Translations under genes and position numbers: made by a program
DNA from: a virus
Lineage: Duplodnaviria > Heunggongvirae > Uroviricota > Caudoviricetes
Reading direction: 5' to 3' (one strand)
Length of the DNA: 42,486 bases
Virus record (IMG/VR): IMGVR_UViG_2541047683_000004
Coordinates: 1-42,486 of that record
Notes under the pieces: model-generated
The model's input: the letters and a program-made list of their open reading frames with translations, nothing else
Told to the model about the DNA's origin: nothing
Database searches by the model: none
Part shown: positions 1 to 42,486 of the stretch, one piece after another
How the letters are laid out: every line of letters begins with the position of its first letter
Position numbering within the stretch: the stretch's first letter is position 1

Positions 1-516
1 ATGAAATTTAAAAAATGTCTTCTGCCTGTGGCAATGTTGGCGTCATTCACTCTGGCAGGATGCCAGTCAAATGCTGATGATCATGCCGCCGATGTTTATC
101 AAACCGATCAACTGAATACCAAACAAGAAACTAAAACCGTTAATATTATTTCCATTCTTCCCGCAAAAGTTGCCGTAGACAACTCCCAAAATAAACGAAA
201 CGCACAAGCCTTCGGCGCGCTTATTGGTGCAGTCGCTGGCGGTGTAATCGGCCACAACGTGGGGTCTGGCAGCAATTCCGGAACGACGGCAGGTGCAGTT
301 GGCGGCGGAGCTGTTGGCGCGGCAGCGGGTTCTATGGTGAATGATAAAACCTTAGTGGAAGGTGTTTCTCTAACGTATAAGGAAGGCACCAAAGTGTATA
401 CCTCCACCCAGGTGGGTAAAGAGTGCCAGTTTACGACAGGTTTAGCCGTTGTTATTACCACGACGTATAACGAAACGCGTATTCAGCCAAATACCAAATG
501 TCCTGAAAAGAGCTAA
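1..516 (+). CDS. Host outer-membrane lipoprotein with glycine-rich (glycine-zipper-like) segment
   Basis: Signal peptide with lipobox LAGC near N-terminus; Gly/Ala-rich AVAGGVIGH block; lies outside the phage region. Confidence 0.6.
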   Translation: MKFKKCLLPVAMLASFTLAGCQSNADDHAADVYQTDQLNTKQETKTVNIISILPAKVAVDNSQNKRNAQAFGALIGAVAGGVIGHNVGSGSNSGTTAGAVGGGAVGAAAGSMVNDKTLVEGVSLTYKEGTKVYTSTQVGKECQFTTGLAVVITTTYNETRIQPNTKCPEKS

Positions 517-531
517 TAATCAGGAGGAGTC

Positions 532-1071
532 ATGAAGAAAGTTTTTCTTTGCGCCATCTTAGCCTCCTTAAGCTATCCGGCTATCGCCTCATCATTGCAG
601 GATCAACTCTCTGCTGTCGCAGAAGCGGAACAGCAAGGTAAAAATGAAGAGCAAAGGCAGCATGACGAATGGGTCGCGGAGCGCAACAGGGAAATCCAGC
701 AAGAGAAGCAACGTCGCGCAAACGCCCAGGCCGCGGCTAATAAAAGAGCGGCAACGGCAGCGGCGAATAAGAAAGCTCGTCAGGATAAACTGGACGCCGA
801 AGCCACTGCGGACAAAAAACGCGATCAAAGTTATGAAGATGAGCTGCGCAGTTTAGAGATTCAGAAACAAAAACTGGCGCTGGCGAAAGAAGAAGCCCGC
901 GTTAAGCGAGAAAACGAATTTATCGATCAGGAACTGAAGCACAAAGCTGCGCAAACCGATGTGGTGCAATCTGAAGCTGACGCAAACAGGAATATGACTG
1001 AGGGCGGTCGAGATATGATGAAAAGCGTGGGCAAAGCAGAAGAGAACAAATCGGACAGCTGGTTTAATTAA
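532..1071 (+). CDS. Host secreted coiled-coil protein of unknown function
   Basis: N-terminal signal peptide, charged Q/E/K/R/A-rich body; AGGAGG-like RBS upstream. Confidence 0.5.
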   Translation: MKKVFLCAILASLSYPAIASSLQDQLSAVAEAEQQGKNEEQRQHDEWVAERNREIQQEKQRRANAQAAANKRAATAAANKKARQDKLDAEATADKKRDQSYEDELRSLEIQKQKLALAKEEARVKRENEFIDQELKHKAAQTDVVQSEADANRNMTEGGRDMMKSVGKAEENKSDSWFN

Positions 1072-1115
1072 TCGATGTAAGTAACTTCAAGCCTATAATT
1101 CTTGAAGATAAAAAA

Positions 1116-1142
1116 CCCTCTGTAGTAACAGAGGGTTTTGTT
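1116..1142 (+). terminator. Rho-independent terminator after host gene
   Basis: Hairpin ccctctg-tagtaa-cagaggg followed by T-run. Confidence 0.6.
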
Positions 1143-1290
1143 CATTCATAGTGCAGGGATCAAAATCATTCCCACTCAATTATTTACTGGCACCATAACC
1201 AATTGAGTGATAACGTTTTTCCAAAGCTCAATTTTCCTCGTACCGTTTTATATACCGTCACCGGAAATCAGTACCATGAAAAATGCCATG

Positions 1291-1773
1291 CTATCTGGTC
1301 AGGGTGTCGTACTGTTTTTCACAGACTCTTCCGGCTTCGGCTGCCCGGTCAGCATACTCTGCCAGTTGTCTGTTTCTCTCGAGAGATTTACTGAGCACGT
1401 CGGCAAGCAAAACTCCGGTGTCTGCGGCTGACGTCCCAGCGCCGACAATGGCGTTATACTGCCTGAGCTGCTCACGGATGGCAACGAGCTGTTGCTGCAA
1501 CCGGCCAGCGCGAGCGGCAGCATCAAGAGCATCATTGCGCGCCTGGTCGATCCTCTGCTGCGCTTCACGTTCATTGATCGATTTCTCCTGTTCGTAGTGC
1601 TGACGAACTCTCTCATCTTCGGTTTTGCGGTCTTCTTTCGCCTGTGCATACCCAGCGTCGTACTGACGACTGCCGTGCACATTCCAGGCAACAACTCCTG
1701 ATATGACCAGAACAGCAAGCACCGCCATGATAATCAACTGTTTACGGTATGCTTTTACGAATGACCAGATCAT
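1291..1773 (-). CDS. Rz-like i-spanin
   Basis: N-terminal TM helix then charged coiled-coil periplasmic domain; directly downstream of endolysin; contains embedded out-of-frame lipoprotein ORF. Confidence 0.75.
1299..1574 (-). CDS. Rz1-like o-spanin embedded in Rz in another frame
   Basis: Within ORF 1299-1718: signal peptide [25 protein letters not shown] followed by lipobox Cys, Pro/Ser-rich mature part; start chosen at internal Met, could also be 1535. Confidence 0.6.
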   Translation of the reverse strand: MNVKRSRGSTRRAMMLLMLPLALAGCSNSSLPSVSSSGSITPLSALGRQPQTPEFCLPTCSVNLSRETDNWQSMLTGQPKPEESVKNSTTP

Positions 1774-2399
1774 ACAGCCAGCACCTTACTGGCAGTGACG
1801 TACCGCGCGCGCCGGTCGTCGATGCCATTCCTGCCACCATTGATAATCAGAGTTACACGTGCAATATCACCGGTATACTTCATGCAGCCTTTGCTGGCAA
1901 AAAACCACGCCGCGCTACGAGCCGCGTATTCGTCCTGCGCCAACAGTTCAGGATTCTCCAGCAGGTCCACTTTCAGGCCGTTTCCGCAATCACGATAGTT
2001 ATTCAAACCGGTAATCTGGATAAGTCCGCGGCCACGGTAATTCCAGCCATCGCCGGGGGCATTGTTCCCCATGCGTTTGCTGTACACCAGATTGGCAATC
2101 GCTCTCTGGCGCTCAAGTGGCAATGGTGGTTCGCCTGCGCGTCGCCCCAATGCGTTGGCCTGTCCCTGAGTGAGACGCCCAGCCCGAACAAAGTTAGCCA
2201 GTCCGCTGACGCTGTAGTTGAAATTCTCCTGCAACCGGGTGAAGCCCCCAGACTCATGCCCGACCTGAGCAATAAACATTGCCTGATCTTCTGCTTTGCT
2301 GATACCAAACTCTTTCATCGCAGAAGTTATATGCGAGAACCAGCGTGCGGCCAGCGACTCGCTAATACCAGCAGCTCGCTGGAATTGTTTAATCTCCAT
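1770..2399 (-). CDS. Endolysin, glycoside hydrolase family 19 (chitinase-like)
   Basis: Motifs GHESGGF and [12 protein letters not shown] typical of GH19; start moved to internal ATG 2399 which has a GAGG RBS; the longer ORF N-terminus overlaps the holin. Confidence 0.8.
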
Positions 2400-2697
2400 G
2401 TTTAGACCTCGATATTTTGAAAATCTGAACAACGTTACCGCGTGTTTTAATAACCGCGGCAAGCATGACAGCGTTGATAATGACCTCAGATAAATCCACA
2501 GCCATTGGCGTGCGTAACCAGATTGCATAGACGACACGAACAGGAATACTGGCCGCAGCAACAATAAGGAAATAAGCAAGCCACCCTCCCCATCTTCGAT
2601 GTTGAGAGCCGTTACGCCGGAATGTGACAACGCGAATTGCTATGCCAGTACAAATAACTGCATTGGTGATAAGCAAAAAAAACTCATGCGTTACCAT
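2389..2697 (-). CDS. Holin-like membrane protein (second lysis membrane component)
   Basis: About 3 predicted TM segments, 102 aa, GGAG RBS, between holin and endolysin. Confidence 0.5.
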
Positions 2698-3088
2698 CGT
2701 CTTTTCTCCCCGGAATTAACTCGCGTGGATTATCGGAACGGTGATAGAGCCATATACCAATACGCACAGCAACAATTGCTGACACGAATGCGCCAGCTGA
2801 GAAAACAATCCCTTTTTCAAAAGAGTCCTGCGTGATGGTAGGGATCAGGCTGGCTATGCCGATAAGAATTGATGCTGCTGGTTTATAAAAAAGAAGGCCG
2901 CAGAGAAAGCTAAGCATCGACAAGAGTACACGACGACGAATAGGATACTCTACCGCAGAGGTAACAAAAATTACCGCCCCAGCCAAAGCCCCCAAAGCAA
3001 CCTCAGGAGGAACTCCTGCTATCACCGCCGCCAGAGAACTCATGCTAAGCCACTGATTTAAAGTTTCACTGGTTAGTTGAGCTGACAT
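2684..3088 (-). CDS. Holin
   Basis: 134 aa with multiple hydrophobic helices and charged C-terminus, first gene of lysis cassette; ATG 3088 with GGTGGA RBS. Confidence 0.6.
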   Translation of the reverse strand: MSAQLTSETLNQWLSMSSLAAVIAGVPPEVALGALAGAVIFVTSAVEYPIRRRVLLSMLSFLCGLLFYKPAASILIGIASLIPTITQDSFEKGIVFSAGAFVSAIVAVRIGIWLYHRSDNPRELIPGRKDDGNA

Positions 3089-3310
3089 GTTTTCCACCGT
3101 TTATATGCATAACTACCTCCTGAATAGTAAAGGCATTACGCATGATAAACCATTTATGGTTTTTTGTTACCCATGCATTGTCAATCCCCTTCCTTTCATG
3201 TCGATAATAAGGCTTGCCTTTTACATAACTCTGAAGAGATTGCAGTACAGAAATGATTCAAAATATAGAGGATTAGTTGAATTCCGCACCATCAAATGGC
3301 GCGGTAGCAG

Positions 3311-3610
3311 TCAAATAGAGAAATAAACACAAAAACAAACAGTAACAGGAACAACAAAGTCAAACAGGCTTCCAACATCCCATACGCGCGGATCAAAACC
3401 TCCCCACCACGGCATGTTGATACGTTTCCCTTTCCCAAACTTTTCTATCCAGCGATATTCTGCCTGGGTGTGTTCACGCGCAATGAAGAACGTACAACCG
3501 GCTATCGCACCGTAAGCCCAGTTTCCGGTAAAAAGACTGACCAGAACTTGTGCGACAACAGCGCAAAGTGCGTGAAGAATTGGTGTTATATCAACATCTA
3601 TATTCATCAT
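3311..3610 (-). CDS. Small polytopic membrane protein, function unknown (possible conversion or exclusion factor)
   Basis: Start at internal ATG 3610 with GAGG RBS; hydrophobic segments; sits between tailspike and lysis genes. Confidence 0.45.
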   Translation of the reverse strand: MMNIDVDITPILHALCAVVAQVLVSLFTGNWAYGAIAGCTFFIAREHTQAEYRWIEKFGKGKRINMPWWGGFDPRVWDVGSLFDFVVPVTVCFCVYFSI

Positions 3611-3687
3611 AAATAACCTCATTCCATTTTCACAAATAAGCCGCCAACAAGAAGACGGCATTAACATTAAAATAATTATATATGATG

Positions 3688-5817
3688 CTATTCCTCAATA
3701 CCTAACCTGCTTGAAACCTCCGGCATAACAGTAACCTGAAGGGTTTTTGATGAATCTGTGTTTTTAATTGCTATGCTGATATTGTCAGAAGTGCTGTTAT
3801 TGTTTGACACTGTTATAGAGTTTGCATCCACCCCGAGTTTCGAATAAGCATCAGCAAAACTAAGACCAACACTTCCACCAACAACTCTATATGAACCATC
3901 AATTCTGAATGACGATATATTGTTATTGCTAACATCTCTAATTAGAACCCATATAGAAACACCCCTGAAAACAAGGCTTGCCCCTGATGGTATTTGAAGT
4001 GATACAGTTCCTGTGGAACCGGGGGGGATACTGCCAGTATATTTAGTTCCGTGCAGATATTTCCCCGGTAGATCTAAATACGATGTGTCTGGATGTAATA
4101 AATTATGTATATGTCTGCTATCTATGCTTCCAGACAGAACCATAGAATCATTGCCATATTCAATTATCCTTCCACCATCGTTACTTATTGTAAGTAATCC
4201 TTTGTTTCCTTTATTATTTCTAACAGTTATATCAGAAGAATCCAGGCGGACAATTGATATATTTTTTTCTGATCCATGACAATAATTTGATGAAATTTCA
4301 CCTGTAACAAGTGACGTACATAAAATGTCTGAACTTCCATCACTGTCGCCAGTAATAGTGTTGCAGGAAATTAATGCACCATATACCAGGCCTGTTGGAG
4401 ATTCTCCAAATTGCTCTATAGTAATCCGTTTTGTGGTATTTGCTGATATGGTTATATTATGAACATCGTCAGTTTGCGATGTTACTTTGATCCTTGATGA
4501 AACTGTATTTCCAGAAATAGTAACATTACTTGTATCATCCACCCATAAATATGACGAAAACGTATTACATGATATGACTGAGTTACTCACCATTGAGTTC
4601 TCAAGCTCACATGAACCATAGCTATTGTTATGGTCATAATTTCCTATAATCCTTACAAATCCATTCTGGTTAATGAAGTTGTATGATGTTGCATTTTGTC
4701 CGCCATAAGTTGAGTTATGTGATGTTTCAGCATTTGTAACGCCTATATGTTGAAAATGACCGGCATTTACAGAATCAGGAGCAACTGATGTACACCCTAT
4801 TACTTTTGTGTTTTTGACAATTCTTGAATTAGGGTCATTCTCCAAATAATAGTTTTTTGCAACAAATGCCGTAGAGTAAAAGAAACCTTCAAATCTATTA
4901 AATAAAATCTGAATATCGTCATAATCTCTTTGGTCTTCATTTGCATAGCAATAAAATGCTCTTGAAGACTCGGAGTAATCCTTGCATTTCTGAACGCCAG
5001 ATAAAAGCGATCGGATTCTGCTAGATTTTATTCTAAATCCGTTGTGAATTAACGTTGCATCACCAACTAATGTTATTGGCTTAAACAATTCAACCTTATC
5101 AAAAACAAATTCACCACCATAAAATCCAAGTATAGCCCCTTCTGGTGCTGCATTAATAGCATTTTGAATTGCTACAGTATCATCTGTTATGCCGTCTCCT
5201 TTTGCACCAAAATCACGAACACTAATGGTGTCTCTCATCTTATCCTGGAACGTTCGGTACACAGCCCCAGAACCATACTGAATAAACCAACCAAAACCAC
5301 CAACAACCCCGGCGATTGCAGCATCGACATAATTACGCATTGAGCGATTATTTACAGCATCCTGCTCAAGTGATGGATCTGCAAGGTTAGAAATTCTGTT
5401 TTGCTTTGCATCGTAATATTTTGCAAGCAAAGATGGTTTCATCAATGCACGTCTGAACCACCCAAAACATTGCTGGATCAGCATCGTCAGGTAGTCAAAG
5501 GCATCTTCATGCACTTCGGGAAAAAACTTTCCCTGATTGCGAAGGTCTGTCTCCTGTACTACATCAAGCACACGATCTATCGTAATTCGCCATCCAGTAG
5601 CAAGCGGAGACGGAAGAACCACAGAACCGCCACTATAAGTGCCCGCCCCAGTTACCGTATAACCGGTATCCAGAACCAATTCTGTTACGTTCCCGTTCAG
5701 GTCAGACACCTGAACAACCAGGTCTGATTTTCTGAAAATTCGAAAAGTATACGGAAACGATGTCGTAACGCCGTTACCTGTGTATTCGTTGTGGTCAACT
5801 TCGGTTGAGACCGTCAT
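3688..5817 (-). CDS. Tailspike with right-handed beta-helix (pectate-lyase-like) polysaccharide depolymerase domain
   Basis: 709 aa; N-terminal particle-binding domain; motif VRDFGAKGDGITDDTVAIQNAI typical of pectate-lyase-3 superfamily; AT-rich, Ser/Asn/Thr-rich repeats. Confidence 0.8.
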   Translation of the reverse strand: MTVSTEVDHNEYTGNGVTTSFPYTFRIFRKSDLVVQVSDLNGNVTELVLDTGYTVTGAGTYSGGSVVLPSPLATGWRITIDRVLDVVQETDLRNQGKFFPEVHEDAFDYLTMLIQQCFGWFRRALMKPSLLAKYYDAKQNRISNLADPSLEQDAVNNRSMRNYVDAAIAGVVGGFGWFIQYGSGAVYRTFQDKMRDTISVRDFGAKGDGITDDTVAIQNAINAAPEGAILGFYGGEFVFDKVELFKPITLVGDATLIHNGFRIKSSRIRSLLSGVQKCKDYSESSRAFYCYANEDQRDYDDIQILFNRFEGFFYSTAFVAKNYYLENDPNSRIVKNTKVIGCTSVAPDSVNAGHFQHIGVTNAETSHNSTYGGQNATSYNFINQNGFVRIIGNYDHNNSYGSCELENSMVSNSVISCNTFSSYLWVDDTSNVTISGNTVSSRIKVTSQTDDVHNITISANTTKRITIEQFGESPTGLVYGALISCNTITGDSDGSSDILCTSLVTGEISSNYCHGSEKNISIVRLDSSDITVRNNKGNKGLLTISNDGGRIIEYGNDSMVLSGSIDSRHIHNLLHPDTSYLDLPGKYLHGTKYTGSIPPGSTGTVSLQIPSGASLVFRGVSIWVLIRDVSNNNISSFRIDGSYRVVGGSVGLSFADAYSKLGVDANSITVSNNNSTSDNISIAIKNTDSSKTLQVTVMPEVSSRLGIEE

Positions 5818-5920
5818 GTTAAATCTCCAGATAGTCGCAGCACCCGTTGCGCCGCATATCTGGTTATTCTATTACCTGAAAAACCATATATGGATAGAAA
5901 GGCTGTAAATACGAATAGAT

Positions 5921-5937
5921 ATTACCTTTCAGGTAAT
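5921..5937. promoter_or_regulatory. Operator-like palindrome ATTACC-N5-GGTAAT (copy 1)
   Basis: Perfect 17-bp palindrome attacctttcaggtaat in intergenic DNA between tailspike start and LexA-box gene. Confidence 0.6.
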
Positions 5938-5975
5938 TTGCAAAACGTGCTGGATAGCAAACAAATTATTTGCTA

Positions 5976-5991
5976 CTGTATAAATATACAG
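5976..5991 (+). promoter_or_regulatory. LexA (SOS) box CTGT-N8-ACAG
   Basis: tactgtataaatatacagtt matches LexA consensus taCTGTatatatataCAGta; 22 bp upstream of ATG 6014. Confidence 0.7.
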
Positions 5992-6013
5992 TTATTGCAT
6001 GGAGAAGATTAAG

Positions 6014-6271
6014 ATGCAGCAGTATCACTATCCACTGGAAGACGGATTTACCGAAAGGATTCACACGCCGGGAGGCGTCAGGTCACTGGTGGAGGGATCG
6101 CACTTGATGAAATTACTCCGGGATCTCGATAAGGATGGATTTAATGTCGATGGCCCACTTGCCGAACTGACTGCACTGATTAACTACGTCACCAGCTCAC
6201 AGATGTCTATGCGGGATCTGCAAACACATCTCGACTATTGTGCCGAACAATTACGAAAACAAACCCGGTAA
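6014..6271 (+). CDS. Small SOS-controlled antirepressor-like protein (stand-alone copy of the shared C-terminal module)
   Basis: 85 aa; GGAGAAG RBS; aligns to the C-terminal 70 aa of the two larger antirepressor-like proteins (LM.LL..L..DG..V.G..AELT ... RD.QTH..Y). Confidence 0.6.
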   Translation: MQQYHYPLEDGFTERIHTPGGVRSLVEGSHLMKLLRDLDKDGFNVDGPLAELTALINYVTSSQMSMRDLQTHLDYCAEQLRKQTR

Positions 6272-6293
6272 ATTTAAAGGCCGCAAGAGCGGC

Positions 6294-7022
6294 CTATCGT
6301 TTCGCTTTGTGCTCGTCCCAGCACGTTTTGCACCATGCCATTAAGCCGTCCGCATTTTGATTATTAGGGTAAAAGCTGGTCCGTTTTCTGCGGACATTAC
6401 AAATTGGGCACCACTTCATATGGCGTGTATTCTTTGGGCCATCGAGACACCTTGCACACCACTTAGTCAATCCATCTGGATTTTTTGACGATTTCCGGAA
6501 TTTGTCATATGGAAGGTTTATTCTGCATCGCAAACACTGCTTGCGGCCACTTGAAACTCTGTTAGCTGATTCTTCTTTTGACGGCGATACAGAAGGTATT
6601 CTTGCTGGCTCTGATACTGCCTGAGGTGCTTTTTTAGATGACTGAGACGATATGTCATCACCAGGGAATCTTCCATGATATGCCGGACGCGTTGACACTC
6701 CAGGTGGAAGCTCAGCTGTAAACGGCTTTGGCTGAATCAGTTGCCTCTCTTTTGCTAACTCCTGCTGTTTATAATATGTCTGGATTACCGCACTATCATA
6801 AGCAGGAGGTGCGGAAATATTAGGCGCATTACCTCCAGTTTTTTGAAACTGAGTAGAGGTGTGTTCTATCACCTGTGTACGATTAATCGTTATCTCCCCA
6901 TCTTCGGTCTTTATCGTTTTGTTATGATTAACGACCGTACGATCAGAGATCTTAGTCTTGTTCTGGTTGATAACGTAAATAATCACCGTAACCACACCAA
7001 CAACTATCCAGAAAACTTCCAT
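6294..7022 (-). CDS. Membrane-anchored protein with C-terminal double zinc-ribbon (2 x CxxC...WCxxC)
   Basis: N-terminal TM MEVFWIVVGVVTVIIYV, Pro/Ser-rich linker, two Cys4 units; GAGGAAAA RBS; 5-prime cassette identical to gene 10832. Confidence 0.6.
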   Translation of the reverse strand: MEVFWIVVGVVTVIIYVINQNKTKISDRTVVNHNKTIKTEDGEITINRTQVIEHTSTQFQKTGGNAPNISAPPAYDSAVIQTYYKQQELAKERQLIQPKPFTAELPPGVSTRPAYHGRFPGDDISSQSSKKAPQAVSEPARIPSVSPSKEESANRVSSGRKQCLRCRINLPYDKFRKSSKNPDGLTKWCARCLDGPKNTRHMKWCPICNVRRKRTSFYPNNQNADGLMAWCKTCWDEHKAKR

Positions 7023-7041
7023 TGCTTTTCCTCACAATAAC

Positions 7042-7058
7042 ATTACCTTAAAGGTAAT
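7042..7058. promoter_or_regulatory. Operator-like palindrome (copy 2)
   Basis: attaccttaaaggtaat, 14 nt upstream of RBS of gene 6294-7022. Confidence 0.6.
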
Positions 7059-7134
7059 ATCTTGCTTTCAGGTGATCAAGCATTAAACGCAACCAACCAA
7101 ATACGGTTGATTTTAATATTTCTTCGCGTTTATC

Positions 7135-7151
7135 ATTACCTTTGCGGTAAA
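7135..7151. promoter_or_regulatory. Operator-like palindrome (copy 3) abutting putative -35 TTTACA of leader promoter
   Basis: attacctttgcggtaaa; followed by TTTACA-N17-CATAGT. Confidence 0.55.
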
Positions 7152-7186
7152 TTTACATCGCACTCCTCTTGTGCCATAGTAATCGG

Positions 7187-7262
7187 GCACTGGCAAAATC
7201 CAGTGCCGGGATTGGCGTCCCGGATTACTAAAAGGCGCATTCACCGCGCAAGCGGTTTTTTT
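7187..7262 (+). ncRNA. Candidate small structured RNA (two hairpins plus intrinsic terminator) in antirepressor leader A; c4-like riboregulator candidate
   Basis: Hairpins gcactgg/ccagtgc and ccggg/cccgg, terminator accgc-gcaa-gcggt-T7; conserved with compensatory changes in inverted copy at 10096-10174. Confidence 0.4.
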
Positions 7263-7419
7263 ATGCGTATAGCACGGCCACATTCGTATTATGGTGGGCT
7301 GTGTGGGGGCACCGAAAGGTGCGCCGGGTCCTTTTAGCCGGTTACGCCAACCCTGCACAGTTCACCACCAACCGATTGGCGTCGGTAGTGGTGATTAACC
7401 AGACTAAAAGGTAACCACT

Positions 7420-8115
7420 ATGACAGCTACAAAAAGCACGTCCATTTTTTCTTTCGAATCCCAAGCCGATATACGGGTAATCGTCATTAATGGTGAGCCA
7501 TGGTTTATCGCTTCAGATGTTTGTCGGGCTATAGGCATAGCAAACCATCGAGATGCTGTTCGAAAACTTGATGATGATGAGAAGGGCGTCGCTTCAACCG
7601 ACACCCCTGGCGGTGAGCAAGAATCGATCATCATCTCCGAGTCAGGCCTCTACACACTGATCCTCCGCTGCCGCGACGCAGTGACACCAGGCACTATCCC
7701 CTACCGCTTTCGCAAATGGGTTACAGGTGAGGTTCTTCCTCAGATCCGCCGCACCGGAAGTTACATTAAAAACTCGCTCCCGCAGGAAGAACGCATAAAG
7801 ATGGTTGCCGACCAGGTAGCCAACGCCACGGCGTCAGCAGTAATGCAGGCGATGAAGATAGAGAACAAAACCTACAGCGCCCCGCTGAAGCCCGGCTACC
7901 GCAGTCTGATTCATTCGCCGTCTGGTGTTCTCGGCCTGACGGAGAACTCATTGCTGATGAATCTGCTGAATCAGTTGCAGGACGACGGGCATGATGTATC
8001 GGGCGCGGCGGCGGAACTGACCACCATGTTCTGCTACATCGTCGGTGTGAGCAAATGCCTGCGTGATATCCAGACCCACGCGGAGTACATCAACGACAAG
8101 GCAGGGTTCTTCTGA
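7420..8115 (+). CDS. Antirepressor-like protein, Bro-N type N-terminal domain plus shared C-terminal module
   Basis: N-terminal SIFSFESQADIRVIVINGEPWFIASDVCRAIGI resembles Bro-N; C-terminal 80 aa nearly identical to gene 9289-9939. Confidence 0.65.
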   Translation: MTATKSTSIFSFESQADIRVIVINGEPWFIASDVCRAIGIANHRDAVRKLDDDEKGVASTDTPGGEQESIIISESGLYTLILRCRDAVTPGTIPYRFRKWVTGEVLPQIRRTGSYIKNSLPQEERIKMVADQVANATASAVMQAMKIENKTYSAPLKPGYRSLIHSPSGVLGLTENSLLMNLLNQLQDDGHDVSGAAAELTTMFCYIVGVSKCLRDIQTHAEYINDKAGFF

Positions 8116-8159
8116 CGGGCGGTGGCACAGGGATGTGCCTTTAAATAATTCTGTACAGA

Positions 8160-8188
8160 TTGCAGACTGTGGGTGAATAGCGTACTAT
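8160..8188 (+). promoter_or_regulatory. Sigma70-like promoter TTGCAG-N17-TACTAT for cassette 8263-9216
   Basis: Hexamers with 17-bp spacer; operator palindrome overlaps -10 and start site. Confidence 0.5.
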
Positions 8189-8203
8189 TACCTCAAGGGT
8201 AAA
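8187..8203. promoter_or_regulatory. Operator-like palindrome (copy 4)
   Basis: attacctcaagggtaaa overlapping -10/+1 of cassette promoter. Confidence 0.55.
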
Positions 8204-8262
8204 CGGATTGGTTTCATTTTTATTAATCCGTGTAATGAACTTATGAGATATGAGGTAATGTC

Positions 8263-8442
8263 ATGCGAAACGAAAAATTGCAGATGCGTAGAGCGCAAGC
8301 TGCCGCAAGACGTTCTTTCAATGGAAGCGTAGAGTACGTAAAAGTTACTATGACAAAAGATCACGCAAGTCGCGTATCCCGCGCTTTCTTTGATTCTCGT
8401 AACAATAAGGAAAATTATGAGTTCGTCTGCGTCGCAGAATGA
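8263..8442 (+). CDS. Small basic protein (59 aa), candidate antitoxin or regulator
   Basis: GAGGT RBS 6 nt upstream of ATG; overlaps start of downstream gene by 26 nt; not in supplied ORF track because under 60 aa. Confidence 0.4.
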   Translation: MRNEKLQMRRAQAAARRSFNGSVEYVKVTMTKDHASRVSRAFFDSRNNKENYEFVCVAE

Positions 8443-8962
8443 TAAAAATCAAATTGTCAGATATAAGGGTCGAGTGTTGCATACGCAAAATTTCTCGGCC
8501 CTTTGTGCATCTGATCTTGAGCTGAAGAAAGTATCTGATGCCTTTACCCAGTATTGGAAAACGGGATACCATCCATCTCTTGGTAAAGATGCTGCATTTG
8601 CTCGTCCGACAGAAATGCTTAAACTAAATGTCAGGCATACTCATGTCGATAACCAAGACTATATTCCAGAAGATAGTGATAAAAAACACACTGGTAAAAA
8701 ATCATCTTGGGATGCATGGAAAAATATAGCGTCTGTACAAGTAAAATGCATACCAACAAGTGATTGCTTTTTAGTTTATTCGGTAAATCACAATCGTGAT
8801 GCGCTGGTTATGTTTTTTGTTGACGCAGATGCTCACAACATAACTGAGCAAGAAGAGTTTAAAGAGGAAGCAATCACTATCAGTTATCAATTCTTTGAGA
8901 AAACAAAAACAGAACCAATGCCTTTAGAAGAAGATCTTTTTTCTGATAAATGGAAGGAATAG
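8417..8962 (+). CDS. AT-rich accessory protein, possible YafO-like toxin (tentative)
   Basis: AAGGAAA RBS; motif pattern F..Y...G..P..GKD, RHTHV, FLVYS, DADAH resembles recalled YafO-family pattern; visibly AT-rich versus flanks. Confidence 0.4.
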   Translation: MSSSASQNDKNQIVRYKGRVLHTQNFSALCASDLELKKVSDAFTQYWKTGYHPSLGKDAAFARPTEMLKLNVRHTHVDNQDYIPEDSDKKHTGKKSSWDAWKNIASVQVKCIPTSDCFLVYSVNHNRDALVMFFVDADAHNITEQEEFKEEAITISYQFFEKTKTEPMPLEEDLFSDKWKE

Positions 8963-8982
8963 CCCGCAGCGCGGGCTTTTTT
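8963..8982 (+). terminator. Rho-independent terminator
   Basis: cccgc-agc-gcggg followed by T6. Confidence 0.6.
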
Positions 8983-9054
8983 GTGGACGAAACAAAAGTC
9001 AGTGCTACACTCATTGACGCCACATTGAGGTGGCTTATAGATGGAAATTTCACA

Positions 9055-9216
9055 ATGAAAAAAGCATTTGCTGCACTGTTCGTTTTATTGTCTCTGGTAG
9101 CTTCAACTCAGGCCTTTGCCGGTCGTTGTCAGCACGACAGCGATACTGCTGCTGACGGCTCCCGCTGCGGTGGGCGTTCTGCGGATTCCCGTCCGGGCGG
9201 CGGTGGCATTCGTTAA
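9055..9216 (+). CDS. Small secreted Gly/Arg-rich peptide (53 aa) with signal peptide
   Basis: MKKAFAALFVLLSLVASTQAFA signal then 31-aa Cys-containing tail; weak RBS. Confidence 0.35.
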   Translation: MKKAFAALFVLLSLVASTQAFAGRCQHDSDTAADGSRCGGRSADSRPGGGGIR

Positions 9217-9239
9217 AAACAAGGCCGCGAAAGCGGCCT
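9214..9239 (-). terminator. Intrinsic terminator for antirepressor gene B
   Basis: aggccgc-gaaa-gcggcct hairpin followed on minus strand by T-run. Confidence 0.55.
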
Positions 9240-9251
9240 GTGACATGTCAC
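9240..9251. repeat. Perfect 12-bp palindrome GTGACATGTCAC (copy 1 of 3)
   Basis: Exact palindrome between convergent genes. Confidence 0.6.
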
Positions 9252-9288
9252 GATAGTTTCGTTTTGCACATCCCTGTGCCGCCGCCCG

Positions 9289-9939
9289 TCAGAAGAACCC
9301 TGCCTTGTCGTTGATGTACTCCGCGTGGGTCTGGATATCACGCAGGCATTTACTCACACCGACGATGTAGCAGAACATGGTGGTCAGCTCCGCCGCCGCG
9401 CCCGATACATCGTGCCCGTCTTCCTGTAACTGGTTCAGCAGATTCATCAGCAGTGAGTTTTCCGTCAGGCCGAGAACACCAGACGGAGAATGAATCAGAC
9501 TGCGGTAGCCGGGCTTCAATGGGGCACTGTATTCTTTTTTGTCTTCCAGCTTGATCGCCTCCATAATGGCGGGCATGAAGCCTGACAAGACCTTCTCCAC
9601 TTTTGTTTCTTGTTGTCTTAAACGTTTCTCGCATTCAATGAAGTAGCGTCGTACCTGACGACCTTTTTCGTTACGCTCGACCATCGCCAGCTCTTTGGCT
9701 GTATCGAGGGTTAGGTGGTAGTCTTTTGCAGGACGGCCTCTGCCTATTTTTTCCCGAACTTGGGAAATAATCATAAAGTCTTGATTTTCAACGAAGCCAT
9801 ATTCAGCAATTCGTTCGACAATCCACGAAGCAAATCGCTTACCCACATCGAGGAAAGTGTGTAAATCACGGGCATTAACGAGAAGAGCGGTTTCGTTGGA
9901 TATAGTGCCGTTGAATACGGGGATGAGTTGAGCGTTCAT
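9289..9939 (-). CDS. Antirepressor-like protein, AntA/Rha-type N-terminal domain plus shared C-terminal module
   Basis: N-terminal LIPVFNGTISNETALLVNARDLHTFLDVGKRFASWIVERIAEYGFVENQDF resembles AntA-type domain; C-terminal 80 aa matches gene 7420-8115; GGAG RBS. Confidence 0.65.
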   Translation of the reverse strand: MNAQLIPVFNGTISNETALLVNARDLHTFLDVGKRFASWIVERIAEYGFVENQDFMIISQVREKIGRGRPAKDYHLTLDTAKELAMVERNEKGRQVRRYFIECEKRLRQQETKVEKVLSGFMPAIMEAIKLEDKKEYSAPLKPGYRSLIHSPSGVLGLTENSLLMNLLNQLQEDGHDVSGAAAELTTMFCYIVGVSKCLRDIQTHAEYINDKAGFF

Positions 9940-10095
9940 GATGGCGTCTCCACTTAGCGAATTACATCACCACCGCTGAGACCAATCAGATGGTGGTGAA
10001 CTGAACGGAGTTGGTCTTACCGGCCTAAGTGGTACCGGCGTCCTTTCGGACCCCCATTCAGCCCACCATAATTCTGGCATGACTGTGCTATACGC

Positions 10096-10174
10096 ATAAA
10101 AAAACCACGTCTGGCGTGGTATGCGCCACTTAGTAATCCGGGAGACCAATCCCGGCACTGGATTTTGCCAGTGC
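10096..10174 (-). ncRNA. Candidate small structured RNA in antirepressor leader B (inverted paralog of 7187-7262)
   Basis: Same hairpin-hairpin-terminator architecture; terminator stem differs in sequence but preserves pairing (ccacg-ccaga-cgtgg). Confidence 0.4.
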
Positions 10175-10209
10175 CTGATTACTATGGCACAAGAGGAATG
10201 CGATGTAAA

Positions 10210-10226
10210 TTTACCGCAAAGGTAAT
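10210..10226. promoter_or_regulatory. Operator-like palindrome (copy 5)
   Basis: tttaccgcaaaggtaat, inverted counterpart of copy 3. Confidence 0.55.
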
Positions 10227-10372
10227 GATAGACACAGACAAACATTAAAATCAACCATATTTGGTTAATGCGTGTAAAAGAGCCAGCAGCGAGAAATTGT
10301 GCCGCGACGTAAAATAACGAGCATCTGCTGGCTTACAACCAGCGATGTTTCAAATTTGTCACTACTATCAAC

Positions 10373-10771
10373 GTGCCATTCCACGGCGCAGAGCTTTATG
10401 TTGTCAATCACAACGGCGAACCGTATACCCCAATGAAACCTATCGTTGAGGGAATGGGGCTAGACTGGAAATCTCAACATAAGAAGATTTCTCAACGCTT
10501 CTCGAAGGGTATGGTGGAAATCACCATACCTTCTGCCGGTGGGGTGCAAGCCATGATTTGTATGGCTTTACGAAAATTGGCAGCTTGGTTGAACAGCATC
10601 AGCCCTAACAAAGTCCGCCCTGAAATCCGCGACAAGGTAATCCAGTATCAGGAAGAGTGTGACGATGTGCTCTACGAGTACTGGACTAAAGGCCATGTGG
10701 TTAACCCACGCAAAGCTAAAAAGGCGTTGCCGGGTAAAATCACTACTGAGCAACAGGAGGTATACACTTAA
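10373..10771 (+). CDS. Antirepressor N-terminal-domain-like protein, start codon unclear (possibly truncated remnant)
   Basis: Segment LYVVNHNGEPYTPMKPIVEGMGLDWKSQ resembles P22-antirepressor-type N-domain by recollection; only GTG or internal ATG starts, no good RBS. Confidence 0.35.
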   Translation: MPFHGAELYVVNHNGEPYTPMKPIVEGMGLDWKSQHKKISQRFSKGMVEITIPSAGGVQAMICMALRKLAAWLNSISPNKVRPEIRDKVIQYQEECDDVLYEYWTKGHVVNPRKAKKALPGKITTEQQEVYT

Positions 10772-10795
10772 CACTTGATCACATTAGCACAAAAC

Positions 10796-10812
10796 ATTAC
10801 CTTTAAGGTAAT
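10796..10812. promoter_or_regulatory. Operator-like palindrome (copy 6)
   Basis: attacctttaaggtaat 14 nt upstream of RBS of gene 10832; part of 49-bp block identical to that at 7020-7060. Confidence 0.6.
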
Positions 10813-10831
10813 GTTATTGTGAGGAAAAGCA

Positions 10832-11359
10832 ATGGAAGTTTTCTTAATCATCGTCGGCATCGTGATTATTAATTTTGTTTTTTTATTTATTGCAAAAAAA
10901 CAAAAAAGTAACGATATGCATGTTTCTACAACTGATGATCTTACCTTTGTAGAGCATGCACTGAATGTATCAGGATATAAACTCACCCCATACGGAGCTG
11001 GTGTATCACTCATGTCTTTAAGTAACGGTTTTTCAAAAGAAGAAACATTTTCACATATAGCTTTGATGGCTCTTTCTCAACACGCCAAAGTCGCAGGTAG
11101 TGACGCAATTGAGCTTAGTAAAGTTAGCATTCGTGCGATGTCGATAGCTGAAAACTTAACTAAATTATTCAGGAAAGGTCTTATTCGATCAGAAATATAT
11201 AAAAATGATTTGAATGCTATCATGGCTGTCAGCACAATTAATGAAAACCAAGAGGATTGGATTTCCATAGTTCTGGAAAGCAATAGCACATCTAACAAGG
11301 ATACTATTGCTTTGCCGATAAGTGCAGAAGCTTCTTTAGAAGCCATAAACAGCCATTGA
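10832..11359 (+). CDS. AT-rich membrane-anchored accessory protein (moron), function unknown
   Basis: N-terminal TM MEVFLIIVGIVIINFVFLFIA then soluble domain; visibly low GC; shares promoter-operator-RBS-TM cassette with gene 6294-7022. Confidence 0.55.
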   Translation: MEVFLIIVGIVIINFVFLFIAKKQKSNDMHVSTTDDLTFVEHALNVSGYKLTPYGAGVSLMSLSNGFSKEETFSHIALMALSQHAKVAGSDAIELSKVSIRAMSIAENLTKLFRKGLIRSEIYKNDLNAIMAVSTINENQEDWISIVLESNSTSNKDTIALPISAEASLEAINSH

Positions 11360-11380
11360 AAGAACTCCAATAAATATTGA

Positions 11381-14300
11381 TTAACGCATCACCGGATCCA
11401 CCTGGTTTATTAGTGGCGCAATCCAGAACAGGTTATTGCCGGGTATCAGGGTTCGGACATTATGCACAATACGATCACCGGCATCACCATTCAACACTCC
11501 TGCGGTCACATCAATGATGCTATCCGCAAGACCAAATGACGGTCCGAATAGAGATCCTACGAATCCACGACTGGCATACCTAGACTGTGTGCCAGTGCCA
11601 AATAAAGCCCCCAGCCCAACAGCACCACCAGTAGCCTTTTCAGCCATGTTGTTATATTCCATCAATGGCCCAAGAATACCGGATCTATCTATACCCTCAA
11701 GCACCAGCTTCTCTGGTGACCAGTCAACATTTTTCCCTTTCGATGCTTCTTTAAGCGCATAGACCAGTGAGCCAAGAGCAATCTGAAATGCAGTGCCATA
11801 ATAAAATTGCGCAGTTCCTTCCTGTAACCCACCAAGTAGCGCACGGTTGTATGAAGCCGTTGTGAATGATTTAAACTGAAATATCGTTCGCCCCATTGGA
11901 GTACTCGCCCATAAAGGTGTGTCACCAATACCGGGGGTGATGATAGTGTTATTAACGTCTTTCAGAACCGCTGACTGGAATACTCCGGCAACGTACTGAT
12001 CGTCCCATTTATCAAAGTTACCAATGTGCCATCCATCAATTACCTCACCATGTTTCTCGAACTCACTGCGAATACGCGCAGCCATATTGTCGTTGATACC
12101 GAGTTTTGCCATGCGACGTGCAGAAAACGCACCAGACAAAATACCGTCTGACGTGAGCATTCCGTTCATGGATTTGTTTATGTCATTAAATCGATCCATG
12201 AGTGTCAGCTTGCCGAAGGCATCAGTAATTCGCTCCATTCCTGCTTCGACTGCTGTTGTCCTGGAAGAACTGTCAACAAGATCACCAATTGCACGAGAAC
12301 GTGAATGTAGTACAGCTTCCAATCCAATCCCCATCTTCAACATCTCTTCTTTGCTGGCCTTAAATGCCGGTGATTGGGATATCTGAGAAGCATAGCCTTT
12401 CATGGTGTTACGGAAACCATTAACCATAACCCCTCTGGCCAGATCTGGAATAGCTGATACTGTCATTCCACCGAGTTTGGTCGTGAAGTTCACATCCCGC
12501 AGAAAAGCGCCAGCACGAACAAAAAACGAAGACGGATCATCAGGCATACCATATGTACCAACAAGACGATCGCGTAATGCTGTTATGTCTCTGAGATCAT
12601 TTGCTCTTGATTTTGAAAGTCTGGACTGTTCTTTCCGTAATTCCTTTTCGTACTTTCGCATTAATGAATCGAGTTTACCCTGAGGAACAACTTCACCATT
12701 GCTCTCATAACGTGCTTTCAGATTTGCCACACTTTCGTCATATTTCGCCTTTATTTTTTCAGGCACTTCCCGTAACAGACTGTCATATTCGTCCTCAATT
12801 AATTGCAGACGCTCAGTCATAGTTCGTTTGCCAAATGTTCTCGTCAACTCAATTTCTGCTGCCGCTTCACGGATATGACGTTGCAGCACGTAATTCACAT
12901 CACTTTCAAGATAATCCCTGATAAGACTATCAGGAACATTTAATGTTCTTTCTTTCGTACTACCTGCGGCTTTTACAGAAAATACGCTGACAAAATCCTG
13001 TGGAACCTTAGCACCAGTAATTTTATTAATTACGATATCCGCTGCAATTTCAGCATCCTCAGGATCCAGTGTTTTATTTCCTCTCGACCACCAGTCAACC
13101 AAAATACGTCGAAATTTATCGCGTTCACTGATTATTTTTCCAACTTTATATATGCGTGGGAAATAGCTTGCCTGGCCTAATGCTTTCAGTTCTTCATCTG
13201 GCGGCAATAAACCAAGCTTTTGCATTTCAACTTTCACCCGATTTAATACAGTTCGCATCGCCTGCGCCGTTTCCTGAACAACAGGATTAGCATGCACATC
13301 ACCGCTTCGCATAGCATTCCCAACCTGCTGACGAAATGAATCAAAACTCATGTCACCACCATCAGCTTTATACTTTGCGTATGCCTGTTTATTTCCGACA
13401 ACAACAGCAGCTTCTTCACGCTGCCATCCACGTGTACGGGTTTCTACAGCTACCGGTGTTTCAATCCCCCTTTCATTTCCTTTAAGGGTGAAATTATTTT
13501 CGGCTAACTCCAGCGTTGTTTTTCGCACCGTCTTGGACGGAGACTCCATTAACCTTGTCAAAGGAGTAAGAGAGATCCCTGCTTTCCATGCAGCCTTTCC
13601 AACCCACCCACCGGAAACAGGGGTTAAATCATCCAGAGTCGCTGTATCAATTTTCATAGCACCAACACTACCACCATCGGAAAGCGAAGCGGCAGCCCTG
13701 TCAGTCGCTGATGTAATGCTCATATTATCAAGAGCATCAGCAACCTCACGTGTGGCTGCAGCCCGGACGGATGGCGAAAGCGCAACACCAGCACTGGCAA
13801 ACACGCCGCTCATCATCGCACCCGCTGCAACGTGAGCGGCACTTTCACCCCATGAGCGTGTTATTTGCTGATTATTCAGTACAACCTCGCTTAATGCTGT
13901 ACCGGCAGCACCAATCGCAATCTGTGAGCCAATACGCGCCAGTGCCCCTCCTTGAGCACCGGGAATAAACATTGACGCAACAGTAACCGGATCCATTCCC
14001 GCAGCAATACTGGCAAGGGTTCCAACTACGCCAGCATCAGACAATAAACGTCTGTCTTCATTTTCATCATCTATCTGCTGCTTAATCCACGCCGTTTCCT
14101 CTGGCGATCGGGAATCTGCAAATTTCGCCCCCCAGTATTCATAACCGTGCAACTCATTTTTATCAGCATATGGGTTATAACCCTCGACCGGTTCAAACTG
14201 TCTGGCAGGACGGAAAAAACCAGCCAGAATATTGTTCTGTCGTATTGCTGCGGCAAGCAATGAAGGCTCTTTGGGCCGAGGTTCAGGGTTCTTACCTTCT

Positions 14301-14401
14301 GGCGGATGCACATCAAAACTCTGTTCATCAGGTTCAGGAATGGCGAAACCAGCAGAAATAAATCCGTTATTGTTTGATTCAGATACAGGATAGAACGGCA
14401 T
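11381..14401 (-). CDS. Large internal virion/ejection protein (1006 aa)
   Basis: Size and position after other internal proteins and before tailspike, as in T7-like gene order. Confidence 0.55.
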   Translation of the reverse strand: MPFYPVSESNNNGFISAGFAIPEPDEQSFDVHPPEGKNPEPRPKEPSLLAAAIRQNNILAGFFRPARQFEPVEGYNPYADKNELHGYEYWGAKFADSRSPEETAWIKQQIDDENEDRRLLSDAGVVGTLASIAAGMDPVTVASMFIPGAQGGALARIGSQIAIGAAGTALSEVVLNNQQITRSWGESAAHVAAGAMMSGVFASAGVALSPSVRAAATREVADALDNMSITSATDRAAASLSDGGSVGAMKIDTATLDDLTPVSGGWVGKAAWKAGISLTPLTRLMESPSKTVRKTTLELAENNFTLKGNERGIETPVAVETRTRGWQREEAAVVVGNKQAYAKYKADGGDMSFDSFRQQVGNAMRSGDVHANPVVQETAQAMRTVLNRVKVEMQKLGLLPPDEELKALGQASYFPRIYKVGKIISERDKFRRILVDWWSRGNKTLDPEDAEIAADIVINKITGAKVPQDFVSVFSVKAAGSTKERTLNVPDSLIRDYLESDVNYVLQRHIREAAAEIELTRTFGKRTMTERLQLIEDEYDSLLREVPEKIKAKYDESVANLKARYESNGEVVPQGKLDSLMRKYEKELRKEQSRLSKSRANDLRDITALRDRLVGTYGMPDDPSSFFVRAGAFLRDVNFTTKLGGMTVSAIPDLARGVMVNGFRNTMKGYASQISQSPAFKASKEEMLKMGIGLEAVLHSRSRAIGDLVDSSSRTTAVEAGMERITDAFGKLTLMDRFNDINKSMNGMLTSDGILSGAFSARRMAKLGINDNMAARIRSEFEKHGEVIDGWHIGNFDKWDDQYVAGVFQSAVLKDVNNTIITPGIGDTPLWASTPMGRTIFQFKSFTTASYNRALLGGLQEGTAQFYYGTAFQIALGSLVYALKEASKGKNVDWSPEKLVLEGIDRSGILGPLMEYNNMAEKATGGAVGLGALFGTGTQSRYASRGFVGSLFGPSFGLADSIIDVTAGVLNGDAGDRIVHNVRTLIPGNNLFWIAPLINQVDPVMR

Positions 14402-17109
14402 TATTTAGATCCCCACGAAAAGTAATCTTTAAATTTGTCCATACGTTCGTTATGCAGGCGCTGATACTGCTCATCCAGAGCGCGATGCTTGTCTTTGAAG
14501 TTTCGTATAGCCTGTCCACGCATAATTTCTTCCTGCTCGTGCTGCTCCCGTTCCTGCTGCATTTTCTTATAAGGTTCCCAATCTTCTAGTGATGGCCCCC
14601 AGCGCATCTGTCTTCCATGCTTGTCATAAAATAAATCATCCCTCGTAATACCATCTTTATCTTTTGTTCTGATCACAACTGAATAAAGCTTATCTCTCGG
14701 AGTTGATAAGTCAGGAACGAGAATCAACTCACCTCCAACCAGTGAGCGTGGCTTATTCAGTCCCAATGCACCAGCCTCAGTTGAAGGTCGGTTAAATGAA
14801 GGAGCCGGTTTATGTAAGTCATCGCCATACATGATTTTTTCTTTTTCAGCCTTCCATTGCGCTGCAATCCAGCCTGACGGCCCATATTGATAAAGCGCCT
14901 CCGGTGCATATTTCATAAACTGTGCTTCCCCGTTGACCTCGCTGATACTCCAAGTGCGGGCTATCTGCTGGTTGGTCATTTGCTTCGCTACGTCAGCGTT
15001 ACCACCAGCAAGGCGATAGTTAACGTCATACAGCATCTGATAGTCATTGCGAAAGAGCGCTGCTTCCGGCGTCTGGTCATCCGCAGACGGATCCCAACGG
15101 AACCACTGCGCCATATTGCTGACAGCAGAATTGGCTGCGCTGTCACGCTCTTTTTTGTATTCTCTTGTACTCTGAACAGATGAGAGCTGCGCCCTTAGTG
15201 CATCTGTCTGGTTGTATGTCTTACTCTGCGCTTCCACAATAGCAGCATCTGAAGACATCCCTGCATCAGTTAGTTGCTTAACAGTCAGATAAAAACCCTG
15301 CATATCCTTCGGCATATTTCCAATAGATGCATTGTCTGTTTCATATAACCGACTAAACAGTTCAGCCGCATTTTTAACCACTTCCTGATTGCTGGATCGG
15401 GATACTGCTGAAAGCTGCGTGATGACCTGCGAAGGCATTATGCCAGTCTGAGCCACAAGCCGAACAACCCCATCATGAGTGGAGGCATCATTAATACGAA
15501 AGTTCTGCGCCATTTCTGTGTAATCAGCAGCTTTCTGCATTGACTTGTTGCTTGGGTCTAATTTCTCACCTATTGTCAGCGCCTCATTAAATCTGCGTGA
15601 ATCCCGTTGCGCCTGAATTGCTTCATTTGATCTCTGAAGCAATGCAGACAATTTTCCGTAAGCATCGAGTTTTAACGCATAGTGAGGATCGTTAACCTCA
15701 GGCTTCACTTTCTGCATTTCTTCTTGCTGCTGAGAAGGAGGCAAATACTGAATTGCCTGGAATATTCTCGCGTTATCAATCGCTATATCCAGTTGATTGA
15801 TTATTTTATCTGCGTTTTTTCCATACCCCCTGATGATGGTCTCCTGAGCCGGTATATAATCTGGAACCTCACCGTTATATAGCTGGGCCATGGTGTTATT
15901 AATAGCTGGCTCAAGCTGTTCTAATATTAACTTCCTTTGCTTTTCTATCTGACTATTAGCAAGGTTATCTATTTGATAAATAGTCAGCGGATCCATTCCA
16001 GTTTTATTTTTTCTATATCGGGAAAGCCACCCTTGTGTTTCTGATGGAAGATTTCGGATAAATTCTTCTTCTGATATTTCACCTTTACGTGGATCACCGA
16101 CTTTGGCGATCAGTTTATCCACGTTACCCATCCCCCAGTTATATGCTGCTCCGGTCAATATTTCTGAGCCGTACTTACCATACAGTTGATTTACATAGTC
16201 ACTGGCAAGCATTTCATGCTGTTGTTCGTCCGTAGGGTTGTATTCAACGCCACGTTTGGCCGCCAGTTCTTTCCCTGTGCCCGGCATTAACTGGTATTTC
16301 CCCTGGGCCCTCTCTCCAGAAGATGTTTTCGGTCCTTCAAGAATACTACCATCAGGATTAAAATGACGATCACCTGATTCAACAAGGCGTATGGCACGCA
16401 TGTCCATGCCTCCAGAATCATTTTTCTGAAACTGACCATTTAACCATCCTTCCGGATTAGCAGCGGCATAATTCTTCGCCCGCATTTCTGTGGCACTGCG
16501 ATCATCACTTTCTATTTCTTCCAGAATGCGTTCTTGTGACCATCCCCTGGCTGCTCCATATCTGGCAATGGCTACCATTCTGGAATTTCTGGCTAAAGTG
16601 GCAGTTTGCGGGTCATTCCAGGCATCCGCTTCATTTTGTATCCATAATTTTCTCGTTGCCTGATATTGCTCATCTTCATAGGCATTTGTCTGCCCTATCT
16701 CATGTCTGAGAACTCCAGTACTGAACTGAATTTTCTGTGTTCTGGCTTGTTGCAAAAACATATTTCTTGCTGCTTCATCAGTCAATGAAGCAGCTATTTC
16801 TTCCACATCCTGATCAAATCCAGATATGTACTCTTGCCCCTTACCAATCGCATTTTTGCCTTGTTGTGCATAAAAACCGGTTTGAGGGTTATAAAGACGT
16901 TCATTGCTGCGCTGATTAAGCTGAAGGATGGCATCCTGAGACAATGCAACATTCGCTTTCTGCCTGGCTTCACCATATGCCACCGCATACTGATCTGCGA
17001 CATTCGCCAGCACCTGACCTGCTTGAGGAACATCGAAGATCTGAAAACCACCGGTTTGCACACCACGACTTTGCACCTGGCGTCCGGATGTAGTAGGAAC
17101 AACAGGCAT
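14401..17109 (-). CDS. Internal virion protein with soluble lytic transglycosylase domain (902 aa)
   Basis: Motif GERAQGKYQLMPGTGKELA ... AAYNWGMGNV typical of SLT-type transglycosylases. Confidence 0.6.
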   Translation of the reverse strand: MPVVPTTSGRQVQSRGVQTGGFQIFDVPQAGQVLANVADQYAVAYGEARQKANVALSQDAILQLNQRSNERLYNPQTGFYAQQGKNAIGKGQEYISGFDQDVEEIAASLTDEAARNMFLQQARTQKIQFSTGVLRHEIGQTNAYEDEQYQATRKLWIQNEADAWNDPQTATLARNSRMVAIARYGAARGWSQERILEEIESDDRSATEMRAKNYAAANPEGWLNGQFQKNDSGGMDMRAIRLVESGDRHFNPDGSILEGPKTSSGERAQGKYQLMPGTGKELAAKRGVEYNPTDEQQHEMLASDYVNQLYGKYGSEILTGAAYNWGMGNVDKLIAKVGDPRKGEISEEEFIRNLPSETQGWLSRYRKNKTGMDPLTIYQIDNLANSQIEKQRKLILEQLEPAINNTMAQLYNGEVPDYIPAQETIIRGYGKNADKIINQLDIAIDNARIFQAIQYLPPSQQQEEMQKVKPEVNDPHYALKLDAYGKLSALLQRSNEAIQAQRDSRRFNEALTIGEKLDPSNKSMQKAADYTEMAQNFRINDASTHDGVVRLVAQTGIMPSQVITQLSAVSRSSNQEVVKNAAELFSRLYETDNASIGNMPKDMQGFYLTVKQLTDAGMSSDAAIVEAQSKTYNQTDALRAQLSSVQSTREYKKERDSAANSAVSNMAQWFRWDPSADDQTPEAALFRNDYQMLYDVNYRLAGGNADVAKQMTNQQIARTWSISEVNGEAQFMKYAPEALYQYGPSGWIAAQWKAEKEKIMYGDDLHKPAPSFNRPSTEAGALGLNKPRSLVGGELILVPDLSTPRDKLYSVVIRTKDKDGITRDDLFYDKHGRQMRWGPSLEDWEPYKKMQQEREQHEQEEIMRGQAIRNFKDKHRALDEQYQRLHNERMDKFKDYFSWGSK

Positions 17110-27414: not shown

Positions 27415-28890
27415 TTAAGCATAGGGATCGTAATCTGTAATGGCCTTGCCTTGCTGGTTCTGCTGCCCGGGAATTCGCAGACGCTTCGACACAGGGAACG
27501 CAAACGTCAGCAGTAGCGCATCGCCTTTACCAGGAGAACGCCCAAGTCGCTCTTTGATATCTTCCTTCGGTTCGATAACGATTTTACCGTCCACGCGAAC
27601 TTTGTACTCTGCCGTCGACAGGTCGTCCGCTGTTTCCTGGTCATCCAGCATGCCGCCGAGCCTCAGCCATGTCTTGCATGAGTTGAACATCTCCCCACGC
27701 TTGTTGAGCATCTGCGGGTCAGTAGACGCGCCACCGAACGGAACAAGTTGCCATGTACGACCCCAGCCGTCACCGATTGACTTCAAACCGGTTCCGTAAC
27801 CGAAGTCGATGAACACCGCGTCAGCCTGATACTGGTCTTCAAAGTCAGCGATACGCTTCGCCATAATCAGATCGTCGGTAGTCTTGTTGCCAGTCCACAG
27901 CACCTTACTGTGTAGCCCCTGCCGCAGGTATATCACAGCGTCATCAACGCCGGAGTATGCCGGGTCAACGCCGATTATCACCGGAGCATGCGCCACCTGC
28001 GCAGCGGTTACCACCCGTTTCATTGCCTCATCAGTAAGACCGGTAGGGATAAACTGCAATTCAGATGCATCAGGGAATATGCCGCGCACACGGATTTTAA
28101 CGAAGTCGCTGTCTTCCCCGTAGTCATCAACCCATTTCTGCAACTGCTGTTTGTTAGTGCCTTCCACCGTCCGGCTGTCAATCTGCGCAGTTTTCCAGCG
28201 GTGTTTATATTTGCGGAAACATTCACGGAATCGCCCGGTATTACGCGTCGGGTTTCCGAACGCCACCCAGATAATCTCAGTGTCTTCGTCAGTTAGCGCA
28301 CCTTCGGCAACTTCCCACACCAGATCCGCAATGTTCGACGCTTCATCGAATACCACGATGATGCGTTTGCGCTCGTTGTGTAGTCCGGCGAATGCCTCAG
28401 TGTTGTGCTCAGACCAGGGGATTGCGTCAGCTCGCCACCGCTTGTCGTGCCCAGGATCATTGCTGTACATCGCGGTAGCGGTACAGGTAAACCAGTCTTT
28501 CGTGATAGCAAGGTTCGACCACTTGATAATTTCCGGCCAGGTCTTCGTTCGTAGCTGGTTGTCGGTGTTGGCGGTCACCACGACCTTACAATCCTCGCAA
28601 GTGGACATGCCCCAGTTGATCAGCATTGAGATGAATGCGGATTTACCAATACCGTGACCAGAAGCACGTGCCAGCATAAGCGGCTGATATTGCGTCTCTG
28701 GATTCTGCAGGTGATCACGTATCTCTCGGAACGCATCGGCCTGCCACTGACGTGGACCGGTGGCATGTGCCAGTTCAGTACCCTCTTCCCCCCACGGGAA
28801 CGCATAGAGGGCATAGCCAAGCGGATCGTGAGTGAACCCTGCAATATCCTCGATCAACTGCTCTTCAGGAGATAACGCTGTATCTGTCAC
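27415..28890 (-). CDS. Terminase large subunit
   Basis: 491 aa; Walker A-like RASGHGIGKSAF; position after small subunit. Confidence 0.8.
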   Translation of the reverse strand: MTDTALSPEEQLIEDIAGFTHDPLGYALYAFPWGEEGTELAHATGPRQWQADAFREIRDHLQNPETQYQPLMLARASGHGIGKSAFISMLINWGMSTCEDCKVVVTANTDNQLRTKTWPEIIKWSNLAITKDWFTCTATAMYSNDPGHDKRWRADAIPWSEHNTEAFAGLHNERKRIIVVFDEASNIADLVWEVAEGALTDEDTEIIWVAFGNPTRNTGRFRECFRKYKHRWKTAQIDSRTVEGTNKQQLQKWVDDYGEDSDFVKIRVRGIFPDASELQFIPTGLTDEAMKRVVTAAQVAHAPVIIGVDPAYSGVDDAVIYLRQGLHSKVLWTGNKTTDDLIMAKRIADFEDQYQADAVFIDFGYGTGLKSIGDGWGRTWQLVPFGGASTDPQMLNKRGEMFNSCKTWLRLGGMLDDQETADDLSTAEYKVRVDGKIVIEPKEDIKERLGRSPGKGDALLLTFAFPVSKRLRIPGQQNQQGKAITDYDPYA

Positions 28891-29483
28891 TGATTACCAT
28901 CCTGACGTTCTTTGAGTCGCTTCCTGGCTGCCGCTATGCGATCAGCAATTGTCACATTCACATTAACATCCAGGCGTTCTTTGAACGCGTTGACGTCGAC
29001 GTGCTTACCAATCAGTTCGAGGTTCTTCACCTTGTCAGGCCATTTAATTTTTTTGAGGATTGTCTCTATCGAATCCTCGTTCATGTTCATGATGGTCGAT
29101 GACAGATCAAAGCCACTAAGCGTAGTGCGCCAGATTTTCGGCCACTCGCGGATTGGCTTAAGGCTCCCATCGTCGTTGAGGATGTCGATCACGTCCATCT
29201 GGTCGATCTCCACCAGGCGCATGAGAACGTAATCAGCACTGACGCGCATTCGTTTGTTGCGCTCCTCCATCAACTCGGCAATCCGTTTTTGAATGCGTTC
29301 ATCGCGCATCATGACACTGGCTTTAACTGCCGCTGTATTTGGGGAGAATCCTGCGTTAATCGCTGCCTGAGTCTGGTTTTCAGGCGTTTTGATGTATGAC
29401 TGGCAATAAGCCTCCTGCATTGCTGTGAGCGGCTTAAATTGCGTTGATTTGCGTTTATAGGTTTTAGGTTCAGCAGGCATCAT
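28887..29483 (-). CDS. Terminase small subunit
   Basis: Start moved to internal ATG 29483; helix-turn-helix-like N-terminus; overlaps large subunit start. Confidence 0.6.
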   Translation of the reverse strand: MMPAEPKTYKRKSTQFKPLTAMQEAYCQSYIKTPENQTQAAINAGFSPNTAAVKASVMMRDERIQKRIAELMEERNKRMRVSADYVLMRLVEIDQMDVIDILNDDGSLKPIREWPKIWRTTLSGFDLSSTIMNMNEDSIETILKKIKWPDKVKNLELIGKHVDVNAFKERLDVNVNVTIADRIAAARKRLKERQDGNQ

Positions 29484-29557
29484 AACCACCGTGGTAATAG
29501 TTACCGTTGTGGTAATAGTACCATGCAAAATAAAGCCGCCATAGTTGGCGGCAGTAT

Positions 29558-29770
29558 TCAAAGTCCATCAAATTCATCGTAAAAACTCTCGTCAAGATAC
29601 CCTTCCCATTTACCGCGAATGAAAATTACATCCTCGCCGCAAGGGTGCTGACTGTCGATAACTATATCCCTCCTGGCGCAACCATACTTATGCATGAGAA
29701 ATTTAACCTCTTTCGGAAAATTTGCTGAGTTATCTCTCATATCTTCAAGGTCGTAGCGTATTTTTGGCAT
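29558..29770 (-). CDS. Small hypothetical protein (70 aa)
   Basis: ATG 29770 with AAGGTG RBS; palindrome copy 3 lies just upstream. Confidence 0.45.
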   Translation of the reverse strand: MPKIRYDLEDMRDNSANFPKEVKFLMHKYGCARRDIVIDSQHPCGEDVIFIRGKWEGYLDESFYDEFDGL

Positions 29771-29779
29771 AACACCTTC

Positions 29780-29791
29780 GTGACATGTCAC
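29780..29791. repeat. Perfect 12-bp palindrome GTGACATGTCAC (copy 3 of 3)
   Basis: Exact palindrome just upstream of RBS of gene 29558-29770. Confidence 0.6.
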
Positions 29792-30126
29792 ACTATTAAT
29801 TTCGTTTCATGCCAGCCTTTGGTCACCCAGCATTGCGAGTCACCATTACACGGGCATGAATTCACAGGAACTATCTCGCCGCACTTACCGCAACGTTTTC
29901 TGCTGATCGATTTTATACGCCCGCGCACGCGTGCATCATCCTGGCGGATCAGTAACGCTATATACTCACCAAATTCGTAAGGCGCACGCCCGGGGCGACG
30001 CGTGGCACAGTTACGCTCCAGCATTTCAATTTCCTGAGCATCAAGCACAATTTCCAGCTTACGCACACCAGATGCAGCTTGTCTGGCTCTCTGAGCGGCT
30101 TTGCGCTCTGCTGCTGATTTAGCCAT
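29788..30126 (-). CDS. Hypothetical protein with C-terminal Cys-rich zinc-finger-like region
   Basis: ATG 30126; CGKCG ... CPC motifs. Confidence 0.45.
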   Translation of the reverse strand: MAKSAAERKAAQRARQAASGVRKLEIVLDAQEIEMLERNCATRRPGRAPYEFGEYIALLIRQDDARVRGRIKSISRKRCGKCGEIVPVNSCPCNGDSQCWVTKGWHETKLIV

Positions 30127-30400
30127 CAATATTTACCTTTATCGCGAACACCTTTACCGGTTTATCGCCGAAGTGCGGATGTGTGATTGTCTTGATTTCA
30201 TATCCGCCATACGGAACATCAATTCTGCGGCTGGAGTCGTCGCGCTTCGGATATCCCCTTGTGATAATCAGGCGGTCATACTTACGGTTAACTAGGCGCT
30301 TATTCCAGTAGTCATTACACAGGCGATACTCTTCCGTTTTATCTCCGCGAATCATGGCATCGAAGTATTCACCTTTGACGGCAAGTTGCAGGTTAGCCAC
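30119..30400 (-). CDS. Small PUA/ASCH-like protein (tentative)
   Basis: GTG start with AGGAGG RBS at 7-nt spacing. Confidence 0.45.
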   Translation of the reverse strand: MANLQLAVKGEYFDAMIRGDKTEEYRLCNDYWNKRLVNRKYDRLIITRGYPKRDDSSRRIDVPYGGYEIKTITHPHFGDKPVKVFAIKVNIDG

Positions 30401-30402
30401 GG

Positions 30403-30915
30403 TTAACCTCCTGCGGCGGTTCTGGTAGCGGCATCCAGAACAAGGCGTTCCCTACCCTGAAGCATGGCAGCGCGGCAGGCGTTAAGCGCGTTTTGCACGC
30501 GTTTAGCGTTCTGTACTTCGTATTTAGGTGCGGCTGCCAATGCCCATAGCCAACCAATTTCATAGCTATCAGCTTTTGATAGAGCACATTCCATTTCCAG
30601 TGTTATTTTCTTAGGTACGAGTTGCCAATCATCTGGCACTACCGGTGCTGGCAGCTCGCGATACAGCGAGATTACACGACGCGGGTCCGCATATTTATCT
30701 GGCGGACACTGAAATATCTCACCGAAACCATACTTCCTGACATCGCGCAGTTCCTCTTCATCAGTCCATGCCACCGGTTCTGCTTCCAGCGATGCCAGAG
30801 CAATCCGTGCCAGCTCTTCCGCTTCTTCTGCTGGCAGTACAACGTTGCTACCAGGTCCGTATGTTTCGCGCCACTGCTTGATTGTCAGCAGTCGCTCTTT
30901 GGTAATAGTGATCAT
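30403..30915 (-). CDS. Hypothetical phage protein (170 aa)
   Basis: Coupled in operon. Confidence 0.45.
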   Translation of the reverse strand: MITITKERLLTIKQWRETYGPGSNVVLPAEEAEELARIALASLEAEPVAWTDEEELRDVRKYGFGEIFQCPPDKYADPRRVISLYRELPAPVVPDDWQLVPKKITLEMECALSKADSYEIGWLWALAAAPKYEVQNAKRVQNALNACRAAMLQGRERLVLDAATRTAAGG

Positions 30916-31427
30916 GCCGCGTTTCCTTCTTTCTTATTAACAATTACACCGTCATATATTTCATTAAGGTGCCCTCTCAACTCCATGCGCCTTAATGCAG
31001 ATAACATGTAATCGCATTCAACCTGCTTATTTCCAGTAAATGGCTTATCGTCAGGATTACCCCAACAGCAATTACCCTTGGGCCACCCATGTACTTTCCG
31101 TACTCTTCCGTTAACAACGTGAAGTAATCCCCAGCCAGGTGGTAAATCCTCAATTGAAATAATTCCCGGCTCACTAATAAAGAATCGCCAGTCGCCCATG
31201 CCAAGTGAGGGATTTTTACGGAAACGCTTTTTTCTATCTGCCAACAAGTCAGCACGAGAACACTTCGCCTCTATCAGGCATGATGCTGAATTTCTGAACC
31301 CCATAGCATCTGGCTGTTCTCCGGTACTGGTTACAGCTATAAAGCGGTCATGAAAACAAACCTTGAACCCGTTGCGCTTAAGGAACTTGTACGCAATTTG
31401 ACAGAGTTCGCGGTGTGTTAACGCCAT
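30912..31427 (-). CDS. Putative PD-(D/E)XK-type nuclease
   Basis: Start at ATG 31427 with AAGGAG RBS; motif CLIEAKCSRADL resembles E-x-K active site. Confidence 0.45.
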   Translation of the reverse strand: MALTHRELCQIAYKFLKRNGFKVCFHDRFIAVTSTGEQPDAMGFRNSASCLIEAKCSRADLLADRKKRFRKNPSLGMGDWRFFISEPGIISIEDLPPGWGLLHVVNGRVRKVHGWPKGNCCWGNPDDKPFTGNKQVECDYMLSALRRMELRGHLNEIYDGVIVNKKEGNAA

Positions 31428-31428
31428 A

Positions 31429-31617
31429 TCACTCTCCTTTAGTGCGCAAATGGTTTTTCCAGCGGTTTTGCGCCGCGCTGGGCTTTTTGCAAAAACCACA
31501 ATCCATCATCCCGTAATATTTCATCAACCCCATCCGTCGGTTGCTGAGTCTCACCCACTGCCAGACGCCAGGAGCGTTTCTACGAACTAACAGAATCTTT
31601 GCTTTACGGTTTTTCAT
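31429..31617 (-). CDS. Small basic protein, paralog 2 (MKNRKAK...)
   Basis: 62 aa; start overlaps stop of upstream paralog (ATGA). Confidence 0.35.
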   Translation of the reverse strand: MKNRKAKILLVRRNAPGVWQWVRLSNRRMGLMKYYGMMDCGFCKKPSAAQNRWKNHLRTKGE

Positions 31618-31790
31618 CTTACTGCGTACCCTTTCTTCCGCCTGTTCTGTGACGCAGTAGGCTTACGCTTTGCGGCAAAAGCCACCTGACCAAATGGATG
31701 GAGTACCGCTATCTTATGGTTGCTAATAACCAGCTCCACCACACGCACAGGCCGCTGTAAAAAAAGTCGTTTTGCCTTACGGTTTTTCAT
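31614..31790 (-). CDS. Small basic protein, paralog 1 (MKNRKAK...)
   Basis: 58 aa, same N-terminal MKNRKAK as downstream ORF; not in ORF track (under 60 aa). Confidence 0.3.
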   Translation of the reverse strand: MKNRKAKRLFLQRPVRVVELVISNHKIAVLHPFGQVAFAAKRKPTASQNRRKKGYAVR

Positions 31791-31962
31791 CGCTTTGCTC
31801 TCCTGCGTCTCTTTGCTGCTCGTCGTGCCGCTGCAATACCGGTATGGCGGCGCTTTGGTGCCGGGATGATGTTGTCAGCCATCAGGACATGTGGCTTTGC
31901 AATTAGCGCAGAAGCCCAAAAACGAGTCGGGTACGGTAACAAGCTGATACATACCACACGCA

Positions 31963-32790
31963 CTACTCACCTCCGTTGATACGGATGCCAGTAGCGCGGA
32001 TTGCATCGATGACTTCAGAAACTTTGTATGCCATTACCGTTTGGTAATCATCGTGAAAATCTGTTCGATGAAGCATGCTGCTACGTTCTGGGAGCGATAT
32101 TTCCCGTGCTTCCAGTTCTGCTATGCGCTTCTCTGCGGATTCCAGCGCCGCAACCAATTCGTCTACAGTTCCGGCAGCTTGCAGTGCGTAATCGGTAATA
32201 GCCATCTCATGATCAATTTCAGTACCGTTCTCATTCGTTGAGGTGATAGCAAAATAATCAGAGTCGATTTCGTTATCAGCTAAGTGGCGTAGCGTATCGG
32301 CAACAAGCCGGCCGTTTTCGATTAGCAGCTTCCCAACCGTAAGAGCAATTTCCTCGTTCTCCTGGTCGCGGGATTTGATGTACTGCTGGTTTCTTTCCCG
32401 TTCATCCAGTAGTGCCAGCACGGTTTCTGGTCCGGCCAGAAATTTGAAGGCGTTGAGCGCATCAATATCCACACCGTAATCTTTAAGTTCTTGTTCACTT
32501 AACAAATCATCATCAGCTGGCAACATTAACAGGCGTTCCATTGCCGGAATTGCACGCTCTGCCGCCTCACGCAGTGCCTGATAGTCAATCTTGCTCACTG
32601 TTTGCCTCCTTTGCTCGCTGATTCCACTCTGCTCTAACCTCTGAATAAAAAATCGCGCAGTCATTTCCAGGCGCTGCATATTTGCTACCAGATTGAGCGC
32701 GACACGTACCGCATCGAACGAAATAGAATCGACCGCCAGAGCCATATTCAGGGTGATCTGCTTAGCTGGCAACGTGCGCTGCACCGCCAC
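31963..32790 (-). CDS. Hypothetical phage protein; start uncertain
   Basis: Long ORF, GTG or internal ATG start without clear RBS. Confidence 0.4.
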   Translation of the reverse strand: MAVQRTLPAKQITLNMALAVDSISFDAVRVALNLVANMQRLEMTARFFIQRLEQSGISEQRRQTVSKIDYQALREAAERAIPAMERLLMLPADDDLLSEQELKDYGVDIDALNAFKFLAGPETVLALLDERERNQQYIKSRDQENEEIALTVGKLLIENGRLVADTLRHLADNEIDSDYFAITSTNENGTEIDHEMAITDYALQAAGTVDELVAALESAEKRIAELEAREISLPERSSMLHRTDFHDDYQTVMAYKVSEVIDAIRATGIRINGGE

Positions 32791-32814
32791 AGAATGGACA
32801 TGGTAGTAGGTTGC

Positions 32815-33444
32815 TCATGAATGCACTCCCTTGTGAAGCTGTTCCGCACAATGCAGCAGGGCGTCAGTCGCCTCTTTCACCGTAACGCAGTCGCCATCGT
32901 CCAGCCCGGACACCGACGCGTGCTTAACGAACGCCGCGCAAAGGTCATCAAACGCCTTAGCCCGGACTTCAGCCAGGAAAGCATCGGTGGCTGGGGTTTC
33001 GATATTAGGCAGAAGCGCATAATCGCAAATCGTATCGATCGCAGGATCGCAACAGTCATCCTCGTTGCGTGGTCGTTCGCCAACCTTCGTTGACGATTGC
33101 ATGATGATTCCCCAGCAAATACTATCGACCTCTTCGCTCCATCCATCGCAAGCATCACCGCGATAGTCGTCAATTGCAGCCTCAGCCGATTCGATAGCTT
33201 CCTCAGCAGTTTTGTGCCATTCGAAATTATGCTCAGAGCCATATGAGAAATATGAATGTCCCGCCTTCATCACCGCATTCTCCGCTGCCAGCGCATTAGC
33301 ACGCACCAGTTGCACTTCCAGTTGCGTTGCCAAATCGCTGATCAGCTTTGCCACACTGCGCATATCAACGGCACCACATTCTGCTTTCAGTTCCGAAGCC
33401 ATCTCATGCCCGGCGGAAACTAACCCTTTGATATTACTTTCCAT
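32815..33444 (-). CDS. Hypothetical acidic phage protein (209 aa)
   Basis: ATG with AAGG RBS. Confidence 0.45.
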   Translation of the reverse strand: MESNIKGLVSAGHEMASELKAECGAVDMRSVAKLISDLATQLEVQLVRANALAAENAVMKAGHSYFSYGSEHNFEWHKTAEEAIESAEAAIDDYRGDACDGWSEEVDSICWGIIMQSSTKVGERPRNEDDCCDPAIDTICDYALLPNIETPATDAFLAEVRAKAFDDLCAAFVKHASVSGLDDGDCVTVKEATDALLHCAEQLHKGVHS

Positions 33445-33505
33445 CTTTACCTTCGCTTATCCACATAACTTATTGATTACATTGATAACTAAAAAGATCG
33501 TCGAT

Positions 33506-33850
33506 TCAGAACTCTTCGATGTTCCAGCCACCACCTGCTTTCTTTGGCTTAACCGTTACCCCGATGATTCGGAACGGATACTGATCTGCGGCGACTTTGG
33601 TTTTCACCCTGGCGTCGTCGGTCCAGAAACCTTTCACTTCGTGCAGTTCCATCTCGCCGGTGGCGAGCATCACAGCAAAATCGGGCGTATAGAACGTGTT
33701 GTCAGCTAACCGCAACTTGATACCCTCGAATCGATACCAGGCGATTTCCCCTGCACGTTTACGCTGCTCAAGGTGCTGGCAATACGCAGATTCTGTTTTG
33801 TTCATCTGGCCTGTTTTGAGTCGACCAAGAGCCTGTATCTGTTTTCTCAT
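33506..33850 (-). CDS. Small phage protein (114 aa), DUF1064-like (tentative)
   Basis: Operator copy abuts its ATG. Confidence 0.45.
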   Translation of the reverse strand: MRKQIQALGRLKTGQMNKTESAYCQHLEQRKRAGEIAWYRFEGIKLRLADNTFYTPDFAVMLATGEMELHEVKGFWTDDARVKTKVAADQYPFRIIGVTVKPKKAGGGWNIEEF

Positions 33851-33852
33851 GA

Positions 33853-33869
33853 TTTACCTCTAAGGTAAT
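33853..33869. promoter_or_regulatory. Operator-like palindrome (copy 8)
   Basis: tttacctctaaggtaat. Confidence 0.55.
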
Positions 33870-33914
33870 TAAAAACCACATAAGACACGAAATCAATAGA
33901 GTTTAGAATGTTTT

Positions 33915-33931
33915 GTTACCTGATAGGTAAT
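33915..33931. promoter_or_regulatory. Operator-like palindrome (copy 9)
   Basis: gttacctgataggtaat; with copy 8 brackets a candidate internal promoter. Confidence 0.55.
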
Positions 33932-33967
33932 TATTGAGACGTAAAAAAATGCGCTATCGCGCTGGTA

Positions 33968-34744
33968 TTACTTGATAAATCCTGCCGCCTTTCCCCGCCT
34001 GTATTCCTCCATCAGCCACTGCGCCGGTGTTATTCCCCCCAGGGTGGCGGCGTTAGGCATACACCCGAAACTTCGCCCTGGTGGATGGTAAACGTCTCTC
34101 CCTGTGTCCGGAGGCGTACTCATGGGCTCTGGCTTTGCCTGTATGCTGATCACCGGATCGGGTATCTGCTGTCCGGAAGCCACCTTTTTCGCCCAATCAT
34201 CGAGCAGCCTGCGCGCGTGTTTCTCAACCTCAATCTCGCTAAGCTGGCGCTGATACATTGCACGGCGGGTATCACATACGACCCAGTACATAACCGGATG
34301 TCGCCACGGGAATCTTTCGGGACCACCAGGATATAAACTTTTTTCCTTGCTGTACCGGTGAAACTCCGCCATCACATCGTCAATGGTGACGCCAAGAACC
34401 ATCTTGCTGTCTTTGCACCACTTGATGAATTGCCCAGGCGACGGCCAGAACGGAGATTCACTGGCGCGGGCGTGGCGCATACCAGCGTTAACCTGTTCCA
34501 TTGTTGTGATCCCATTCTCCAGAAAGGCAAGCATCCATTGCTTACGGAATTCATTAAGTTTGTTCTGCTCCCTTATGGTCGAAACGCTTGCAGGAAATGC
34601 AGCCTGTAACTGGACAAATAGTTCATTGAAAATTCTAGCAACCTGCTCCTTTTTGCCATTGCTGTCACGCCGCTCTTCATGCACAGCAACACCATGCTCA
34701 CGTAAGCGATCGTACTCATTGAGAAGTTCTGGAGTTGATTTCAT
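33968..34744 (-). CDS. Putative replication protein (258 aa)
   Basis: Downstream of and overlapping the iteron-containing initiator-like gene; GGGGTG RBS. Confidence 0.45.
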   Translation of the reverse strand: MKSTPELLNEYDRLREHGVAVHEERRDSNGKKEQVARIFNELFVQLQAAFPASVSTIREQNKLNEFRKQWMLAFLENGITTMEQVNAGMRHARASESPFWPSPGQFIKWCKDSKMVLGVTIDDVMAEFHRYSKEKSLYPGGPERFPWRHPVMYWVVCDTRRAMYQRQLSEIEVEKHARRLLDDWAKKVASGQQIPDPVISIQAKPEPMSTPPDTGRDVYHPPGRSFGCMPNAATLGGITPAQWLMEEYRRGKAAGFIK

Positions 34745-35546
34745 CCCACACCCCTTCTATCCAGTCAGTGTTATTCCAGTCAAGCTCATCGCTTTTCCCG
34801 GCGTTTTTTGATTTTCCCCTGATATGATTTACGTGCCTGGCGAATTTTTGTTCCCACTGAACCTGCGTGAACACTTTGCCCTCAGCCATCCAGTAATCCC
34901 GGAATGCAGCAAGTTCAGCAGGTGTAAATTCCGGTTCCGGCAGGGCCGTTCCCCACAGCGCAGCACGCCGTCGAAAATCCGGCGACGGATGCCAGCCATC
35001 GGTCATCGGAAATTTCCCGATGGGTTCACTCAGGCCATCCAGAAATTCAGGTTCAGCCACCTGCAACGGCATACCGTTCGCTTCACTGGTCGGAGCACCA
35101 TCGCGCACGTGCGCTATGTGTGGGGTTTTATATATATCTTCCTCTTCCTCTTCCTCTGGTAACTCCTTTTGTAACGCTGTTGGCGTTACTTTTTGCGTTA
35201 CTCGTTTTCGATGCTCTGCCACTCTTCTATTCGTAAGTGCACGTTTTTTCGATGATTCTCCATTATGTCGCTCAAAGTTTGGAAGGATTAGTTTGCCGTC
35301 ATGATAAGCAAGCCATCCGACGCTAATGAGGGCGTCAGCAAATCCTGTAATAAAAGCGAGTCTATCAAGTACTCCTTTTGTAACGCTGCCAGCGTTACCG
35401 TCTATTGTTTGCTGGTCAGCCCATGCCCATATACGAACCAGCTTTCCAAGAACAGCATCTGGATCAATACCCAGAATTTCTGCTATCTGAAAAATTTCAG
35501 GTTTATCAGGAGTGATAACTTCAACCTTAATCCAGCTGCTTGCCAT
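34716..35546 (-). CDS. Putative replication initiator with acidic linker; contains iteron-like repeats
   Basis: Start at ATG 35546 with GAGGGGAA RBS; poly-Glu linker; two palindromic repeats inside the gene. Confidence 0.5.
   Translation of the reverse strand: MASSWIKVEVITPDKPEIFQIAEILGIDPDAVLGKLVRIWAWADQQTIDGNAGSVTKGVLDRLAFITGFADALISVGWLAYHDGKLILPNFERHNGESSKKRALTNRRVAEHRKRVTQKVTPTALQKELPEEEEEEDIYKTPHIAHVRDGAPTSEANGMPLQVAEPEFLDGLSEPIGKFPMTDGWHPSPDFRRRAALWGTALPEPEFTPAELAAFRDYWMAEGKVFTQVQWEQKFARHVNHIRGKSKNAGKSDELDWNNTDWIEGVWDEINSRTSQ
35162..35398. repeat. Iteron-like repeats (candidate origin of replication)
   Basis: ACTCCTTTTGTAACGCTG at 35162-35179 and 35371-35388, each followed by palindromic partner GCGTTAC. 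Confidence 0.5.
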
Positions 35547-35721
35547 AGGTTTCCCCTCTTGCACTCTTTAGTGCACAAGCAAATTCATTACGATGGCGGT
35601 TGGCGCTATTCATTGCACATTCAACACATGTTCCGTTCAGAACATACCTTTCAGAGAGATGGCCGTGACGGCACCGCTTTCCTGTGAAATAGCGATTTAA
35701 CCCGGCTTTTGCGGCCTCCAT
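35527..35721 (-). CDS. Small Cys/His-rich protein (64 aa), possible zinc-binding regulator
   Basis: ATG 35721; motif CRHGH ... CVEC. Confidence 0.35.
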   Translation of the reverse strand: MEAAKAGLNRYFTGKRCRHGHLSERYVLNGTCVECAMNSANRHRNEFACALKSARGETYGKQLD

Positions 35722-35837
35722 TCTGGTTACTATCTTCAATTTTTCCGCCCCTTTTTGTTATTGATATTGGCTATTTTGCACAATTGGAAAATTTGATCAA
35801 CCAGATTTGGTTTTTTATTACCTTTGAGGTGCGAATA

Positions 35838-35865
35838 GATATGAAAAGACCGCCAGGTGGCGGTC
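35838..35865 (-). terminator. Intrinsic terminator after Cro-like gene
   Basis: gaccgcc-acct-ggcggtc followed on minus strand by T-run. Confidence 0.55.
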
Positions 35866-35887
35866 TACAGAGGGTTGTGGCTGAATA

Positions 35888-36118
35888 TCATGAGTAGAAG
35901 AAGTATGCCAGTTCTGCTTTTGAGCGCAGCCATTGTCTTGTTTTACAGGCTTTAAAAAGCCCATTCATCAATACCTTACCTGGCATTTTGCGCTTACCTG
36001 TTAAGTGAGTCTGGATATAGTGACTCGTCGTTCCGGCTTCCTGTGCGAAGGCTTCACGCTCATCCGGAGTAAGTGCAAGCCAGTGCTTTTTGAAATCGAA
36101 ATGTCCGTTATCGCTCAT
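35888..36118 (-). CDS. Cro-like small HTH regulator (76 aa)
   Basis: Divergent from repressor gene across operator-rich region; helix-turn-helix-like segment EAFAQEAGTTSHYIQ. Confidence 0.5.
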   Translation of the reverse strand: MSDNGHFDFKKHWLALTPDEREAFAQEAGTTSHYIQTHLTGKRKMPGKVLMNGLFKACKTRQWLRSKAELAYFFYS

Positions 36119-36130
36119 AGCTATTGCCTG

Positions 36131-36154
36131 ATATTTATTTCAGATAATAAATAT
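36131..36154. promoter_or_regulatory. AT-rich inverted repeat ATATTTATT-N6-AATAAATAT in immunity region
   Basis: 9-bp perfect arms, 13 nt upstream of Cro-like ATG. Confidence 0.45.
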
Positions 36155-36201
36155 TCACCCATAAGGTAACAAAAATCAAGGATAGTTACCTATGGGGTGC
36201 A

Positions 36202-36218
36202 TTTACCTGTTGGGTAAT
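36202..36218. promoter_or_regulatory. Operator-like palindrome (copy 10) in immunity region
   Basis: tttacctgttgggtaat; nearby inverse arrangement GGTAAC...GTTACC at 36165-36190. Confidence 0.55.
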
Positions 36219-36272
36219 ATTGCTTTAAATTGAATCATCTACTGATTCATATATGAGGCGATTTTCCAGAAA

Positions 36273-36857
36273 ATGAAAAGTATCCAGGACGTCCGCAGGC
36301 AAAATCTCAACGACTTGATCGACCGTGAATTCAATGGTGTTCAGACGCGGATGGCAGAAAAACTTGGAACTCAGGCAAATCTGGTAAACCGCTGGGCTCT
36401 TGGCAAGAAGGTTATCGGCGACCAGGTTGCGCGAAAAATTGAAGCTGCCGCCAATAAACCCCGTAACTGGCTTGATATCGATCGCTCGCTTTCTCAGGAA
36501 GGTTTTCAGCCTGTCGGCCCAAGCGACATTGGTCAGCTGGCAGCTCACAACCTGGAACGCTGGATGAGCGAAAGCCGCGACCTTTCAACACAGGGAAAAC
36601 TTCACCGCGCATCCGGCGTAGCCCAGGTGACAATCAGCCGCCTGTTAAACAATGAGGTCAGCGTTTCCATTTCCACCCTGGAGAATGTTGCATCCGCATT
36701 CGGGCGTCACGGCTATGAATTACTGATTCACCCGCACGACCCTGCGACCATCAACTATGATCGCTCGCGCTACGCATTGTTACCCGAAACCGAGAAAGCA
36801 AAGATCGAAAGTTACATTGAATTTGTCATCAACCAGAACGAAAAAAACAAACAATAA
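36273..36857 (+). CDS. Phage repressor candidate with two tandem XRE-type HTH domains
   Basis: Two helix-turn-helix-like segments (residues about 20-45 and 105-130); monocistronic between operator clusters; terminator downstream. Confidence 0.6.
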   Translation: MKSIQDVRRQNLNDLIDREFNGVQTRMAEKLGTQANLVNRWALGKKVIGDQVARKIEAAANKPRNWLDIDRSLSQEGFQPVGPSDIGQLAAHNLERWMSESRDLSTQGKLHRASGVAQVTISRLLNNEVSVSISTLENVASAFGRHGYELLIHPHDPATINYDRSRYALLPETEKAKIESYIEFVINQNEKNKQ

Positions 36858-36878
36858 AACCATATTTTTCAGTAAGTA

Positions 36879-36902
36879 AGCCGCCTTATGGCGGCTTTTT
36901 TA
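36879..36902 (+). terminator. Intrinsic terminator after repressor gene
   Basis: agccgcc-ttat-ggcggct followed by T6. Confidence 0.65.
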
Positions 36903-36913
36903 TTGCCTATTCG

Positions 36914-36930
36914 ATTACCTAACGGGTAAT
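36914..36930. promoter_or_regulatory. Operator-like palindrome (copy 11)
   Basis: attacctaacgggtaat upstream of -35. Confidence 0.6.
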
Positions 36931-36948
36931 TTTTTTAACTCATATCTA

Positions 36949-36977
36949 TTGACATCAAACCATATACGCATAATTAT
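36949..36977 (+). promoter_or_regulatory. Early promoter TTGACA-N16-TAATTA
   Basis: Consensus -35 with near-consensus -10, flanked by two operator palindromes. Confidence 0.55.
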
Positions 36978-36992
36978 TACCTAAACGGTAAC
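36976..36992. promoter_or_regulatory. Operator-like palindrome (copy 12) overlapping -10/+1
   Basis: attacctaaacggtaac. Confidence 0.6.
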
Positions 36993-37010
36993 AGAACGAG
37001 GTAACAAGTT

Positions 37011-37163
37011 ATGCAGTGGAAAATCATCAACGGTTGGTACTGCGTTACTGCATGCGGATTCATGAGCTGGAAGTTCCGCACCTTACAGGAAGGCATTAAG
37101 TGGGCTTTCGTCAGCAAAGAAGCTCGCGATGTGGCCAACGATAACGAGATATGGGAGGGCTGA
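37011..37163 (+). CDS. Small early protein (50 aa)
   Basis: GAGG RBS; first ORF of early operon; under 60 aa so absent from ORF track. Confidence 0.4.
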   Translation: MQWKIINGWYCVTACGFMSWKFRTLQEGIKWAFVSKEARDVANDNEIWEG

Positions 37164-37165
37164 TA

Positions 37166-37465
37166 ATGAACGTTAATCAGCAGAAAAATCTTCAAAAAAT
37201 CATGCTGGCATTCGACAAGGACTACCGTCTGTCAGAACAGCTATATGACCGACAAGTTGAACTGATTGAGAGTATCCGGCTTCATCAACTGGCATCAACT
37301 TTCGACGTTGTAACAGTTAAAGGCGTTCGCCAGGAAGTACTGGAGGCCGCTAAAGACAGCCCTGAGTTCGAAGAACTAATGGATGCCTACCGGCGCGAGG
37401 CAATGGCAATTATCGCCCGCTGGGATCTGGCTGATCAGCTTGATGGGCAGAGGGACGCGGCATGA
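37166..37465 (+). CDS. Hypothetical early protein (99 aa)
   Basis: GGGAGGG RBS; stop overlaps nuclease start. Confidence 0.5.
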   Translation: MNVNQQKNLQKIMLAFDKDYRLSEQLYDRQVELIESIRLHQLASTFDVVTVKGVRQEVLEAAKDSPEFEELMDAYRREAMAIIARWDLADQLDGQRDAA

Positions 37466-38283
37466 AACCGGGAATTTATTTCGACATCAGCAACGAAGAC
37501 TACCACGCCGGTGACGGCGTGAGTAAGTCGCAACTGGACATGGTTGCCAAGAATCCGGCGCTTCTTAAATGGGTTCAGGCAGCACCAGAAGACGAAGAGA
37601 AAAAGTCTGCACTGGATATGGGAACCGCATTGCACTGTCTGCTTCTGGAGCCTGGAGAGTTCGACAAACGCTTCATTGTTTCACCGAAATTCGATCGTCG
37701 GACGAAACAAGGTAAAGCTGACGAAGAGGAATTTCTTCGTGATGTGGCGGATATGGGGATTACGGTACTTGATGCCGAGCAGTGGCGGAAACTGGAGCTG
37801 ATGCGTGATAGCGCAATGGCTCACCCGGCGGCACGCTGGATGCTGGAAGCACCTGGTTACTGCGAAGCATCAATGTACTGGAACGATGAAGAGACGGGGG
37901 AGTTGTGCCGAATTCGTCCAGACAAATGGCTGAACGAGCACAACGTGATCGTCGACGTGAAAAAGGTTGCAGATATGGACCGTTTTGCACGCCACATCGA
38001 GGAATTCCGCTACCACGTGCAGGACGCAATGTACCGCGAAGGCGCAATGAGGGTTACTGGTCAGCCGCATGGTTTTTTCTTTCTTGCCGTGAGCGAACGC
38101 ATTGATTGTGGTCGGTATCCGGTACGCGTGTTCGAGCTGGATGCGCAGGATGTCGATGCCGGGCACGCTCTGTTCCGCCGGGATCTGAATACCTATCACG
38201 AATGCCGCATCAATGATGAATGGGGCGGTGTGGAAATCATTAAACGCCCTGAGTGGGCACGCAAACAGGATATGTACATATGA
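37462..38283 (+). CDS. RecE-like PD-(D/E)XK exonuclease
   Basis: 273 aa; motif RIRPDKW ... VIVDVKK; translationally coupled (ATGA) to annealase gene. Confidence 0.6.
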   Translation: MKPGIYFDISNEDYHAGDGVSKSQLDMVAKNPALLKWVQAAPEDEEKKSALDMGTALHCLLLEPGEFDKRFIVSPKFDRRTKQGKADEEEFLRDVADMGITVLDAEQWRKLELMRDSAMAHPAARWMLEAPGYCEASMYWNDEETGELCRIRPDKWLNEHNVIVDVKKVADMDRFARHIEEFRYHVQDAMYREGAMRVTGQPHGFFFLAVSERIDCGRYPVRVFELDAQDVDAGHALFRRDLNTYHECRINDEWGGVEIIKRPEWARKQDMYI

Positions 38284-39221
38284 GCAACGACATCGCAAAC
38301 ATCAACGCACCAGTAGACACAGCAATCGCTGGAACTGCTGCAACTATTTTCAGCCCAGACGGCTTGAACCAACTGATGAAATTCGCCGAGGTAATGGCGC
38401 AAAGCCGCGTAACGGTACCGGCGCACCTCGCCGGGAAACCAGCTGATTGCATGGCCGTGGCAATGCAGGCTGCGCAGTGGGGAATGAACCCGTTTGCCGT
38501 GGCTCAGAAAACCCATGTTGTGAACGGCACGCTAGGTTATGAAGCCCAATTAGTAAACGCAGTTATCTCAACGATGTCGCCAACAAAAGATCGCATCAAC
38601 TACGAGTGGTTCGGGCCGTGGGAACGCGTGATCGGTAAGTTTGTTGAGAAAACATCCAAAAACGGCAATCCATATATCGCACCAGGCTGGACTCTAAAAG
38701 ACGAAGAAGGCTGCGGTGTTCGCGTATGGGCAACCATGAAGGGCGAGGATCAACCTCGAGTGCTTGAGTTAATGCTGTCTCAAGCACAGGTAAGAAACTC
38801 CACACTTTGGGCCAGTGATCCGAAACAACAACTCGCATACCTTGCGACAAAACGCTGGTCTCGCCTGCACTGTCCTGACGTAATCATGGGCGTCTACACC
38901 CCAGACGAATTACAGGAAACGGCACCGCGCGTTGAGCGAGACATTACTCCGCAAACGACCACTGCTGCGGGAATGAACAGTCTGATCAACGCTAAACAAG
39001 TGAAAAAGCCTGATGAGCAAACGCGTAAATCGGATAGCCGTGATCCAGAAGAAATGCTGATGGCCTTTACCAGCGCAGCGATGAATTACAGCACTGTCTC
39101 CGAACTGGATAAGGCTTACAAATACATTGCACAAAAACTTTCAGATGATGACGAACTGCTGGCAAAAGCCACCGACGTTTACAGCGTTCGTCGGGAAGAA
39201 TTAAACGAAACATCTATGTAA
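38280..39221 (+). CDS. RecT/Redbeta-family single-strand annealing protein
   Basis: Downstream partner of nuclease; C-terminal ERDITP segment as recalled in lambda Bet; overall RecT-like pattern. Confidence 0.6.
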   Translation: MSNDIANINAPVDTAIAGTAATIFSPDGLNQLMKFAEVMAQSRVTVPAHLAGKPADCMAVAMQAAQWGMNPFAVAQKTHVVNGTLGYEAQLVNAVISTMSPTKDRINYEWFGPWERVIGKFVEKTSKNGNPYIAPGWTLKDEEGCGVRVWATMKGEDQPRVLELMLSQAQVRNSTLWASDPKQQLAYLATKRWSRLHCPDVIMGVYTPDELQETAPRVERDITPQTTTAAGMNSLINAKQVKKPDEQTRKSDSRDPEEMLMAFTSAAMNYSTVSELDKAYKYIAQKLSDDDELLAKATDVYSVRREELNETSM

Positions 39222-39270
39222 CCACCACCGCGGCGCCACGCGCGCCGCACTGCAACCAAGAGAGGTATTT

Positions 39271-39519
39271 ATGAAAGGTGCATTAGGTAAGAAGGAACTC
39301 CTGGCGGTGGTTCCACTGTCATGGAGCACTATCGACCGTATGGAGCGCGCAGGGGAATTTCCTAAACGCTGGTATATCACCGATAAACGCTGCGCATGGA
39401 ACCGTGATGAAGTTGAGCGTTGGCTTGATGAACGTCAGGCAGCAAGCCCGGCAGAGTTCCAGGGTAAAAAACCTCCTGTTCAGCAACGTGTATATCGTCC
39501 CGTGAGCAACGCGGCATGA
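39271..39519 (+). CDS. AlpA-family phage regulatory protein
   Basis: Motif LSWSTIDRMERAGEFPK ... WNRDEVERWL typical of AlpA-type HTH proteins. Confidence 0.6.
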   Translation: MKGALGKKELLAVVPLSWSTIDRMERAGEFPKRWYITDKRCAWNRDEVERWLDERQAASPAEFQGKKPPVQQRVYRPVSNAA

Positions 39520-39632
39520 GTGTGCTGCTAAGGCACTGGAGCAAATGGTCAGGATGGTACTTATTCCTGGCCTCTGTTTCAGCATGGCTTTATCTGCTGG
39601 CATTAATTTTCAGAGAGGGTTGGATTAAGTGA
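39516..39632 (+). CDS. Small hydrophobic membrane peptide (38 aa)
   Basis: Start overlaps AlpA-like stop (ATGA); single TM WYLFLASVSAWLYLLALIF; stop overlaps next GTG start. Confidence 0.35.
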   Translation: MSVLLRHWSKWSGWYLFLASVSAWLYLLALIFREGWIK

Positions 39633-39928
39633 GAAAGTTAAGCCGACTTGAAAAATATCACATGAACAAGGTTTCAATGCGCAGTCCGTCAAAGATTGTC
39701 GCCGTTACTCCTGCGGCGATAGAGATCGAAAAACGCGCGATTGAAAGAGAGAAAAAAGGGCAGTTCCGCATTGCCGCTCACCTTTGGCTTCAGTGTATGG
39801 ATGTTGCTTCTGGTGATGTTGAGCGTGCAAGGATCGCGGTTCGCAGGGACCAATGTATCACAAAAGGTAACGGCCTTCGCCGTGGCGACTATAGCGGCAT
39901 AGGATGTTGTGGGGTGGTTTATGAGTAA
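39629..39928 (+). CDS. Small putative regulator (PerC/ANR-like, tentative)
   Basis: GTG start coupled to upstream peptide; basic 99-aa protein. Confidence 0.4.
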   Translation: MRKLSRLEKYHMNKVSMRSPSKIVAVTPAAIEIEKRAIEREKKGQFRIAAHLWLQCMDVASGDVERARIAVRRDQCITKGNGLRRGDYSGIGCCGVVYE

Positions 39929-40571
39929 GAAATACACACTAATCTATGCAGATCCACCCTGGGTATACCGGGACAAAGCCGCAGATGGTAATCGCGGTGC
40001 CGGTTTTAAATATCCGGTTATGAGTGTGCTGGATATCTGCCGCCTTCCTGTGTGGGATTTGGCCGATGAAAACTGTCTGTTGGCCATGTGGTGGGTGCCA
40101 ACACAACCACTCGAAGCACTAAAAGTTGTTGAGGCCTGGGGATTCCGTCTGATGACCATGAAGGGATTCACGTGGATAAAATGTGGTAGTCGACAACCAG
40201 ATAAACTGGTTATGGGTATGGGTCACATGACTCGCGCCAATAGTGAAGATTGCCTGTTTGCAGTAAAGGGAAAACTACCTACGCGCATTAATGCAGGGAT
40301 CGTTCAGTCATTTACCGCACCGCGGCTTGAGCATTCAAGAAAACCAGATATCGTTCGTGAAAAACTTGTGCAATTGTTAGGCGATGTTTCTCGCATTGAA
40401 CTGTTCGCCCGCCAGTCGTCTCATGGTTTCGATGTTTGGGGTAATCAGTGCGAAGACCCGGCAGTGCAACTACACCCTGGATACGCGTTGGATATTGCCA
40501 GATTAACAAATGCATTCAGCAATGCTCCGCTGTCACCAACAGACAACCAGGGGCGGGAGCGTGCAGCATGA
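39921..40571 (+). CDS. DNA N6-adenine methyltransferase, MT-A70-like
   Basis: DPPW motif near N-terminus ([10 protein letters not shown]), later EHSRKP-type motif; no cognate nuclease adjacent. Confidence 0.7.
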
Positions 40572-41227
40572 ACCTATATCAACGCATCAATGGCGCTGAC
40601 TGGTGCAATATCTTCGTCGTCGGCGATCTGCATGGGTGCTACACGCTGCTGATGAACGAACTCGACAAAGTTTCATTCGACCCGGCGCGCGATTTGCTTA
40701 TTTCCGTTGGTGACCTTGTTGACCGCGGCGCTGAAAACGTCGAATGCCTGGATTTGATTACTATGCCGTGGTTCCGAGCTGTTCGTGGCAACCATGAGCA
40801 GATGATGCTGGATGCACTGGTCAACGGCGGAAGTTTCGGACATTGGATGTCAAACGGCGGTGGATGGTGGCACCAACTTGATTCTGAGCAGGATGTGCAA
40901 CTCAAATACCTTCTGCCAAAGGTTACCAACCTCCCGATGATTATCGAACTGGTTACCGGCAATAAGAAGGTCGTCATCTGCCACGCAGACTACCCGCACA
41001 ACGAATACGCATTCGATAAGCCAGTACCGGAAGAAATGGTGATATGGAATCGTGAGCGGGTTAGCGACGCGCAGGACGGTATTGTCTCGGAGATAACCGG
41101 TGCCGATTTGTTCATCTTCGGTCATACGCCAGCACATCACCCACTAGTGTATGCAAACCAGATGTACATCGACACCGGCGCAGTGTTCTGCGGAAATCTG
41201 ACGCTTACCAAAGTCCAGGAAGGATAG
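40568..41227 (+). CDS. Serine/threonine protein phosphatase, lambda phosphatase (metallophosphoesterase) type
   Basis: Motifs GDLHG, GDLVDRG, GNHE characteristic of PPP-family phosphatases; ATGA coupling with MTase. Confidence 0.8.
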
Positions 41228-41229
41228 AA

Positions 41230-42486
41230 TTATTTATTACTGTCTTCCATCCACTTCTCAAACTTCGACGGGGAGAACGGAATCAGATCCGTATGCTCCC
41301 CGTTAATCCAGGAATCAATCATATCGGCCCACTGCTGCAACATGTAGGCGCGCTGTCTGGCGTATTCCGCTTTGTTATATACGGCGCGCACACCTTTCTG
41401 CTCATGTGCCAGAGCCTTTTCAATCCAGTCTGAAGGATAACCAGCCTCATGCAACAACGTACTGGCTGTACGGCGCATATCATGTACAGTGAAGTCCTGA
41501 ATATACTCACCATCTTCATTTATTATTTTCACCGTTCTGTCGATCAGAGAGTTCAGTGCGGCATTAGATAATGGCTTCCGGAAATTGTAACGACCAGGAA
41601 CCAGATATTCACTTCCACCAGCACACATCTGCAACCCGACCAATATATCCTGTGCCTGTTTAGGCAGGTAAATAACGTGTGCCCGGCTTCCCTTCATGCG
41701 GTCTGAAGGAATTGTCCATGTCCATTTTTTAAAATCTATTTCATCCCACGTTGCATTGGTGAATTCGCCTTTACGAACCATAGTGATAAGCACCAGCTTT
41801 AAAGCCATTTTCATAGTGCCCATAGCACCAATGGCATCCAACGTGCGGAAGAACAGGCCAATTTCTTCTGGTGTCAGTGTTCGCTCTCGTGGTTTAAATA
41901 TGGCGATAGACGAAGGCTTAATGTCAGCCGCAGGATTAAACAAACCATGACCACGGTCATTGGCGTGACGGTATACGCTGCTGATGATCTCCCTGGCCTG
42001 CACTGCTGTTGCCCGGCCACCGCGTTCGACAATCCGGTCACACAAATCACGAACCATCGATGTGGTAATTTCAGCCATCATTTTGTTGCCAAGAACCGGA
42101 AGTATGTCACGGTCGATCACTGCCTGCTTCATTGCGCGGGTACTTTCAGCCAGGATGACGTGTTTCATATAACTGTCGGTATGTACCGCAAACGTTTCGG
42201 CACCACGAATCTTTTTGATACCGTCACGTTTAGCCGCAGCCGGTGACTGGCCTGCTTTAAGCAGCTTCTTTGCAGCAATCAGTTCTTCCCGCGCTTCTGC
42301 CAGGCTGATACCGTCACGCCCATACTGCCCGATTACCAGTGTTTCGCGGCGACCGTTGATACGGTAGTCATAACGAAATGAGACCGTGCCTGACGTAAGC
42401 ACAGCTACATACAGCCCGTCACGATCGGAGACCTTGTACAGTTTGTCCTGCGGCTTGAGGTTTTTTAATTTTGTATCGGTAAGCAC
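41230..42486 (-). CDS. Tyrosine integrase, P4-like; N-terminus cut by window edge
   Basis: N-terminal LTDTKLKNLKP...YKVSDRDGLYVAV pattern; C-terminal HDMRRTASTLLHEAG...Y catalytic region. Confidence 0.85.
   Translation of the reverse strand: MLTDTKLKNLKPQDKLYKVSDRDGLYVAVLTSGTVSFRYDYRINGRRETLVIGQYGRDGISLAEAREELIAAKKLLKAGQSPAAAKRDGIKKIRGAETFAVHTDSYMKHVILAESTRAMKQAVIDRDILPVLGNKMMAEITTSMVRDLCDRIVERGGRATAVQAREIISSVYRHANDRGHGLFNPAADIKPSSIAIFKPRERTLTPEEIGLFFRTLDAIGAMGTMKMALKLVLITMVRKGEFTNATWDEIDFKKWTWTIPSDRMKGSRAHVIYLPKQAQDILVGLQMCAGGSEYLVPGRYNFRKPLSNAALNSLIDRTVKIINEDGEYIQDFTVHDMRRTASTLLHEAGYPSDWIEKALAHEQKGVRAVYNKAEYARQRAYMLQQWADMIDSWINGEHTDLIPFSPSKFEKWMEDSNK

Follow-up and report, generated by a model that had tools for sequence, protein, structure and literature searches.

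The 5.56-kb locus lying between the tailspike gene and an internal-protein gene of this epsilon15/phiV10-like (Uetakevirus) prophage is very probably its secondary-immunity (antirepressor) region, enlarged by duplication and module exchange. Homology and base complementarity point to three antirepressor genes, one gated by LexA, the SOS repressor of the host, and two placed under mirror-image IsrK/C4 switches of different specificity. The locus is an enlarged, essentially ordinary version of those known from SPC32H, P1, Gifsy-1 and P22.

Boundaries and repeat architecture

The locus (positions 5818-11380 of the window, i.e. of the whole 42,486-nt stretch analysed) is the exact gap between the tailspike gene (3688-5817, minus strand), whose start adjoins it, and the gene for a 1006-aa internal protein (11381-14401, minus strand), whose stop adjoins it. 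As originally predicted, its genes point both ways and three nested inverted-repeat pairs surround an AT-rich core (8139-9265, GC 0.37-0.41 vs ~0.55 in the flanking arms). These pairs are I3 (6997-7086/10768-10857; 90 nt, 83%), I2+I4+I5 (spanning 7095-7395/9966-10266; ~300 nt, 76-86%) and I1 (7860-8138/9266-9544; 279 nt, 94%), a length and identity far beyond chance. Two details of the prediction were amended. The start cassettes, described as 49 bp long, are indeed repeated, but their similarity extends to 90 nt (I3); and the nesting is imperfectly symmetrical, with a 0.5-kb P22_AR_N gene fragment (10373-10771) parting start cassette from leader on the right.

The left start cassette (6997-7086) comprises the first 9 codons of a 242-aa gene together with its 5′ UTR and its operator-like palindrome (7043-7057), whilst the right one (10768-10857) holds the opening codons of a 175-aa gene and another such palindrome (10797-10811). 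The C-terminal module that forms I1 also has a third, diverged copy (~44% amino acid identity) as a free-standing gene (6014-6271). On the favoured reading, the inverted repeats are simply functional elements in mirror-image copies, namely promoter/operator, IsrK-C4 leader and Ant domain.

Antirepressor genes and their predicted control elements

Three proteins of the locus share an SPC32H Ant-type domain. The smallest, Ant85 (85 aa; 6014-6271, plus strand), matches phrog_450 and PDB 5D50 chain E, the 'Anti-repressor protein' of SPC32H (E 1.4e-46, ~87% identity); its ORF is open from 5999 as well, and annotated homologues are 258 nt long. The other two are fusions whose Ant-like domains are ~44% identical to Ant85. 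On the left, a 231-aa protein (7420-8115, plus strand) with matches to PHROG anti-repressor families joins a Bro-N domain (Pfam, 2.3e-21) to a C-terminal SPC32H-Ant-like domain (residues ~148-231; 7861-8115), of which residues 150-226 match 5D50_E (E 1.9e-13). On the right, a 216-aa protein (9289-9939, minus strand; phrog_377 anti-repressor, phrog_450) carries an AntA domain (Pfam, 8.2e-28) before an Ant-like module with 95% protein identity to that on the left. A further gene fragment (10373-10771, plus strand) encodes only the N-terminal domain of a P22-type Ant (Pfam P22_AR_N, 9.4e-45). Its DNA shares 97.5% identity with the 5′ portion of ant from phage CUS-3, a homologue is flagged partial by PGAP in two E. 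coli genomes, and it is probably a remnant.

The presumed target of these antirepressors is the prophage repressor Rep, encoded outside the locus (36273-36857, plus strand) and matching PDB 5D50 chain A ('Repressor') over its full length (E 4e-42), though the two Rep proteins have only about half of their residues in common. Pfam finds only HTH domains and no S24 peptidase in this protein.

Upstream of small ant lies a LexA box, TACTGTATAAATATACAGTT (5974-5993, plus strand), the only place in the 42 kb that fits the 20-nt LexA consensus with ≤3 mismatches (0 expected). The pattern CTGT-N8-ACAG is kept upstream of the homologous small ant gene in 76 related loci. A palindrome, TTACC-N5-GGTAA, stands before each transcription unit here: in both start cassettes, upstream of small ant (TTACCTTTCAGGTAA, 5922-5936), at the left (7136-7150) and right (10211-10225) leader promoters, and before the cargo genes (8188-8202). 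The window contains 16 such sites vs 0.77 expected, clustered around rep, with palindromes at 36155-36217 and 36915-36991 on either side of it. SPC32H has 18 (0.59 expected), three of them between rep and cro and another upstream of ant, ~37 nt from the upstream LexA box. Moreover, across 69 distinct leaders variation is confined to the 5-nt spacer, the half-sites being invariant. This distribution suggests that the palindrome is likely the Rep operator.

In each ~300-bp leader an IsrK sRNA precedes a C4 antisense RNA, all four RNAs being full length and above Rfam gathering scores, and two promoter-like sites lie one either side of the operator-like palindrome at the leader. On the left (plus strand), a promoter-like site (TTTACA-17-CATAGT with TG, 7152-7180) ends 7 nt before IsrK (7187-7262; RF01394, 77.9 bits vs gathering 50), which contains the target words a1 TTGGCGT (7212-7218) and b1 CTAAAAGG (7228-7235) and its own terminator (7243-7256 plus T7). 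The C4 RNA (7287-7372; RF01695, 77.7 bits vs gathering 45) displays loops b′ CCTTTTAG (7330-7337) and a′ ACGCCAA (7344-7350). Its target sites on the ant mRNA (7376-7411) are a2 TTGGCGT (7376-7382) and b2 CTAAAAGG (7404-7411), the latter including the Shine-Dalgarno sequence, 8 nt before ATG 7420; contiguous Watson-Crick complementarity is 7 nt + 8 nt. On the right (minus strand), the corresponding elements are a promoter-like site (10209-10181), IsrK (10098-10174; RF01394, 67.7 bits vs gathering 50) with a1 TTGGTCT (10143-10149), b1 CTAAGTGG (10126-10133) and a terminator (10120-10104), C4 (9989-10073; RF01695, 61.2 bits vs gathering 45) with loops b′ CCACTTAG (10025-10032) and a′ AGACCAA (10011-10017), and target sites (9950-9985) a2 TTGGTCT (9979-9985) and b2 CTAAGTGG (9950-9957, at the Shine-Dalgarno sequence). 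In each C4, therefore, two loops are complementary both to the downstream antirepressor ribosome-binding region and to the upstream IsrK. A single ORF runs over C4, and it stops inside C4.

The two IsrK/C4 copies appear orthogonal because compensatory changes set them apart at each of the three sites. Summed duplex energies for left C4 were -18.9 kcal/mol on the cognate mRNA vs -12.5 on the right-hand one, and for right C4 -21.6 vs -13.6 on the left-hand one; in the window, cognate pairing is favoured over cross pairing by 5.3-9.1 kcal/mol. We compared 83 leaders (69 distinct) from related loci, which fall into 3 a-types, 4 b-types and 7 combinations. IsrK, C4 and translation-start sites co-vary across this set, with contiguous a+b pairing of 14-16 nt for cognates and a mean of 9.7 nt for non-cognates, one non-cognate pair also reaching 16. 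A mismatched recombinant leader was seen once (1/83). All ten multi-cassette loci carry different C4 types, which is only weakly non-random given 7 types. IsrK+C4 pairs were also found in phiV10, TL-2011b, MS8345 and the related locus L010, and neither RNA was found in SPC32H.

The remaining genes comprise cargo and membrane proteins, to which no function could be assigned (phrog_6762, phrog_6685, phrog_1651 and phrog_21690 being families without one). A terminator-like hairpin (6278-6295, minus strand) separates small ant from the convergent 242-aa gene (6294-7022, minus strand; phrog_6762), present in some relatives and absent in others, whose product has an N-terminal membrane helix, a Cys-rich C-terminal region and weak endonuclease VII/Lar-like zinc-motif matches. 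The AT-rich core holds a cargo pair (8263-8962, plus strand) in which a 59-aa ORF (8263-8442) overlaps a YafO-like gene (8390-8962; Pfam YafO_toxin 9.1e-06, barely past its cutoff); the pair also matches phrog_6685 and phrog_1651, and its place is taken by other two-gene cargos in MS8345 and CE0007a. A 53-aa protein (9055-9216, plus strand) has a signal-peptide-like N-terminus and matches phrog_14503 ('membrane associated protein'), and the 175-aa protein (10832-11359, plus strand; phrog_21690) has an N-terminal membrane helix.

Module exchange among relatives and alternative explanations

The locus had been read as an insertion into T7-type gene order. This does not hold for an epsilon15/phiV10-like phage, in which an antirepressor gene is native to the site: every relative examined has one between the internal-protein genes and the tailspike. 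What the window carries is therefore a regulatory locus native to the phage that has expanded. The site holds ant alone in SPC32H (0.65 kb), ant and one cassette in phiV10 (~1.7 kb), and ant, one cassette and a P22-type arc-ant-sar module in TL-2011b. Module sets at the site thus differ greatly among relatives, which supports the original reading on this point. The window's own combination was absent from 80 IMG/VR loci, TL-2011b and phiV10, and among complete E. coli genomes none reaches 80% coverage of the locus. Homology breaks at the end of the small ant gene, at the ends of the leaders and of the C-terminal module, and at the post-cargo terminator. The proposal of module capture by recombination at conserved cassettes agrees with this coincidence of breakpoints and conserved elements, and across the 80 related loci modules are reshuffled at such elements.

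A foreign island of accessory genes (moron or defence), or a composite mobile element, inserted into the structural operon and with the inverted repeats as its ends, would explain the mixed gene orientation, AT-rich core, YafO-like toxin gene and membrane proteins, as well as cargo that varies among genomes between the two ant genes. We consider this improbable: no transposase or integrase lies in or adjoining the locus, all relatives have ant at the site, even the minimal SPC32H, the repeats are not termini but regulatory and coding elements within the locus, and only the 1.1-kb core behaves like exchangeable cargo. Still less credit, indeed almost none, is due to a programmed DNA-inversion switch of the Gin/Hin/Cin or shufflon type that flips repeat-bounded segments to alternate gene expression, even with nested inverted repeats around a unique core. 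Two natural genomes (L004 and L050) do differ by a clean 3.3-kb inversion with its junctions in the leaders, so inversion has occurred in nature, although the original prediction was right that no invertase is visible and that a programmed event lacks support. No Hin-like serine invertase matched at E≤1 in the window (best Hin tblastn match E 8.3), and the ORFs scanned contain a single recombinase, the tyrosine integrase of the prophage (41230-42486), 30 kb away. Moreover, the repeats are functional gene or RNA segments of 90-300 nt, not short crossover sites, and inversion would not switch expression because the promoter and operator of every unit lie inside the invertible part. The natural inversion presumably arose by homologous recombination between leader repeats.

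A different reading concerns the proteins, namely that Bro-N-Ant and AntA-Ant act elsewhere (e.g. on other prophages' repressors, or in host or anti-defence roles) and that the C-terminal module is mainly a recombination linker. Interchangeable N-terminal domains (Bro-N, AntA, P22_AR_N) before a nearly invariant C-terminal module, related AntA-domain sequences in Stx phages and the unsettled function of Bro-N in the literature (PMC9782041) speak for it. It nevertheless seems unlikely, since the module is clearly homologous to SPC32H Ant, which binds Rep, its 92-100% protein identity argues for selection on the protein, and overexpression of a Bro-N antirepressor in the related Uetakevirus ZX5 shifts the phage towards the lytic cycle (PMC9782041).

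Proposed mechanism and known systems

Under the favoured reading, an enlarged antirepressor region, Rep would act at TTACC-N5-GGTAA before each transcription unit, and Ant-type domains would bind and disassemble this non-cleavable repressor. As small ant lies behind a LexA box, DNA damage should induce Ant85. From each leader promoter, a terminated IsrK sRNA would be made first, and read-through would yield C4 antisense RNA, after processing, and then ant mRNA. C4 a′/b′ would pair with a2 and b2, covering the ant Shine-Dalgarno sequence and blocking translation as in P1/P7 immI, and IsrK, whose a1/b1 are the same target words, could titrate C4 as shown in Gifsy-1. Since a and b carry compensatory changes between the two cassettes, each C4 would control only its own ant, possibly in trans; if Rep fully closes the IsrK promoter in the lysogen, there would be no C4 in trans. 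There is no coupled upstream ORF (icd, orf45) between C4 and ant, and so details of control may differ from P1 and Gifsy-1. The repeats would also serve as homology patches for module exchange and occasional segment inversion by general recombination.

Close parallels for the leaders include P1/P7 immI and Gifsy-1. In P1, ant is repressed jointly by C1 and C4 (PMC8198154), and the immI operon runs c4 antisense RNA, icd, ant1/2 (Citron and Schuster 1990, as cited in PMC8198154). Shared features are a C4-family RNA from the ant transcript leader, two C4 recognition regions with sites upstream and downstream (the downstream one covering the ribosome-binding site), a main-repressor operator at the promoter (here the candidate Rep operator) and natural specificity variants (P1 vs P7; 7 a/b combinations in related loci). 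Unlike P1/P7, the window has no icd-like coupled ORF, and it is the Shine-Dalgarno sequence of ant itself that b2 covers. Its Ant proteins bear no relation to that of P1, the genome carries two cassettes, and the host element is a podovirus prophage rather than a plasmid myovirus. Gifsy-1 isrK-orf45-anrP likewise has an IsrK sRNA with its own terminator, and read-through gives a processed ~80-nt RNA (STnc1160), which we take to be the C4 equivalent, followed by the antirepressor mRNA; IsrK pairs with this RNA encoded downstream of it and switches on translation of the antirepressor (PMC4825925). However, anrP is coupled to a 45-codon ORF overlapping the RNA, whereas the ORF over C4 here stops inside it, and the Gifsy-1 output is the AntQ antiterminator, whereas here inactivation of an SPC32H-type Rep is expected.

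The same three-part cassette occurs in another temperate podovirus, APSE of Hamiltonella, with c4 and isrK upstream of a Bro-N gene, where a′/b′ complementarity was noted by the authors (bioRxiv 10.1101/2020.03.17.996009). That report describes only one c4 and one isrK per genome and makes no mention of an inverted second copy or of a fused SPC32H-Ant domain. P22 immI (mnt, arc, ant, sar RNA) shares the position between ejection-protein genes and tailspike gene. The window retains a P22-type ant fragment (10373-10771) and in TL-2011b the site encodes sar RNA together with a P22-type Ant and a full Arc-like repressor, but the window lacks mnt, arc and sar and would be controlled by IsrK/C4 and LexA. 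Lastly, the Rep/Ant system of SPC32H (Kim and Ryu 2013, as cited in PMC7380047; structure PDB 5D50), in which Ant breaks the Rep tetramer (PMC9638917), belongs to the same phage genus and occupies the same site, with an 87% identical Ant, a Rep homologous over its full length, and a LexA box and TTACC-N5-GGTAA palindrome upstream of ant. To its one small ant, which lacks IsrK/C4, the window adds two Ant-domain fusions (Bro-N and AntA) under putative RNA control.

Layout and gene content of the locus

The window is an epsilon15/phiV10-like (Uetakevirus) prophage presented on the minus strand, and its nearest records are the Escherichia phages TL-2011b and phiV10 and their relatives. The locus (5818-11380) is bounded on one side by the start of the tailspike gene (3688-5817, minus strand) and on the other by the stop of the gene for a 1006-aa internal virion protein (11381-14401, minus strand), and it fills the whole interval between the two. 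The original prediction had placed three nested inverted repeats around an AT-rich core here, and all are present in the sequence. The outer pair (6997-7086/10768-10857) is 90 nt long at 83% identity, the leaders (7095-7395/9966-10266) match in three pieces at 76-86%, and the inner pair (7860-8138/9266-9544) spans 279 nt at 94%, with GC down to 0.37 in the core that they enclose. The symmetry is imperfect on the right side, where a 0.5-kb gene fragment separates the leader from the outer repeat. A closer look at the repeats shows that the outer copies cover the 5′ UTR and first codons of two genes for membrane-anchored proteins without assigned function, together with a palindrome ahead of each, while the inner repeat codes for the C-terminal ~85 residues common to two antirepressors. 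The repeats are most likely functional elements themselves, the mirror-image order being a by-product of duplication.

The two antirepressors, both putatively under C4 control, were assigned by Pfam as Bro-N (7420-8115, plus strand) and AntA (9289-9939, minus strand). These were their only Pfam domains, and the C-terminal module of both is homologous to Ant of Salmonella phage SPC32H (PDB 5D50 chain E, E = 1.9e-13). A third, free-standing copy of this module is the 85-aa small Ant (Ant85, 6014-6271), which is ~87% identical to SPC32H Ant (5D50_E, E = 1.4e-46). The core holds a 59-aa ORF, a YafO-like gene whose Pfam score is barely over the cutoff, and a gene for a small protein with a signal-peptide-like N-terminus (Pfam, PHROG). 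Searches of NCBIfam and PADLOC with all the proteins of the locus, among them the cargo and the two membrane-anchored ones, gave no match.

Between the first ant gene and the gene for the small secreted protein, each genome carries a different two-gene module, always a small ORF with a larger one: 59 aa and YafO-like in the window (8139-9265), 62 and 110 aa in Escherichia coli MS8345 (related locus L083, 3625-4147) and 69 and 288 aa in CE0007a (related locus L084, 3575-4650). This site looks like a hotspot for toxin-antitoxin or defence cargo, PADLOC being without a match for the window's pair. The locus also contains a fragment of a P22-type ant (P22_AR_N by Pfam, 10373-10771) with 97.5% DNA identity to the 5′ part of the phage CUS-3 ant; it is probably a recombination remnant, because its orientation is opposite to that of the full-length gene in TL-2011b.

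Elsewhere in the window, a tRNA gene (26753-26826, Rfam 71.7 bits) with the anticodon loop CUUCUAA is probably tRNA-Arg(UCU), and a tRNA-Arg is found in the corresponding position in SPC32H. Past the lysis genes, the left end (1-1071) encodes a TraT/glycine-zipper-like lipoprotein (1-516) and a DUF5384 protein (532-1071), possibly lysogenic-conversion genes.

IsrK, C4 and their complementary words

Each ~300-nt leader carries IsrK followed by C4, and all four Rfam matches are full length and exceed the gathering scores. IsrK (RF01394) scored 77.9 and 67.7 bits (gathering score 50) in the left and right arms of the locus, and C4 (RF01695) 77.7 and 61.2 bits (gathering score 45), each C4 match covering model positions 1-87 of 87. 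A promoter-like TTTACA-17-CATAGT stops 7 nt upstream of each IsrK, a terminator hairpin followed by T7 lies at each IsrK 3′ end, and an antirepressor gene follows downstream; together with the covariance-model match, these are the features expected of IsrK. As members of the C4 family, both copies would be expected to be excised from the leader transcript by RNase P and to repress ant translation. Just 3′ of each C4 (7373-7396; 9964-9988, minus strand), a GTGGTG can pair with CACCAC of the C4 closing stem. As judged from the sequence, this pairing would place the upstream C4 target site (a2) in a hairpin loop and compete with the mature C4 fold, an alternative structure that may be relevant to processing or to kissing-loop contact.

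The two C4 loops (a′ and b′) are complementary to two target sites on the mRNA of the antirepressor gene (a2 and b2), and the corresponding words recur in IsrK (a1 and b1). In the left cassette (IsrK-C4-ant), b′ CCUUUUAG is complementary to CUAAAAGG, which includes the Shine-Dalgarno of the Bro-N gene, and a′ ACGCCAA is complementary to UUGGCGU, 20 nt farther upstream than b2. The equivalent words of the right cassette are CCACUUAG/CUAAGUGG and AGACCAA/UUGGUCU. Contiguous complementarity thus amounts to 7 nt plus 8 nt in both cassettes, with b2 spanning the Shine-Dalgarno. In the window's IsrK copies, as in most of 83 leaders, a1 and b1 repeat a2 and b2 letter for letter and are complementary to a′ and b′; the CAAAGG class has CAGAGG as its b1, and pairing is kept through one G-U. 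Summed duplex energies for the window were -18.9 and -21.6 kcal/mol for cognate pairs versus -12.5 and -13.6 kcal/mol for cross pairs.

These leaders (n = 83, 69 distinct) were found by nhmmer and include the window's two copies; the others come from 80 related loci identified by searching IMG/VR with the tailspike N-terminus, to which TL-2011b and phiV10 were added. Complementarity was scored per sequence rather than by counts of paired alignment columns, because MAFFT misaligns the b-sites, and a2 of some classes. Three a-types and four b-types make up seven combinations in the set, and a change in the C4 loop goes with matching changes at the IsrK site and at the translation start. Contiguous a plus b pairing is 14-16 nt for cognate pairs and averages 9.7 nt for non-cognate pairs, one of which also reaches 16. 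The natural variants, two to four nucleotides apart, provide a ready set of orthogonal antisense RNA/target pairs that could be used for testing the evolution of heteroimmunity or as parts for synthetic regulation.

One leader in the set appears to be a recombinant, with IsrK mismatched at a1. It is the middle leader (6463-6767, plus strand) of L010, a related locus with three IsrK-C4-ant cassettes (IMGVR_UViG_3300045988_096329, 5500-9550). Its IsrK a1 is of the CG type and its C4 a′ and a2 are of the TC type, as if recombination had uncoupled the decoy from its own C4 at one site. No C4 type recurs within any multi-cassette locus, which we considered as a possible sign of selection for orthogonality; with seven types and ten loci this was too weak and was not retained.

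Module exchange among related loci

Comparison with relatives agrees with the view of the locus as a site of module capture at conserved cassettes, as module sets vary and the window's combination is repeated in no compared locus. The smallest version is that of SPC32H, where ant stands alone at the locus site (~0.65 kb) and IsrK and C4 are absent. phiV10 has ant and a single IsrK-C4-Bro-N cassette, and TL-2011b has ant, a single cassette, the same YafO cargo as the window and a P22-type Arc-Ant-sar module. This P22-type module (TL-2011b 5145-6329) encodes a repressor resembling Arc, a sar RNA that scores 44.8 bits in Rfam and an Ant with a P22_AR_N domain, whose C-terminus is an SPC32H-Ant-like module (92% identity); the Ant domain thus occurs behind a third type of N-terminal domain. 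The mirror-image architecture of the window is shared by E. coli MS8345 and CE0007a, whose ant alleles and two-gene cargos are different ones. Of the window and 82 related loci together, 11 lack a leader; a single leader is present in 62, two in nine (the window among them) and three in one. Among the loci for which both flanks were identified, length ranges from 3.3 to 5.6 kb, the window's being the largest.

Homology breaks off at conserved elements (where ant ends, at the leader and Ant-domain boundaries and at the terminator behind the cargo), as expected for module exchange at the cassettes. Moreover, two of the related loci are inversion isomers: a 3,260-bp segment (L004 6266-9524, L050 6268-9526) is inverted between them at 98.4% identity with collinear flanks. 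The segment holds both ant genes and the cargo, and its junctions fall within the ~270-bp leader repeats. Such an isomer could also be produced by programmed inversion of the Hin/Gin/Cin or shufflon kind, which we reject as there is no invertase in the locus or the window: no Hin-like match was found in the window, and the ORFs of the locus all belong to other families or to PHROGs of unknown function. The original prediction had likewise seen no invertase. A transposon-like insertion into the structural gene order was considered and rejected, since the minimal relative SPC32H already has ant at this site. Most likely, the repeats supply homology for module exchange and for occasional RecA-type inversion.

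Proposed control of Rep and comparison with known systems

The prophage repressor Rep (36273-36857) is a full-length homologue of SPC32H Rep (5D50 chain A, E = 4e-42). Pfam gave four hits on Rep, all to HTH families and including weak LacI and YdaS_toxin matches, and the Peptidase_S24 autocleavage domain was absent; induction must therefore go through an antirepressor. This is the route described for SPC32H (Kim and Ryu 2013, cited through PMC7380047), in which Ant binds Rep and operator binding is lost (PMC9638917). The sequence TACTGTATAAATATACAGTT (5974-5993), 20 nt upstream of the small ant ATG, is the window's only near-consensus match to a LexA box and is kept in 76 related loci; it is predicted to be a LexA site at the ant promoter. 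The window contains 16 copies of the palindrome TTACC-N5-GGTAA, where 0.77 would be expected. Copies are found on both sides of rep, and each transcription unit of the locus is preceded by one, six in all. In SPC32H the count is 18 against 0.59 expected, with three copies in the rep-cro interval and one in front of ant, and in the 69 distinct leaders the half-sites are invariant and the spacer variable. This distribution suggests that the palindrome is the Rep operator. The 16 copies are spread over 2950-36991 in front of early-looking operons (for example 26416-26430, 29501-29515, 33854-33868, 33916-33930, 36203-36217, 36915-36929 and 36977-36991) and not just at rep, as is also the case in SPC32H; the scatter in both resembles the dispersed C1 operators of P1.

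Taken together, the locus is very probably an Ant/Rep control region of the SPC32H type equipped with IsrK/C4 switches. With less confidence than this identity, we infer the details of the mechanism, namely expression, processing, binding by Rep and LexA, and binding of the Ant domains to Rep. DNA damage would remove LexA, whereupon Ant85 would be made and would take Rep off its operators. The two larger antirepressors would be silenced twice, by Rep at their promoters and by C4 over their ribosome-binding sites, and IsrK, with its decoy copies of the C4 targets, would relieve C4. As the C4/target sets are orthogonal, each cassette would work as a gate of its own. Whether an incoming or a resident relative can break immunity probably depends on these gates, to judge from P1/P7 and P22 immI.

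A broader and distinctly tentative suggestion is that epsilon15/phiV10-like prophages possess a second, RNA-coded layer of superinfection immunity, made up combinatorially of IsrK-C4-target triads. A resident might then silence the antirepressor of an incoming relative only with a matching C4, and an arms race might select new a/b codes and the stacking of two or three differently coded cassettes (the window has two, L010 three). All cassettes might converge on one Rep through the shared Ant domain, beside the LexA-gated Ant, and mirror-image order might be a stable way to hold two near-identical cassettes in one genome.

All components belong to described families, close relatives are in public databases and no finding at the locus overturns current understanding. 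What is new is descriptive: an Ant domain that is fused to N-terminal domains of three different types, two IsrK/C4 cassettes of unlike specificity in inverted order beside a LexA-gated ant, a seven-member a/b code within the lineage and a natural inversion isomer. An anonymous accessory locus with odd symmetry thereby becomes a specific regulatory circuit that is open to testing, and the phrog_450 family and the "hypothetical" leaders of E. coli prophages can now be labelled as IsrK, C4, Ant domain and Rep operator.

The locus differs from P22 immI, in which mnt, arc and sar flank ant: the window has the P22_AR_N fragment only, and neither a sar RNA (Rfam) nor an Arc/Mnt-like ORF was found in it, whereas TL-2011b has both a P22-type Arc-like gene and sar. 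The arrangement of the RNA switch is that of P1/P7 c4, as outlined in PMC8198154, citing Citron and Schuster (1990). Unlike P1/P7 immI, however, the window has no icd-like coupled ORF between C4 and ant, the gap from C4 to the ant ATG being 47 nt and the ORF after the IsrK terminator ending within C4 at 7337, nor a P1-type Ant1/Ant2, judging from the Pfam domains and the C-terminal Ant-like match. In Gifsy-1, IsrK turns on antirepressor translation and pairs with STnc1160, a processed RNA from farther downstream; Hfq binding and this activation in trans are experimental properties of IsrK, which the authors compare to P4 SeqA (PMC4825925). The window's IsrK copies are likewise complementary to the region downstream, here C4. 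A c4, isrK and Bro-N cassette has been noted in APSE phages (bioRxiv 10.1101/2020.03.17.996009), and the Bro-N antirepressor of a related phage favours lysis (PMC9782041). With SPC32H the window shares an Ant homologue, a predicted LexA site and a Rep homologue that lacks the autocleavage domain. A single site in one phage lineage thus joins three literatures that are mostly kept apart, those of SPC32H LexA-Ant-Rep, P1/P7 c4 and Gifsy-1 IsrK.

Follow-up and report, generated by a model that had tools for sequence, protein, structure and literature searches.

The closest described systems are the Rep/Ant/LexA antirepression switch of phage SPC32H (PDB 5D50, 5D4Z), reportedly the work of Kim and Ryu in 2013 and of Kim and colleagues in 2016, and the gp38 repressor of phage ε15, whose protein_bind features are said to come from Kropinski and colleagues in 2007. 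In the ε15 RefSeq record (NC_004775.2), seven dispersed sites at loci orthologous to those studied here are marked 'protein_bind, repressor, lysogeny', among them 12–27 (terS), 2931–2947 and 19895–19911 (orthologues of our sites 26415 and 5921); the annotated sites stand before terS, the late operon and the tail fibre, as well as before the PL-type region and the post-replication promoter. Three of them, read directly, are ATTACC-N5-GGTAAT, the same consensus as ours. Our scan of that record returned 11 exact core matches, which include all seven; the unmarked ones are the OR pair, the lysis site and 35969. For SPC32H, Rep is described as a tetramer on palindromic sites that is broken by Ant; the TetDloop fold at its C-terminus is the one through which the analogue Rco loops DNA (PMC9638917; PMC9986798). 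Overexpression of ORF21 of phage ZX5 cuts endolysin and holin transcripts by 99.97–99.99% and abolishes free phage (PMC9782041).

The window analysed here, i.e. the whole stretch of 42,486 nucleotides, is a Uetakevirus similar to ε15, phiV10, TL-2011b and ZX5. A motif scan found 13 exact matches to TTACC-N5-GGTAA (5921, 7042, 7135, 8187, 10210, 10796, 26415, 29500, 33853, 33915, 36202, 36914 and 36976), against a chance expectation of 0.01, and none of 100 shuffles reached 13. The 5-nt spacers of these sites differ almost throughout. A previous sequence-only reading had listed at least 12 copies with an intact core, all of which we recovered; it overlooked the copy at 29500–29516 and put the chance expectation at 0.04. 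In addition to the exact copies, three degenerate partners were detected, likewise absent from that reading, with one (29482–29498 and 36154–36170) or two (36185–36201) core mismatches.

Nine of the 13 exact sites fall within the 6% of the window that is free of ORFs in an over-inclusive greedy map of ORFs of 50 aa or more, and the remaining four overlap spurious ORFs only. As genes, we rejected ORFs 7062–7337 and 9967–10254, which overlie Rfam isrK/C4 RNAs, and ORF 36977–37195, which is antisense to an annotated phiV10p39 homologue; ORF 28887–29561 was rejected as a gene extent, being terS lengthened to a TTG start, with the real ATG at 29480. No exact copy therefore lies in a genuine gene, as the sequence-only reading had claimed when it called all copies intergenic. 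The sole near-match within a real gene (2950–2964, one mismatch) codes for the conserved VTSAVE of a gp23-like membrane protein and looks like a chance occurrence.

The repressor of the window (36273–36857, plus strand, 194 aa), a member of the SPC32H/ε15 Rep family, is homologous over its full length to SPC32H Rep, whose structure is solved (PDB 5D50_A, E 4e-42, residues 1–190), and it is 100% identical to the phiV10 repressor and to ZX5 ORF21. Its identity to SPC32H Rep is 42% overall, 53% in the N-terminal and 38% in the C-terminal domain, and the recognition helix NLVNRW is invariant despite an overall identity of 42–43% among relatives. In the domain naming of PMC9986798, Rep binds DNA with an HTH domain at its N-terminus, dimerises through an HTH-like middle domain and has a C-terminal domain for tetramerisation and Ant binding; Pfam matched HTH_3 at residues 106–147 and, weakly, a YdaS-type HTH at 21–61. 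In the label 'double-HTH repressor' used in the sequence-only reading, the second HTH (the HTH_3 match) corresponds to the dimerisation domain and not to another DNA reader. A perfect LexA box (CTGTATAAATATACAG, 5976–5991), kept in relatives, precedes a small plus-strand antirepressor gene, ant (5999–6271), whose product matches PDB 5D50_E 'Anti-repressor protein' (E 1.6e-46, ~87% identity). The exact operator at 5921–5937, lies in the divergent intergenic region between the tailspike gene (3688–5817, minus strand) and ant, and both it and the LexA box are kept in SPC32H, ε15 and BUCT711. The dispersed palindromes are very probably operators of Rep that would be released all together by LexA-controlled Ant. 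The proposal that a single repressor governs many scattered operons is supported by the Rep homology, by the silencing seen with ZX5 ORF21 and by the annotation of the ε15 sites.

In the immunity region, where the sequence-only reading had placed copies next to the repressor gene, operators flank rep. On one side lies an OR-type tripartite operator (36154–36218) with sites at 36154–36170 (TCACC...GGTAA), 36185–36201 and 36202–36218, of which the last is exact, at spacings of 31 and 17 bp. The first of them covers part of the -35 of a leftward promoter, TTGTTA(36172–36167)-17-TATTAT(36149–36144), that serves a cro-like gene; no promoter in register with 36202 is convincing. The same three-site layout occurs in ε15 and SPC32H (17 and 30 bp), with the TCACC variant kept. 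On the other side, as the earlier reading had noticed, two operators bracket an early promoter. These are 36914–36930 and 36976–36992, 62 bp apart, and the promoter is rightward and PL-type (TTGACA at 36949–36954, 17-nt spacer, AATTAT at 36972–36977); its -10 shares its final two bases with the start of the operator, and this architecture is kept in ε15, SPC32H and Tyrion.

The cro-like gene, divergent from rep across the three-site operator in the style of a lambdoid switch, encodes a 76-aa protein (35888–36118, minus strand) that is 76–84% identical in ε15, SPC32H and Tyrion, with an invariant stretch, EAGTTSHYIQTHLT; its putative HTH is as invariant across the genus as the motif itself. It is possible that this protein is a second reader of the OR-type sites and, conserved equally with Rep, it may read the same sites. 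That it is the main reader, or shares all sites with Rep as λ CI and Cro do at OR/OL, we consider unlikely; early and accessory promoters would then be shut off during lytic growth. A Pfam search of the protein gave no HTH or other match, the sites are credited to the repressor in the ε15 annotation, and Rep overexpression alone silences lytic genes. Within the genus the two proteins are inseparable because nothing co-varies there. Cro-like homologues are confined to Uetakeviruses and one Psychrobacter phage, pOW20-A, in which a partial homologue adjoins ATACCT-N3-AGGTAT sites; however, pOW20-A also has a CI resembling the Rep N-terminal domain and so does not discriminate. In Pseudomonas phage PseuP_224, a CI whose N-terminal domain is 39% identical to that of Rep, and whose C-terminus reads by eye as S24-type, is flanked by ATTACC-N4-GGTAAT, and a search for a Cro-like homologue in this phage found none. 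In this out-group comparison of one or two phages, the half-site appears to track the Rep N-terminal domain and not the Cro-like protein, which favours Rep between the two binders that the sequence-only reading had named.

Operators and promoters are joined in a fixed register. At 7 of 13 sites the -10 hexamer ends on operator bases 1–2 (0/2000 controls), and the mean promoter score in that register was 7.69/12, compared with 6.17±0.30 for AT-matched controls (0/2000 reached the observed value) and at most 6.31 for every other register. Sites 36914 and 33915, which are upstream partners, 7042, beside a ribosome-binding site, 29482, which lies against the terS ATG and includes the SD-like GGTGG of that gene, and 36202 fit simple -10 occlusion poorly; 5921 and 26415 have ambiguous targets. 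A second 62-bp pair occupies 33853–33931 (minus strand): 33915–33931 lies upstream and 33853–33869 at the -10/+1 of promoter TTGATT-17-TTTAAT, which serves a DUF1064 gene (33506–33850) and the genes downstream, and the latter operator includes the SD and stops 2 nt before the ATG. In a five-phage alignment of this region, the terminator, both operators and the -35 are invariant while the downstream gene differs. Directly upstream of terS (28887–29480, minus strand), an abutting doublet (29482–29516) combines the exact site 29500–29516 with the degenerate one 18 bp away, behind a terminator (29552–29535) and an extended -10 (TGgTACTAT); the same 18-bp doublet precedes terS in ε15 (12, 30) and Tyrion (67, 85). 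Operator 26415–26431 has the late operon on one side (first gene 26119–26325, minus strand) and is crossed by a rightward promoter, TTGACA(26394–26399)-17-TACCTT, which is conserved and reads away from that operon towards tRNA-Arg(TCT) at 26753–26829. The earlier description of the operator as upstream of the late operon is correct physically; a functional link to that operon would be tentative.

The window also carries operators on accessory genes. Segments 6997–8138 and 9266–10857 form an inverted duplication with arms 83–86% identical, so that 7042/10796 and 7135/10210 are paralogous pairs and the exact sites amount to about 11 independent ones. In the first module (7042–8115, plus strand), operator 7042–7058 lies in the 5'UTR of a minus-strand membrane-protein gene (6294–7022), and 7135–7151 is fused to promoter TTGATT(7107)-18-TATCAT(7131–7136), behind which Rfam and Pfam place isrK RNA (7187–7262), C4 antisense RNA (7287–7372) and a Bro-N protein (7420–8115). 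In its inverted paralogue (9289–10812, minus strand), operator 10210–10226 sits on TTGATT-18-TATCAT ahead of isrK (10098–10174), C4 (9989–10073) and an AntA-domain protein (9289–9939), and 10796–10812 precedes a plus-strand membrane-protein gene (10832–11359; TTAACA-18-AAACAT). In the YafO cassette (8160–8962, plus strand), operator 8187–8203 is fused to candidate promoter TTGCAG-17-TACTAT (8160–8188), where a copy had already been placed, and heads a small ORF (8263–8442) and a YafO-toxin-like gene (8390–8962); TL-2011b has a YafO family toxin annotated at this locus, with the operator kept. The extra operators would control two P1-immI-like isrK/C4-antirepressor modules and the YafO cassette.

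Conservation bears on the remaining alternatives. Exact cores occur at orthologous loci in ε15 (11), SPC32H (10) and Tyrion (9), Klebsiella phage BUCT711 has nine at N5 and one at another spacing, the 62-bp (63 at one BUCT711 pair) and 17/18-bp spacings are kept across the genus, and half-sites are invariant where flanks diverge. Binding of a host factor, or a non-transcriptional role in packaging, in recombination or as replication iterons, is very improbable for these sites, even though the ε15 annotation puts IHF sites beside two repressor sites and a 1-mismatch copy adjoins attP/int in ε15, SPC32H and Tyrion: this sits badly with the fixed register to -10 hexamers, the OR/OL-type positions flanking rep and a half-site that follows the phage repressor domain into Pseudomonas. 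Likewise, Klebsiella phage phi13.3, which encodes Rep, has an operator on its isrK/C4 module, whereas the module of VT2-Sakai, where a search found no Rep homologue, has none. To our knowledge, this consensus belongs to no enterobacterial regulator. Least credible of all is a short repeat, with the palindrome itself unselected, that became dispersed as promoter cassettes were duplicated or recombined. This would suit the paralogous pairs and the similar hexamers of several promoters (e.g. TTGATT, TACTAT) but not ten half-site bases that stay invariant while the 5-nt spacers differ, both in the duplicated arms and between phages with flanks diverged beyond recognition, nor the nearly all-different spacers of the 13 sites.

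With Rep as the reader, its N-terminal HTH domain would recognise the half-site ATTACC(T), and in the lysogen Rep tetramers would occupy 13 strong and about 3 weak operators. Where a sigma-70 promoter is fused to the operator, as at most sites, the transcript would begin within the operator, and because the -10 hexamer ends on operator bases 1–2, bound Rep would occlude the -10/+1 region. Two promoters have a second operator upstream at a distance of exactly 62 bp, or about 6 helical turns, and there a tetramer might use its two DNA-binding pairs to grip the two operators at once, with the promoter enclosed between them; such a loop is energetically demanding, and the spacing could instead come from shared promoter ancestry. 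The predicted regulon comprises the PL-type and PR/OR-type early arms, terS and the post-replication operon, together with the late-operon/tRNA region and the tailspike/ant region, to which this phage would add the two isrK-C4-antirepressor units, the two membrane-protein genes and the YafO cassette. On DNA damage, LexA would leave its box and Ant would be made, bind the Rep C-terminal domains and break the tetramer, freeing all operators at once; this scheme of induction is carried over from SPC32H by homology.

Among known systems, the dispersal resembles that of P1/P7 C1, where one repressor serves many scattered operons including the C4-antisense-RNA/antirepressor promoter (immI, Op51-c4-icd-ant). 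In P1, a C1 monomer unrelated to HTH_3/XRE proteins recognises operators that are asymmetric 17-mers. The likeness to P1 drawn by the sequence-only reading is therefore functional, with Rfam C4 behind operators 7135 and 10210, whereas here the sites are palindromic, the proposed reader is an XRE-type tetramer and induction would go through a LexA-controlled Ant rather than Coi/Ant1-2. As in λ/P22 CI-Cro, rep and the cro-like gene diverge from a three-site operator between them, further operators are found past the repressor gene at a PL-type promoter, and repression would be by promoter overlap; in contrast to λ/P22 CI, Pfam found no RecA-mediated autocleavage domain in Rep, the operators reach structural, packaging and accessory promoters well outside the immunity region, and the proposed binding unit is a tetramer. 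Many repressor sites dispersed in short intergenic gaps are also known for mycobacteriophage L5 gp71 ('stoperators') and N15 CB, whose sites include the antirepressor locus, but L5 sites are asymmetric, orientation-dependent elongation blocks, while ours are symmetric and mostly in register with -10 hexamers. SPC32H shares the gene order, the full-length Rep homologue, a near-identical Ant, the LexA box on the ant promoter, and ATTACC-N5-GGTAAT sites that agree in locus and in their 62- and 17-bp spacings. Its Rep is far less similar than its Ant, and five operators of the window belong to acquired modules absent from SPC32H (isrK/C4 with Bro-N or AntA, membrane proteins, YafO). On the PL side ε15 has three sites instead of two, and it lacks isrK/C4 modules. 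The lysis-cassette operator is degenerate in the window (about 3166–3184), unlike in SPC32H, and exact in ε15, so the regulon is not fixed. Since ε15 was already annotated with the same motif at the same places as repressor-binding, the palindrome system is a correct rediscovery and not a new kind.

An exhaustive scan of both strands of the window found TTACC-N5-GGTAA intact at 13 sites, where 0.01 would be expected; none of 100 dinucleotide-preserving shuffles gave as many. All 12 copies listed in the sequence-only reading were recovered, and a further exact site at 29500-29516 corrects that count to 13. The consensus of the 13 sites is aTTACCtnwnaGGTAAt, two-fold symmetric (ATTACC/GGTAAT), with ten invariant core bases, T at spacer position 1 in 11 sites and spacers that are nearly all distinct. 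A relaxed scan added a site with one core mismatch that abuts 29500 (29482-29498), one with one mismatch at 36154-36170, and one with two mismatches at 36185-36201, adjoining the exact site at 36202. The claim that all copies are intergenic, and the two-strand scan proposed as its check, came out as anticipated, with no exact copy inside a real gene: nine of the 13 lie in the 6% of the window sequence that no ORF of at least 50 aa covers, and for the remaining four the overlapping ORFs are all spurious, as settled by hand, the greedy ORF map (94% coding) being prone to overcall genes. The only in-gene near-match, at 2950 with one mismatch, was rejected as an operator, because the coding segment around it is conserved, as is the peptide it encodes. 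Since 6997-8138 and 9266-10857 are inverted copies of one another, 7042/10796 and 7135/10210 are paralogous operator pairs.

The window phage is a Uetakevirus whose immunity region is 97-98% identical to those of ZX5, HEMP4, TL-2011b and phiV10, Tyrion and ε15 being more distant relatives. The gene order, from the lysis genes at the left to int at the right end, matches that of a prophage opened near attP. The ε15 RefSeq record (NC_004775.2) carries seven "protein_bind / repressor / lysogeny" features, located 5' of terS, 5' of the first late gene, in the gap between gp19 and the tail fibre, past the repressor gene (three) and after the replication genes (one). The three of these that we read directly contain ATTACC-N5-GGTAAT, and in a scan of the record exact core matches coincided with all seven. 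Exact operators with N5 spacing number 11 in ε15, 10 in SPC32H and nine each in Tyrion and Klebsiella phage BUCT711 per whole genome, where about 0.5 each would be expected even allowing up to one mismatch, and they occupy orthologous positions across the four. The site pairs at the PL-type and post-replication promoters are separated by 62 bp in every genome (63 in one BUCT711 pair), and the spacings in the OR-type region (17 plus 30/31 bp) and upstream of terS (18 bp) are conserved too. In alignments the half-sites are invariant and the flanks diverged, even where the downstream gene is different.

The ε15 record also holds unmarked sites, four exact copies and one with a single mismatch (24704, 33341, 33358, 33388 and 35969), which include the entire OR-type cluster between the repressor gene and gp39. 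Another one-mismatch copy, TTACCnTAAAGGTAT, is conserved just 5' of int in the attP region (26882 in ε15, 26960 in SPC32H, 28568 in Tyrion) and could act as a weak operator for the int promoter; DNA matching this locus falls past the right end of the window. The primary papers on ε15, phiV10 and SPC32H reportedly define and test the repressor operator; a full-text literature search with one consensus string gave no match. No repressor-binding features are annotated in the phiV10 record, nor is an operator defined in the ZX5 paper (PMC9782041).

Promoters and operators stand in a preferred register in the window, with the -10 element ending on operator bases 1-2. This is the arrangement of the PL-type promoter (36949-36977; TTGACA-17-AATTAT, running into TACC), of the promoters at operators 7135 and 10210 (TTGATT-18-TATCAT), 33853 (TTGATT-17-TTTAAT), 10796 (TTAACA-18-AAACAT) and 8187 (TTGCAG-17-TACTAT), and of the terS promoter, which has an extended -10 (TGgTACTAT). 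The mean best promoter score in this register was 7.69 of 12, compared with 6.17±0.30 at AT-matched control positions; none of 2000 control samples attained it, and no other register scored above 6.31. Scores of at least 8 were found at seven of the 13 operators in the fused register, against two at most in any other. Such a register suggests that repression would act by occlusion of the -10 and +1. The OR-type site at 36154 overlies the -35 of the promoter that reads leftward into the Cro-like gene, and 36914 and 33915 are upstream partner operators, exactly 62 bp away. It is plausible that a repressor tetramer would bridge such a pair and enclose the promoter, because the tetramer described for SPC32H combines two pairs of DNA-binding domains with a tetramerisation fold of the looping type.

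A consensus promoter scan gave no convincing late-operon promoter near operator 26415. The invariant TTGACA at 26394-26399 lies on the strand opposite the late operon, and with its -10 (TACCTT) forms a promoter directed across the operator at tRNA-Arg(TCT) (26753-26829). The repressor may directly control this rare-codon tRNA. A tRNA-Arg gene is found at the equivalent place in SPC32H. The gap that separates the first late gene from operator 26415 also holds a block of about 56 nt, CTACGNTAAATAAATCATATGTGGTTAAATTGGTAATAATTTAATTGCGTACGGAG (26326-26390, minus strand), whose sequence hardly varies among the window, ε15, SPC32H and Tyrion, with upstream flanks that cannot be aligned. The block has no good sigma-70 match and may function as a late promoter that needs an activator, or as a structured leader. 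As for the lysis cassette, its operator is exact in ε15 (24704), carries one mismatch in SPC32H and Tyrion, and is degenerate in the window, where only the right half GGTAA is left beside a TTGACA (~3166-3184, minus strand); the window lineage may no longer have its lysis genes under direct repressor control.

The accessory DNA that extends from ant to the end of the late operon holds five operators. Two of them head units resembling P1 immI, made of an isrK RNA, a C4 antisense RNA and either a Bro-N or an AntA protein, two fall within the 5'UTRs of paralogous membrane-protein genes, and one heads a YafO-toxin-like cassette; ε15 and SPC32H have none of these isrK/C4, membrane-protein and YafO modules. 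The RNAs at 7187-7372 (plus strand) and 9989-10174 (minus strand), behind operators 7135 and 10210, score 77.9 and 67.7 bits with Rfam isrK and 77.7 and 61.2 bits with Rfam C4 (gathering threshold 45), and they lie in the leaders of the antirepressor-type genes that follow (Bro-N, 7420-8115; AntA, 9289-9939). The two isrK/C4 copies lie in the arms of the inverted duplication, giving a P1/P7 immI layout in an ε15-like podovirus. In Tyrion, the site at 21393 is 5' of an annotated antirepressor gene. The YafO cassette (8187-9216) comprises a small upstream ORF (8263-8442), the YafO-toxin-like gene (8390-8962) and a small ORF (8950-9216); TL-2011b has a "putative transmembrane anchored protein" annotated just 3' of its YafO gene. 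With a promoter-fused operator in front, the cassette looks like a toxin-type "moron" that is apparently repressed in the lysogen, which is unusual.

Beside the tailspike gene lies a small Ant homologue (about 86-90 aa; 5999-6271, plus strand) that matches 5D50_E, the SPC32H antirepressor, with an E value of 1.6e-46 and about 87% identity. A perfect LexA box, CTGTATAAATATACAG (5976-5991), precedes the ant start region by 8 nt, and a LexA box on the ant promoter is kept in SPC32H, ε15 and BUCT711. Although Ant is about 87% identical to its SPC32H counterpart, its presumed target, the C-terminal region of the repressor, is just 38% identical, suggesting either that the few conserved positions include the contact residues or that there has been reassortment between Ant and Rep. 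In the interval from operator 5921 to the start of the tailspike gene (~5860-5890), a lone ATTACC half-site within the invariant ATTCTATTACC and a CCATATATGG-type palindrome are both conserved in four phages, and the tailspike strand there reads GGTAATAGAAT, with a possible -10 (TAGAAT).

The sequence-only reading had named two candidate binders, the 194-aa repressor Rep (36273-36857, plus strand) and the 76-aa Cro-like protein (35888-36118, minus strand). Rep matches SPC32H Rep over its full length (PDB 5D50_A; phmmer E value 4e-42, residues 1-190) and the separate C-terminal domain structure (5D4Z; E value 4e-20), and the repressors of phiV10 and ZX5 have exactly its sequence (100% identity). 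Pfam gave only HTH-type hits for Rep, and no Peptidase_S24 or LexA-like autocleavage domain. SPC32H Rep is described as a three-domain protein that binds DNA through its N-terminal domain and dimerises through the middle one, the C-terminal domain, which is p53-like, serving both for tetramerisation and for binding Ant; the tetramer binds palindromic sites through DNA-binding pairs that come from different dimers, and is split by Ant (PMC9638917; PMC9986798). The "second HTH" called by Pfam (residues 106-147) therefore corresponds to the dimerisation domain. Overexpression of the ZX5 repressor abolished free phage and lowered endolysin and holin transcripts by more than 99.9% (PMC9782041). Repression by this identical protein, together with the SPC32H description, gives indirect support to the prediction that a Rep tetramer binds the operators and is released by Ant. 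Between the window phage and ε15/SPC32H, Rep is 42-43% identical overall (53% in the N-terminal and 38% in the C-terminal domain); despite this low identity its NLVNRW helix is invariant, which fits the unchanged operator half-site.

Inside the genus the two candidates are inseparable, because the Cro-like protein is also highly conserved, and covariation between repressor and operator is unusable, since recognition helix and motif are both invariant. We used out-groups instead, Pseudomonas phage PseuP_224 and Psychrobacter phage pOW20-A, whose CI N-termini are 38-39% identical to that of Rep. The PseuP_224 CI gene is flanked by ATTACC-N4-GGTAAT sites (1420-1475 and 2293-2338); its product has an N-terminus 39% identical to Rep's and a C-terminus that reads as S24-type by eye, and no Cro-like homologue was found in this phage. 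A change of dimerisation module might account for half-sites of the same sequence standing one base closer together. pOW20-A has ATACCT-N3-AGGTAT sites (1395-1465), a Rep-like N-terminal domain in a protein annotated as "CI-like repressor", and a partial Cro-like homologue; with both candidates present, this phage does not tell them apart. Moraxella Mcat9 showed only AT-rich, loosely similar repeats. From the PseuP_224 and pOW20-A sequences, the DNA-reading module and its half-site seem far older and wider than Uetakevirus, with spacing following the oligomerisation domain. A natural experiment points the same way, favouring Rep as the reader: the isrK/C4 leader module is common to hundreds of Stx and other phages, with homology beginning just past the operator, and at the operator position Klebsiella phage phi13.3, which encodes a Rep homologue, has ATTACCAAAATGGTAAA, whereas VT2-Sakai, not among the phage records with a Rep homologue, has nothing operator-like.

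Packaging, tailspike, tRNA and accessory toxin/antirepressor modules share the operator of the early operons, an arrangement that suggests direct control by the repressor and not a cascade. Three ideas would jointly take the operator set beyond an on/off list, a prospect we consider tentative and somewhat doubtful; we found no earlier description of any of them. The conservation of 62-bp pairs at two unrelated promoters and the p53-like "TetDloop" tetramerisation domain of Rep suggest that one tetramer clamps both sites, holding the promoter in a micro-loop. A single operator specificity is found genus-wide (E. coli, Salmonella, Klebsiella and Enterobacter phages) though the Reps are just 42-45% identical, and immunity groups might be set by Ant-Rep pairing, not DNA recognition. 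Rep could also stand above a second tier of P1-type, isrK/C4-gated Bro-N/AntA antirepressors, acting once released on the repressors of co-resident prophages. The operator set reveals no new kind of regulation; what remains of interest is the 62-bp pairing, the single specificity with divergent Reps and the Rep-controlled second-tier antirepressors. It provides a complete, testable Rep regulon map for the phiV10/ZX5/TL-2011b group of E. coli O157/O103-associated prophages, whose records lack operator annotation, and design rules for reporters and engineering (-10/operator fusion plus a 62-bp partner). The mode of action of the ZX5 repressor and antirepressor was a "mystery" to its authors (PMC9782041).

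With regard to known systems, λ-type CI undergoes RecA-stimulated self-cleavage, whereas Rep has no S24 domain and the PseuP_224 CI, with the same N-terminal domain, reads as S24-type. The likeness to the dispersed C1 operators of P1, drawn in the sequence-only reading, holds at the functional level, C4-type units included, but protein and operator type differ, and the window system therefore stands outside the P1 C1 family. The C1 protein has no relationship to the HTH_3/XRE-type Rep, which is a homologue of SPC32H Rep, and the C1 operator is an asymmetric 17-bp sequence (ATTGCTCTAATAAATTT type), in contrast to the symmetric, palindromic operators of the window. An operator-controlled C4 RNA 5' of an antirepressor gene, as in P1 immI, does occur in the window, as a shared module and not as a sign of C1 membership. 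With SPC32H and ε15 the window shares a full-length Rep homologue without S24, Ant by the tailspike, the LexA box and operators at the ε15-annotated loci. Because every sequence-level defining feature tested was found, the window system is, by these features, a member of the SPC32H/ε15 Rep-Ant-LexA system; the phenomenon is already known, and the window genome is a new, somewhat expanded instance of it.

Follow-up and report, generated by a model that had tools for sequence, protein, structure and literature searches.

Antirepression by the Ant/Rep pair of the Salmonella phage SPC32H is an already known system (Kim & Ryu, J Virol 2013; Kim et al., PNAS 2016; PDB 5D50, 5D4Z). According to a passage in PMC9638917, SPC32H Ant binds Rep and disassembles the Rep tetramer (PDB 5D50), and a statement in PMC7380047, citing Kim & Ryu 2013, gives the order of events as LexA self-cleavage, Ant synthesis and inhibition of the repressor. 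The antirepressors of Gifsy-1, Gifsy-3 and Fels-2 are likewise repressed by LexA and serve to induce prophages whose repressors are non-cleavable (Lemire et al. 2011, PMC3121763), and they can act in trans on other prophages (PMC3121763). These prophages differ in lineage (lambdoid and P2-like) and are likened to the locus described here by logic only. SPC32H Ant is said by Kim & Ryu to be structurally distinct from the Gifsy/Fels-2 antirepressors. In coliphage 186, the SOS operon promoter p95 is LexA-boxed and serves the small antirepressor Tum, which faces a non-cleavable repressor; the annotated -10 of p95 is the TACTGT of its own LexA box, and the box lies 18 nt before the tum start.

The window, by which we mean the whole stretch of 42,486 bp analysed here, is a phiV10/epsilon15-like prophage of E. 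coli (genus Uetakevirus). Its tailspike-ant region is 94-99% identical to those of phiV10, ZX5, phiv142-3 and TL-2011b and about 77% identical to those of the Salmonella relatives. The window starts in host lipoprotein-like genes (1-1071) and ends with a P4-type integrase (41230-42486). An attachment site at the 3' end of guaA has been reported for phiV10, epsilon15 and ZX5 (PMC9782041), and the window ends are consistent with such a site.

We consider it very likely that the ant locus of this prophage is the SOS-sensing arm of the phiV10/epsilon15-like (Uetakevirus) lysis/lysogeny switch, orthologous to SPC32H Ant/Rep. Observed here are a LexA box that is unique in the window and conserved, the orthology of both Ant and Rep to the crystallised pair, and a repressor with no Peptidase_S24 domain. 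At the sequence level, the locus shows the Ant homology, the LexA box, the Rep homology without S24 and the synteny of the SPC32H type. The two phages agree in a full-length orthologous Ant, in the two-domain layout of Rep, in a LexA box 19-20 nt before the ant ATG, in the divergence of ant from the tailspike gene within a Uetakevirus genome, and in an operator-like motif, ATTACC-N5-GGTAAT, that in SPC32H flanks rep and precedes ant. They differ in host (Salmonella for SPC32H, E. coli for the window) and in Rep, which is strongly diverged. Moreover, the Ant module has two fusion paralogs in the window, both under C4/isrK antisense control, that are missing from this region of SPC32H.

The putative operator of the ant promoter is the LexA (SOS) box at 5974-5993, TACTGTATAAATATACAGTT, an exact CTGT-N8-ACAG with a spacer composed entirely of A and T. 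No other 20-mer of the 42,486-bp window comes within three mismatches of the SOS-box consensus TACTGTATATATATACAGTA, from which the box departs at two positions; in 100 dinucleotide-preserving shuffles, no sequence came that close. A position weight matrix (PWM), trained on 21 E. coli SOS boxes from the literature, gave the box 26.2 bits, which places it in the top three against the training sites themselves. The next-best site in the window reached 12.8 bits, less than the median (13.2 bits) of the maxima from 200 shuffles, of which the highest was 20.6 bits. The heterology index (HI) of the box is 1.54; functional LexA sites are those with an HI below about 12.6, as Lewis et al. reportedly put it in 1994. 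All features of an E. coli SOS box (CTGT-N8-ACAG, A/T-rich spacer, low HI) are present. An earlier note on this DNA had described a perfect LexA box with an AT-rich spacer upstream of the gene at 6014 and had proposed the PWM scan of the window; the exact match and the scan (26.2 versus 12.8 bits for the runner-up) confirm the description. The distance of 22 bp to ATG 6014 given there holds when counted from ACAG, but the 20-mer itself ends 20 nt before that ATG. CTGT-N8-ACAG also occurs at 22403 and 26945, but we take these two sites for chance matches and not for LexA boxes because their spacers are G+C-rich and their PWM ranks low (9.4 bits for 26943-26962; the 22403 site falls outside the 12 best-scoring sites). 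The box at 5974-5993 is the only credible LexA box within the 42.5-kb window.

The box and its position are conserved among relatives. We aligned the intergenic regions of eight phages (the window, phiV10, TL-2011b, SPC32H, SPC32N, epsilon15, Klebsiella BUCT711 and Enterobacter BUCT554). The TGT-N8-A-AG of the box, a GGAG and the ATG are invariant in this alignment, and the CTGT and ACAG cores are intact except in BUCT711 (ATGT) and in the mutant SPC32N (AAAG). At 12 Uetakevirus loci, with Ant identities of 59-100%, the best LexA site of the upstream 200 bp is in each case located 18-20 nt ahead of the ant ATG. In every phage examined, both the Ant gene and the box are conserved.

SPC32H and SPC32N differ at two positions in the 6.2 kb that we fetched. 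One is a C to A change in the ACAG of the box, equivalent to C5989 of the window, which raises the HI from 2.9 to 6.6. The other is a G to A change (locus plus strand) at locus position 2784, within the opening codons of the tailspike gene and 187 nt away from the mutation in the box. These two nucleotides are reportedly the only differences between the whole genomes of the two phages, and Kim & Ryu are said to have traced the lytic phenotype of SPC32N, in 2013, to constitutive Ant expression from the mutated LexA site. In the Klebsiella Uetakeviruses (BUCT711 and two further loci), the site some 18 nt upstream of the ant ATG reads ATATGTATATATATACAGTA, where ATGT replaces CTGT. Its HI of 6.64 is essentially equal to that of the SPC32N mutant box (6.61), and in these phages ant may be under leaky control by LexA.

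The gene behind the box, ant (6014-6271, plus strand), encodes an 85-aa stand-alone antirepressor, the ortholog of SPC32H Ant. Residues 2-84 align with residues 3-85 of chain E of PDB 5D50, 'Anti-repressor protein', at E=1.4e-46, and tblastn identity to the ant gene of SPC32H (KC911856) and SPC32N is 86.7%, with 74 of 86 aligned positions identical to SPC32H Ant. GenBank KC911856 labels the SPC32H genes ant ('anti-repressor protein') and rep, and the SPC32N gene is likewise labelled ant. Ant also gives a full-length match (7e-48) to phrog_450, a family of 88 positions with 'unknown function'. The only Pfam hit of Ant was a sub-threshold one to DUF724 (17 bits against a cut-off of 38.4), a search of NCBIfam with the 85-aa protein gave no match, and no Pfam or NCBIfam model covers the Ant module.

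ATG 6014 is supported as the start codon by homology, since it aligns with the start of SPC32H Ant, of the 86-aa PDB chain and of the 258-bp coding sequences annotated in phiV10, TL-2011b and ZX5. It is preceded at a distance of 9 nt by the Shine-Dalgarno sequence GGAGA (6001-6005), of which GGAG (6001-6004) is the invariant part of the eight-phage alignment. An in-frame ATG at 5999 was rejected as the start: it has no Shine-Dalgarno sequence, and the orthologs and the PDB chain begin at the equivalent of 6014. ATG 5999 falls inside the conserved CATGGAG that supplies the Shine-Dalgarno sequence of ATG 6014.

The gene is small and labelled 'hypothetical protein', and nothing more than this speaks for the idea of a palindrome that arose by chance in A+T-rich intergenic DNA, ahead of a non-functional remnant. 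To this idea we assign a practically negligible probability. The box scores far above all shuffles and its position is conserved across genera; tblastn with Ant found 35 phage records at 59-100% identity, and the gene is present in about 10% of complete E. coli genomes; finally, an ortholog of Ant has a crystal structure. The chance reading is thus effectively refuted already.

Upstream of the gene, we place a putative ant promoter at 5951-5979, with -35 TGGATA (5951-5956), a 17-nt spacer and -10 TACTGT (5974-5979), so that the -10 would coincide with the left end of the LexA box. A strict consensus scan for sigma-70 promoters called nothing at the LexA box, and the placement therefore follows the example of 186 p95 together with sequence conservation: the eight aligned phages all share CTGGA, and seven of them (E. 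coli, Salmonella and Enterobacter) share CTGGATAG. Another possible pair is -35 TAGCAA (5955-5960) and -10 TATAAA (5979-5984) with an 18-nt spacer. Under either placement of the -10, the LexA box would overlap the core ant promoter. Downstream of ant, a G+C-rich hairpin at 6278-6295, AGGCCGC-AAGA-GCGGCCT, with 7 pairs of which 6 are G-C, lies between ant and the convergent open reading frame at 6294-7022 and is likely a bidirectional terminator; a rho-independent terminator is annotated at the equivalent place in epsilon15, after gp19. The convergent frame (minus strand) encodes 242 aa, with an N-terminal hydrophobic segment, a Cys-rich C-terminus and a weak Stc1-domain match (21.6 bits, below the cut-off); at the equivalent place, TL-2011b has only a 'similar to hypothetical protein' feature.

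The geometry resembles that of 186 p95, in that the box start forms the -10 (in the window, of a putative promoter) and the start codon follows at 18-20 nt. The two loci share a LexA box, a small antirepressor and a non-cleavable repressor, and they differ in that the 186 repressor belongs to another family and 186 is a P2-like myovirus, as opposed to a podovirus. A single pairwise BLASTP of Ant (85 aa) against Tum (146 aa) detected no homology (16.9 bits, E=0.056). Therefore, the likeness to 186 Tum and Gifsy-type prophages drawn in the earlier note stands for the regulatory logic and falls for sequence homology to Tum: the locus works like Tum without being a member of the Tum family. As a separate observation, the ant box of epsilon15 is identical at 20 of 20 positions to the p95 (tum) box of 186 at 29044-29063 (TACTGTATGTTTATACAGTA). 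The two boxes lie 19 and 18 nt from their start codons, respectively, and their flanks and the encoded proteins are unrelated. This identity reflects either convergence on an optimal overlap of operator and -10 or an exchange of operators.

The ant gene is transcribed divergently from the tailspike gene (start 5817, minus strand), with the same synteny in SPC32H and epsilon15. The box sits in the 196-bp divergent intergenic region between them, and its orientation is uninformative because the site is palindromic; hence it might be argued that the box chiefly controls the tailspike-lysis operon and not ant. However, 20 nt separate the end of the box from the ant ATG, and 157 nt lie between the box and the tailspike ATG. 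Moreover, a separate Rep-type operator at 5921-5937 lies between the box and the tailspike gene, and its epsilon15 equivalent is annotated as a repressor site. The box mutation of SPC32N was reportedly attributed to de-repression of ant by Kim & Ryu in 2013. Control chiefly of the tailspike-lysis operon is accordingly very improbable in our view, and we retain ant as the target of the box.

The presumed target of Ant is the prophage repressor Rep, a protein of 194 aa encoded at 36273-36857 on the plus strand and identified by PDB 5D50 chain A, Pfam HTH_3 and its phage orthologs. Residues 1-190 match chain A of PDB 5D50, 'Repressor', at E=4e-42. Rep is 100% identical to the repressors of phiV10 and ZX5 and 42% identical to SPC32H Rep (53% in the N-domain and 38% in the C-domain). 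Pfam finds only HTH domains (HTH_3) and no Peptidase_S24 in Rep, and a Pfam scan of 21 other proteins of the accessory and early regions found no Peptidase_S24 either. This agrees with the earlier proposal of a repressor that lacks a LexA-like autocleavage domain. Judged from its sequence, the window thus appears to hold both partners of the crystallised Ant-Rep pair, in the genomic arrangement of SPC32H.

A family of 17-bp palindromes, ATTACC-N5-GGTAAT, probably represents the Rep operator. At up to three mismatches, 17 sites occur in the window against 1.6 expected, and they cluster around rep, on either side of it, and ahead of each antirepressor-like gene. Sites lie at 5921-5937, 7042-7058, 7135-7151, 8187-8203, 10210-10226 and 10796-10812, and also at 26415-26431, 33853-33869, 33915-33931, 36202-36218, 36914-36930 and 36976-36992. 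If these are Rep operators, DNA specificity would be conserved despite the 42% identity of the two Reps. The site in the tailspike/ant intergenic region (5921-5937) is a perfect palindrome, ATTACCTTTCAGGTAAT, 13 nt upstream of the putative -35, and the homologous site of epsilon15 is annotated 'protein_bind: repressor, lysogeny', beside an IHF site. By eye, we saw no convincing hexamers of a minus-strand tailspike promoter relative to this site. The putative operator may modulate ant too or only the divergent tailspike-lysis operon.

Conservation relative to the SPC32H counterparts is asymmetric, with 86% identity for Ant and 42% for Rep. The two identities do not track each other across phages: they are 78% and 75% in Enterobacter BUCT554 and 83-87% and 42% in the Salmonella phages. 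Such a pattern points to mosaic exchange and to a tolerance of Ant for diverged Reps. Because Rep is 42% and Ant 86% identical to the SPC32H proteins, recognition of Rep by Ant in the E. coli phage is an assumption; if Ant (86%) recognises Rep (42%), this would imply broad specificity or cross-talk.

Besides the stand-alone gene, the window contains two fusion genes that carry the Ant module at the C-terminus. The first (7420-8115, plus strand) encodes a 231-aa protein with a Pfam Bro-N domain at residues 17-107 and follows isrK/C4 sequences at 7187-7372; the second (9289-9939, minus strand) encodes a 216-aa protein with a Pfam AntA domain at residues 21-90 and has isrK/C4 at 9989-10174 (minus strand). 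Over 74 aa, residues 2-75 of Ant are 43% identical both to the last 75 or so residues of the Bro-N fusion (E=3e-16) and to those of the AntA fusion (E=7e-17). The C-terminal halves of the two fusions are 74% identical to each other, the C-terminal 279 nt of their genes are 94% identical, and phrog_450 matches both C-termini as well. The alignments to both fusions and the phrog_450 pattern bear out the suggestion that the small antirepressor consists of the shared C-terminal module only.

The segments 7062-8138 (plus strand) and 9266-10266 (minus strand) constitute an inverted duplication of an immI-like cassette. In both copies, a promoter-like site is followed by isrK, the C4 antisense RNA and the antirepressor fusion gene. 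Rfam scores for isrK (77.9 and 67.7 bits) and C4 (77.7 and 61.2 bits) are all above the gathering scores, and the c4-a1b1 target matches are weaker (45.1 and 38.4 bits, below the gathering score of 46.7). The likeness to immI of P1/P7 (c4 antisense RNA, icd, ant) and to the IsrK leaders of Salmonella is confined to these two paralogs. The stand-alone ant has no leader of the P1 immI type and is LexA-boxed instead; an Rfam scan of its upstream region (5818-6013) gave no match and hence no C4/isrK leader. Operator-like palindromes at 7042 and 7135 precede the Bro-N gene and one at 10210 precedes the AntA gene. Another one, at 10796, is perfect and lies on the far side of the adjacent open reading frame (10373-10771, plus strand), just downstream of it. 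The frame encodes 132 aa that correspond to the P22_AR_N domain alone (E=9e-45), without the rest of a P22-type Ant and without the SPC32H-type module, and represents a third, truncated antirepressor-like gene. Relative to phiV10, a region of about 5 kb (6294-11380) between ant and the virion genes is an accessory insertion. Between the two cassettes lies a 190-aa open reading frame (8390-8962, plus strand) with a Pfam match to the YafO toxin (26.1 bits, gathering score 25), which may be a toxin-antitoxin or abortive-infection moron.

The fusions raise the question of which gene induces the prophage. The Bro-N fusion is 99% identical to ORF4 of ZX5, annotated 'anti-repressor'; when ORF4 was overexpressed, lysogen counts fell from 10^9 to 10^6 and repressor mRNA dropped by 75% (PMC9782041). 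The authors took ORF4 as the antirepressor and mentioned neither the small gene nor SPC32H (PMC9782041). The Rep of ZX5 is identical to that of the window and its Ant is 98.8% identical; thus, the ORF4 overexpression supports by experiment an antirepressor role of the Ant module towards this Rep. The same data could mean that the larger Bro-N and AntA fusions are the real inducers, with the small Ant redundant or secondary and the LexA-boxed gene contributing little. However, the PWM scan of the window found no LexA box near either fusion gene, so that the stand-alone ant is the only predicted SOS input in the window. Both fusions lie behind isrK/C4 leaders, with putative Rep operators in the Bro-N leader and, in mirror position, at the AntA gene; these leaders and operators would keep the fusions off in the lysogen, without direct SOS input. 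Moreover, the Salmonella phages SPC32H and epsilon15 lack the fusions and yet possess the LexA-ant unit, and the small ant with its box is kept in every phage that we examined. We therefore judge the fusions unlikely to be the real inducers, and we favour the LexA-boxed ant as the inducing gene.

A two-tier circuit built on one Rep-binding module is possible, and we put it forward tentatively. Here, the LexA-gated Ant would act as the SOS trigger, and the fusions, kept off by putative Rep operators and C4/isrK antisense RNAs, would be released as Rep falls and provide positive feedback, or their targets would lie in trans, in heteroimmune Uetakevirus prophages or superinfecting phages. If such a circuit exists, the difference in conservation between Ant (86%) and Rep (42%) would mark a broad-specificity module that crosses immunity groups.

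Our preferred model, in which the stand-alone ant senses SOS, runs as follows. In the lysogen, host LexA would occupy 5974-5993 and, with the box overlapping the ant promoter, keep ant silent; lysogeny would be maintained by Rep, a two-domain HTH repressor predicted to be unable to cleave itself, presumably bound at ATTACC-N5-GGTAAT. Upon DNA damage, activated RecA would promote LexA self-cleavage and ant would be transcribed, with a leader of about 27 nt that includes the GGAG. The 85-aa Ant would then bind Rep and split the DNA-binding Rep tetramer, and the lytic genes would be derepressed. LexA binding, the SOS inducibility of ant and Ant-Rep binding are carried over to the E. coli phage from the work on SPC32H. 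The free-phage titre of ZX5 rises from 10^7 to 10^9 PFU/mL with mitomycin C (PMC9782041), and we found no experiments on the small E. coli ant gene in the literature searched. Indirect induction through an SOS-derepressed antirepressor, which the earlier note had thought probable, gains support from the repressor without S24, the ortholog of a crystallised antirepressor behind the box and the shared module.

The locus is common and poorly labelled. Of 5,426 complete E. coli genomes, 531 carry it, and the product is called 'hypothetical protein' in every E. coli RefSeq record among those listed. The ant genes of phiV10, TL-2011b and ZX5 bear the same label, the phiV10 counterpart PhiV10p24 being a 'hypothetical protein, similar to epsilon15p19'. 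Stand-alone homologs of 85-86 aa occur in Salmonella, Citrobacter, Klebsiella, Enterobacter, Yersinia and other Enterobacterales, and UniRef uses the name 'Anti-repressor protein' for only some of them.

The mechanism is textbook-level for this phage group, and the value of the finding lies in annotation. Transfer of the SPC32H annotation would give a common E. coli prophage family a named SOS input; the O-antigen-modifying phiV10 of O157:H7 belongs to this family. The published switch model of ZX5, which considered the Bro-N fusion only (PMC9782041), would be corrected as well. The prediction that follows is that SOS-inducing antibiotics would induce these prophages via a single 20-bp operator.

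Follow-up and report, generated by a model that had tools for sequence, protein, structure and literature searches.

In phage P22, sieA has the ejection-protein genes on one side and the immI/ant region on the other, and it adjoins the tailspike gene. Phage P1 carries the division inhibitor gene icd together with ant in an operon controlled by C4 RNA; lambda Kil, P1 Icd, and SPO1 gp56 are examples of "kil"-type proteins. In phage phi29, the non-essential protein p16.7, which has an N-terminal anchor, is made early. As an integral membrane protein, it binds both ssDNA and the terminal protein, and it contributes to bringing phage DNA to the membrane (PMC4974454). SieA is a small, dispensable inner-membrane protein that occurs in several sequence types and is predicted to have three membrane helices. 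It affects DNA injection by way of the ejection proteins, and, like similar classical prophage exclusion genes, sieA is expressed from the prophage (PMC10883804).

The stretch of DNA analyzed here (42,486 nucleotides; hereafter, the window) is a Uetakevirus prophage of E. coli, similar to epsilon15, phiV10, and TL-2011b. Between its tailspike and ejection-protein genes, two genes, termed A and B, flank an anti-repressor (immI-like) region (Table 1). Both operons of this region are isrK/C4 RNA-controlled anti-repressor modules, i.e., isrK (77.9 and 67.7 bits; cut-off 50) and C4 (77.7 and 61.2 bits; cut-off 45) score above the Rfam gathering thresholds and are followed by an anti-repressor gene. 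No pairing was found between the leaders of A and B and either C4 or isrK. The Ant fragment situated between the operator of the right module and the gene B promoter is 97.5% identical to ant of CUS-3, and a full-length version is present in TL-2011b. The ejection-protein homolog of one related locus, L146, matches phrog_342 ("internal virion protein"). Nearby cargo, namely YafO-like toxin pairs, DUF4760, and DUF2335, belongs to the competition type.

Table 1. Features of the gene A-gene B region and of the immunity repressor locus, in window coordinates.
Feature	Position	Strand	Basis or remarks
Left 49-bp module copy	7010..7058	-	Operator, SD GAGG, ATG, first 4 codons; exact match
Right 49-bp module copy	10796..10844	+	Exact match
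Gene A, 242 aa	6294..7022	-	ORF; phrog_6762, 33 homologs, structure model
Protein A parts			Membrane helix 2-22; conserved hairpin 29-52; disordered linker ~54-155 (~100 residues); tandem zinc ribbons 158-242
Predicted operator of gene A, TTACCTTAAAGGTAA	7043..7057	.	Palindrome search
Predicted -10 of gene A, TACCTT	7051-7056 (AAGGTA)	-	Operator half-site; spacing read from sequence
Predicted -35 of gene A, TTGATC	7074-7079	-	17-nt spacer to -10
Left anti-repressor module, divergent from gene A	7136..8115	+	Rfam, Pfam Bro-N, promoter scan
Left module parts			Operator 7136-7150; isrK 7187-7262; C4 7287-7372; Bro-N anti-repressor 7420-8115
Right anti-repressor module, inverted orientation	9289..10225	-	Repeat finder, Rfam, Pfam
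Right module parts			Operator 10211-10225; isrK 10098-10174; C4 9989-10073; AntA anti-repressor 9289-9939
P22-type Ant gene fragment, N-terminal domain only, 5'-truncated	10373..10771	+	Pfam P22_AR_N, E 9e-45
Predicted promoter of gene B	10775..10803	+	-35 TTGATC 10775-10780, 17-nt spacer, -10 TACCTT 10798-10803 within operator
Predicted operator of gene B, TTACCTTTAAGGTAA	10797..10811	.	Palindrome search
Gene B, 175 aa	10832..11359	+	ORF; membrane helix ~2-23, then ~130-residue all-helical domain
Ejection (internal virion) protein gene, convergent with gene B	11381..14401	-	ORF; defines "right slot"
Immunity repressor, presumed operator binder	36273..36857	+	100% identical to phiV10/ZX5 repressor
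Operators flanking repressor gene	36155 (1 mismatch), 36203, 36915, 36977		Palindrome search

Genes A and B start within a common sequence of 49 bp, of which an exact-match search of the window found a single copy on each strand. The sequence-only reading had reported this identity in inverted orientation, and the sequence it gave was correct; its left coordinates, 7020-7060, were ~10 bases off. A larger inverted repeat of 90 nt (83% identity; 6997-7086 and 10768-10857), detected with a repeat finder, encloses the 49-mer, within which the operator sequence of gene B forms a perfect palindrome. Both ORFs begin at the ATG inside the identical 49 bp (MEVF...), 7 nt after GAGG, bearing out the claim that they have operator, ribosome-binding site, and first codons in common. 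Beyond the 49 bp, their likeness is limited to CTTGATCAC at the -35 position and, at the protein level, to the next ~7 hydrophobic residues, whose codons differ at nearly every third position. The core 30-mer of the repeat occurs in 50 independent IMG/VR contigs, in all cases ahead of an A-type or B-type ORF, and every copy seen (>60) has the exact 49 bp with identical break points around them. Because it recurs in this way with the same break points, the repeat is neither chance nor an assembly artifact. In different phages, either an A or a B body follows this 5' module, and the break points stay constant; the best interpretation of the perfect identity is therefore a joint produced by homologous recombination or gene conversion. 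In itself, it is an ordinary joint, typical of mosaic phages, and it is valuable as a marker of the exact unit exchanged.

The earlier description of one anchor with a swappable domain also gained support, as A- and B-type genes share a slot in different phages. A-type genes lie beside the ejection-protein gene in Serratia and Citrobacter/Salmonella-type phages, and B-type genes do so in the window and in L146, whose ejection protein is only 58% identical. Furthermore, the B-type protein P0044, which is only 39% identical to protein B, begins like A (MEIFWVVVGV), and its gene has the same promoter-operator layout upstream. The bodies that follow the cassette were of the A and B types only among contigs with the core 30-mer, i.e., there was no broad effector family. 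Genes A and B are dispensable cargo, since both are missing from nine of the 17 long IMG/VR loci whose ejection protein is near-identical (four have only B, three only A, and one has both). In complete E. coli genomes (n = 5426), A was present in 129 and B in 6.

The window has 13 perfect copies of the palindrome TTACC-N5-GGTAA, whereas 0.77 hits would be expected with up to one mismatch allowed. Sites occur in pairs at the early promoters on either side of the repressor gene, as well as ahead of both anti-repressor operons and a YafO-like pair. This distribution agrees with the suggestion that the start of A and B is under repressor control, and from it we infer that the repressor binds the palindrome. 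When overexpressed, the ZX5 repressor prevented the lytic cycle (PMC9782041). The perfect sites at 7043 and 10797 each end 20 nt short of the ATG of their gene and overlap the core promoter, predicting that A and B belong to the regulon of the Uetakevirus immunity repressor. The TTGAnn-17-TACCTT layout was also found at the A- and B-type genes of L093, L104, L062/L064 (Serratia), and L146 and at window position 26416, with a variant in L059 from Providencia (TTGAAT-17-TAACCT, operator TAACC-N5-GGTTA). At A- and B-type genes, the full arrangement, with the operator and ~20 nt to the ATG, is kept across genera while spacer sequences differ. Only 3 of 6 positions of the -10 agree with the consensus, and a generic promoter scan called neither the A nor the B promoter. 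With both the -10 and the transcription start lying under the predicted operator, A and B should be silent in the stable lysogen and, judging from its position, active early after infection or induction; repression from a single operator may be leaky, so that the lysogen could express them to some extent. In Buttiauxella, the copy of A has a strong promoter without an operator, and a Proteus relative of B sits directly after a prophage repressor gene; therefore, early-only expression is not universal for these families. As a general observation, lysogen-expressed exclusion genes are often found directly after a prophage repressor gene.

In each protein, a K/R cluster comes after a single hydrophobic helix at the N-terminus, the helix being the sole such segment in the chain (Kyte-Doolittle 19-residue means of 2.2 for A and 3.2 for B). 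The similar anchors noted previously are thus supported by hydropathy, and both are predicted to be single-pass inner-membrane proteins, N-terminus out and C-terminus in the cytoplasm. Protein A, whose homologs occur across Enterobacterales, matches phrog_6762 over its full length (E 2.6e-149; residues 1-242 vs. profile 1-242). It has eight Cys arranged as four CxxC pairs (163-234), all invariant in the family, and the structure model of the units exceeds pLDDT 90, in line with the two proposed zinc ribbons. The best PDB fold match of this module was Stc1 (2LUY; Foldseek probability 0.87, but E 5e-3 and a low TM-score). Against the Stc1 family of Pfam (PF12898), protein A scored 21.6 bits, under the gathering cut-off of 24.8, and 14 of 17 A-family members matched at E <= 0.01 (best 1.2e-4). 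Viral structure models resembling the module numbered 34 at E <= 1e-3 and were mostly HNH/EndoVII proteins. Apart from phrog_6762, PHROG and Pfam matches were to zinc-ribbon, nuclease-type, and primase families only; the PHROG matches to endonuclease VII, HNH, and Lar-like proteins covered only the zinc-ribbon parts of those profiles. Pfam detected no nuclease domain, and the chain ends at residue 242, straight after the second ribbon. Protein A was ruled out as an HNH or endonuclease VII nuclease, having no catalytic beta-beta-alpha-metal (HNH) or EndoVII core. Because such modules accompany HNH/EndoVII nucleases elsewhere, yet protein A lacks a nuclease, its basic tandem zinc ribbons most likely act at the membrane by binding either nucleic acid or a protein partner. 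Stc1/LIM-type tandem zinc fingers can make protein-protein contacts instead of binding DNA. A membrane anchor, disordered tether, and zinc-ribbon module in this arrangement were not found described in the literature, and protein A provides a clean, conserved case of a nuclease-less zinc-finger module with a predicted tether to the membrane.

Protein B matches phrog_21690 over its full length (E 7.5e-104; residues 1-175 vs. profile 1-175) and had no other PHROG or Pfam match; its distant relatives P0044, P0048, P0051, and P0055 also match this family. Gene B is 35% G+C vs. 48% in the window, in keeping with the AT-rich domain, unrelated to that of A, described earlier, and its structure model was poor (pLDDT 55). 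Relatives outside the ejection-protein slot have no operator and a different N-terminus, and some, in other mobile elements, adjoin P4-type sid/delta/psu genes. The domain is a widespread one that carries no annotation.

We propose, with about even confidence in the explanation as a whole, that A and B are dispensable Uetakevirus cargo whose slot-linked, repressor-gated early-promoter module is exchanged at the joint and whose products go to the membrane. The 49 bp would be the 3' part of a compact module native to this genome slot, ordered TTGAnn, 17 nt, TACCTT (-10 and left half of the operator), ~20 nt, GAGG, ATG, and anchor codons (ME-V/I-F...). The repressor would hold A and B off in the stable lysogen, and, as their positions suggest, both genes would be freed at the same time as the two isrK-C4-anti-repressor operons, whether upon induction or immediately after infection. 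The products would be placed in the inner membrane with the effector domain on the cytoplasmic side, where an early accessory function, either stopping the entry of a second phage's DNA or seizing a host envelope process, appears likeliest, although our confidence in it is low. An exclusion or host-takeover role is plausible, and would make A and B positional analogs of P22 sieA with different timing. A bolder form of this proposal, which we consider doubtful, treats A and B as alternative "warheads" on one anchor and expression module, forming a repressor-gated early exclusion system at the cytoplasmic mouth of the DNA-ejection conduit. The zinc ribbons of A would seize incoming DNA or ejection proteins, and the system would co-evolve with the adjacent ejection-protein gene. 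The prophage's own operator would govern all hot-spot cargo, toxin-antitoxin pairs included, which would fire only at immunity collapse or infection. If the regulatory reading is true, this phage group keeps accessory membrane proteins and toxin pairs under its immunity repressor and does not express them from the prophage, a timing that departs from the textbook view of "moron" genes. The functions would then lie at infection or induction, i.e., excluding competitors in lytic growth, host takeover, or a response to immunity loss.

Alternatively, A and B could be classical prophage-expressed superinfection-exclusion or abortive-infection proteins that guard the lysogen, with the anchor presenting the effector against incoming phages. 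Their location between the ejection-protein gene and the anti-repressor region, as for sieA in P22, is consistent with such a role, as are their accessory distribution, low G+C content, the toxin-antitoxin pairs among neighboring cargo, and the relatives of B beside P4-type sid/delta/psu genes and downstream of the Proteus prophage repressor gene. However, the operator overlaps the -10 and the start of both promoters and is kept across genera, which predicts repression and argues against expression in the lysogen, and each protein has one membrane helix vs. three in SieA. The sequence-only reading had called the arrangement typical of such proteins, but this was not supported: PADLOC-DB 2.0 returned 0 families at E <= 0.01 for A, B, and six neighboring proteins, and among PHROG and Pfam families, none with an assigned role in exclusion or abortive infection matched A or B. 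We regard lysogen-guarding proteins as an unlikely explanation. As multi-pass inner-membrane proteins related in sequence to SieA, A and B were also rejected, having one hydrophobic segment each and no SieA-related PHROG/Pfam match. Predicted early, repressor-gated expression beside anti-repressor operons, the pairing of icd with ant in the C4-controlled operon of P1, predicted membrane anchoring, and dispensability would all suit host-takeover ("kil"-type) proteins, i.e., non-essential products under repressor control whose target, in lytic growth or establishment, is a host envelope or division machine. However, A and B have no similarity to known division or envelope inhibitors in PHROG or Pfam, and the zinc-ribbon module type of A elsewhere accompanies nucleases, making this role rather improbable.

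A tether for the phage's own DNA or replication machinery at the inner membrane, on the precedent of phi29 p16.7 (PMC4974454), would account for the N-terminal anchor, long flexible tether, predicted early expression, and basic zinc-ribbon module of protein A, the last being related to HNH/EndoVII DNA-targeting modules. However, A is missing from most closely related prophages and is therefore no core replication factor; in the same slot it is replaced by B, with an unrelated domain, and both genes lie far from the replication genes at ~33-35.5 kb. We consider such tethering very unlikely. Even less credible is a programmed inversion of the 3.7-kb segment between the 49-bp repeats, which would have neither an invertase gene in or beside the region (ORF list, Pfam) nor an effect on the two genes and their promoters, as flipping across the repeats leaves these unchanged; A-only and B-only genomes also retain the same module. 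The perfect inverted repeats and the inner repeats of 168 nt (86%) and 279 nt (94%) are what an inversion would call for, and anti-repressor N-terminal domains have been exchanged between the window and L003; recombination between the arms therefore does happen.

In comparison with described systems, the 49-bp joint resembles the "linker" boundary sequences at module junctions of mosaic temperate phages, which are likewise short, conserved, regulatory, flanked by unrelated gene bodies, and bounded by identical break points across many genomes. Unlike these linkers, the joint takes in the first codons of the gene, so that exchange yields proteins with a common N-terminus. The zinc module of protein A shares two consecutive CxxC...CxxC units with Stc1 (PF12898, 2LUY) and the viral HNH/EndoVII modules, whereas its connection to a membrane anchor through a disordered tether, without a nuclease, sets it apart. 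Protein A and p16.7 are both membrane-anchored and early (both predicted for A), but p16.7 has an unrelated DNA-binding fold, a Gram-positive host, protein-primed replication, and no detectable homology to A. The flanking operons, in which isrK, C4 RNA, and an anti-repressor come after a repressor operator, are the known RNA-controlled anti-repressor modules, as in P1 immI (c4-icd-ant) and Gifsy-1 isrK-anrP; A and B fall outside these modules as described, being separate divergent units with their own promoter and operator. SieA is, as predicted for A and B, a small inner-membrane protein, and is similarly dispensable and encoded between the ejection-protein and ant regions, although there is no detectable sequence similarity and it has three predicted helices compared with one. 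Finally, SieA is made from the prophage, whereas the promoters of A and B are covered by a predicted immunity operator.

The 49-bp segment at the starts of genes A and B, which encode predicted membrane-anchored proteins of 242 and 175 aa, is identical in both places by exact match. It contains a palindrome (TTACCTTTAAGGTAA), a GAGG located 7 nt ahead of the ATG, and codons for MEVF. A sequence-only reading of this DNA had recognized the identity and located the right copy correctly, while its left copy (7020-7060) was slightly displaced from the true position (see the table below). Upstream of the 49 bp, A and B have only CTTGATCAC in common, at the -35 position; downstream, the next six codons give similar residues (IVVGVV / IIVGIV), with nearly every third base differing between the two genes. 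The core 30-mer is present in 50 IMG/VR contigs, always ahead of a 242-aa A-type or 175-aa B-type ORF (among the A-type copies, two are shortened, one to 59 aa and one by the contig end), and its break points are constant whether or not the other gene is there. Since exact identity, constant break points, and an A- or B-type ORF in all 50 contigs argue against a chance match or an assembly artefact, both were ruled out and the repeat was taken to be real. A wider range of effector bodies behind the cassette was also considered, and the exact 30-mer scan of IMG/VR returned A and B types only. When the A and B leaders were paired with the two copies each of C4 and isrK as candidate regulatory RNAs, duplex energies resembled those of shuffled controls (z +0.2 to -1.8), in a test of low power whose positive controls, known C4/ant-leader pairs, did no better (z -1.6 and -1.1). 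For the perfect 49-bp identity in E. coli, the best explanation is that the two modules recently underwent homologous exchange or conversion, with purifying selection on the operator and Shine-Dalgarno probably helping to preserve it; in itself, it is an ordinary mosaic-phage joint.

The window matched Escherichia phage TL-2011b at 98% across two thirds of its length, and parts of it matched phiV10, ZX5, and other Uetakevirus (epsilon15-like) phages. The A/B region is bounded by the tailspike and ejection-protein genes, and the arrangement between them is a near-palindrome.

Features of the A/B region and related sites in the window
Feature	Position	Strand	Remark
Tailspike gene	3688-5817	-	
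Operator of the 90-aa gene	5922-5936		
90-aa gene	5999-6271	+	
Gene A	6294-7022	-	next: one operator, then a second operator ahead of the left anti-repressor module
49-bp cassette, left copy	7010-7058	-	
isrK RNA, C4 RNA, Bro-N anti-repressor	7136-8115	+	with preceding operator
Left arm, anti-repressor C-terminal part	7860-8138		
Operator, 59-aa gene, YafO-like toxin	8188-8962	+	
Secreted peptide, 53 aa	9055-9216	+	
Palindrome GTGACATGTCAC, perfect	9240-9251, 27329-27340, 29780-29791		
Right arm, anti-repressor C-terminal part	9266-9544		
AntA anti-repressor, C4, isrK, operator	9289-10225	-	inverted orientation
Truncated P22-type ant fragment	10373-10771	+	
49-bp cassette, right copy	10796-10844	+	
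Operator and gene B	10797-11359	+	
Ejection/internal-virion protein gene	11381-14401	-	1006 aa
Palindrome GTGACATGTCAC, one mismatch	24365-24376		
tRNA-Arg(UCU) region	26416-26829	+	
Holliday-junction-resolvase-like gene	33506-33850	-	
Operator TTACCTCTAAGGTAA	33854-33868		
Helix-turn-helix protein gene	36273-36857	+	194 aa

Two complete modules of isrK, C4 antisense RNA, and anti-repressor lie within this region in mutually inverted orientation. Their anti-repressors differ in the N-terminal domain (Bro-N and AntA) and have the C-terminal domain in common, and the DNA arms in the latter part are 94% complementary. TL-2011b carries a P22-type arc-ant unit instead of the right module. The ant remnant of the window, 97.5% identical to CUS-3 ant, retains the N-terminal domain only, the first 22 codons (as in the full-length Ant of TL-2011b) and the C-terminal two thirds being missing. 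This remnant sits between the right module's operator and the gene B promoter, the left-side equivalents of which are only 93 bp apart. Between the window (7420-9939) and one relative (L003, 3653-6113), prophages that are otherwise collinear, the AntA and Bro-N N-terminal domains have exchanged sides, with the orientation of the central cargo unchanged; this fits recombination between nested inverted repeats formed by isrK-C4 and the anti-repressor C-terminal arms. The 53-aa ORF has a signal-peptide-like N-terminus and a tail with Gly/Cys (phrog_14503, "membrane associated protein"), is flanked by terminators, and is conserved in many relatives, where it again lies between the anti-repressor genes.

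The palindrome TTACC-N5-GGTAA occurs in the window in 13 perfect copies and three with one mismatch, against ~0.77 expected at that tolerance. Sites precede the 90-aa gene beside the tailspike, genes A and B, both isrK-C4-ant operons, the YafO-like pair, and tRNA-Arg(UCU), and grouped sites flank on both sides the gene for a 194-aa helix-turn-helix protein, which is located between a divergent 76-aa gene and the rightward early operon. The sequence of this protein matches the phiV10/ZX5 repressor at 100% identity, and when the ZX5 repressor was overexpressed, neither lytic gene transcription nor free phage remained (PMC9782041). From this, we infer that the palindrome is the operator of this repressor. 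Repeated sequences are reportedly discussed in the epsilon15 genome paper.

The predicted promoter of both A and B is TTGATC, 17 nt, TACCTT, in which TACCTT also forms the operator's left half; the operator's 3' end is 20 nt ahead of the ATG, leaving no space for a promoter downstream of it. This layout recurs, although spacer sequences diverged, in two Citrobacter/Salmonella-type phages (L093 and L104; TTGACC-17-TACCTT), in Serratia prophages (L062/L064; TTGAAC-17-TACCTT, same operator class as the window), in Providencia (L059; TTGAAT-17-TAACCT, with the palindrome TAACC-N5-GGTTA), in a metagenomic relative (L146; TTGATT-17-TACCTT), and within the window itself at 26416, upstream of the tRNA (TTGACA-17-TACCTT). 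A generic sigma-70 scan of the window made no call at the A or B promoter, and the assignment is based on the -35 and 17-nt spacing kept across diverged copies, not on the weak hexamer. Outside this phage type, a Buttiauxella A homologue (L061) has TTGACG-18-TATTAT without the operator. Since bound repressor would cover the -10 and start site, we infer that A and B are repressed by the immunity repressor, silent in the stable lysogen, and expressed early, together with the anti-repressor operons. The repressor control proposed from sequence alone is sound. The timing implied by the accompanying, unproven label of superinfection exclusion or abortive infection is probably wrong, as an operator over the -10 predicts silence in the lysogen.

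The conserved 90-aa gene (epsilon15 gp19/phiV10 gp24 type) has its own operator, and its product aligns to the C-terminal domain found in every one of the anti-repressors (phrog_1760 positions 175-225). The gene resembles this domain existing on its own, and its product could either serve as a minimal anti-repressor or compete with the larger proteins. Only 3 nt separate operator TTACCTCTAAGGTAA from the resolvase-like gene's start codon, which places this gene's Shine-Dalgarno inside the operator. The tRNA-Arg(UCU) lies ~320 bp 3' of the TTGACA-17-TACCTT promoter, which carries a perfect operator, so this rare-codon phage tRNA would be repressor-controlled. At the YafO pair, which encodes a 59-aa protein and a YafO-family toxin homologue, the operator begins at the last -10 base (TTGCAG-17-TACTAT, then TTACC...); considering the operators here and at the YafO-like pair of the relative L005, toxin-antitoxin cargo, too, is apparently controlled by the immunity repressor. 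Another recurrent palindrome, GTGACATGTCAC (0.09 expected), was seen in 74 of the 149 loci fetched, mostly directly 3' of a terminator or the end of a gene; it is immediately 5' of the -35 of the A/B-type promoter in L093, L104, and L146.

Protein A is a full-length member of phrog_6762, a PHROG family of unknown function, with homologues (40-63% identity) in Superficieibacter, Enterobacter, Citrobacter, Salmonella, Serratia, Providencia, Pectobacterium, and Buttiauxella. Alignment showed a conserved N-terminus of ~55 residues, which contains a membrane helix and the motif DRTVV...TIKTEDGEI.I.RTQVV, followed by a variable Pro/Gln/Ala-rich linker and a C-terminal part that is nearly invariant and has eight cysteines. 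AlphaFold modelled a helix (2-22), a hairpin of moderate confidence (29-52), disorder (~54-155), and two zinc ribbons (158-242) with pLDDT above 90. The top PDB match was the Stc1 tandem zinc finger 2LUY (probability 0.87, E 5e-3), and the Pfam Stc1 score was slightly under cut-off. A viral structure library yielded 34 models at E <= 1e-3, mainly zinc-finger parts of HNH/endonuclease VII proteins, in agreement with the PHROG matches; a weak sequence match to the PacI endonuclease N-terminus likewise points to nuclease-type zinc fingers. No nuclease domain was found in A. Only Met-Glu precedes the helix, and K/R-rich residues follow it. Considering the positive-inside rule and that zinc-cysteine domains are typically cytoplasmic, the C-terminus is probably cytoplasmic (N-out/C-in), where it would bind zinc and nucleic acid. 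A full-text literature search found no membrane-anchored zinc-ribbon exclusion protein.

Protein B is a full-length member of phrog_21690, also a PHROG family of unknown function. It has few close relatives, namely those in E. coli and E. albertii plus two 47-48%-identical proteins with a different, longer N-terminus (MNIPQERF...); these two lie outside this phage type, and their upstream DNA is unrelated and lacks the operator. Profile searching of 1.84 billion representatives identified 123 relatives, in which the domain of ~120-130 residues occurs alone, duplicated, or behind various N-terminal regions, soluble or membrane-spanning. No Pfam domain was present in any of the ten relatives tested, and every recorded name is "hypothetical protein". 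The model of B, built from an alignment of 6 sequences without the 123 distant relatives, is all-helical and of low confidence (pLDDT 55), and a PDB fold search with it returned only noise (best E 1.3). Elsewhere, B relatives occur in mobile elements, including next to P4-type sid/delta/psu genes. In a Proteus prophage (L148, 5216-7620), a membrane-anchored relative has the repressor gene on one side and, on the other, an isrK-C4-ASH-ORF6N anti-repressor module with the operator TTAACC-N5-GGTAA; thus, the B family adjoins isrK-C4 modules in two unrelated phage types.

In Serratia prophages and Citrobacter/Salmonella-type IMG/VR contigs, an A-type gene is directly beside the ejection-protein gene, the position held by B in the window. 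In L146, whose ejection protein shares only 58% identity with that of the window, this slot holds a B-type protein (P0044) that is 39% identical to the window's B, has the same promoter-operator layout, and starts MEIFWVVVGV, i.e., with the A-family N-terminus. Neither P0044 nor P0043 was found in IMG/VR, and P0044 was not found in GTDB genomes. Profile-profile comparison aligned the A and B families over residues 1-18 only (probability 92%), a score that hydrophobic helices can inflate. Since A- and B-type genes occupy one slot, the L146 protein has an A-like start, and outside relatives lack the module, the 5' module (promoter, operator, Shine-Dalgarno, and first anchor codons) goes with the slot, and it is the bodies on this module that are exchanged. 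Often, a different small membrane protein fills the position next to the ejection-protein gene. Of 17 long loci in IMG/VR with an ejection protein essentially identical to the window's, nine carry neither gene, four only B, three only A, and one both; in 5426 complete E. coli genomes, A is present in 129 and B in 6. A and B are, therefore, dispensable. The left slot of sister prophages is either vacant or occupied by a second YafO-like pair, whose own operator is imperfect, as in L005 (2051-3038, minus strand), where a different pair replaces gene A, and the region's centre carries varying cargo (YafO pairs, DUF4760, DUF2335, a 210-aa protein). It is mildly unusual that this hot spot ties all its cargo, toxin pairs included, to a putative immunity operator, and unusual that one anchor-plus-promoter module bears two unrelated, uncharacterised, predicted cytoplasmic domains.

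The biological role of A and B is a matter of speculation. Because early-gene timing rather than lysogen expression is predicted, the reading we favour is that A and B would act early at the inner membrane in an accessory capacity, serving in exclusion of a second infecting genome or in host takeover; neighbouring cargo suggests competition functions. PADLOC gave no match to known defence systems. Classical exclusion protecting the lysogen ranks second, and a further rival is that A acts as a DNA tether like phi29 p16.7 (PMC4974454). For classical exclusion, the relevant comparison is with P22 sieA (PMC10883804): the position of A and B mirrors that of sieA, whereas their predicted timing is that of early genes rather than of genes expressed in the lysogen.

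Follow-up and report, generated by a model that had tools for sequence, protein, structure and literature searches.

The c4 antisense RNA was described in 1990, and IsrK was characterised in 2016. In the phages P1 and P7 a mature c4 RNA of ~77 nt is released from the leader transcript by RNase P processing. The downstream RNA of the Salmonella prophage Gifsy-1 is, like P1 c4, released from read-through transcripts by processing. In the GenBank record of P1 the annotation runs from Oc4, the operator for C1, through tandem promoters, a1, b1, c4, a2 and b2 to icd-ant, and the C4 and c4-a1b1 motifs are both listed in PMC2864571. In Gifsy-1, IsrK provided in trans raises the translation of anrP 139-fold (Hershko-Shalev et al. 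2016, PMC4825925). Pairing has been proven there for G28 with C162 and for G31 with C159, and a stable processed RNA, STnc1160, is found downstream (PMC4825925). Both IsrK and STnc1160 are abundant in lysogens (PMC7067206). The activation model of the Gifsy-1 authors is based on orf45 translation and two alternative folds, not on a'-a2 and b'-b2 pairing, and in their experiments the toxic phenotype was enhanced, and not attenuated, when STnc1160 and IsrK were expressed together (PMC4825925).

The window analysed here, a stretch of 42,486 nt of viral DNA, contains a nearly complete prophage of the epsilon15/phiV10-like (Uetakevirus-type) group from the host E. coli. It encodes an integrase (41230-42486), a CI-like repressor (36273-36857) and a Cro-like gene (35888-36118), and also carries replication and structural genes. 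Two convergent antirepressor genes flank a 1.1-kb insert. The gene antA (7420-8115, plus strand) encodes a Bro-N antirepressor of 231 aa (Pfam Bro-N, E = 2e-21; PHROG anti-repressor Ant), and antB (9289-9939, minus strand) encodes an AntA/AntB-domain antirepressor of 216 aa (Pfam AntA, E = 8e-28; PHROG antirepressor family). BLASTP revealed that the C-terminal ~80 aa of both proteins are nearly identical and that their N-terminal domains are unrelated; at the DNA level the ends of the two genes form a 279-nt inverted repeat (94%). A stand-alone homologue of the shared C-terminal domain is located at 5999-6271. The antA/antB region is mosaic: in the relative TL-2011b, an ant under Arc control occupies the place of copy B. 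According to ORFs, Pfam and PHROG, neither leader in the window is flanked by an arc or mnt gene, and the locus is therefore not organised as an immI region of the P22 type.

Each of the two antirepressor genes is preceded by a leader of ~330 nt. The leaders were reported as inverted repeats I2-I4 and, as the original prediction had claimed, they can be aligned with each other, with a mean column identity of 86% and a few small indels. Folding of both leaders yielded structures that are each ~4.8 standard deviations better than their own shuffles. We consider it very likely that each leader is a complete c4/IsrK-type (immI type) module that silences its own antirepressor by an antisense RNA derived from the same transcript.

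The original prediction had pointed to three short co-varying elements, X, Y and Z. By the P1 annotation and an end-to-end alignment of P1, P7 and both leaders, these correspond to a1, a' and a2, respectively. All motifs that it named are present in both copies. In copy A (plus strand), a1 (ATTGGCGTC) is located at 7211-7219, a' (ACGCCAA) at 7344-7350 and a2 at 7375-7383; in copy B (minus strand), a1 lies at 10150-10142, a' at 10017-10011 and a2 (ATTGGTCTC) at 9986-9978. The terminator stem ACCGC/GCGGT (7243-7247/7252-7256), the GNRA hairpin GCACC-GAAA-GGTGC (7309-7322) and the pair CTGTG/CACAG (7299-7303/7356-7360), all on the plus strand of copy A, have compensatory counterparts at the matching positions of copy B, namely CCACG/CGTGG, GTCC-GAAA-GGAC and CTGAA/TTCAG. 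A second co-varying trio, b1/b'/b2, had been overlooked and is likewise present in both copies. It consists of b1 CTAAAAGG (7228-7235), b' CCTTTTAG (7330-7337) and b2 CTAAAAGG (7404-7411) on the plus strand in copy A, and of b1 CTAAGTGG (10133-10126), b' CCACTTAG (10032-10025) and b2 CTAAGTGG (9957-9950) on the minus strand in copy B. In both copies the complementarity is exact over 7 nt for a'/a2 and over 8 nt for b'/b2. The b2 box overlaps the Shine-Dalgarno sequence of each ant gene, which in copy B is the GGAG of antB. The proposed c4-like layout a1 - a' - a2 is the one annotated for the immI region of P1, and both leaders can be aligned with P1 and P7 over the whole stretch between the first hairpin and the start codon. 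ATTGGCGTC occurs a third time at 17167, with no b box in its vicinity; as 0.16 such matches are expected per strand, this was taken as a chance occurrence.

Both leaders exceed the Rfam gathering scores for two families in tandem, isrK (RF01394) and C4 antisense RNA (RF01695). The IsrK-A sRNA (7187-7262, plus strand) reached 77.9 bits compared to a gathering score of 50 and was also delineated by terminator scan and stem covariation. It comprises hairpin 1 (7187-7206), hairpin 2 with a1 in its loop and a terminator (7243-7262). IsrK-B (10098-10174, minus strand) scored 67.7 bits, again against 50, with the scan placing its terminator at 10120-10098. Both isrK matches span the whole model. The C4 covariance-model search that had been suggested as a check was positive on both leaders: C4-A is located at 7287-7372 on the plus strand (77.7 bits) and C4-B at 9989-10073 on the minus strand (61.2 bits), compared to a gathering score of 45, and both matches are full-length (model positions 1-87 of 87). 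In C4-A, b' is found in the loop of hairpin 2 and a' is single-stranded. Alignment with the annotated P1 c4 (AU/GGUGG... ...CACC) was used to place the ends of the mature RNAs, which are predicted at 7293-7369 for C4-A and at 10067-9992 for C4-B. The hairpin presenting a2 in copy A (7362-7394, plus strand; MFE fold) is 84.9% paired, and 11 of its 13 pairs are changed on both sides. Its 5' arm, UCACCACC, also provides the closing stem of C4 with its 3' strand, and these two conserved pairings are therefore mutually exclusive.

The c4-a1b1 family (RF03163, 'a1, b1 targets of C4 antisense RNA'), which belongs to the same clan as C4 (CL00128), stayed just under its gathering score of 46.7 bits in both copies (7174-7226, 45.1 bits, E = 2e-10 in copy A; 10187-10135, 38.4 bits, E = 2e-8 in copy B). 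Since the isrK family models the same element, this is a matter of the threshold and does not indicate another structure. In P1 the respective scores are 68.8 bits for C4, 51 bits for c4-a1b1 and 35 bits for isrK (E = 5e-6, a1b1 region). An RNA of roughly 75 nt ending at the T-runs had been anticipated as a c4-like antisense RNA. An element of 76-77 nt is indeed predicted at this position, but it is the IsrK-type carrier of a1 and b1; the antisense sequences a' and b' sit downstream of its terminator. By sequence, the IsrK sRNA is an a1b1 element equipped with a strong terminator. The position of STnc1160 in Gifsy-1 corresponds to that of C4.

Natural leaders were collected from viral contigs with a scan that was constrained at hairpin 1 and at the stem of hairpin 2 alone, let the loop vary and was blind to Y and Z. 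It yielded 85 distinct leaders, whose 7-nt loop cores fall into 14 a-box types. In 84 of these 85 leaders the exact reverse complement of the loop core was found ~130 nt downstream and an exact direct copy ~160 nt downstream. An exact b':b2 complement of at least 6 nt is present in 78 of 84 leaders, comprising ~29 different strings, and in 71 of the 78 the distance between the end of b2 and the ATG is 7-12 nt. The a and b types assort freely among the natural leaders. The X/Y/Z covariation, which had been interpreted as the signature of a pairing-dependent RNA, is thus far beyond chance (84/85 leaders, 14 loop cores). In a structure-blind MAFFT alignment a1:a' was 92.8% paired and a':a2 85-88%, with 6 of 7 pairs changed on both sides in either case. 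The cells scored as not paired in these two counts overstate the mismatches, because the variable b region and the spacers, rich in indels, are not aligned correctly by MAFFT; the anchor-free exact-match searches provide the cleaner picture. In the same alignment the local IsrK and C4 stems were 95.6% paired, with 23 pairs changed on both sides. The 17-bp closing stem of C4, which encloses two hairpins, was 98.4% paired, with changes on both sides in 11 of 17 pairs; hairpin 1 of IsrK was 99.8% paired (4 pairs changed on both sides), and hairpin 1 of C4 had such changes in all 5 pairs. All 500 shuffles scored below the observed covariation, and pairing fell to 23-65% in slid controls. When the Rfam-consensus a box ATTGGCAT was used for a scan, only two unrelated GC-rich contigs were recovered; the same triads were present in both. 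As all three copies of each box change together, we argue that a'-a2 and b'-b2 pairing is under selection.

Candidate promoters and regulator sites were found upstream of both IsrK elements. In copy A (plus strand) a consensus scan revealed a proximal promoter TTTACA-17-CATAGT with an upstream TG (7152-7180), whose predicted start at 7187 equals position 1 of the isrK model match, and an upstream sigma-70-like promoter TTGATT-18-TATCAT (7107-7136), for which the tandem c4 promoters of P1 provide an analogy. Between the two promoters lies an operator-like palindrome TTACCTTTGCGGTAA (7136-7150), centred near -44 of IsrK-A. A further palindrome, AACCAAATACGGTT (7095-7108), is located at about -92 of IsrK-A, overlaps the -35 of the upstream promoter and represents a possible regulator site. 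The motif AACCA-N4-TGGTT has 13 matches compared to 1.4 expected; among 109 distinct upstream regions, 56 have kept it at -92. Copy B carries identical promoter-like sites in a cassette at 10181-10266 on the minus strand, with the proximal promoter at 10209-10181, the upstream promoter at 10254-10225, the operator TTACC-N5-GGTAA at 10225-10211 and the palindrome at 10266-10253. Perfect TTACC-N5-GGTAA sites occur 13 times (0.77 expected); two are found in the cI-cro intergenic region, and one lies between both promoters of each leader, near -44 of the IsrK start. TTACC-N5-GGTAA is probably the operator of the prophage repressor, in parallel to C1 acting at Oc4 in P1.

The account of regulation with the best support follows the c4 logic of P1 and P7, complemented by an IsrK-type decoy. 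Transcription would start from the two tandem promoters that flank the repressor-type operator, and the majority of transcripts would end at the intrinsic terminator, yielding the 76-77-nt IsrK-type sRNA, in which a hairpin loop would expose a1 and the single strand next to it b1. Read-through transcripts would contain the ~77-nt C4, probably cut out in the same way as in P1 and P7, with b' exposed by a hairpin loop and a' by an unpaired segment. C4 could then pair with a2, presented by the loop of the hairpin that follows, and with b2, which overlaps the Shine-Dalgarno sequence 8-10 nt before the ATG. This pairing would block ribosome binding; no antirepressor would be made, and the prophage repressor would stay active. 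IsrK shares the a and b boxes of the target and could form a near-continuous duplex of ~30 nt with b'-a'. In excess, it may act as a decoy (anti-antisense RNA) and relieve repression. Duplexfold calculations on the box segments, which provide rough numbers, gave -19.5 and -21.6 kcal/mol for the cognate C4:target duplexes (non-cognate, -15.1 and -10.5) and -30.3 and -28.2 kcal/mol for the cognate IsrK:C4 duplexes (non-cognate, -14.9 and -21.0). The longer duplex with b'-a', stronger than C4:target, suggests that IsrK could titrate C4. RNAcofold of C4 with target or IsrK returned a ddG of ~0 for every combination, loop-loop (kissing) contacts being outside its model. Against this account, folding of the complete leader before processing gave an MFE structure in which a'/b' form cis pairs with a1/b1 and most of the Shine-Dalgarno sequence is open, which argues that repression depends on processing or kinetics. 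The Gifsy-1 results on IsrK in trans, the two proven pairs and STnc1160 agree with the account outlined here; the explanation preferred by the Gifsy-1 authors and their toxicity result speak against it. Mutant data from Gifsy-1 bear on the pairing of a' with a2. The a' mutants were the most derepressed, with 484 and 926 units compared to 4 in the wild type, and compensatory double mutants in a1 and a' remained at 224-327 units with no return to 4 (Table 1D, PMC4825925). Such a result would be expected if a' must also pair with the unmutated a2.

The published Gifsy-1 model explains antirepressor activation differently: IsrK acting in trans opens the RBS of a small ORF (orf45) that starts at an AUG on the 5' edge of C4, and ribosomes translating orf45 unfold the RNA and re-initiate at ant. 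This coupling has experimental support in Gifsy-1 (Table 1C, PMC4825925). Consistent with it, copy A harbours a 35-codon ORF with its ATG at 7291 that ends 22 nt before the antA ATG, and the AUG is kept in 79 of 85 leaders. However, the ORF of copy B has just 3 codons (ATGGTGGGCTGA), and across the 85 leaders its length varies from 3 to more than 60 codons, with most stops 76-121 nt upstream of the ant ATG. Moreover, the conserved AUGGUGG serves C4 as the 5' strand of its closing stem, and alignment with the annotated 5' end of P1 c4 indicates that the AUG itself would be cut in the mature RNA. An orf45-like ORF is neither conserved in the leaders nor a feature of the Rfam family, and we regard coupling through such an ORF as very unlikely for this locus. 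Immunity of the P4 type, in which pairing of the C4-like RNA with the upstream and downstream boxes (compare CI with seqA and seqC of P4) would cause premature termination instead of a block in translation, appears highly improbable to us. The intrinsic terminator directly after a1/b1 would fit, as would the view of the Gifsy-1 authors, who call IsrK a structural homologue of P4 SeqA and consider that STnc1160 may act like CI (PMC4825925). Yet b2 overlaps the Shine-Dalgarno sequence in nearly all variants, as expected for translational control, the terminator scan found no terminator-like site between C4 and ant, and the P1 record annotation documents a translational primary effect.

The two copies differ in both boxes. 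In the a box two adjacent bases are exchanged (TTGGCGT in copy A, TTGGTCT in copy B; CG vs UC), and in the b box two bases differ between CTAAAAGG and CTAAGTGG (AA vs GU). The earlier claim that a few bases set specificity needs correction in that two boxes, a and b, are involved, and not one. In a four-way alignment the boxes of P1 and P7 likewise differ by exactly 2+2 nt, a difference that makes these phages heteroimmune (Citron and Schuster 1990, as reported in PMC12197685). Together with duplex energies that favour the cognate partners, the 2+2 nt difference makes orthogonality of the two modules plausible, and each C4 may act mainly on its own ant gene. By the rough duplexfold estimates, the cognate advantage amounts to 4-11 kcal/mol for C4:target and 7-15 kcal/mol for IsrK:C4. 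Alternatively, the modules could be recombination-derived paralogues with cross-talk or redundancy, whose box differences have no consequence within one prophage. The duplex of C4-A with target B, where discrimination is weakest, is only ~4 kcal/mol weaker than the cognate one, and the mosaic region with the Arc-controlled ant of TL-2011b would agree with such an origin. The convergent two-copy arrangement recurs in at least 7 other viral contigs, and several dual-copy prophages (L026, L103 and contig 2728369554_9) share the a box and differ only in b. Every resolved dual pair (8/8) differs in at least one box, as expected by chance, since two random leaders share both boxes with a probability of only 0.044; a constant difference between dual copies was therefore rejected as evidence for selection. 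Against non-insulated modules stand the heteroimmunity of P1 and P7 and the fact that all three members of each trio have changed together between copies A and B. On balance, we consider a lack of insulation somewhat unlikely.

If the modules are insulated, two heterospecific switches gating two antirepressors might constitute a two-channel immunity or immunity-escape system, and the box code, with at least 14 a types and ~29 b strings in its combinations, might form an RNA barcode network among prophages. We propose this only tentatively and rate it as unlikely. The common C-terminal domain suggests that AntA and AntB probably share one target repressor. A lysogen would then need both C4 types to silence an incoming relative, this phage could break through lysogens that supply one C4 type only, and the barcode network would decide which co-resident or incoming prophages induce one another.

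The module is widespread. With a query comprising the leader only, matches were obtained in 2482 of 5426 complete E. coli genomes (46%), at up to 6 places per genome, and in 279 phage records, including Stx phages, SfV, Klebsiella and Yersinia phages and APSE; this query was used because a longer one (7000-10400) also picks up matches to ant and cargo genes in E. coli genomes. Leader A is found with 100% identity in dozens of E. coli genomes and with 98.7% identity in phiV10. The finding is therefore the correct identification of a known and very common module, and no new kind of regulator is described. Modest additions are the b trio, the explicit equivalence of IsrK and a1b1, the breadth of the combinatorial box code and the P1/P7-like divergence of two modules inside one prophage. 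With two modules as diverged as P1 from P7, the prophage lends itself well as a natural case in which to test RNA-encoded specificity of immunity and cross-talk between prophages.

Among the known systems, the immI region of P22 (Pant-arc-ant, mnt, sar) is also a secondary immunity region controlling an antirepressor, but its sar RNA is a true cis-antisense transcript and control is exerted by the Arc and Mnt proteins. In P4 immunity a small RNA processed from the leader (CI) likewise pairs with repeated boxes up- and downstream in the same transcript (seqA, seqB, seqC); there, however, the outcome is premature transcription termination of replication genes and not masking of an antirepressor RBS. 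The APSE phages of Hamiltonella carry isrK and C4 family RNAs arranged in tandem, with a Bro-N protein encoded downstream (PMC7313666), and their GenBank records annotate a 'C4 antisense family sRNA', a second RNA labelled 'isrK Hfq binding family sRNA', and regions putatively assigned as a' and b'; in contrast to the window, APSE carries a single copy, with ~71% identity to leader A. The isrK-orf45(STnc1160)-anrP locus of Gifsy-1 in Salmonella shows the same succession of an IsrK family sRNA, a processed stable RNA and an antirepressor, and its long form also arises by read-through of the IsrK terminator. The pairs G28:C162 and G31:C159 of Gifsy-1 equal 7214:7348 and 7217:7345 of copy A, the numbering fitting a1 and a' exactly. 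In contrast, orf45 is not conserved in the window, and the published model is without a2 and b2.

The immI regions of P1 and P7 resemble the window in several respects: tandem promoters, repressor operator, a1, b1, c4, a2 and b2 follow each other in identical order and at nearly equal distances ahead of the first start codon, the C4 model is matched (P1), an antirepressor lies downstream, and specificity is attributed to 2+2 nt in the boxes. They differ in the start codon that is targeted, which in the window belongs to the antirepressor itself and in P1 to an icd-like ORF coupled to ant. Furthermore, a1b1 of the window scores strongly as an IsrK-type sRNA (77.9 bits vs 35 in P1) and has a good terminator, its antirepressors are of the Bro-N and AntA types, two modules are present per genome, and the phage is an epsilon15/phiV10-like integrating podovirus, whereas P1 is a plasmid prophage. 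The comparison joins two literatures that are usually kept apart, that on P1/P7 c4 antisense immunity and that on the Salmonella IsrK 'dual-function' sRNA, and adds pairing of a' with a2 and of b' with b2, of which the published IsrK model makes no use. The c4 and IsrK systems can thereby be read as one homologous three-element RNA switch consisting of decoy, antisense RNA and target.

The palindrome TTACC-N5-GGTAA is strongly over-represented in the window, where 16 sites (13 perfect and three with one mismatch) were found for 0.77 expected. Perfect copies lie at 5922, 7043, 7136, 8188, 10211, 10797, 26416, 29501, 33854, 33916, 36203, 36915 and 36977, and the one-mismatch copies at 2950, 29483 and 36155. 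Every perfect site checked was intergenic. The locations include the cI-cro region as well as the promoter regions of both antirepressor leaders. The palindrome is probably the operator of the main prophage repressor. If so, many accessory promoters would fall under the control of that repressor.

A second palindrome, AACCA-N4-TGGTT, has 13 matches in the window (1.4 expected); palindromes of this type are located at 3148-3161, 5882-5895, 7095-7108, 10253-10266, 26364-26377 and 35799-35812. Among 109 related upstream regions, 56 have kept it at position -92 of IsrK, the sRNA of the leader. Since AACCA-N4-TGGTT frequently precedes a TTACC-N5-GGTAA site by 40-52 nt, the arrangement suggests that both elements form a composite promoter cassette, which is used repeatedly. 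Both palindromes also occur upstream of a tRNA-Arg gene (anticodon TCT; 26753-26829, plus strand) within the prophage, the AACCA type at 26364 and TTACC-N5-GGTAA at 26416.

The entire double antirepressor unit is bordered by two ORFs in inverted orientation, 6294-7022 (minus strand) and 10832-11359 (plus strand). We noticed that these ORFs share an identical segment of putative operator, 5' UTR and start (ATTACCTTTAAGGTAATGTTATTGTGAGGAAAAGCAATGGAAGTT), located at 6990-7072 (minus) and 10760-10840 (plus). Just past the leader B promoter, on the opposite strand, a 132-aa ORF (10373-10771, plus) contains only the N-terminal P22_AR_N antirepressor domain and may represent a third, truncated gene of the antirepressor type. 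The insert between the two antirepressor genes (8263-9216, plus) carries a small ORF (8263-8442, plus), a downstream YafO-family toxin-like ORF (8390-8962, plus) and a membrane-protein ORF (8950-9216, plus). The insert possesses a separate operator site, at 8188, as well as a terminator (8961-8977), and looks like moron or toxin-antitoxin-like cargo.

In the E. coli RefSeq and GenBank records checked, the Bro-N gene is the only feature annotated in the leader region, except in phiV10, whose leader is covered by a "terminator" and by a second feature spuriously labelled "similar to SF0880". The IsrK and C4 RNAs are without annotation. Both unannotated RNAs exceed the Rfam thresholds, and 46% of the complete E. 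coli genomes carry the leader.

In the Salmonella prophage Gifsy-1, compensatory double mutants in a1 (IsrK box) and a' (C4 box) are still 56- to 82-fold derepressed compared to wild type (PMC4825925, Table 1D). An unmutated third pairing partner, a putative a2 (the target box before the antirepressor gene), would explain this residual derepression.

The 3' ends of the convergent genes antA and antB form a 279-nt inverted repeat of 94% identity (7860-8138 and 9266-9544), which codes for a near-identical C-terminal domain (PHROG 450) in both antirepressors; their N-terminal domains, Bro-N and AntA, are unrelated. Such a repeat could support inversion of the 1.1-kb intergenic insert or gene conversion across it. 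A stand-alone 90-aa ORF (5999-6271, plus) with ∼40% identity to the common C-terminal domain has the same operator cassette upstream, without an RNA leader. Its product might act as a competitor or mimic of the antirepressors. This ORF corresponds to p24 in phiV10 and to p19 in epsilon15.

Follow-up and report, generated by a model that had tools for sequence, protein, structure and literature searches.

The antirepressor genes and their shared module

The window considered here, by which I mean the whole stretch of DNA that was analysed (42,486 nt; IMGVR_UViG_2541047683_000004:1-42486), comes from a phiV10/epsilon15-like prophage of E. coli and holds known parts in a new arrangement. Three antirepressor genes, a truncated antirepressor fragment and the gene for the repressor Rep are the basis of what follows:

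6014-6271, plus strand: the small Ant, a stand-alone antirepressor of 85 aa orthologous to that of SPC32H
7420-8115, plus strand: large antirepressor 1, Bro-N and C-terminal Ant module, 231 aa (Pfam Bro-N; PHROG 450 over residues 148-229)
7860-8138, unstranded: left arm of the inner repeat, Ant module and 23 nt beyond the stop
9266-9544, unstranded: right arm of the inner repeat, inverted partner of 7860-8138
9289-9939, minus strand: large antirepressor 2, AntA and C-terminal Ant module, 216 aa (Pfam AntA; 5D50_E)
10373-10771, plus strand: truncated P22-type ant fragment, P22_AR_N only, 132 aa (Pfam), inserted between operators O2' and O1'
36273-36857, plus strand: Rep, presumed target of the module, with a double HTH and a C-terminal tetramerisation/Ant-binding domain (5D50_A match)

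The two large proteins begin differently and end alike, as the initial annotation had claimed. Pfam recognises only their N-terminal domains, Bro-N (E=2e-21) and AntA (E=8e-28), which are unrelated, and finds nothing at either C-terminus. The last 80 residues, which run from YSAPLKPGY to the end, differ by a single D/E change (BLASTP gives 92/125 identities for the C-terminal part of the two proteins). The inverted DNA repeat described for this region (7870-8115 and 9289-9540) is real and, by repeat search, slightly larger: the arms of I1 lie at 7860-8138 and 9266-9544, span 279 nt, are 94% complementary with 18 mismatches counted (longest perfect runs 70, 35 and 31 nt) and overrun both stop codons by 23 nt. 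The 85-aa protein proved to be, as proposed, a diverged stand-alone copy of the module (43% identity over 83 residues, E=5e-18), and 15 columns are invariant in an alignment of the stand-alone and fused forms.

All three proteins match PHROG 450, with E values from about 1e-36 to 1e-48 (7e-48 for the small Ant), a group labelled "unknown function"; Pfam has no model for the module. The family is small, 58 clusters at 50% identity according to an exhaustive profile search, and a word-indexed protein search gave 33 matches only, many of which are truncated gene calls from internal Met codons. Elsewhere the module is fused to Bro-N, AntA, Phage_pRha, ORF6N and P22_AR_N. Across alleles it keeps 90-98% DNA identity, far better conservation than that of the N-terminal domains.

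Between the arms of I1, pS is 0.197 and pN is 0.028 (pN/pS 0.14, 84 codons). Because the differences are mostly synonymous, both copies of the module are, by this measure, under purifying selection, and the arms would then not be simply a fresh duplication. One might suppose instead that the repeat is a mere by-product of recent duplication or gene conversion, one large gene being redundant or decaying and the arrangement having no function. A DNA identity of 94% between the arms would suit this, the mosaic distribution of module polymorphisms among alleles fits gene conversion, and the neighbouring truncated P22-type fragment shows that decay does occur here. I nevertheless find it quite improbable, given a synonymous divergence of about 0.2 beside one amino acid change in 80 residues, and given that both ORFs are intact, each behind its own intact, structure-preserving, specificity-shifted leader (see below). 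The two-antirepressor arrangement also recurs in many prophages with different pairs of N-terminal domains, and the two arms of one genome resemble each other no more closely than arms taken from different genomes. This last comparison argues as well against simple concerted evolution of the two arms, which I rejected on that ground and on that of the mosaic polymorphisms.

Identity of the module and its presumed target

Sequence homology identifies the module as an SPC32H-type Ant domain, and a homologue of the corresponding Rep is encoded in the same genome. The small Ant is 86.7% identical to the ant product of Salmonella phage SPC32H and matches chain E of PDB 5D50, an Ant-Rep complex, over residues 2-84 (E=1.4e-46); it probably begins with the ATG at 6014, which follows a GGAG and matches the start of SPC32H Ant. 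Residues 135-211 of the AntA fusion match residues 3-79 of the 86 in 5D50_E (E=5.4e-14). By this homology, the shared stretch of about 80 residues is an Ant domain of the epsilon15/SPC32H type. The Rep of the window is 100% identical to the phiV10 repressor and 42% identical to SPC32H Rep, and matches 5D50_A over its full length, 1-190 (E=4e-42), and 5D4Z_A, the C-terminal half (E=4e-20).

Antirepression by the Ant-Rep pair of SPC32H was reportedly described by Kim and Ryu in J Virol in 2013 and by Kim et al. in PNAS in 2016, with PDB entries 5D50 and 5D4Z. In two later papers that cite this work (PMC9638917, PMC9986798), SPC32H Ant is presented as a small helical protein that is a tetramer, attaches to the C-terminal domain through which Rep forms tetramers, and breaks the DNA-binding tetramer of Rep down to inactive dimers. 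The suggestion of a common effector module, perhaps repressor-binding, is thereby supported through homology to an Ant bound to Rep (5D50), and I would expect the fused modules to bind the Rep of this phage.

The fused modules share only 43% identity with the small Ant of the same genome. The conservation of the partners is oddly uneven, the small Ant being 87% but Rep only 42% identical to their SPC32H counterparts, and specificity is not something that the sequence tells. An AlphaFold monomer model of the module is helical (pLDDT 76); a Foldseek search of the PDB with this AlphaFold2 model returned only noise and did not retrieve 5D50.

The module of the large proteins might, alternatively, be a plain tetramerisation domain, or one that has drifted to a heteroimmune repressor, leaving the N-terminal domain as the effector of an anti-immunity weapon against other prophages, not of an inducer of the resident one. 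The low identity to the resident Ant is compatible with this, as is the presence in the genome of a dedicated SOS-controlled Ant, and an oligomerisation role would fit the tetrameric state that the text cited above gives for SPC32H Ant. Furthermore, Bro-N, AntA, P22_AR_N and Rha domains head many antirepressors with other C-termini (PHROG matches), and SPC32H and epsilon15 have no large ant genes. However, the homology spans the entire Ant chain rather than a sub-region, the module is the part of these proteins that alleles conserve best, and both large operons bear Rep operators. The alternative also sits badly with phage vB_EcoP_ZX5, which carries the phiV10 repressor, that is, the Rep of the window, and whose ORF4 is identical to the Bro-N fusion at 230 of 231 residues (99.6%). 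Overexpression of ORF4 took lysogens from 10^9 to 10^6, a drop of about 1000-fold (PMC9782041), so that a nearly identical protein moves ZX5 itself away from lysogeny in the presence of the same Rep; the assay was a GST-tagged overexpression, which does not assign the activity to the module. I regard the alternative as unlikely and continue with the reading that the fused modules bind the resident Rep.

ZX5 has the same isrK-C4 leader, as well as the same Rep, as the Bro-N operon of the window, but one large ant gene where the window has two. Its small Ant is annotated as hypothetical, and PMC9782041 draws no link from it to the C-terminus of ORF4 and makes no mention of leader RNAs. The N-terminal domains may act as the input domains that the initial annotation proposed.

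Control of the three genes

The three genes had been proposed to lie under different controls, SOS for the small one and RNA switches A and B for the large ones. The candidate control elements are these:

5922-5936, unstranded: palindrome TTACCTTTCAGGTAA, a Rep operator immediately before the small-ant promoter
5974-5993, unstranded: LexA (SOS) box TACTGTATAAATATACAGTT, perfect CTGT-N8-ACAG at 5976-5991, before small ant
7043-7057, unstranded: Rep operator O1, a perfect palindrome within outer repeat I3, where the promoters diverge
7136-7150, unstranded: Rep operator O2, with a promoter-like site of the left leader on either side; the natural inversion has its crossover zone here
7187-7262, plus strand: left isrK-like RNA with terminator at 7243-7256 (Rfam RF01394, 77.9 bits)
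7212-7218 and 7228-7235, plus strand: left isrK targets a (TTGGCGT) and b (CTAAAAGG), from covariation
7287-7372, plus strand: left C4 antisense RNA (Rfam RF01695, 77.7 bits)
7376-7411, plus strand: second target copies, a at 7376-7382 and b at 7404-7411, overlapping the Shine-Dalgarno of the Bro-N ant
9950-10174, minus strand: right leader, with isrK at 10098-10174, C4 at 9989-10073 and the Shine-Dalgarno site (Rfam 67.7 and 61.2 bits)
Minus strand: right recognition elements a (TTGGTCT) and b (CTAAGTGG, plus-strand positions 10126-10133 and 9950-9957), loop 10025-10032, from covariation
10211-10225, unstranded: Rep operator O2', right leader
10797-10811, unstranded: Rep operator O1', mirror of O1
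36155, 36203, 36915 and 36977, unstranded: four Rep operator palindromes around rep (pattern match)

Operators and promoters were assigned as sequence patterns, and the promoter scan was overall not enriched over shuffles. The operator pattern TTACC-N5-GGTAA has 13 perfect and three one-mismatch sites, against 0.77 expected, and these palindromes flank rep and all the ant promoters. Judged by pattern, all three ant promoters carry a Rep operator besides their other controls. In SPC32H, the same palindrome stands in the same place upstream of ant and also flanks rep.

The LexA box belongs to small ant alone: a pattern scan found no CTGT-N8-ACAG near either large ant gene. The SPC32H ant has an equivalent box (TACTGTATGTTTATACAGTG), so that a LexA box and a Rep operator precede small ant in both phages; the two genes also lie at corresponding places in their genomes, beside the tail spike gene, and the Reps are homologous over their full length, with the same operator palindrome. 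SPC32H has the stand-alone Ant only, whereas in the window the same domain also appears as the C-terminus of two large antirepressors, which, unlike SPC32H Ant, have no LexA box and appear to be under antisense-RNA control.

Both large genes are preceded by isrK and C4 RNAs that score above the gathering score (45 for C4, RF01695), and terminators are present with both isrK RNAs. In the left leader, the C4 loop CCTTTTAG (7330-7337) is complementary to site b and ACGCCAA (7344-7350) to site a. Exact complementarity and three-way covariation of elements a and b hold in 20/20 leaders (five types, 12 loci). Co-resident leaders differ in specificity in 8/8 two-leader genomes, which offer too few independent arrangements for a claim that the difference is selected. 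Since the recognition sequences differ (by 2+2 nucleotides in the window), each C4 can be expected to silence chiefly the ant of its own operon, and the two RNAs may be orthogonal. The different controls are thus found as a LexA box and two isrK+C4 leaders with differing recognition sequences; switches A and B have distinct specificities but are of one known kind (the P1 c4/Gifsy-1 IsrK type), not two.

The P1/P7 immI model comprises a C1 operator, the c4 antisense RNA, icd and ant1/2 (Citron & Schuster 1990). The large-ant operons resemble it in having the operator of the primary repressor (C1 in P1) at the operon promoter, a leader-derived C4-family RNA whose two loops face an upstream site and a downstream ribosome-binding site, and, in one gene, an AntA-type N-terminal domain. 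Unlike immI, they contain no icd-like coupling ORF (the 47 nt from C4 to the ATG at 7420 have no ORF between), and C4 would target the ant Shine-Dalgarno directly. The C-terminus is the epsilon15-type Ant module in place of the KilAC/ANT domain (PF03374) of P1 ant, and two heterospecific copies of the operon stand in mirror orientation in one genome. The C4 specificity variants of P1 and P7 differ by few nucleotides, and so do those of the window leaders.

In the isrK-orf45-anrP operon of Gifsy-1, IsrK is an activator in trans and turns on the translation of orf45, to which that of anrP is coupled (Hershko-Shalev et al. 2016, PMC4825925). The likeness lies in the order of the elements on a single transcript, first an isrK RNA whose terminator is leaky, next a C4/STnc1160-like RNA and last the antirepressor gene; in the window no ORF comparable to orf45 lies between isrK and ant, and the Gifsy-1 antirepressor has a different C-terminus. 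P22 immI has an intact P22_AR_N protein with a C-terminal Ant after arc, where the window has the 132-aa fragment only, on the opposite strand. Counterparts of this fragment are RefSeq pseudogenes missing the C-terminus. The near-identical genome of TL-2011b has an intact arc-ant, ending in the same Ant module.

Nested repeats and natural recombinants

The arms of I1 enclose a cassette and are themselves enclosed by further repeats:

6997-7086 and 10768-10857, inverted: outer repeat I3 (repeat search)
7095-7395 and 9966-10266, inverted: leader repeats I2, I4 and I5 (76-86%)
8139-9265, plus strand: variable central cassette (Pfam YafO_toxin, PHROGs)
8188-8202, unstranded: cassette Rep operator (pattern)
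8263-8442, plus strand: 59-aa ORF in the cassette
8417-8962, plus strand: YafO-like toxin in the cassette (Pfam YafO_toxin)
9055-9216, plus strand: ORF in the cassette for a 53-aa membrane protein
9222-9239, plus strand: cassette terminator

I1 is the innermost of these nested inverted repeats, and the stretch 6997-10857 is a rough mirror image. Related prophages have other genes in place of the cassette. The initial annotation had suggested that the repeats could support inversion of the cassette, and natural isomers do exist. Two near-isogenic E. coli prophages, L010 and L002, keep the same order at 97-98% identity apart from an inversion of 3.03 kb bounded by 260-bp leader repeats, with chimeric leaders at the breakpoints. 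This clean case, however, uses the outer leader repeats and turns the entire ant-cassette-ant segment of about 3 kb; no cassette-only flip was found among 5,426 genomes. A chimeric query (the Bro-N end, the repeat and the reverse-complemented right end of the cassette) found 11 genomes at a coverage of at least 80%, and those inspected have a second Bro-N gene in the right slot rather than a flipped cassette. The two junction types of the inversion occur in 3 and 31 complete genomes, and the isomers, having identical junctions across many genomes, look clonally fixed. In addition, units of 1,040 bp consisting of leader, N-terminal domain and module are mirrored between slots at 98% identity. 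Homologues of RecT/ExoVIII are encoded in the window.

Nested inverted repeats, with both orientations found in nature and units in either slot, might also be the mark of a programmed site-specific switch, Hin/Gin/Cin-like or a shufflon, that flips at high frequency in lysogens. Such a switch would call for a dedicated invertase and short crossover sites. No invertase is annotated in about 39 of the 45 kb of near-identical TL-2011b (the parts outside the lysis-gene stretch) or beside the locus in eight prophages, and the crossovers lie in extended homology, the breakpoints falling within some 90-260 bp of ordinary homology and yielding chimeric leaders. Together with the fixed isomers and the missing cassette-only flip, this makes a programmed switch very improbable indeed, and I rejected site-specific inversion.

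Proposed mechanism

The best explanation of the locus as a whole, and one that I think probable, is that an Ant domain is encoded three times, differently wired, in recombining mirror operons. The stand-alone Ant, with its LexA box and one Rep operator, would be the SOS trigger. Bro-N-Ant and AntA-Ant would each be the sole ORF of a P1-immI-like operon in the order Rep operator, promoter, isrK RNA with terminator, C4 antisense RNA and ant; the C4 loops would pair with the isrK site and with the site over the ant Shine-Dalgarno, leaving ant untranslated in the lysogen. If Rep represses all three promoters, its inactivation by any Ant should de-repress the other ants, which suggests a feed-forward commitment to induction. 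Since the two large operons converge, the leaders and modules that they have in common form nested inverted repeats. These would be substrates for homologous recombination in a phage with RecT/ExoVIII, which would invert the 3-kb segment and shift leader-N-domain units between slots; the cassette between the stop codons would be freely replaced.

A bolder view, which I hold to be doubtful, is that the locus serves as a platform on which recombination shuffles antirepressors, with, possibly, mixed Ant tetramers. Each leader-N-domain unit would be bracketed by a conserved leader 5' end and a conserved Ant module, and because the bracketing repeats are inverted, RecA or the phage RecT/ExoVIII could flip the segment, move units from one slot to the other and trade them between phages. 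Antisense-RNA specificity, N-terminal domain and downstream cassette would in this way be paired anew while the Rep-binding output stays fixed. Moreover, as SPC32H Ant is tetrameric, the three co-resident module proteins might form mixed tetramers; if so, Bro-N and AntA domains would be brought to Rep, and the SOS and two RNA-gated signals would be integrated at the protein level.

Domain-shuffled phage regulators with Bro-N, KilA-N, Rha and AntA domains were reportedly described by Iyer, Koonin and Aravind in 2002. They combine one C-terminal domain with many alternative DNA-binding-like N-terminal domains, as seen here; the fusions in the window differ from the others in that the structure of the C-terminal partner is solved and its target is known, so that an output can be assigned.

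Under the reading of one Ant domain wired three ways, a concrete function, the binding and disassembly of Rep, may be assigned to the unannotated C-terminus of Bro-N, AntA, Rha, ORF6N and P22-type "antirepressors". A single temperate phage would connect one output domain to three inputs, SOS and two heterospecific C4 switches, and with all three ants under the repressor that they attack, the locus offers a testable feed-forward induction circuit. The five natural, perfectly covarying C4 specificity types would serve as a ready orthogonality series with which antisense control could be studied or engineered. Finally, the inversion isomers and slot swaps show conserved 5' leaders and 3' modules working as homology arms, which would drive mosaic evolution in the immunity regions of prophages that pathogenic E. 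coli commonly carry.

The Prophage and Its Antirepressor Genes

The sequence of the window is that of an entire E. coli prophage of the phiV10/epsilon15-like (Uetakevirus) kind, whose nearest sequenced phage is TL-2011b. Its antirepressor (ant) locus is bounded by a tail-fibre gene (3688-5817, minus strand) and the gene of a 1006-aa virion protein (11381-14401, minus strand). The window also has a tRNA gene (26753-26826, plus strand; Rfam, 71.7 bits) whose anticodon loop, CUUCUAA, reads UCU (Arg); it is the counterpart of the tRNA-Arg annotated in phage SPC32H.

Table. Genes and central cassette.
7420-8115, plus strand: Bro-N fusion (Pfam Bro-N, E = 2e-21)
8139-9265: cassette between two stop codons, with its own Rep operator, a 59-aa ORF, a YafO-like toxin gene and a 53-aa protein
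9289-9939, minus strand: AntA fusion (Pfam AntA, E = 8e-28)
41247-42486: integrase, at the right end of the window

The initial annotation described a C-terminal module shared by the two large antirepressors and encoded in an inverted DNA repeat, and this was borne out. A repeat search of the window gave arms at 7860-8138 and 9266-9544 that are 279 nt long and 94% identical (18 mismatches; the longest stretch free of them is 70 nt), encode the C-termini of the two convergent genes, and run 23 nt past each stop codon. The module takes up residues ~148-231 of the Bro-N fusion and ~133-216 of the AntA fusion, and the two fusions differ at only one of their last 80 residues. Over 84 codons the arms show a pS of 0.197 against a pN of 0.028, and both copies of the module have therefore been kept by selection. 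The small Ant, an 85-aa protein (6014-6271, plus strand), is a stand-alone relative, 43% identical to the module (E = 5e-18).

Identity of the Module and Its Probable Target

The small Ant shares 86.7% identity with the product of the gene annotated as ant in Salmonella phage SPC32H, and it matches chain E of PDB 5D50 ("Anti-repressor protein") with E = 1.4e-46. The AntA fusion matches residues 3-79 of the 86 in the same chain (E = 5.4e-14), and chain A ("Repressor") aligns with the whole of Rep, the double-HTH repressor of the window (36273-36857, plus strand; E = 4e-42). As related in two papers citing the structural study (PMC9638917, PMC9986798), SPC32H Rep is a tetramer when bound to DNA, its C-terminal domain serves both tetramerisation and Ant binding, and an Ant tetramer binds two Rep dimers, breaking the Rep tetramer. 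I infer that the fused modules bind Rep as well.

The Bro-N fusion is identical at 230 of 231 residues to ORF4 of phage vB_EcoP_ZX5, which carries the phiV10 repressor (PMC9782041), a protein 100% identical to Rep of the window. When ORF4 was overexpressed, lysogen counts per ml fell from 10^9 to 10^6 and the repressor was transcribed less (PMC9782041). The earlier guess that the module is a repressor-binding effector thus gains support from homology and from a single crude test in a phage that is nearly identical.

All three proteins of the window match PHROG 450 (88 positions, labelled "unknown function"), and a Pfam search of the window proteins gave no model covering the module. An exhaustive profile search found only 58 clusters among 1.84 billion representatives, which makes this a narrow family. 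Members stand alone (~81-96 aa) or form the C-terminus of fusions to AntA, Bro-N, Phage_pRha or ORF6N; in TL-2011b the module is joined to P22_AR_N.

The partners are unequally conserved between the E. coli prophage and SPC32H: the small Ant is 87% identical but its target Rep just 42%, with the operator palindrome the same. Some stand-alone homologues (P0019, P0025) are chimeric, with an N-terminal half of the small-Ant type and a C-terminal half of the fused type (DGHDVSGAAAELTTM...), which shows that the two lineages have recombined inside the module.

Control Sites and Antisense Leaders

The palindrome TTACC-N5-GGTAA has 13 perfect copies in the window, as compared to 0.77 expected for a one-mismatch search, and four copies flank rep. 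Ten copies occupy corresponding places in SPC32H, and on this account I take the palindrome to be the Rep operator. A LexA box precedes ant in SPC32H, as it does the small ant here.

Table. Control sites and leader RNAs (Rfam) of the ant locus.
5922: Rep operator palindrome, before the small ant
5976-5991: LexA box CTGTATAAATATACAG, perfect, ahead of the small ant
7043 and 7136: Rep operator palindromes, before the left large operon
7187-7262, plus strand: isrK, left leader
7287-7372, plus strand: C4, left leader
8188-8202: Rep operator palindrome, head of the central cassette
9989-10073, minus strand: C4, right leader
10098-10174, minus strand: isrK, right leader
10211 and 10797: Rep operator palindromes, before the right large operon

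Further copies lie beyond the immunity and ant regions, at 2950, 26416, 29483/29501, 33854 and 33916, some of them paired 62 bp apart (33854/33916), like 36915/36977. Their positions suggest that the Rep regulon extends further, or that they serve in looping.

In both leaders isrK and C4 score above the Rfam gathering threshold, and the operator is flanked by the terminators of isrK and a pair of conserved sites resembling promoters. The architecture is that of P1 immI, an operon repressed by C1 in which full repression of ant requires C4 RNA (PMC8198154), and of Gifsy-1 isrK-orf45-anrP (PMC4825925), except that the window operons have no ORF like icd (P1) or orf45 (Gifsy-1).

Two stretches of the left C4 have complements elsewhere in the leader. 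That of the hairpin loop CCTTTTAG (7330) is CTAAAAGG, present once within isrK (7228) and again over the ant Shine-Dalgarno sequence (7404); that of ACGCCAA (7344) is TTGGCGT, present in the loop of isrK (7212) and immediately downstream of C4 (7376). All six sites are altered in concert in the right leader, to CTAAGTGG/CCACTTAG and TTGGTCT/AGACCAA. Twenty leaders from 12 loci show five combinations of the two recognition elements (a = CG or TC; b = AAAAGG, AAGTGG or ACAAAGG), each of which goes with a single N-domain allele and is consistent at all three positions once G-U pairing is permitted for the b3 copy in isrK. On comparative grounds, such covariation strongly supports the predicted pairings of C4. 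The leaders differ in at least one element in all eight genomes that have two, a sample too small to call selection.

A short CDS in ZX5 (1779-1892, "ash family protein") overlaps a C4 RNA (Rfam match 1821-1906); it and its equivalents are probably ORFs mis-called over a non-coding RNA.

Recombination between the Repeats

The module repeat is nested within leader repeats (7095-7395 versus 9966-10266, 76-86% identity), outside of which lies a further repeat, 6997-7086 versus 10768-10857, spanning the operator at 7043 and the opening codons of two divergent genes for membrane proteins. The earlier suggestion that inverted repeats could serve as substrates for recombination holds for a larger block than the cassette it had in mind. 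The prophages of E. coli AH20E044 and MCJCHV-1 are collinear at 97-98% identity except for one inversion of 3.03 kb, comprising leader, Bro-N-ant, cassette, AntA-ant and leader, and the alignments overlap at each end by 260 bp, exactly the leader repeats. A flip of the cassette alone, sought with a purpose-built query, was found in none of 5,426 genomes.

A four-way alignment contains chimeric leaders, in which the switch falls within the near-identical stretch of operator, promoter and 5' isrK. The junction on the AntA side is of the window type in three complete genomes and of an alternative type in 31; many of the latter are 100% identical, and these are therefore fixed events. UTME-12 carries in its left slot a unit of 1,040 bp, made up of leader, N-domain and module, which three other prophages have in mirrored form in the right slot (98% identity), and the same pattern relates the prophage loci L011 and L005. 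The orientation of the cassette is unchanged in each case, and exchange is therefore needed in both the module repeat and the leader repeat; two nested inversions or patch replacement could accomplish this. Polymorphisms within the module are mosaic, sorted neither by N-domain, slot nor genome.

A programmed switch would be the alternative reading. No invertase is annotated around the locus or in the parts of TL-2011b examined, and the window phage encodes RecT/ExoVIII homologues. I conclude that the repeats are substrates of homologous recombination and not a programmed switch.

The Central Cassette and Flanking Genes

The central cassette marks a moron site of varying content. Its toxin-like gene belongs to the YafO family (Pfam E = 9e-6; PHROG 1651), no antitoxin was identified within 8139-9265, and the 53-aa signal-peptide/membrane protein matches PHROG 14503 ("moron"). 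Related prophages have the toxin part swapped for unrelated genes (a 633-bp ORF; 210 + 867 bp; 189 + 333 bp), and there, as in the window, the gene of the 53-aa protein and a terminator always close the cassette.

The divergent genes 6294-7022 (minus strand) and 10832-11359 (plus strand) have in common a promoter and perfect Rep operator (ATTACCTTAAAGGTAAT / ATTACCTTTAAGGTAAT) and the first ~9 codons, which encode a membrane anchor (MEVFWIVVG / MEVFLIIVG), and are otherwise unrelated. The former encodes CxxC pairs, with weak matches to EndoVII/HNH/Lar-like zinc ribbons (PHROG 6762); the latter matches PHROG 21690. Both have the look of accessory genes under Rep control that were recruited to one mirrored promoter.

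A cut-off P22-type ant (10373-10771, plus strand), reduced to its P22_AR_N domain, lies between the operators at 10211 and 10797 and shares 97.5% identity with the beginning of ant of CUS-3. TL-2011b has its intact arc-ant on the other strand; the fragment is left over from an earlier rearrangement.

Precedents and a Proposed Scheme for Induction

Every part of the locus has a precedent: Ant-Rep of SPC32H, P1 immI, IsrK of Gifsy-1, and domain shuffling of Bro-N. A literature search found no description of large antirepressors that all end in an SPC32H-type Ant domain, of three copies of that domain per phage under SOS and two heterospecific C4 switches, of a mirror-image ant layout with nested repeats, or of natural inversion and slot-swap isomers of an ant locus.

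Homology, positions of sites, covariation and natural recombinants were observed directly; the remaining steps are what I infer. In the lysogen, each of the three ant promoters would have Rep on its operators, the small ant would be blocked by LexA as well, and C4 from residual leader transcripts would mask the ribosome-binding site of each large ant. Upon DNA damage, LexA would be removed and the small Ant would disassemble Rep tetramers, de-repressing the two large operons and allowing C4 to be out-titrated, and the further module-bearing protein would lock in induction. Since the leaders are heterospecific, each large ant might also be triggered independently, by superinfection with a relative or by the conditions that raise IsrK in Gifsy-1.

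Follow-up and report, generated by a model that had tools for sequence, protein, structure and literature searches.

A YafO-family toxin gene and its small partner gene as candidate toxin-antitoxin cargo behind a repressor-type operator in an Escherichia coli prophage

The DNA analyzed here (the window, 42,486 nucleotides of viral record IMGVR_UViG_2541047683_000004) is an E. coli prophage, and it carries a pair of overlapping genes that are candidates for a toxin-antitoxin system. We propose that the two genes (about 8204-8960) form a type II toxin-antitoxin module in which a YafO-type toxin would be neutralized by its cognate partner, a 59-aa protein encoded by the overlapping upstream gene. 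Prophages of the phiV10/epsilon15 type (Uetakevirus) would carry the pair as exchangeable cargo in a slot at a fixed position, directly downstream of a Bro-N gene, and the slot would supply a promoter whose -10 hexamer abuts the palindrome TTACC-N5-GGTAA, with the geometry found at the ant promoters and the repressor gene. The master repressor would keep the pair off in a lysogen, and upon induction or fresh infection the pair would be transcribed together with ant. The observations that carry this explanation are the family and fold of the toxin, the small gene being coding and invariably linked to the toxin gene, the over-representation and placement of the operator, and the cargo junctions; we infer the toxicity, the neutralization, the operator-binding protein and the timing of expression. 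Taken as a whole, a type II module as slot cargo under a master-repressor operator seems to us reasonably likely.

The locus is flanked by two convergent antirepressor genes, a Bro-N gene on the plus strand immediately upstream of the pair (7420-8115; Pfam Bro-N, E = 2e-21) and an AntA-type gene on the minus strand (9289-9939; Pfam AntA, E = 8e-28). Homologues of the C4 antisense RNA lie 5' of both ant genes, which also have in common a 279-nt inverted repeat (94%; 7860-8138 and 9266-9544), its right arm being the C-terminal domain of the AntA-type gene. An invertible switch at this repeat was considered and rejected, as the pair is co-oriented with the directly upstream Bro-N gene at every locus examined. 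All three ORFs of the original prediction are present, at 8263-8442, at 8417-8962 and, with a signal peptide, at 9055-9216, and the ORF list gives a 26-nt overlap between the first two. The large gene is as described, but its product is 181 aa long instead of 182. The terminator expected behind it was recovered by the terminator scan at 8961-8984 on the plus strand (hairpin 8961-8977, then a T-run), where it ends the two-gene operon; a second hairpin, with a minus-strand T-run, ends the right-hand ant gene at 9222-9239. The GC content is 37.4% in the toxin gene, 43.9% in the small ORF, 56.2% in the peptide gene and 49-53% in the flanking ant genes, compared with 48.2% for the window, and the low value in the toxin gene together with the homology breaks around the pair agrees with the predicted horizontal acquisition of AT-rich DNA.

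Sequence comparison and modeling place the 181-aa protein encoded at 8417-8962 (+) in the YafO family, as a genuine, divergent long form with a RelE/HigB fold. A resemblance to YafO had been predicted, and a profile search confirmed it: the protein matches Pfam YafO_toxin (PF13957) over model positions 3-92 of 101 at E = 8e-6, its 26.3 bits exceeding the cut-off of 25 by a small margin, and 53 of 80 relatives match the same model, the best with E = 5e-29. When the long clade (A1) was compared by hhalign with a short YafO-like clade (A5, the YafO-length relatives of 121-154 aa that match the YafO Pfam model), the probability was 99.8% (E = 3e-29, 134 aligned columns), and the motifs FxxYK-G-xxP-xxG(K/R)D...RP, HxH, TSDxxLxY and AH were aligned between the clades. 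Across the family alignment of 80 sequences, G56 and H76 are invariant, and F43, P64, S115, Y121 and H140 are nearly so. An AlphaFold2 model built from this alignment reached a pLDDT of 91.8 and replaced one made from 23 close homologues only (pLDDT 57). The model has the RelE-like alpha/beta fold of the RelE/ParE (BECR-fold) superfamily, and its closest PDB structures are HigB/RelE/YoeB toxins. The protein is a candidate mRNA endoribonuclease that would most likely cut its targets at the ribosome or close to it. A PDB sequence search with the toxin returned no match, and a fold search of the model against viral predicted structures (BFVD) returned no significant match. RefSeq already names the protein as this toxin. 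The YafO family has about 1,000 members in Pfam, among which we found no solved structure, and a literature search covering YafO in prophages or defense, TL-2011b and Uetakevirus toxin-antitoxin systems found no study of the pair.

Several lines of comparative evidence identify the small ORF at 8263-8442 (+) as a real gene, and its selection pattern and linkage to the toxin make its basic 59-aa product (phrog_6685) a candidate antitoxin. GAGG lies 7-8 nt 5' of its ATG, and this ribosome-binding site is conserved across cassettes, as is the dual-coding overlap (YEFVCVAE / MSSSASQ). Both genes of the pair are under purifying selection, the partner changing faster than the toxin; for the small ORF, pN is below pS in 21 of 21 pairwise comparisons, and dN/dS is 0.15-0.5 where calculable. 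Its homologues comprise 13 protein clusters and phrog_6685 (E = 3e-45), and it is intact in 43/43 IMG/VR loci. A small ORF stands directly 5' of each long-form YafO gene that was examined, including those whose toxins are as little as 31% identical; the gene overlap is present in all main-clade loci, and linkage is kept in 18/18 non-redundant cassette lineages compared as well as in the 43/43 IMG/VR loci. In one natural allele (L060) the toxin gene is frameshifted by 8 nt and the partner is intact, and the converse occurs in 0/43 loci, a pattern that indirectly supports a toxic product which the partner would neutralize. The two genes are thus adjacent, co-oriented, within one operon and linked across evolution, as in type II systems, and the toxin-antitoxin-like arrangement originally proposed for the small-then-large pair stands.

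The partner measures 55-63 aa across contexts and 139 aa in EC.W1-9, and a conserved core motif is retained even in distant partners (55-139 aa); in the 59-aa protein the conserved core spans residues 25-59. The 59-aa protein has no Pfam or NCBIfam antitoxin family and no recognizable DNA-binding domain, and it is not a YafN (Phd/YefM)-type cognate antitoxin. A Pfam scan of 17 partner sequences gave sub-threshold noise only (DUF7890 in 10/17, best E = 0.008), and a ribbon-helix-helix that we had read by eye from VKVTMTKDHASRVSRAF was dropped on this result. An NCBIfam scan of the toxin, the small protein and the 53-aa peptide likewise gave nothing meaningful. On these comparisons, the partners appear to be a family not previously described and unrelated to YafN.

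Upstream of the pair lies a plus-strand promoter with -35 TTGCAG at 8160-8165, a 17-nt spacer and -10 TACTAT at 8183-8188. Its consensus match is weak (7/12 positions) and it is absent from the consensus promoter scan list; we accept it as real because it is conserved in comparison. Nearly all orthologous cassettes likewise have a -10 hexamer directly next to this palindrome, the site lying 11 nt further downstream in Serratia. The original prediction assigned this promoter to the cassette; the promoter is there, but ownership fails, as the same promoter drives another gene in phiv142-3. The palindrome predicted at +1, TTACC-N5-GGTAA (TTACCTCAAGGGTAA), lies at 8188-8202, where it overlaps the end of the -10 and is centered on the expected +1. 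The window holds 13 exact copies of it and 16 at one mismatch or fewer, against 0.77 expected, and 0/100 shuffles gave more than 3. One site of this highly over-represented operator family thus sits in the promoter, in line with the prediction that it is repressible. Exact sites overlap the core promoter with the same geometry at 7136 and 10211; the promoter/operator junction reads TATCAT/TACC at P_ant compared with TACTAT/TACC at the pair. The operator is also exact in 42/42 main-clade IMG/VR cassettes, 53-82 nt 5' of the small ORF.

The putative trans-acting regulator of the slot promoter is the phage repressor (36273-36857, +; 194 aa, two HTH motifs), whose gene has operator copies around it at 36203 and 36915/36977. 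It is 100% identical to phiV10 p40. The sequence of p40 is in turn that of the ZX5 repressor ORF21, a protein whose overexpression blocks the lytic cycle (PMC9782041). The operator also has copies at equivalent places in phiV10, which lacks the pair; of its 8 copies, three flank the repressor gene. We take from this that TTACC-N5-GGTAA most likely serves the phage master repressor as its operator. We rejected the palindrome as a private operator of the pair, given that phiV10 keeps its copies without the pair and phiv142-3 reuses the site. A literature search for phiV10/epsilon15 operators found no study of this operator; the 2007 epsilon15 genome paper reportedly noted ATTACC-N5-GGTAAT repeats. 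Because both the site and its geometry match those of the ant promoters, the pair would be repressed in a lysogen; it is probably silent there and switched on with the antirepressor.

Homology to related phages marks out what is mobile at this slot. In phiv142-3, promoter and operator are identical but lead into a different gene in place of the pair, and EC.W1-9 has a 108-aa gene and a DUF2335 gene, so the view of the locus as a cargo site holds. On the left, homology breaks at 8203 or 8157, and on the right at 8936 or 8961, resuming at 8961 with EC.W1-9 and at 8936 with phiv142-3. Since these breaks fall at the operator on one side and the terminator on the other, only the two-gene pair, about 8204-8960, is movable; the terminator region 8961-8984 is the right-hand junction of the swappable cargo, and by the same alignments the promoter and operator are the backbone of the phage slot and not the pair's own. 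The pair is absent from phiV10, phiv142-3 and ZX5 and, among 5,426 complete E. coli genomes, was found in 58. In Uetakevirus-type loci it follows a Bro-N gene: this is its immediate upstream neighbor in Serratia, Cedecea, Klebsiella aerogenes and Hafnia, and 40/43 IMG/VR loci contain a Bro-N homologue. All long-form relatives whose context was examined are in a phage or satellite, and distant family members are morons in tail and baseplate modules with their own promoter and a different palindrome.

The phage-type operator is the only regulatory site of the window pair, but other cassettes differ. Another palindrome, TGACG-N4-CGTCA, has 7 exact copies in 978 kb, all 5' of small ORFs; it occurs in six other lineages, the Cedecea and Kosakonia cassettes among them, with a one-mismatch version in L018, and is absent from the window cassette. 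The TTACC-N5-GGTAA operator is exact in cassettes elsewhere, namely in Kosakonia (L010; CP158850.1), on an IMG/VR contig (L059) and in a P4-like element of Pectobacterium (L009; JAXAFK01), and the sampled 20 kb of these three held no Uetakevirus-type immunity region. A cassette-encoded binder is therefore possible.

A toxin shielded by its antitoxin and silent in the lysogen offers no obvious benefit, and other functions for the pair have to be weighed. The original prediction favored defense or exclusion, in which the pair would be expressed in the lysogen and cause abortive infection upon attack by another phage. Modules of the RelE/ParE superfamily can serve defense (PMC11980606), the pair sits in a variable cargo hot spot of the prophage on AT-rich, horizontally exchanged DNA, and the distant moron relatives, with their own promoter and different palindrome, could be on in lysogens. 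No PADLOC-DB 2.0 model, however, matches the toxin, the small protein or the 53-aa peptide at E up to 1, and the sole regulatory site is the phage operator on the -10/+1, placed as at the ant promoters, which must be off in lysogens. A prophage defense gene would need to be on in the lysogen, and we consequently consider defense unlikely. A lytic-cycle effector, as opposed to a toxin-antitoxin system for addiction or defense, is doubtful, if a little easier to entertain: after derepression, the YafO-like RNase would cut host mRNA for shut-off or lysis commitment, with the small protein as a dosage buffer or timer. This would suit an operator that links expression of the pair to derepression with ant, as well as the confinement of the examined long-form relatives to phages or satellites, and the SOS-induced yafNO genes are a precedent for switching YafO-type toxins by DNA damage. 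Tight co-translation with a conserved neutralizer is, however, the hallmark of a self-limiting toxin-antitoxin pair and not of a deployed effector, and the pair is dispensable, since phiV10, phiv142-3 and ZX5 do without it; few of the complete E. coli genomes have it.

It is also conceivable, though improbable, that the 59-aa protein or the toxin-antitoxin complex binds TTACC-N5-GGTAA itself, with identity to the phage operator reflecting cross-talk or mimicry. Autoregulation is usual for type II antitoxins, the site is exact in every main-clade cassette even though synonymous sites are saturated, and exact sites also occur in non-Uetakevirus contexts with no other copy nearby. Yet the 8 copies in phiV10 are there although the pair is not, unrelated cargo stands behind this promoter and operator in phiv142-3, the cassette-specific TGACG-N4-CGTCA is a better candidate for an operator of the pair's own, and the partner has no recognizable DNA-binding domain. 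A variant to which we give little credence is that the protein or complex reads the master-repressor operator, which would build the pair into the immunity circuit of the phage and make it an auxiliary lysis-lysogeny switch. It would explain the exact site on cassettes in unrelated prophages and a P4-like element; if true, antitoxin decay would both free an mRNA-cutting toxin and alter repression at the 13 operator-bearing promoters, including those of both ant genes. Finally, the small ORF might be a chance ORF or a leader and the YafO-like gene an orphan, the latter being how RefSeq in effect presents it in most genomes. PGAP, the NCBI pipeline, does not call the ORF in NZ_AP042515, and the ORF has no Pfam or NCBIfam match, but its consistently low pN relative to pS and its intactness in all IMG/VR loci led us to reject it as spurious; with the protein clusters, phrog_6685, and the conserved ribosome-binding site and overlap also against it, this reading is almost certainly wrong.

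A repressor-controlled toxin-antitoxin module, the reading we prefer, has partial counterparts in known systems. The toxin is homologous to that of E. coli K-12 YafN-YafO, with the HxH, TSDxxLxY and AH motifs in common. It is longer than YafO (181 aa vs 132 aa), with an insertion of about 30 residues after HxH and a conserved C-terminal tail, MPLEEDLFSDKW; its 59-aa partner, unlike YafN, matches no antitoxin family, and the pair is phage-borne cargo whereas YafN-YafO is chromosomal. The yafNO genes belong to the LexA-controlled, SOS-induced dinB operon, so both systems would be switched on by lifting a DNA-damage-sensitive repressor. Gene order in the YafO family is antitoxin then toxin (PMC11980606), the same as in the small-then-large pair here, and HigBA modules have the reverse order with the toxin gene first (PMC11980606). 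HigBA antitoxin families also differ from the partner, and HigB2/HigA2, HigB1 and other ribosome-dependent mRNases of the RelE superfamily are only 4-17% identical to the toxin.

The scattered operators recall phage P1, where the C1 repressor has many dispersed operators and immI contains the c4-icd-ant operon. As in P1, a single repressor-type palindrome is scattered before accessory and early operons, including ant, and C4 antisense RNA homologues precede the ant genes, but the repressor family and operator sequence differ. P1 phd-doc is autoregulated and expressed in the lysogen, whereas the pair here stands behind the phage operator. Lambda kil, Rac ydaS/ydaT under RacR and Qin dicB under DicA are toxic genes silenced by prophage repressors, and the pair would resemble them as a growth inhibitor kept off until derepression. 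To our knowledge, none of them is co-transcribed with a dedicated antidote or encodes a RelE-fold RNase.

YafO is among the smallest and least studied families of RelE-type toxins, and this locus defines a phage-specialized long-form YafO with its own mini-antitoxin family, mostly missed by genome annotation. It also places a candidate toxin-antitoxin pair behind what is most likely a prophage master-repressor operator, in a slot that swaps cargo at the operator and the terminator. If the proposed regulation is true, prophage toxin-antitoxin pairs are not automatically lysogen defense, and some would act only once the phage is induced or infects. In practice the gains are modest: better annotation (a toxin that is not an orphan), a defined phiV10-type operator, and a test case for a repressor-gated toxin.

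The third ORF, at 9055-9216 (+), was originally grouped with the pair as one cassette, a grouping that does not survive comparison: the gene is GC-rich and occurs without the pair in phiv142-3, EC.W1-9 and HEMP4, and the gene lists of the Serratia, Cedecea, K. aerogenes and Hafnia pair loci have no peptide gene after the pair. It encodes a secreted 53-aa peptide ("transmembrane anchored protein," phrog_14503) with homologues in 57 clusters. Its signal peptide, which ends AFA/G, is variable, and from genus to genus there is almost no change in the mature part, CQHDxDTAADGSRCGGRSADSRPGG. By these comparisons, the peptide gene belongs to the phage backbone, is highly conserved and has no tie to the toxin pair.

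The comparisons best support a long-form YafO toxin carried with what would be a new mini-antitoxin, as exchangeable cargo of a slot under repressor control beside an antirepressor (ant) gene. A small ORF of 59 aa (8263-8442, +) overlaps by 26 nt the toxin gene of 181 aa (8417-8962, +), and a 53-aa peptide is encoded at 9055-9216 (+). All three ORFs were confirmed in the sequence, a terminator scan placed a hairpin and T-run at 8961-8977 (+) that closes the pair, and GC content was 37.4% in the toxin gene and 43.9% in the small ORF versus 48.2% over the whole window and 49-53% in the ant genes on either side, which upholds the original prediction of three ORFs, an AT-rich pair, and a terminator. 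Unlike the pair, the peptide gene is GC-rich (56.2%). The proposed promoter, TTGCAG-N17-TACTAT, is weak against the consensus and absent from the promoter scan output, and is backed by comparison across loci.

The larger product had been guessed to be a YafO-type toxin, and the guess was right. It matches the Pfam YafO_toxin model just above threshold (26.3 bits against 25), and a profile-profile comparison joined the long and short clades with 99.8% probability (E = 3e-29) and aligned family motifs; the existing RefSeq annotation of the gene is YafO family toxin. A word-indexed search returned only 27 clusters, all from Enterobacterales, and 70 relatives, some of the canonical length of about 132 aa, emerged when 1.84 billion cluster representatives were searched in full with an HMM. 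The YafO model was matched by 53 of 80 aligned relatives (best E = 5e-29), and an AlphaFold2 model built with the deeper alignment reached a pLDDT of 91.8. Relative to canonical YafO, the long form has a ~30-residue insertion after the HxH motif and a conserved C-terminal tail. YafO toxins degrade mRNA and form a small family, of about 1,000 members, in which the antitoxin gene precedes that of the toxin (PMC11980606). The full 1.2-kb segment is present in 58 of 5,426 complete E. coli genomes.

The 59-aa ORF is omitted from the RefSeq annotation of NZ_AP042515 and matched no family in Pfam, NCBIfam, or PADLOC searches; it does match phrog_6685 (E = 3e-45) and 13 protein clusters. Because pN was below pS in all 21 pairs among seven cassettes from different genera (dN/dS 0.15-0.5 where calculable), the ORF is, judged by its substitution pattern, a genuine gene despite the missing annotation. 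The toxin gave dN/dS of 0.06-0.18 in the same comparison, with synonymous sites saturated. All contexts examined have a partner ORF directly before the toxin gene. They comprise Uetakevirus-type prophages of Serratia, Cedecea, Klebsiella aerogenes, and Hafnia; a P4-like (integrase-primase) element of Pectobacterium; the lysis-terminase junction of a Kosakonia prophage; siphovirus tail modules; a myovirus baseplate module; and 43 IMG/VR contigs. Even where toxins are only 31-46% identical, partners have a common core, a short beta-like stretch followed by K/x-x-H/x-A-x-x-(V/I)-S-(R/K)-x-(F/M) and an acidic C terminus, which is also found in a 139-aa partner in phage EC.W1-9. In one contig (IMGVR_UViG_3300045988_122777, locus L060, 5387-5921), an 8-nt deletion frameshifts the toxin near codon 100 and leaves the 59-aa partner intact; the reverse case was seen in none of the 43 IMG/VR loci. 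This allele, a single case, has the pattern that a toxin-antitoxin relationship predicts.

The phage closest to the window, itself a phiV10/epsilon15-type (Uetakevirus-like) E. coli prophage, is TL-2011b (first 20 kb: 77% covered, 96% identity). The pair sits between the tailspike gene (3688-5817, -) and large internal virion protein genes (from 11381, -), where antirepressor functions are abundant. Pfam assigned a Bro-N type antirepressor gene at 7420-8115 (+) and, convergent to it, an AntA type gene at 9289-9939 (-). In phage phiv142-3 the identical promoter and operator precede an unrelated 55-aa gene; the EC.W1-9 versions, which are related, precede a 108-aa gene together with one for a DUF2335 membrane protein. 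Homology to the window ends at 8203 and 8157, respectively, and returns at 8936 and 8961, so the exchangeable unit is the two-gene pair alone, with promoter, operator, terminator, and peptide gene as backbone. The three genes had been read as one cassette with its own promoter and operator, and neither point survives this comparison, since the peptide gene is backbone and phiv142-3 uses the same control elements for other cargo. A second, distant YafO pair of the long form occupies the neighboring slot of EC.W1-9, with an operator-like site in front; its toxin is 31% identical to that of the window. That pair (PP445227.1, 28067-28982; 1559-2474 in our locus L019) encodes the 139-aa partner and a 168-aa toxin, and its slot runs divergently to the Bro-N ant gene, with TAGAAT-GT-TTACCCTAGAGGTAG in front of the pair. 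On these comparisons, YafO-type pairs are recurrent cargo of these slots.

The operator palindrome, TTACC-N5-GGTAA, has 13 exact copies in the window against 0.77 expected. One is in the pair's promoter (8188), two are in the ant promoters (7136 and 10211), three in neighboring promoters (5922, 7043, and 10797), others, arranged in pairs, surround early operons and the repressor gene (33854/33916, 36203, and 36915/36977), and two more lie at 26416 and 29501. The junction with the -10 element is TATCAT|TACC at P_ant and TACTAT|TACC at the pair, the same geometry, covering -10 and +1. This scattered set is reminiscent of the regulon layout of phage P1 C1 control. In phiV10, which is without the toxin pair, eight copies occupy equivalent positions and three of these flank repressor gene p40, so the site would belong to the phage core. 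A 194-aa window protein (36273-36857) is 100% identical to phiV10 p40, whose sequence is that of the ZX5 ORF21 repressor, overexpression of which blocks the lytic cycle (PMC9782041). The putative ligand is most likely this master repressor. The operator is also exact in 42 of 42 main-clade IMG/VR cassettes and in cassettes inside elements without a second copy in the sampled 20 kb, one of which, the IMG/VR contig L059, has an immunity region of a different kind there. The site would be bound either by a phiV10-type repressor encoded in another part of those genomes or by a product of the cassette; we consider the second option improbable. A defense role in the lysogen had also been proposed, and the placement of the pair behind a phage promoter and operator argues against expression there.

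The sequence collected (978 kb) contains seven exact copies of a second palindrome, TGACG-N4-CGTCA, each upstream of a small ORF (L010 9746, L012 9763, L053 8084, L059 9735, L005 3779, and L006/L007 3714), and a copy with one mismatch at about 2741 in L018. In the cassettes of Kosakonia, Cedecea, L053, and L059 it covers the -35 element and precedes the phage-type operator by 26-27 nt each time; in the siphovirus cassettes it lies between promoter and RBS. Its fixed half-sites and variable spacers suggest a module-specific protein-binding site, and it is the obvious candidate site for autoregulation by the antitoxin. In the window lineage it is absent, and the phage operator is the only one.

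The antirepressor region (6997-10857) is overall a large imperfect mirror, amounting to a convergent pair of P1-immI-like ant operons that each have an operator. Its repeat pairs are the outer promoter regions (6997-7086/10768-10857, 83%), isrK and C4 antisense RNA homologues (7187-7372, +; 9989-10174, -), and the C-terminal domain common to both flanking antirepressors (7860-8138/9266-9544), a 279-nt inverted repeat of 94%. Behind operator 5922, a 90-aa protein (5999-6271, +) is a stand-alone antirepressor C-terminal domain (44% identity to the 7420-8115 product, E = 2e-17) that could modulate the Ant proteins or compete with them. A third antirepressor-type gene (10373-10771, +, 132 aa; P22_AR_N domain, E = 9e-45) points away from the right-hand ant operon. 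Two unrelated-looking cargo genes, 6294-7022 (-) and 10832-11359 (+), follow operator-bearing promoters (operators 7043 and 10797), have nearly identical N-terminal transmembrane starts (MEVFWIVVG/MEVFLIIVG), and look like additional repressor-controlled slots; the 242-aa cargo protein has a Cys-rich C terminus with a weak Stc1 zinc-ribbon-like match (E = 3e-4). A tRNA-Arg (anticodon TCT) lies inside the prophage at 26753-26829 (+), near operator copy 26416.

The peptide gene is found both with and without the toxin pair. The promoter scan gave no consensus promoter for it, and TTGACG at 9014-9019 has a poor -10. Its signal peptide is variable and its mature part, CQHDxDTAADGSRCGGRSADSRPGG, hardly changes among at least six genera (Escherichia, Klebsiella, Cronobacter, Salmonella, Pectobacterium, and Dickeya). 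PHROGs categorizes the peptide as a moron or membrane-associated protein. In the mature part, two Cys residues surround a loop, DxDTAADGSR, similar to a calcium-binding motif.

Follow-up and report, generated by a model that had tools for sequence, protein, structure and literature searches.

Conserved paired palindromes within the replication initiator gene of a phiV10-like prophage, a probable lambda-style origin

Why would a temperate phage carry the same stretch of palindromic DNA twice within the coding sequence of its replication initiator? The question is raised by a window of 42,486 nucleotides, the whole stretch of viral DNA analyzed here, in which the 18-nt repeat ACTCCTTTTGTAACGCTG occurs in exactly two copies, 35162-35179 and 35371-35388, 209 bp apart. 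Two matches to this repeat were found in 0 of 100 dinucleotide-preserving shuffles, even with three mismatches allowed, and the repeat extends to 28 nt, with 25/28 identical. The initial annotation had read the copies as iteron-like palindromic repeats forming a candidate origin arranged as in lambda O. The window is a phiV10/TL-2011b-like temperate podovirus (Uetakevirus-type) in the form of a prophage; within bases 1-25000, 81% of the length aligns to TL-2011b at 96.7%, and phiV10 and its relatives are matched as well. The initiator gene, 97.6-99.1% identical to that of phages Phi05_2388 B, vB_EcoP_ZX5, HEMP4, and TL-2011b, sits within a minus-strand early operon, and the genes of the region are as follows.

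33506-33850, minus strand, DUF1064 gene
33968-34744, minus strand, lambda-P-family helicase loader gene (PF06992, E 1.7e-55; phrog_109 'P-like helicase loader', E 2.3e-89)
34716-35546, minus strand, replication initiator gene (phrog_2509, E 2e-129; C-terminal Pfam DnaT domain)
35546, minus strand, likely ATG start of the initiator, preceded by the RBS-like AGAGGGGAAACCT (the start given by the ORF tool is GTG 35564)
35527-35739, minus strand, 70-aa Cys/His ORF (phrog_1081), directly upstream of the initiator and kept in close relatives
35888-36118, minus strand, cro/cII-like gene
36273-36857, plus strand, repressor

The initiator matches phrog_2509 (phage replication initiation protein) over its full length, with aa 7-274 aligned to profile positions 1-277. 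Residues ~1-118 are modeled as a winged helix and a basic helix, after which come an acidic linker and, at the C-terminus, a DnaT-like domain (PF17948, E 6.5e-19; NF002770, E 1.2e-26, which is below the curated cut-off). The N-terminal 136 aa together with 22 homologs gave no meaningful Pfam match at E <= 1, and no relative by sequence was found in the PDB; the family to which this N-terminal region belongs comprises 7,215 clusters at 50% identity (E <= 1e-3). The start of the loader gene overlaps the initiator stop, and the loader is the presumed partner of the initiator's C-terminal domain. In distant homologs an IstB/DnaC-like loader is found instead of the P-family protein. A search of Rfam returned nothing in 33500-37000 and only chance-level matches elsewhere in the window. 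GC/AT skew of the whole window was considered as an origin locator and proved uninformative, the sign change at ~36 kb coinciding with the switch to divergent transcription.

Each copy of the repeat is followed by GCGTTAC and belongs to a palindrome of the form GTAACGC-N5-GCGTTAC, and the 19-bp palindrome of the second copy is a perfect 9-1-9, GTAACGCTG-C-CAGCGTTAC. A poly-Glu GAA/GAG run (EEEEEE, minus strand) directly adjoins the first copy at 35137-35157. The repeated palindromic DNA described by the initial annotation was recovered in full, but its unit is a 7-nt half-site and not an 18-nt iteron. The additional half-sites and the AT skew that it had named as checks were both found: six half-sites lie in the gene at <=1 mismatch, all of them in two clusters, A and B, and skew is -0.54 to -0.65, with a local GC of 0.42, over 35120-35240. 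The elements are listed here in order of position, those lacking a strand being marked as such.

35103-35114, no strand, 12-bp perfect palindrome GCGCACGTGCGC, 12 bp past the A/T run
35127-35137, no strand, pure A/T run TTTATATATAT of 11 nt, directly after the polypurine tract
35137-35157, minus (coding) strand, with pyrimidines on the plus strand, 21-nt polypurine tract AGAGGAAGAGGAAGAGGAAGA encoding the poly-Glu linker
35159-35201, no strand, site A cluster of four half-sites in the order > > < < on the plus strand, at exact 12-bp phasing
35159, 35171, 35183, and 35195, the site A half-sites GTAACtC, GTAACGC, GCGTTAC, and GCGTTAC, respectively
35171-35189, site A core palindrome GTAACGC-TGTTG-GCGTTAC, read as V-T-P-T-A-L
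35371-35379, no strand, ACTCCTTTT of repeat copy 2, made up of an A-rich spacer and a degenerate position for a third half-site
35380-35398, no strand, site B, perfect 19-bp palindrome with half-sites 35380-35386 and 35392-35398, encoding G-N-A-G-S-V-T

Where the window has ACTCCTTTT, other homologs carry a true GCGTTAC at +11/12 (L087 and L091, half-sites at CDS 161 and 172). The 12-bp phasing of site A puts its extra half-sites on the same side of the double helix. A model places the site B peptide G-N-A-G-S-V-T in a loop of the winged-helix domain. It is uncertain whether the 12-bp palindrome at 35103-35114 is part of the putative origin; 37/116 homologs have an inverted repeat in the 60 nt that follow the purine run and 10/116 have one in the next 60 nt, most of the 37 being close relatives. 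Site A has a terminator-like score on the plus strand. An antisense terminator at this position was rejected, as no gene is transcribed in that direction, homologs have a variable spacer where the T-run lies, and site B is without a T-run.

Are these elements maintained as DNA or as protein? On the coding strand copy A is GTA ACG CCA ACA GCG TTA CAA AAG GAG, which gives VTPTALQKE(L), and copy B is GGT AAC GCT GGC AGC GTT ACA AAA GGA, which gives GNAGSVTKG(V). Because the two copies are read in different frames, the repeated entity is DNA and not protein. The pattern of variation was examined among close relatives, in the N-terminal coding sequence (396 nt, 48 unique versions) taken from 80 IMG/VR loci, BUCT554, and a Klebsiella phage. 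Outside the half-sites 95/106 third codon positions are variable, versus 1/8 inside the four core half-sites (Fisher p = 5.6e-6, a value that, like the other statistics of these comparisons, is made optimistic by the relatedness of the sequences, which are not independent). Over all codon positions in the same 48 sequences, variation affects 2/28 half-site positions, 6/10 positions in the 5-nt spacers, and 135/317 positions elsewhere. The longest invariant runs of the alignment are found at site B (CDS 149-158 and 160-168), at the right-hand arm of site A, and at the poly-Glu tract, and 69 unique close CDS retain the core half-sites of site A. Arms that stay constant on either side of a freely varying spacer are the signature expected of a dimer binding site, and the palindromes are very probably selected protein-binding sites.

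The arrangement extends far beyond the close relatives. Distant members of the family, with 40-60% amino-acid identity and loci of 35-64% GC, were compared at the DNA level, and exact GTAACGC-N5-GCGTTAC was found at the same two CDS positions, ~149 and ~347-381, down to ~40% identity. A 7-5-7 palindrome with <=1 mismatch is present in both regions in 99/112 unique genes; no clear site pair was found in the family members L120, L129, L136, L142, and L171. Among the carriers of the palindromes are a chromosome from Planctomycetes and a phage-like plasmid of Pusillimonas, circular and 41 kb in size. A search of plasmids returned only two phage-like circular records, and circular records are weak support at best for autonomous replication; a scan of viral sequences with P0085 gave no matches. 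Distant homologs also have extra half-sites 11-12 nt away and almost none elsewhere in loci of 3-5 kb. Canonical half-sites are 28x denser over the initial 450 nt of the gene than in the remainder of the loci. Adjacent half-sites are spaced by 12 nt in 215 cases and 11 nt in 19, the remainder being multiples of these, while the spacer inside the palindrome is always 5 nt. Unpaired half-sites in direct orientation occur at the same 11-12-nt phasing (> > > < in L089, > < < in L091). Distances from B to A cluster at 198, 209, 220, and 231 nt, a pattern that was discarded as independent evidence of phasing since insertion of 11-12-nt units suffices to produce it.

Many of these homologs have site A in the same frame as site B, and N-A-x-S-V-T therefore appears twice in the protein; in P0044 both readings stand side by side (NAPSVTNVTPTAL). 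Codon choice is fixed (GGT AAC GC. ... AGC GTT AC.) even in loci of 55-64% GC. Since the frame readings differ, with both present in P0044, the conserved peptide N-A-x-S-V-T is a consequence of the DNA site.

The tract adjoining site A is also retained in a manner that follows the DNA. Throughout the family the last half-site is followed by polypurine sequence of the form CCAGAG(A)AGAG..., and 104/112 unique homologs have the start of their longest purine run at CDS 360-460, the median length of the run being 23 nt versus 11 in shuffles. The peptide encoded by the tract varies (EEEEEE, EKRREEK, REEKRRE) and its purine character is retained. Arginine codons in the charged linker are AGA/AGG in 82/82 instances versus 446/1447 elsewhere in the same genes, the linker being defined for this count on the protein sequence, as counting inside purine runs would be circular. 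Runs of A/T resembling GATATAAAA often come after the tract and are seen in several distant homologs. The A/T run at 35127-35137 is a candidate DNA-unwinding element, and the polypurine tract at 35137-35157 may flank the stretch that opens; A+T content here is only moderate (GC ~0.42), and the A/T run is short (11 nt). The polypurine tract is in addition the mosaic breakpoint between the two halves of the gene, the N-terminal half with its sites being all that is shared with BUCT554, a Klebsiella phage, and a Rac-like prophage, and the C-terminal half all that is shared with an Actinobacillus phage.

Which protein might recognize the half-sites? A minority of homologs have switched to other half-sites, and have done so at both sites together: GTCACGC/GCGTGAC in L119, L124, L127, L131, L132, and L137; GTGACGC...GCGTAAC in L088 and L092; GTTGCGC/GCGCAAC in L126; and GTCACA/TGTGAC in L135, L144, and L145. 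A left-arm change of AAC to CAC (Asn to His) is matched by a synonymous right-arm change of GTT to GTG, and the dyad is preserved. Sites A and B have the same left arm in 84/99 genes (0/10000 in permutations), a count dominated by the GTAACGC class; independent support for the proposed covariation is provided by the minority half-site classes. L133, L119/L127, and L149 appear to be separate switches, at least three in number. Residue 51, itself encoded by the site, aside, the protein column that best separates GTAAC from GTCAC genes is residue 109, located in the basic helix after the winged helix, with residues 105 and 112 next. V occupies residue 109 in 40/44 GTAAC genes, and all of the GTCAC genes (10/10) have K/Q there, a correlation that draws on few independent lineages and a statistic that ignores phylogeny. 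This tracking is suggestive of the initiator itself as the binder of the half-sites.

Several other explanations of the palindromes may be weighed against this evidence. With no function in DNA, the repeat could reflect a peptide motif (NAxSVT) that is present twice, or else gene conversion or a duplication within the gene in the recent past. N-A-x-S-V-T does recur at both positions in many homologs, but this explanation is contradicted by the frame and synonymous-site data: the copies in the window give different peptides in different frames, P0044 has both readings, codon choice is fixed, and synonymous sites are frozen. It is scarcely credible. The palindromes could also work by folding into hairpins or cruciforms when the DNA is single-stranded or supercoiled, for instance as a primosome-assembly or single-strand initiation signal for the DnaT-like domain. 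As ssDNA, the palindromes each have a folding energy of -7.4 to -8.8 kcal/mol (z ~-4 versus shuffles), covariation of the arms preserves pairing, and the C-terminal domain is of the fitting DnaT-like type. Yet the sequence of the arms is conserved far past the needs of pairing, the stems are only 7-8 bp, the spacer is a constant 5 nt, and unpaired direct half-sites exist at 11-12-nt phasing, all of which make a structural signal very unlikely.

In place of the initiator, the binder might be a host factor or another phage protein, for example the 70-aa Cys/His product of 35527-35739, whose ORF (phrog_1081) is conserved just upstream in close relatives. In distant homologs, however, the neighboring genes change (L087 has a methylase upstream; L086, L088, and L089 have other small ORFs) while the sites stay inside the initiator gene; moreover, the half-site class differs between phages, where a single conserved host factor would be expected to keep it constant, and it tracks an initiator residue. 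A binder of this kind is improbable. The sites may instead be operators, through which the initiator or another phage DNA-binding protein autoregulates, by roadblock or looping between A and B, or limits copy number by handcuffing, with initiation taking place elsewhere. Dimeric palindromes 209 bp apart (~20 helical turns) are suited to repression loops, iteron initiators, among them those of RepA/pi-type plasmids, commonly autoregulate, and more AT-rich intergenic regions lie nearby at 33860-33950 (GC 0.25-0.35) and 35750-35840 (GC 0.30). Against this, those intergenic regions hold no GTAACGC sites and have another palindrome, TTACC-N5-GGTAA, typical of immunity operators, and a pure operator leaves unexplained the polypurine and A/T tract that is conserved next to site A throughout the family. 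Regulation and origin function are also compatible with each other, and operators in place of an origin are considered unlikely.

The reading favored here is that the sites constitute the phage replication origin, placed lambda-style inside the initiator gene, in an initiator family that is without detectable sequence similarity to lambda O, and on balance this is probably the case. We infer both the replication function of the locus and the initiator as binder from sequence comparison. In the mechanism proposed, the winged-helix/basic N-terminal domain would recognize the 7-bp half-site GTAACGC, and initiator dimers would occupy the two 19-bp palindromes, site B at 35380-35398 and the site A core at 35171-35189. 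Cooperative binding to the extra half-sites of site A, whose 12-bp phasing corresponds to one helix face, could then build a nucleoprotein complex that strains the polypurine tract (35137-35157) and the A/T run (35127-35137), leading to opening. Site B, 209 bp (~20 turns) away, may assist by looping to site A, and the C-terminal DnaT-like domain would recruit the lambda-P-like loader carrying host DnaB. More tentatively, and with rather less assurance than the origin itself, it may be proposed that a large family of initiator N-terminal domains without a Pfam model carries a bipartite 7-5-7 palindrome origin in its own CDS, that the site dictates N-A-x-S-V-T in any frame, and that a simple code pairs base 3 of the half-site (A/C) with residue 109 of the basic helix.

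If true, this reading would define the origin and the initiator recognition site for phiV10/epsilon15-like (Uetakevirus) temperate phages, and likewise for a very large, uncharacterized initiator family that is widespread in prophages. The locus is a clean natural example of a protein-binding DNA site that overrides coding constraints, in which a 19-bp site is kept in two frames and a synonymous change preserves the dyad. Residue 109 is a testable candidate for a specificity determinant, with potential uses in the annotation of prophage origins and in phage-derived replicons, and such a code could help predict replication incompatibility or cross-activation of co-resident prophages. Origin specificity would then be readable, and possibly open to re-engineering, from sequence for thousands of temperate phages from Enterobacteria to Planctomycetes.

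How does the element compare with replication systems already described? Lambdoid iterons diverge between close relatives, whereas the half-site described here is conserved across very distant phages. In the literature on oriJ, iterons, Uetakevirus, phiV10, and DnaT in lambdoid phages, which is incompletely searchable, no description of such an origin was found. The domesticated O/P-like pair DopC/DopE is the only related system found in the literature, and in it, too, a DNA-binding N-terminus is joined to a DnaT-type domain at the C-terminus and the protein has a partner of the lambda-P family. The N-terminus of DopC is an HTH_36 domain (PF13730) related to O, and iteron-like sequences were looked for in vain in the dopC locus (Brezellec et al., 2017; PMC5509034). 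The initiator of the window differs in both respects, its N-terminal domain belonging to another family without a Pfam model or HTH_36 and its gene holding conserved clusters of predicted binding sites. The 'ydaU' of a Rac-like prophage of E. coli 442/2 (MN652886) shares the N-terminal domain and half-sites of the window and has a further 12-nt half-site inserted. In Rac of K-12 MG1655, where oriJ was defined, YdaU is instead a DUF1376 protein and none of the half-sites occur in the 8-kb region, which rules out Rac oriJ as a validation of the element. Iteron plasmid origins (RepA/pi/TrfA) resemble it in their winged-helix initiator fold, which is a modeled one here, helically phased short units, and adjacent candidate unwinding tract; they have 17-22-bp direct iterons, whereas here 7-bp half-sites in mixed orientation lie within coding sequence.

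The closest parallel in arrangement is the lambda origin, and the embedding of an origin in the initiator gene, as the initial annotation had suggested on the model of lambda O, fits the features that can be computed, namely the loader, the position, the tract, and selection at the DNA level. The likeness holds for position, tract, and loader and fails for the initiator itself, which has no detectable similarity to O, and for the four tandem iterons, which are absent: no match to PF04492 (Phage_rep_O) was found, and hhalign of the family alignment against lambda O gave a probability of 0.2. In both systems the initiator gene houses the element where the coding sequence passes from the DNA-binding domain to the linker (here CDS 346-388 for site A and CDS 390-410 for the linker, in lambda O CDS 349-433 for the iterons), the unit is 19 bp in size with dyad symmetry, and a purine-rich/A+T tract comes after the sites on the coding strand, that of lambda being ACAAAAGAAAAAAGAAAAGA, with a pure A/T part that is shorter here. 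In both, a P-family loader gene follows immediately downstream and the N-terminal domain travels with its sites as one mosaic module. The differences are that two 19-bp dyads 209 bp apart, with extra half-sites phased at 12 bp, stand in place of four tandem ~19-bp iterons ~20-24 bp apart, that one site is here within the region coding for the DNA-binding domain, and that the C-terminal domain is here DnaT-like. The principle of an origin inside the initiator gene is thus already known from lambda, and it is extended here, not overturned.

The initiator gene is mosaic, with its breakpoint at the polypurine tract (35137-35160 in the window), which is read as poly-Glu codons. The N-terminal half alone (query 407-831) is matched by BUCT554, Klebsiella phage ST11-OXA245phi3.2 and a Rac-like prophage, while the C-terminal half alone (query 102-420) is matched by Actinobacillus phage vB_Apl-pPE4 at 85.7% nucleotide identity. 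The conserved polypurine tract may serve as a recombination linker joining modules. Shortly past the tract, downstream of the linker, several distant homologs (loci L088, L124, L128 and L129, and Klebsiella L002) carry a C-run motif, CCCCC(T)TAACCCCC, coding for PPL(T/N)PP; the DPPLNPP of K-12 YdaU is the same peptide as that encoded by the motif. A palindrome also lies beyond the A/T run of the window:

35103-35114, perfect 12-bp palindrome GCGCACGTGCGC, 12 bp past the A/T run

In 37 of 116 homologs, mostly close relatives of the window, an inverted repeat of unrelated sequence is found in the first 60 nt past the purine tract, versus 10 of 116 in the next 60 nt.

Two prophages both named Rac encode "ydaU" initiators that are non-homologous. 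In E. coli K-12 MG1655 (NC_000913, 1421119-1421976; L085) the ydaU product is a DUF1376 protein, and no GTAACGC sites are found across the 8-kb ydaU region. The "ydaU" of E. coli 442/2 (MN652886; L003) has the same N-terminal domain as the initiator of the window, together with GTAACGC sites that include an additional half-site present as a 12-nt insertion.

A second palindrome in the window, TTACC-N5-GGTAA, is unrelated to the GTAACGC sites. When up to one mismatch was allowed, 16 copies were found in the window against 0.77 expected, a number reached in none of 100 shuffles (0/100). The majority of copies lie between genes, and pairs of them border the immunity region:

33854 and 33916, pair in the AT-rich gap past the P-like loader gene
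36155 and 36203, pair in the gap between the cro-like gene and the repressor gene
36915 and 36977, pair directly past the repressor gene
2950, 5922, 7043, 7136, 8188, 10211, 10797, 26416, 29483 and 29501, remaining copies

The copies are probably the operator set of a regulator, either the phage repressor/Cro or a different one whose regulon is dispersed.

Two further features are located upstream of the initiator gene:

35527-35739, minus strand, 70-aa ORF (phrog_1081)
35847-35866, minus strand, strong hairpin resembling an intrinsic terminator, AGACCGCCACCTGGCGGTCT and then TTTCAT

The ORF contains Cys and His residues (CRHGH...CVEC), and its 3' end overlaps the annotated initiator start. 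In BUCT554, the Klebsiella phage and pE16EC1016-8 the ORF is likewise conserved upstream of the initiator gene. The hairpin is found in the gap between the cro-like gene and this ORF, a place equivalent to that of tR1 in lambda.
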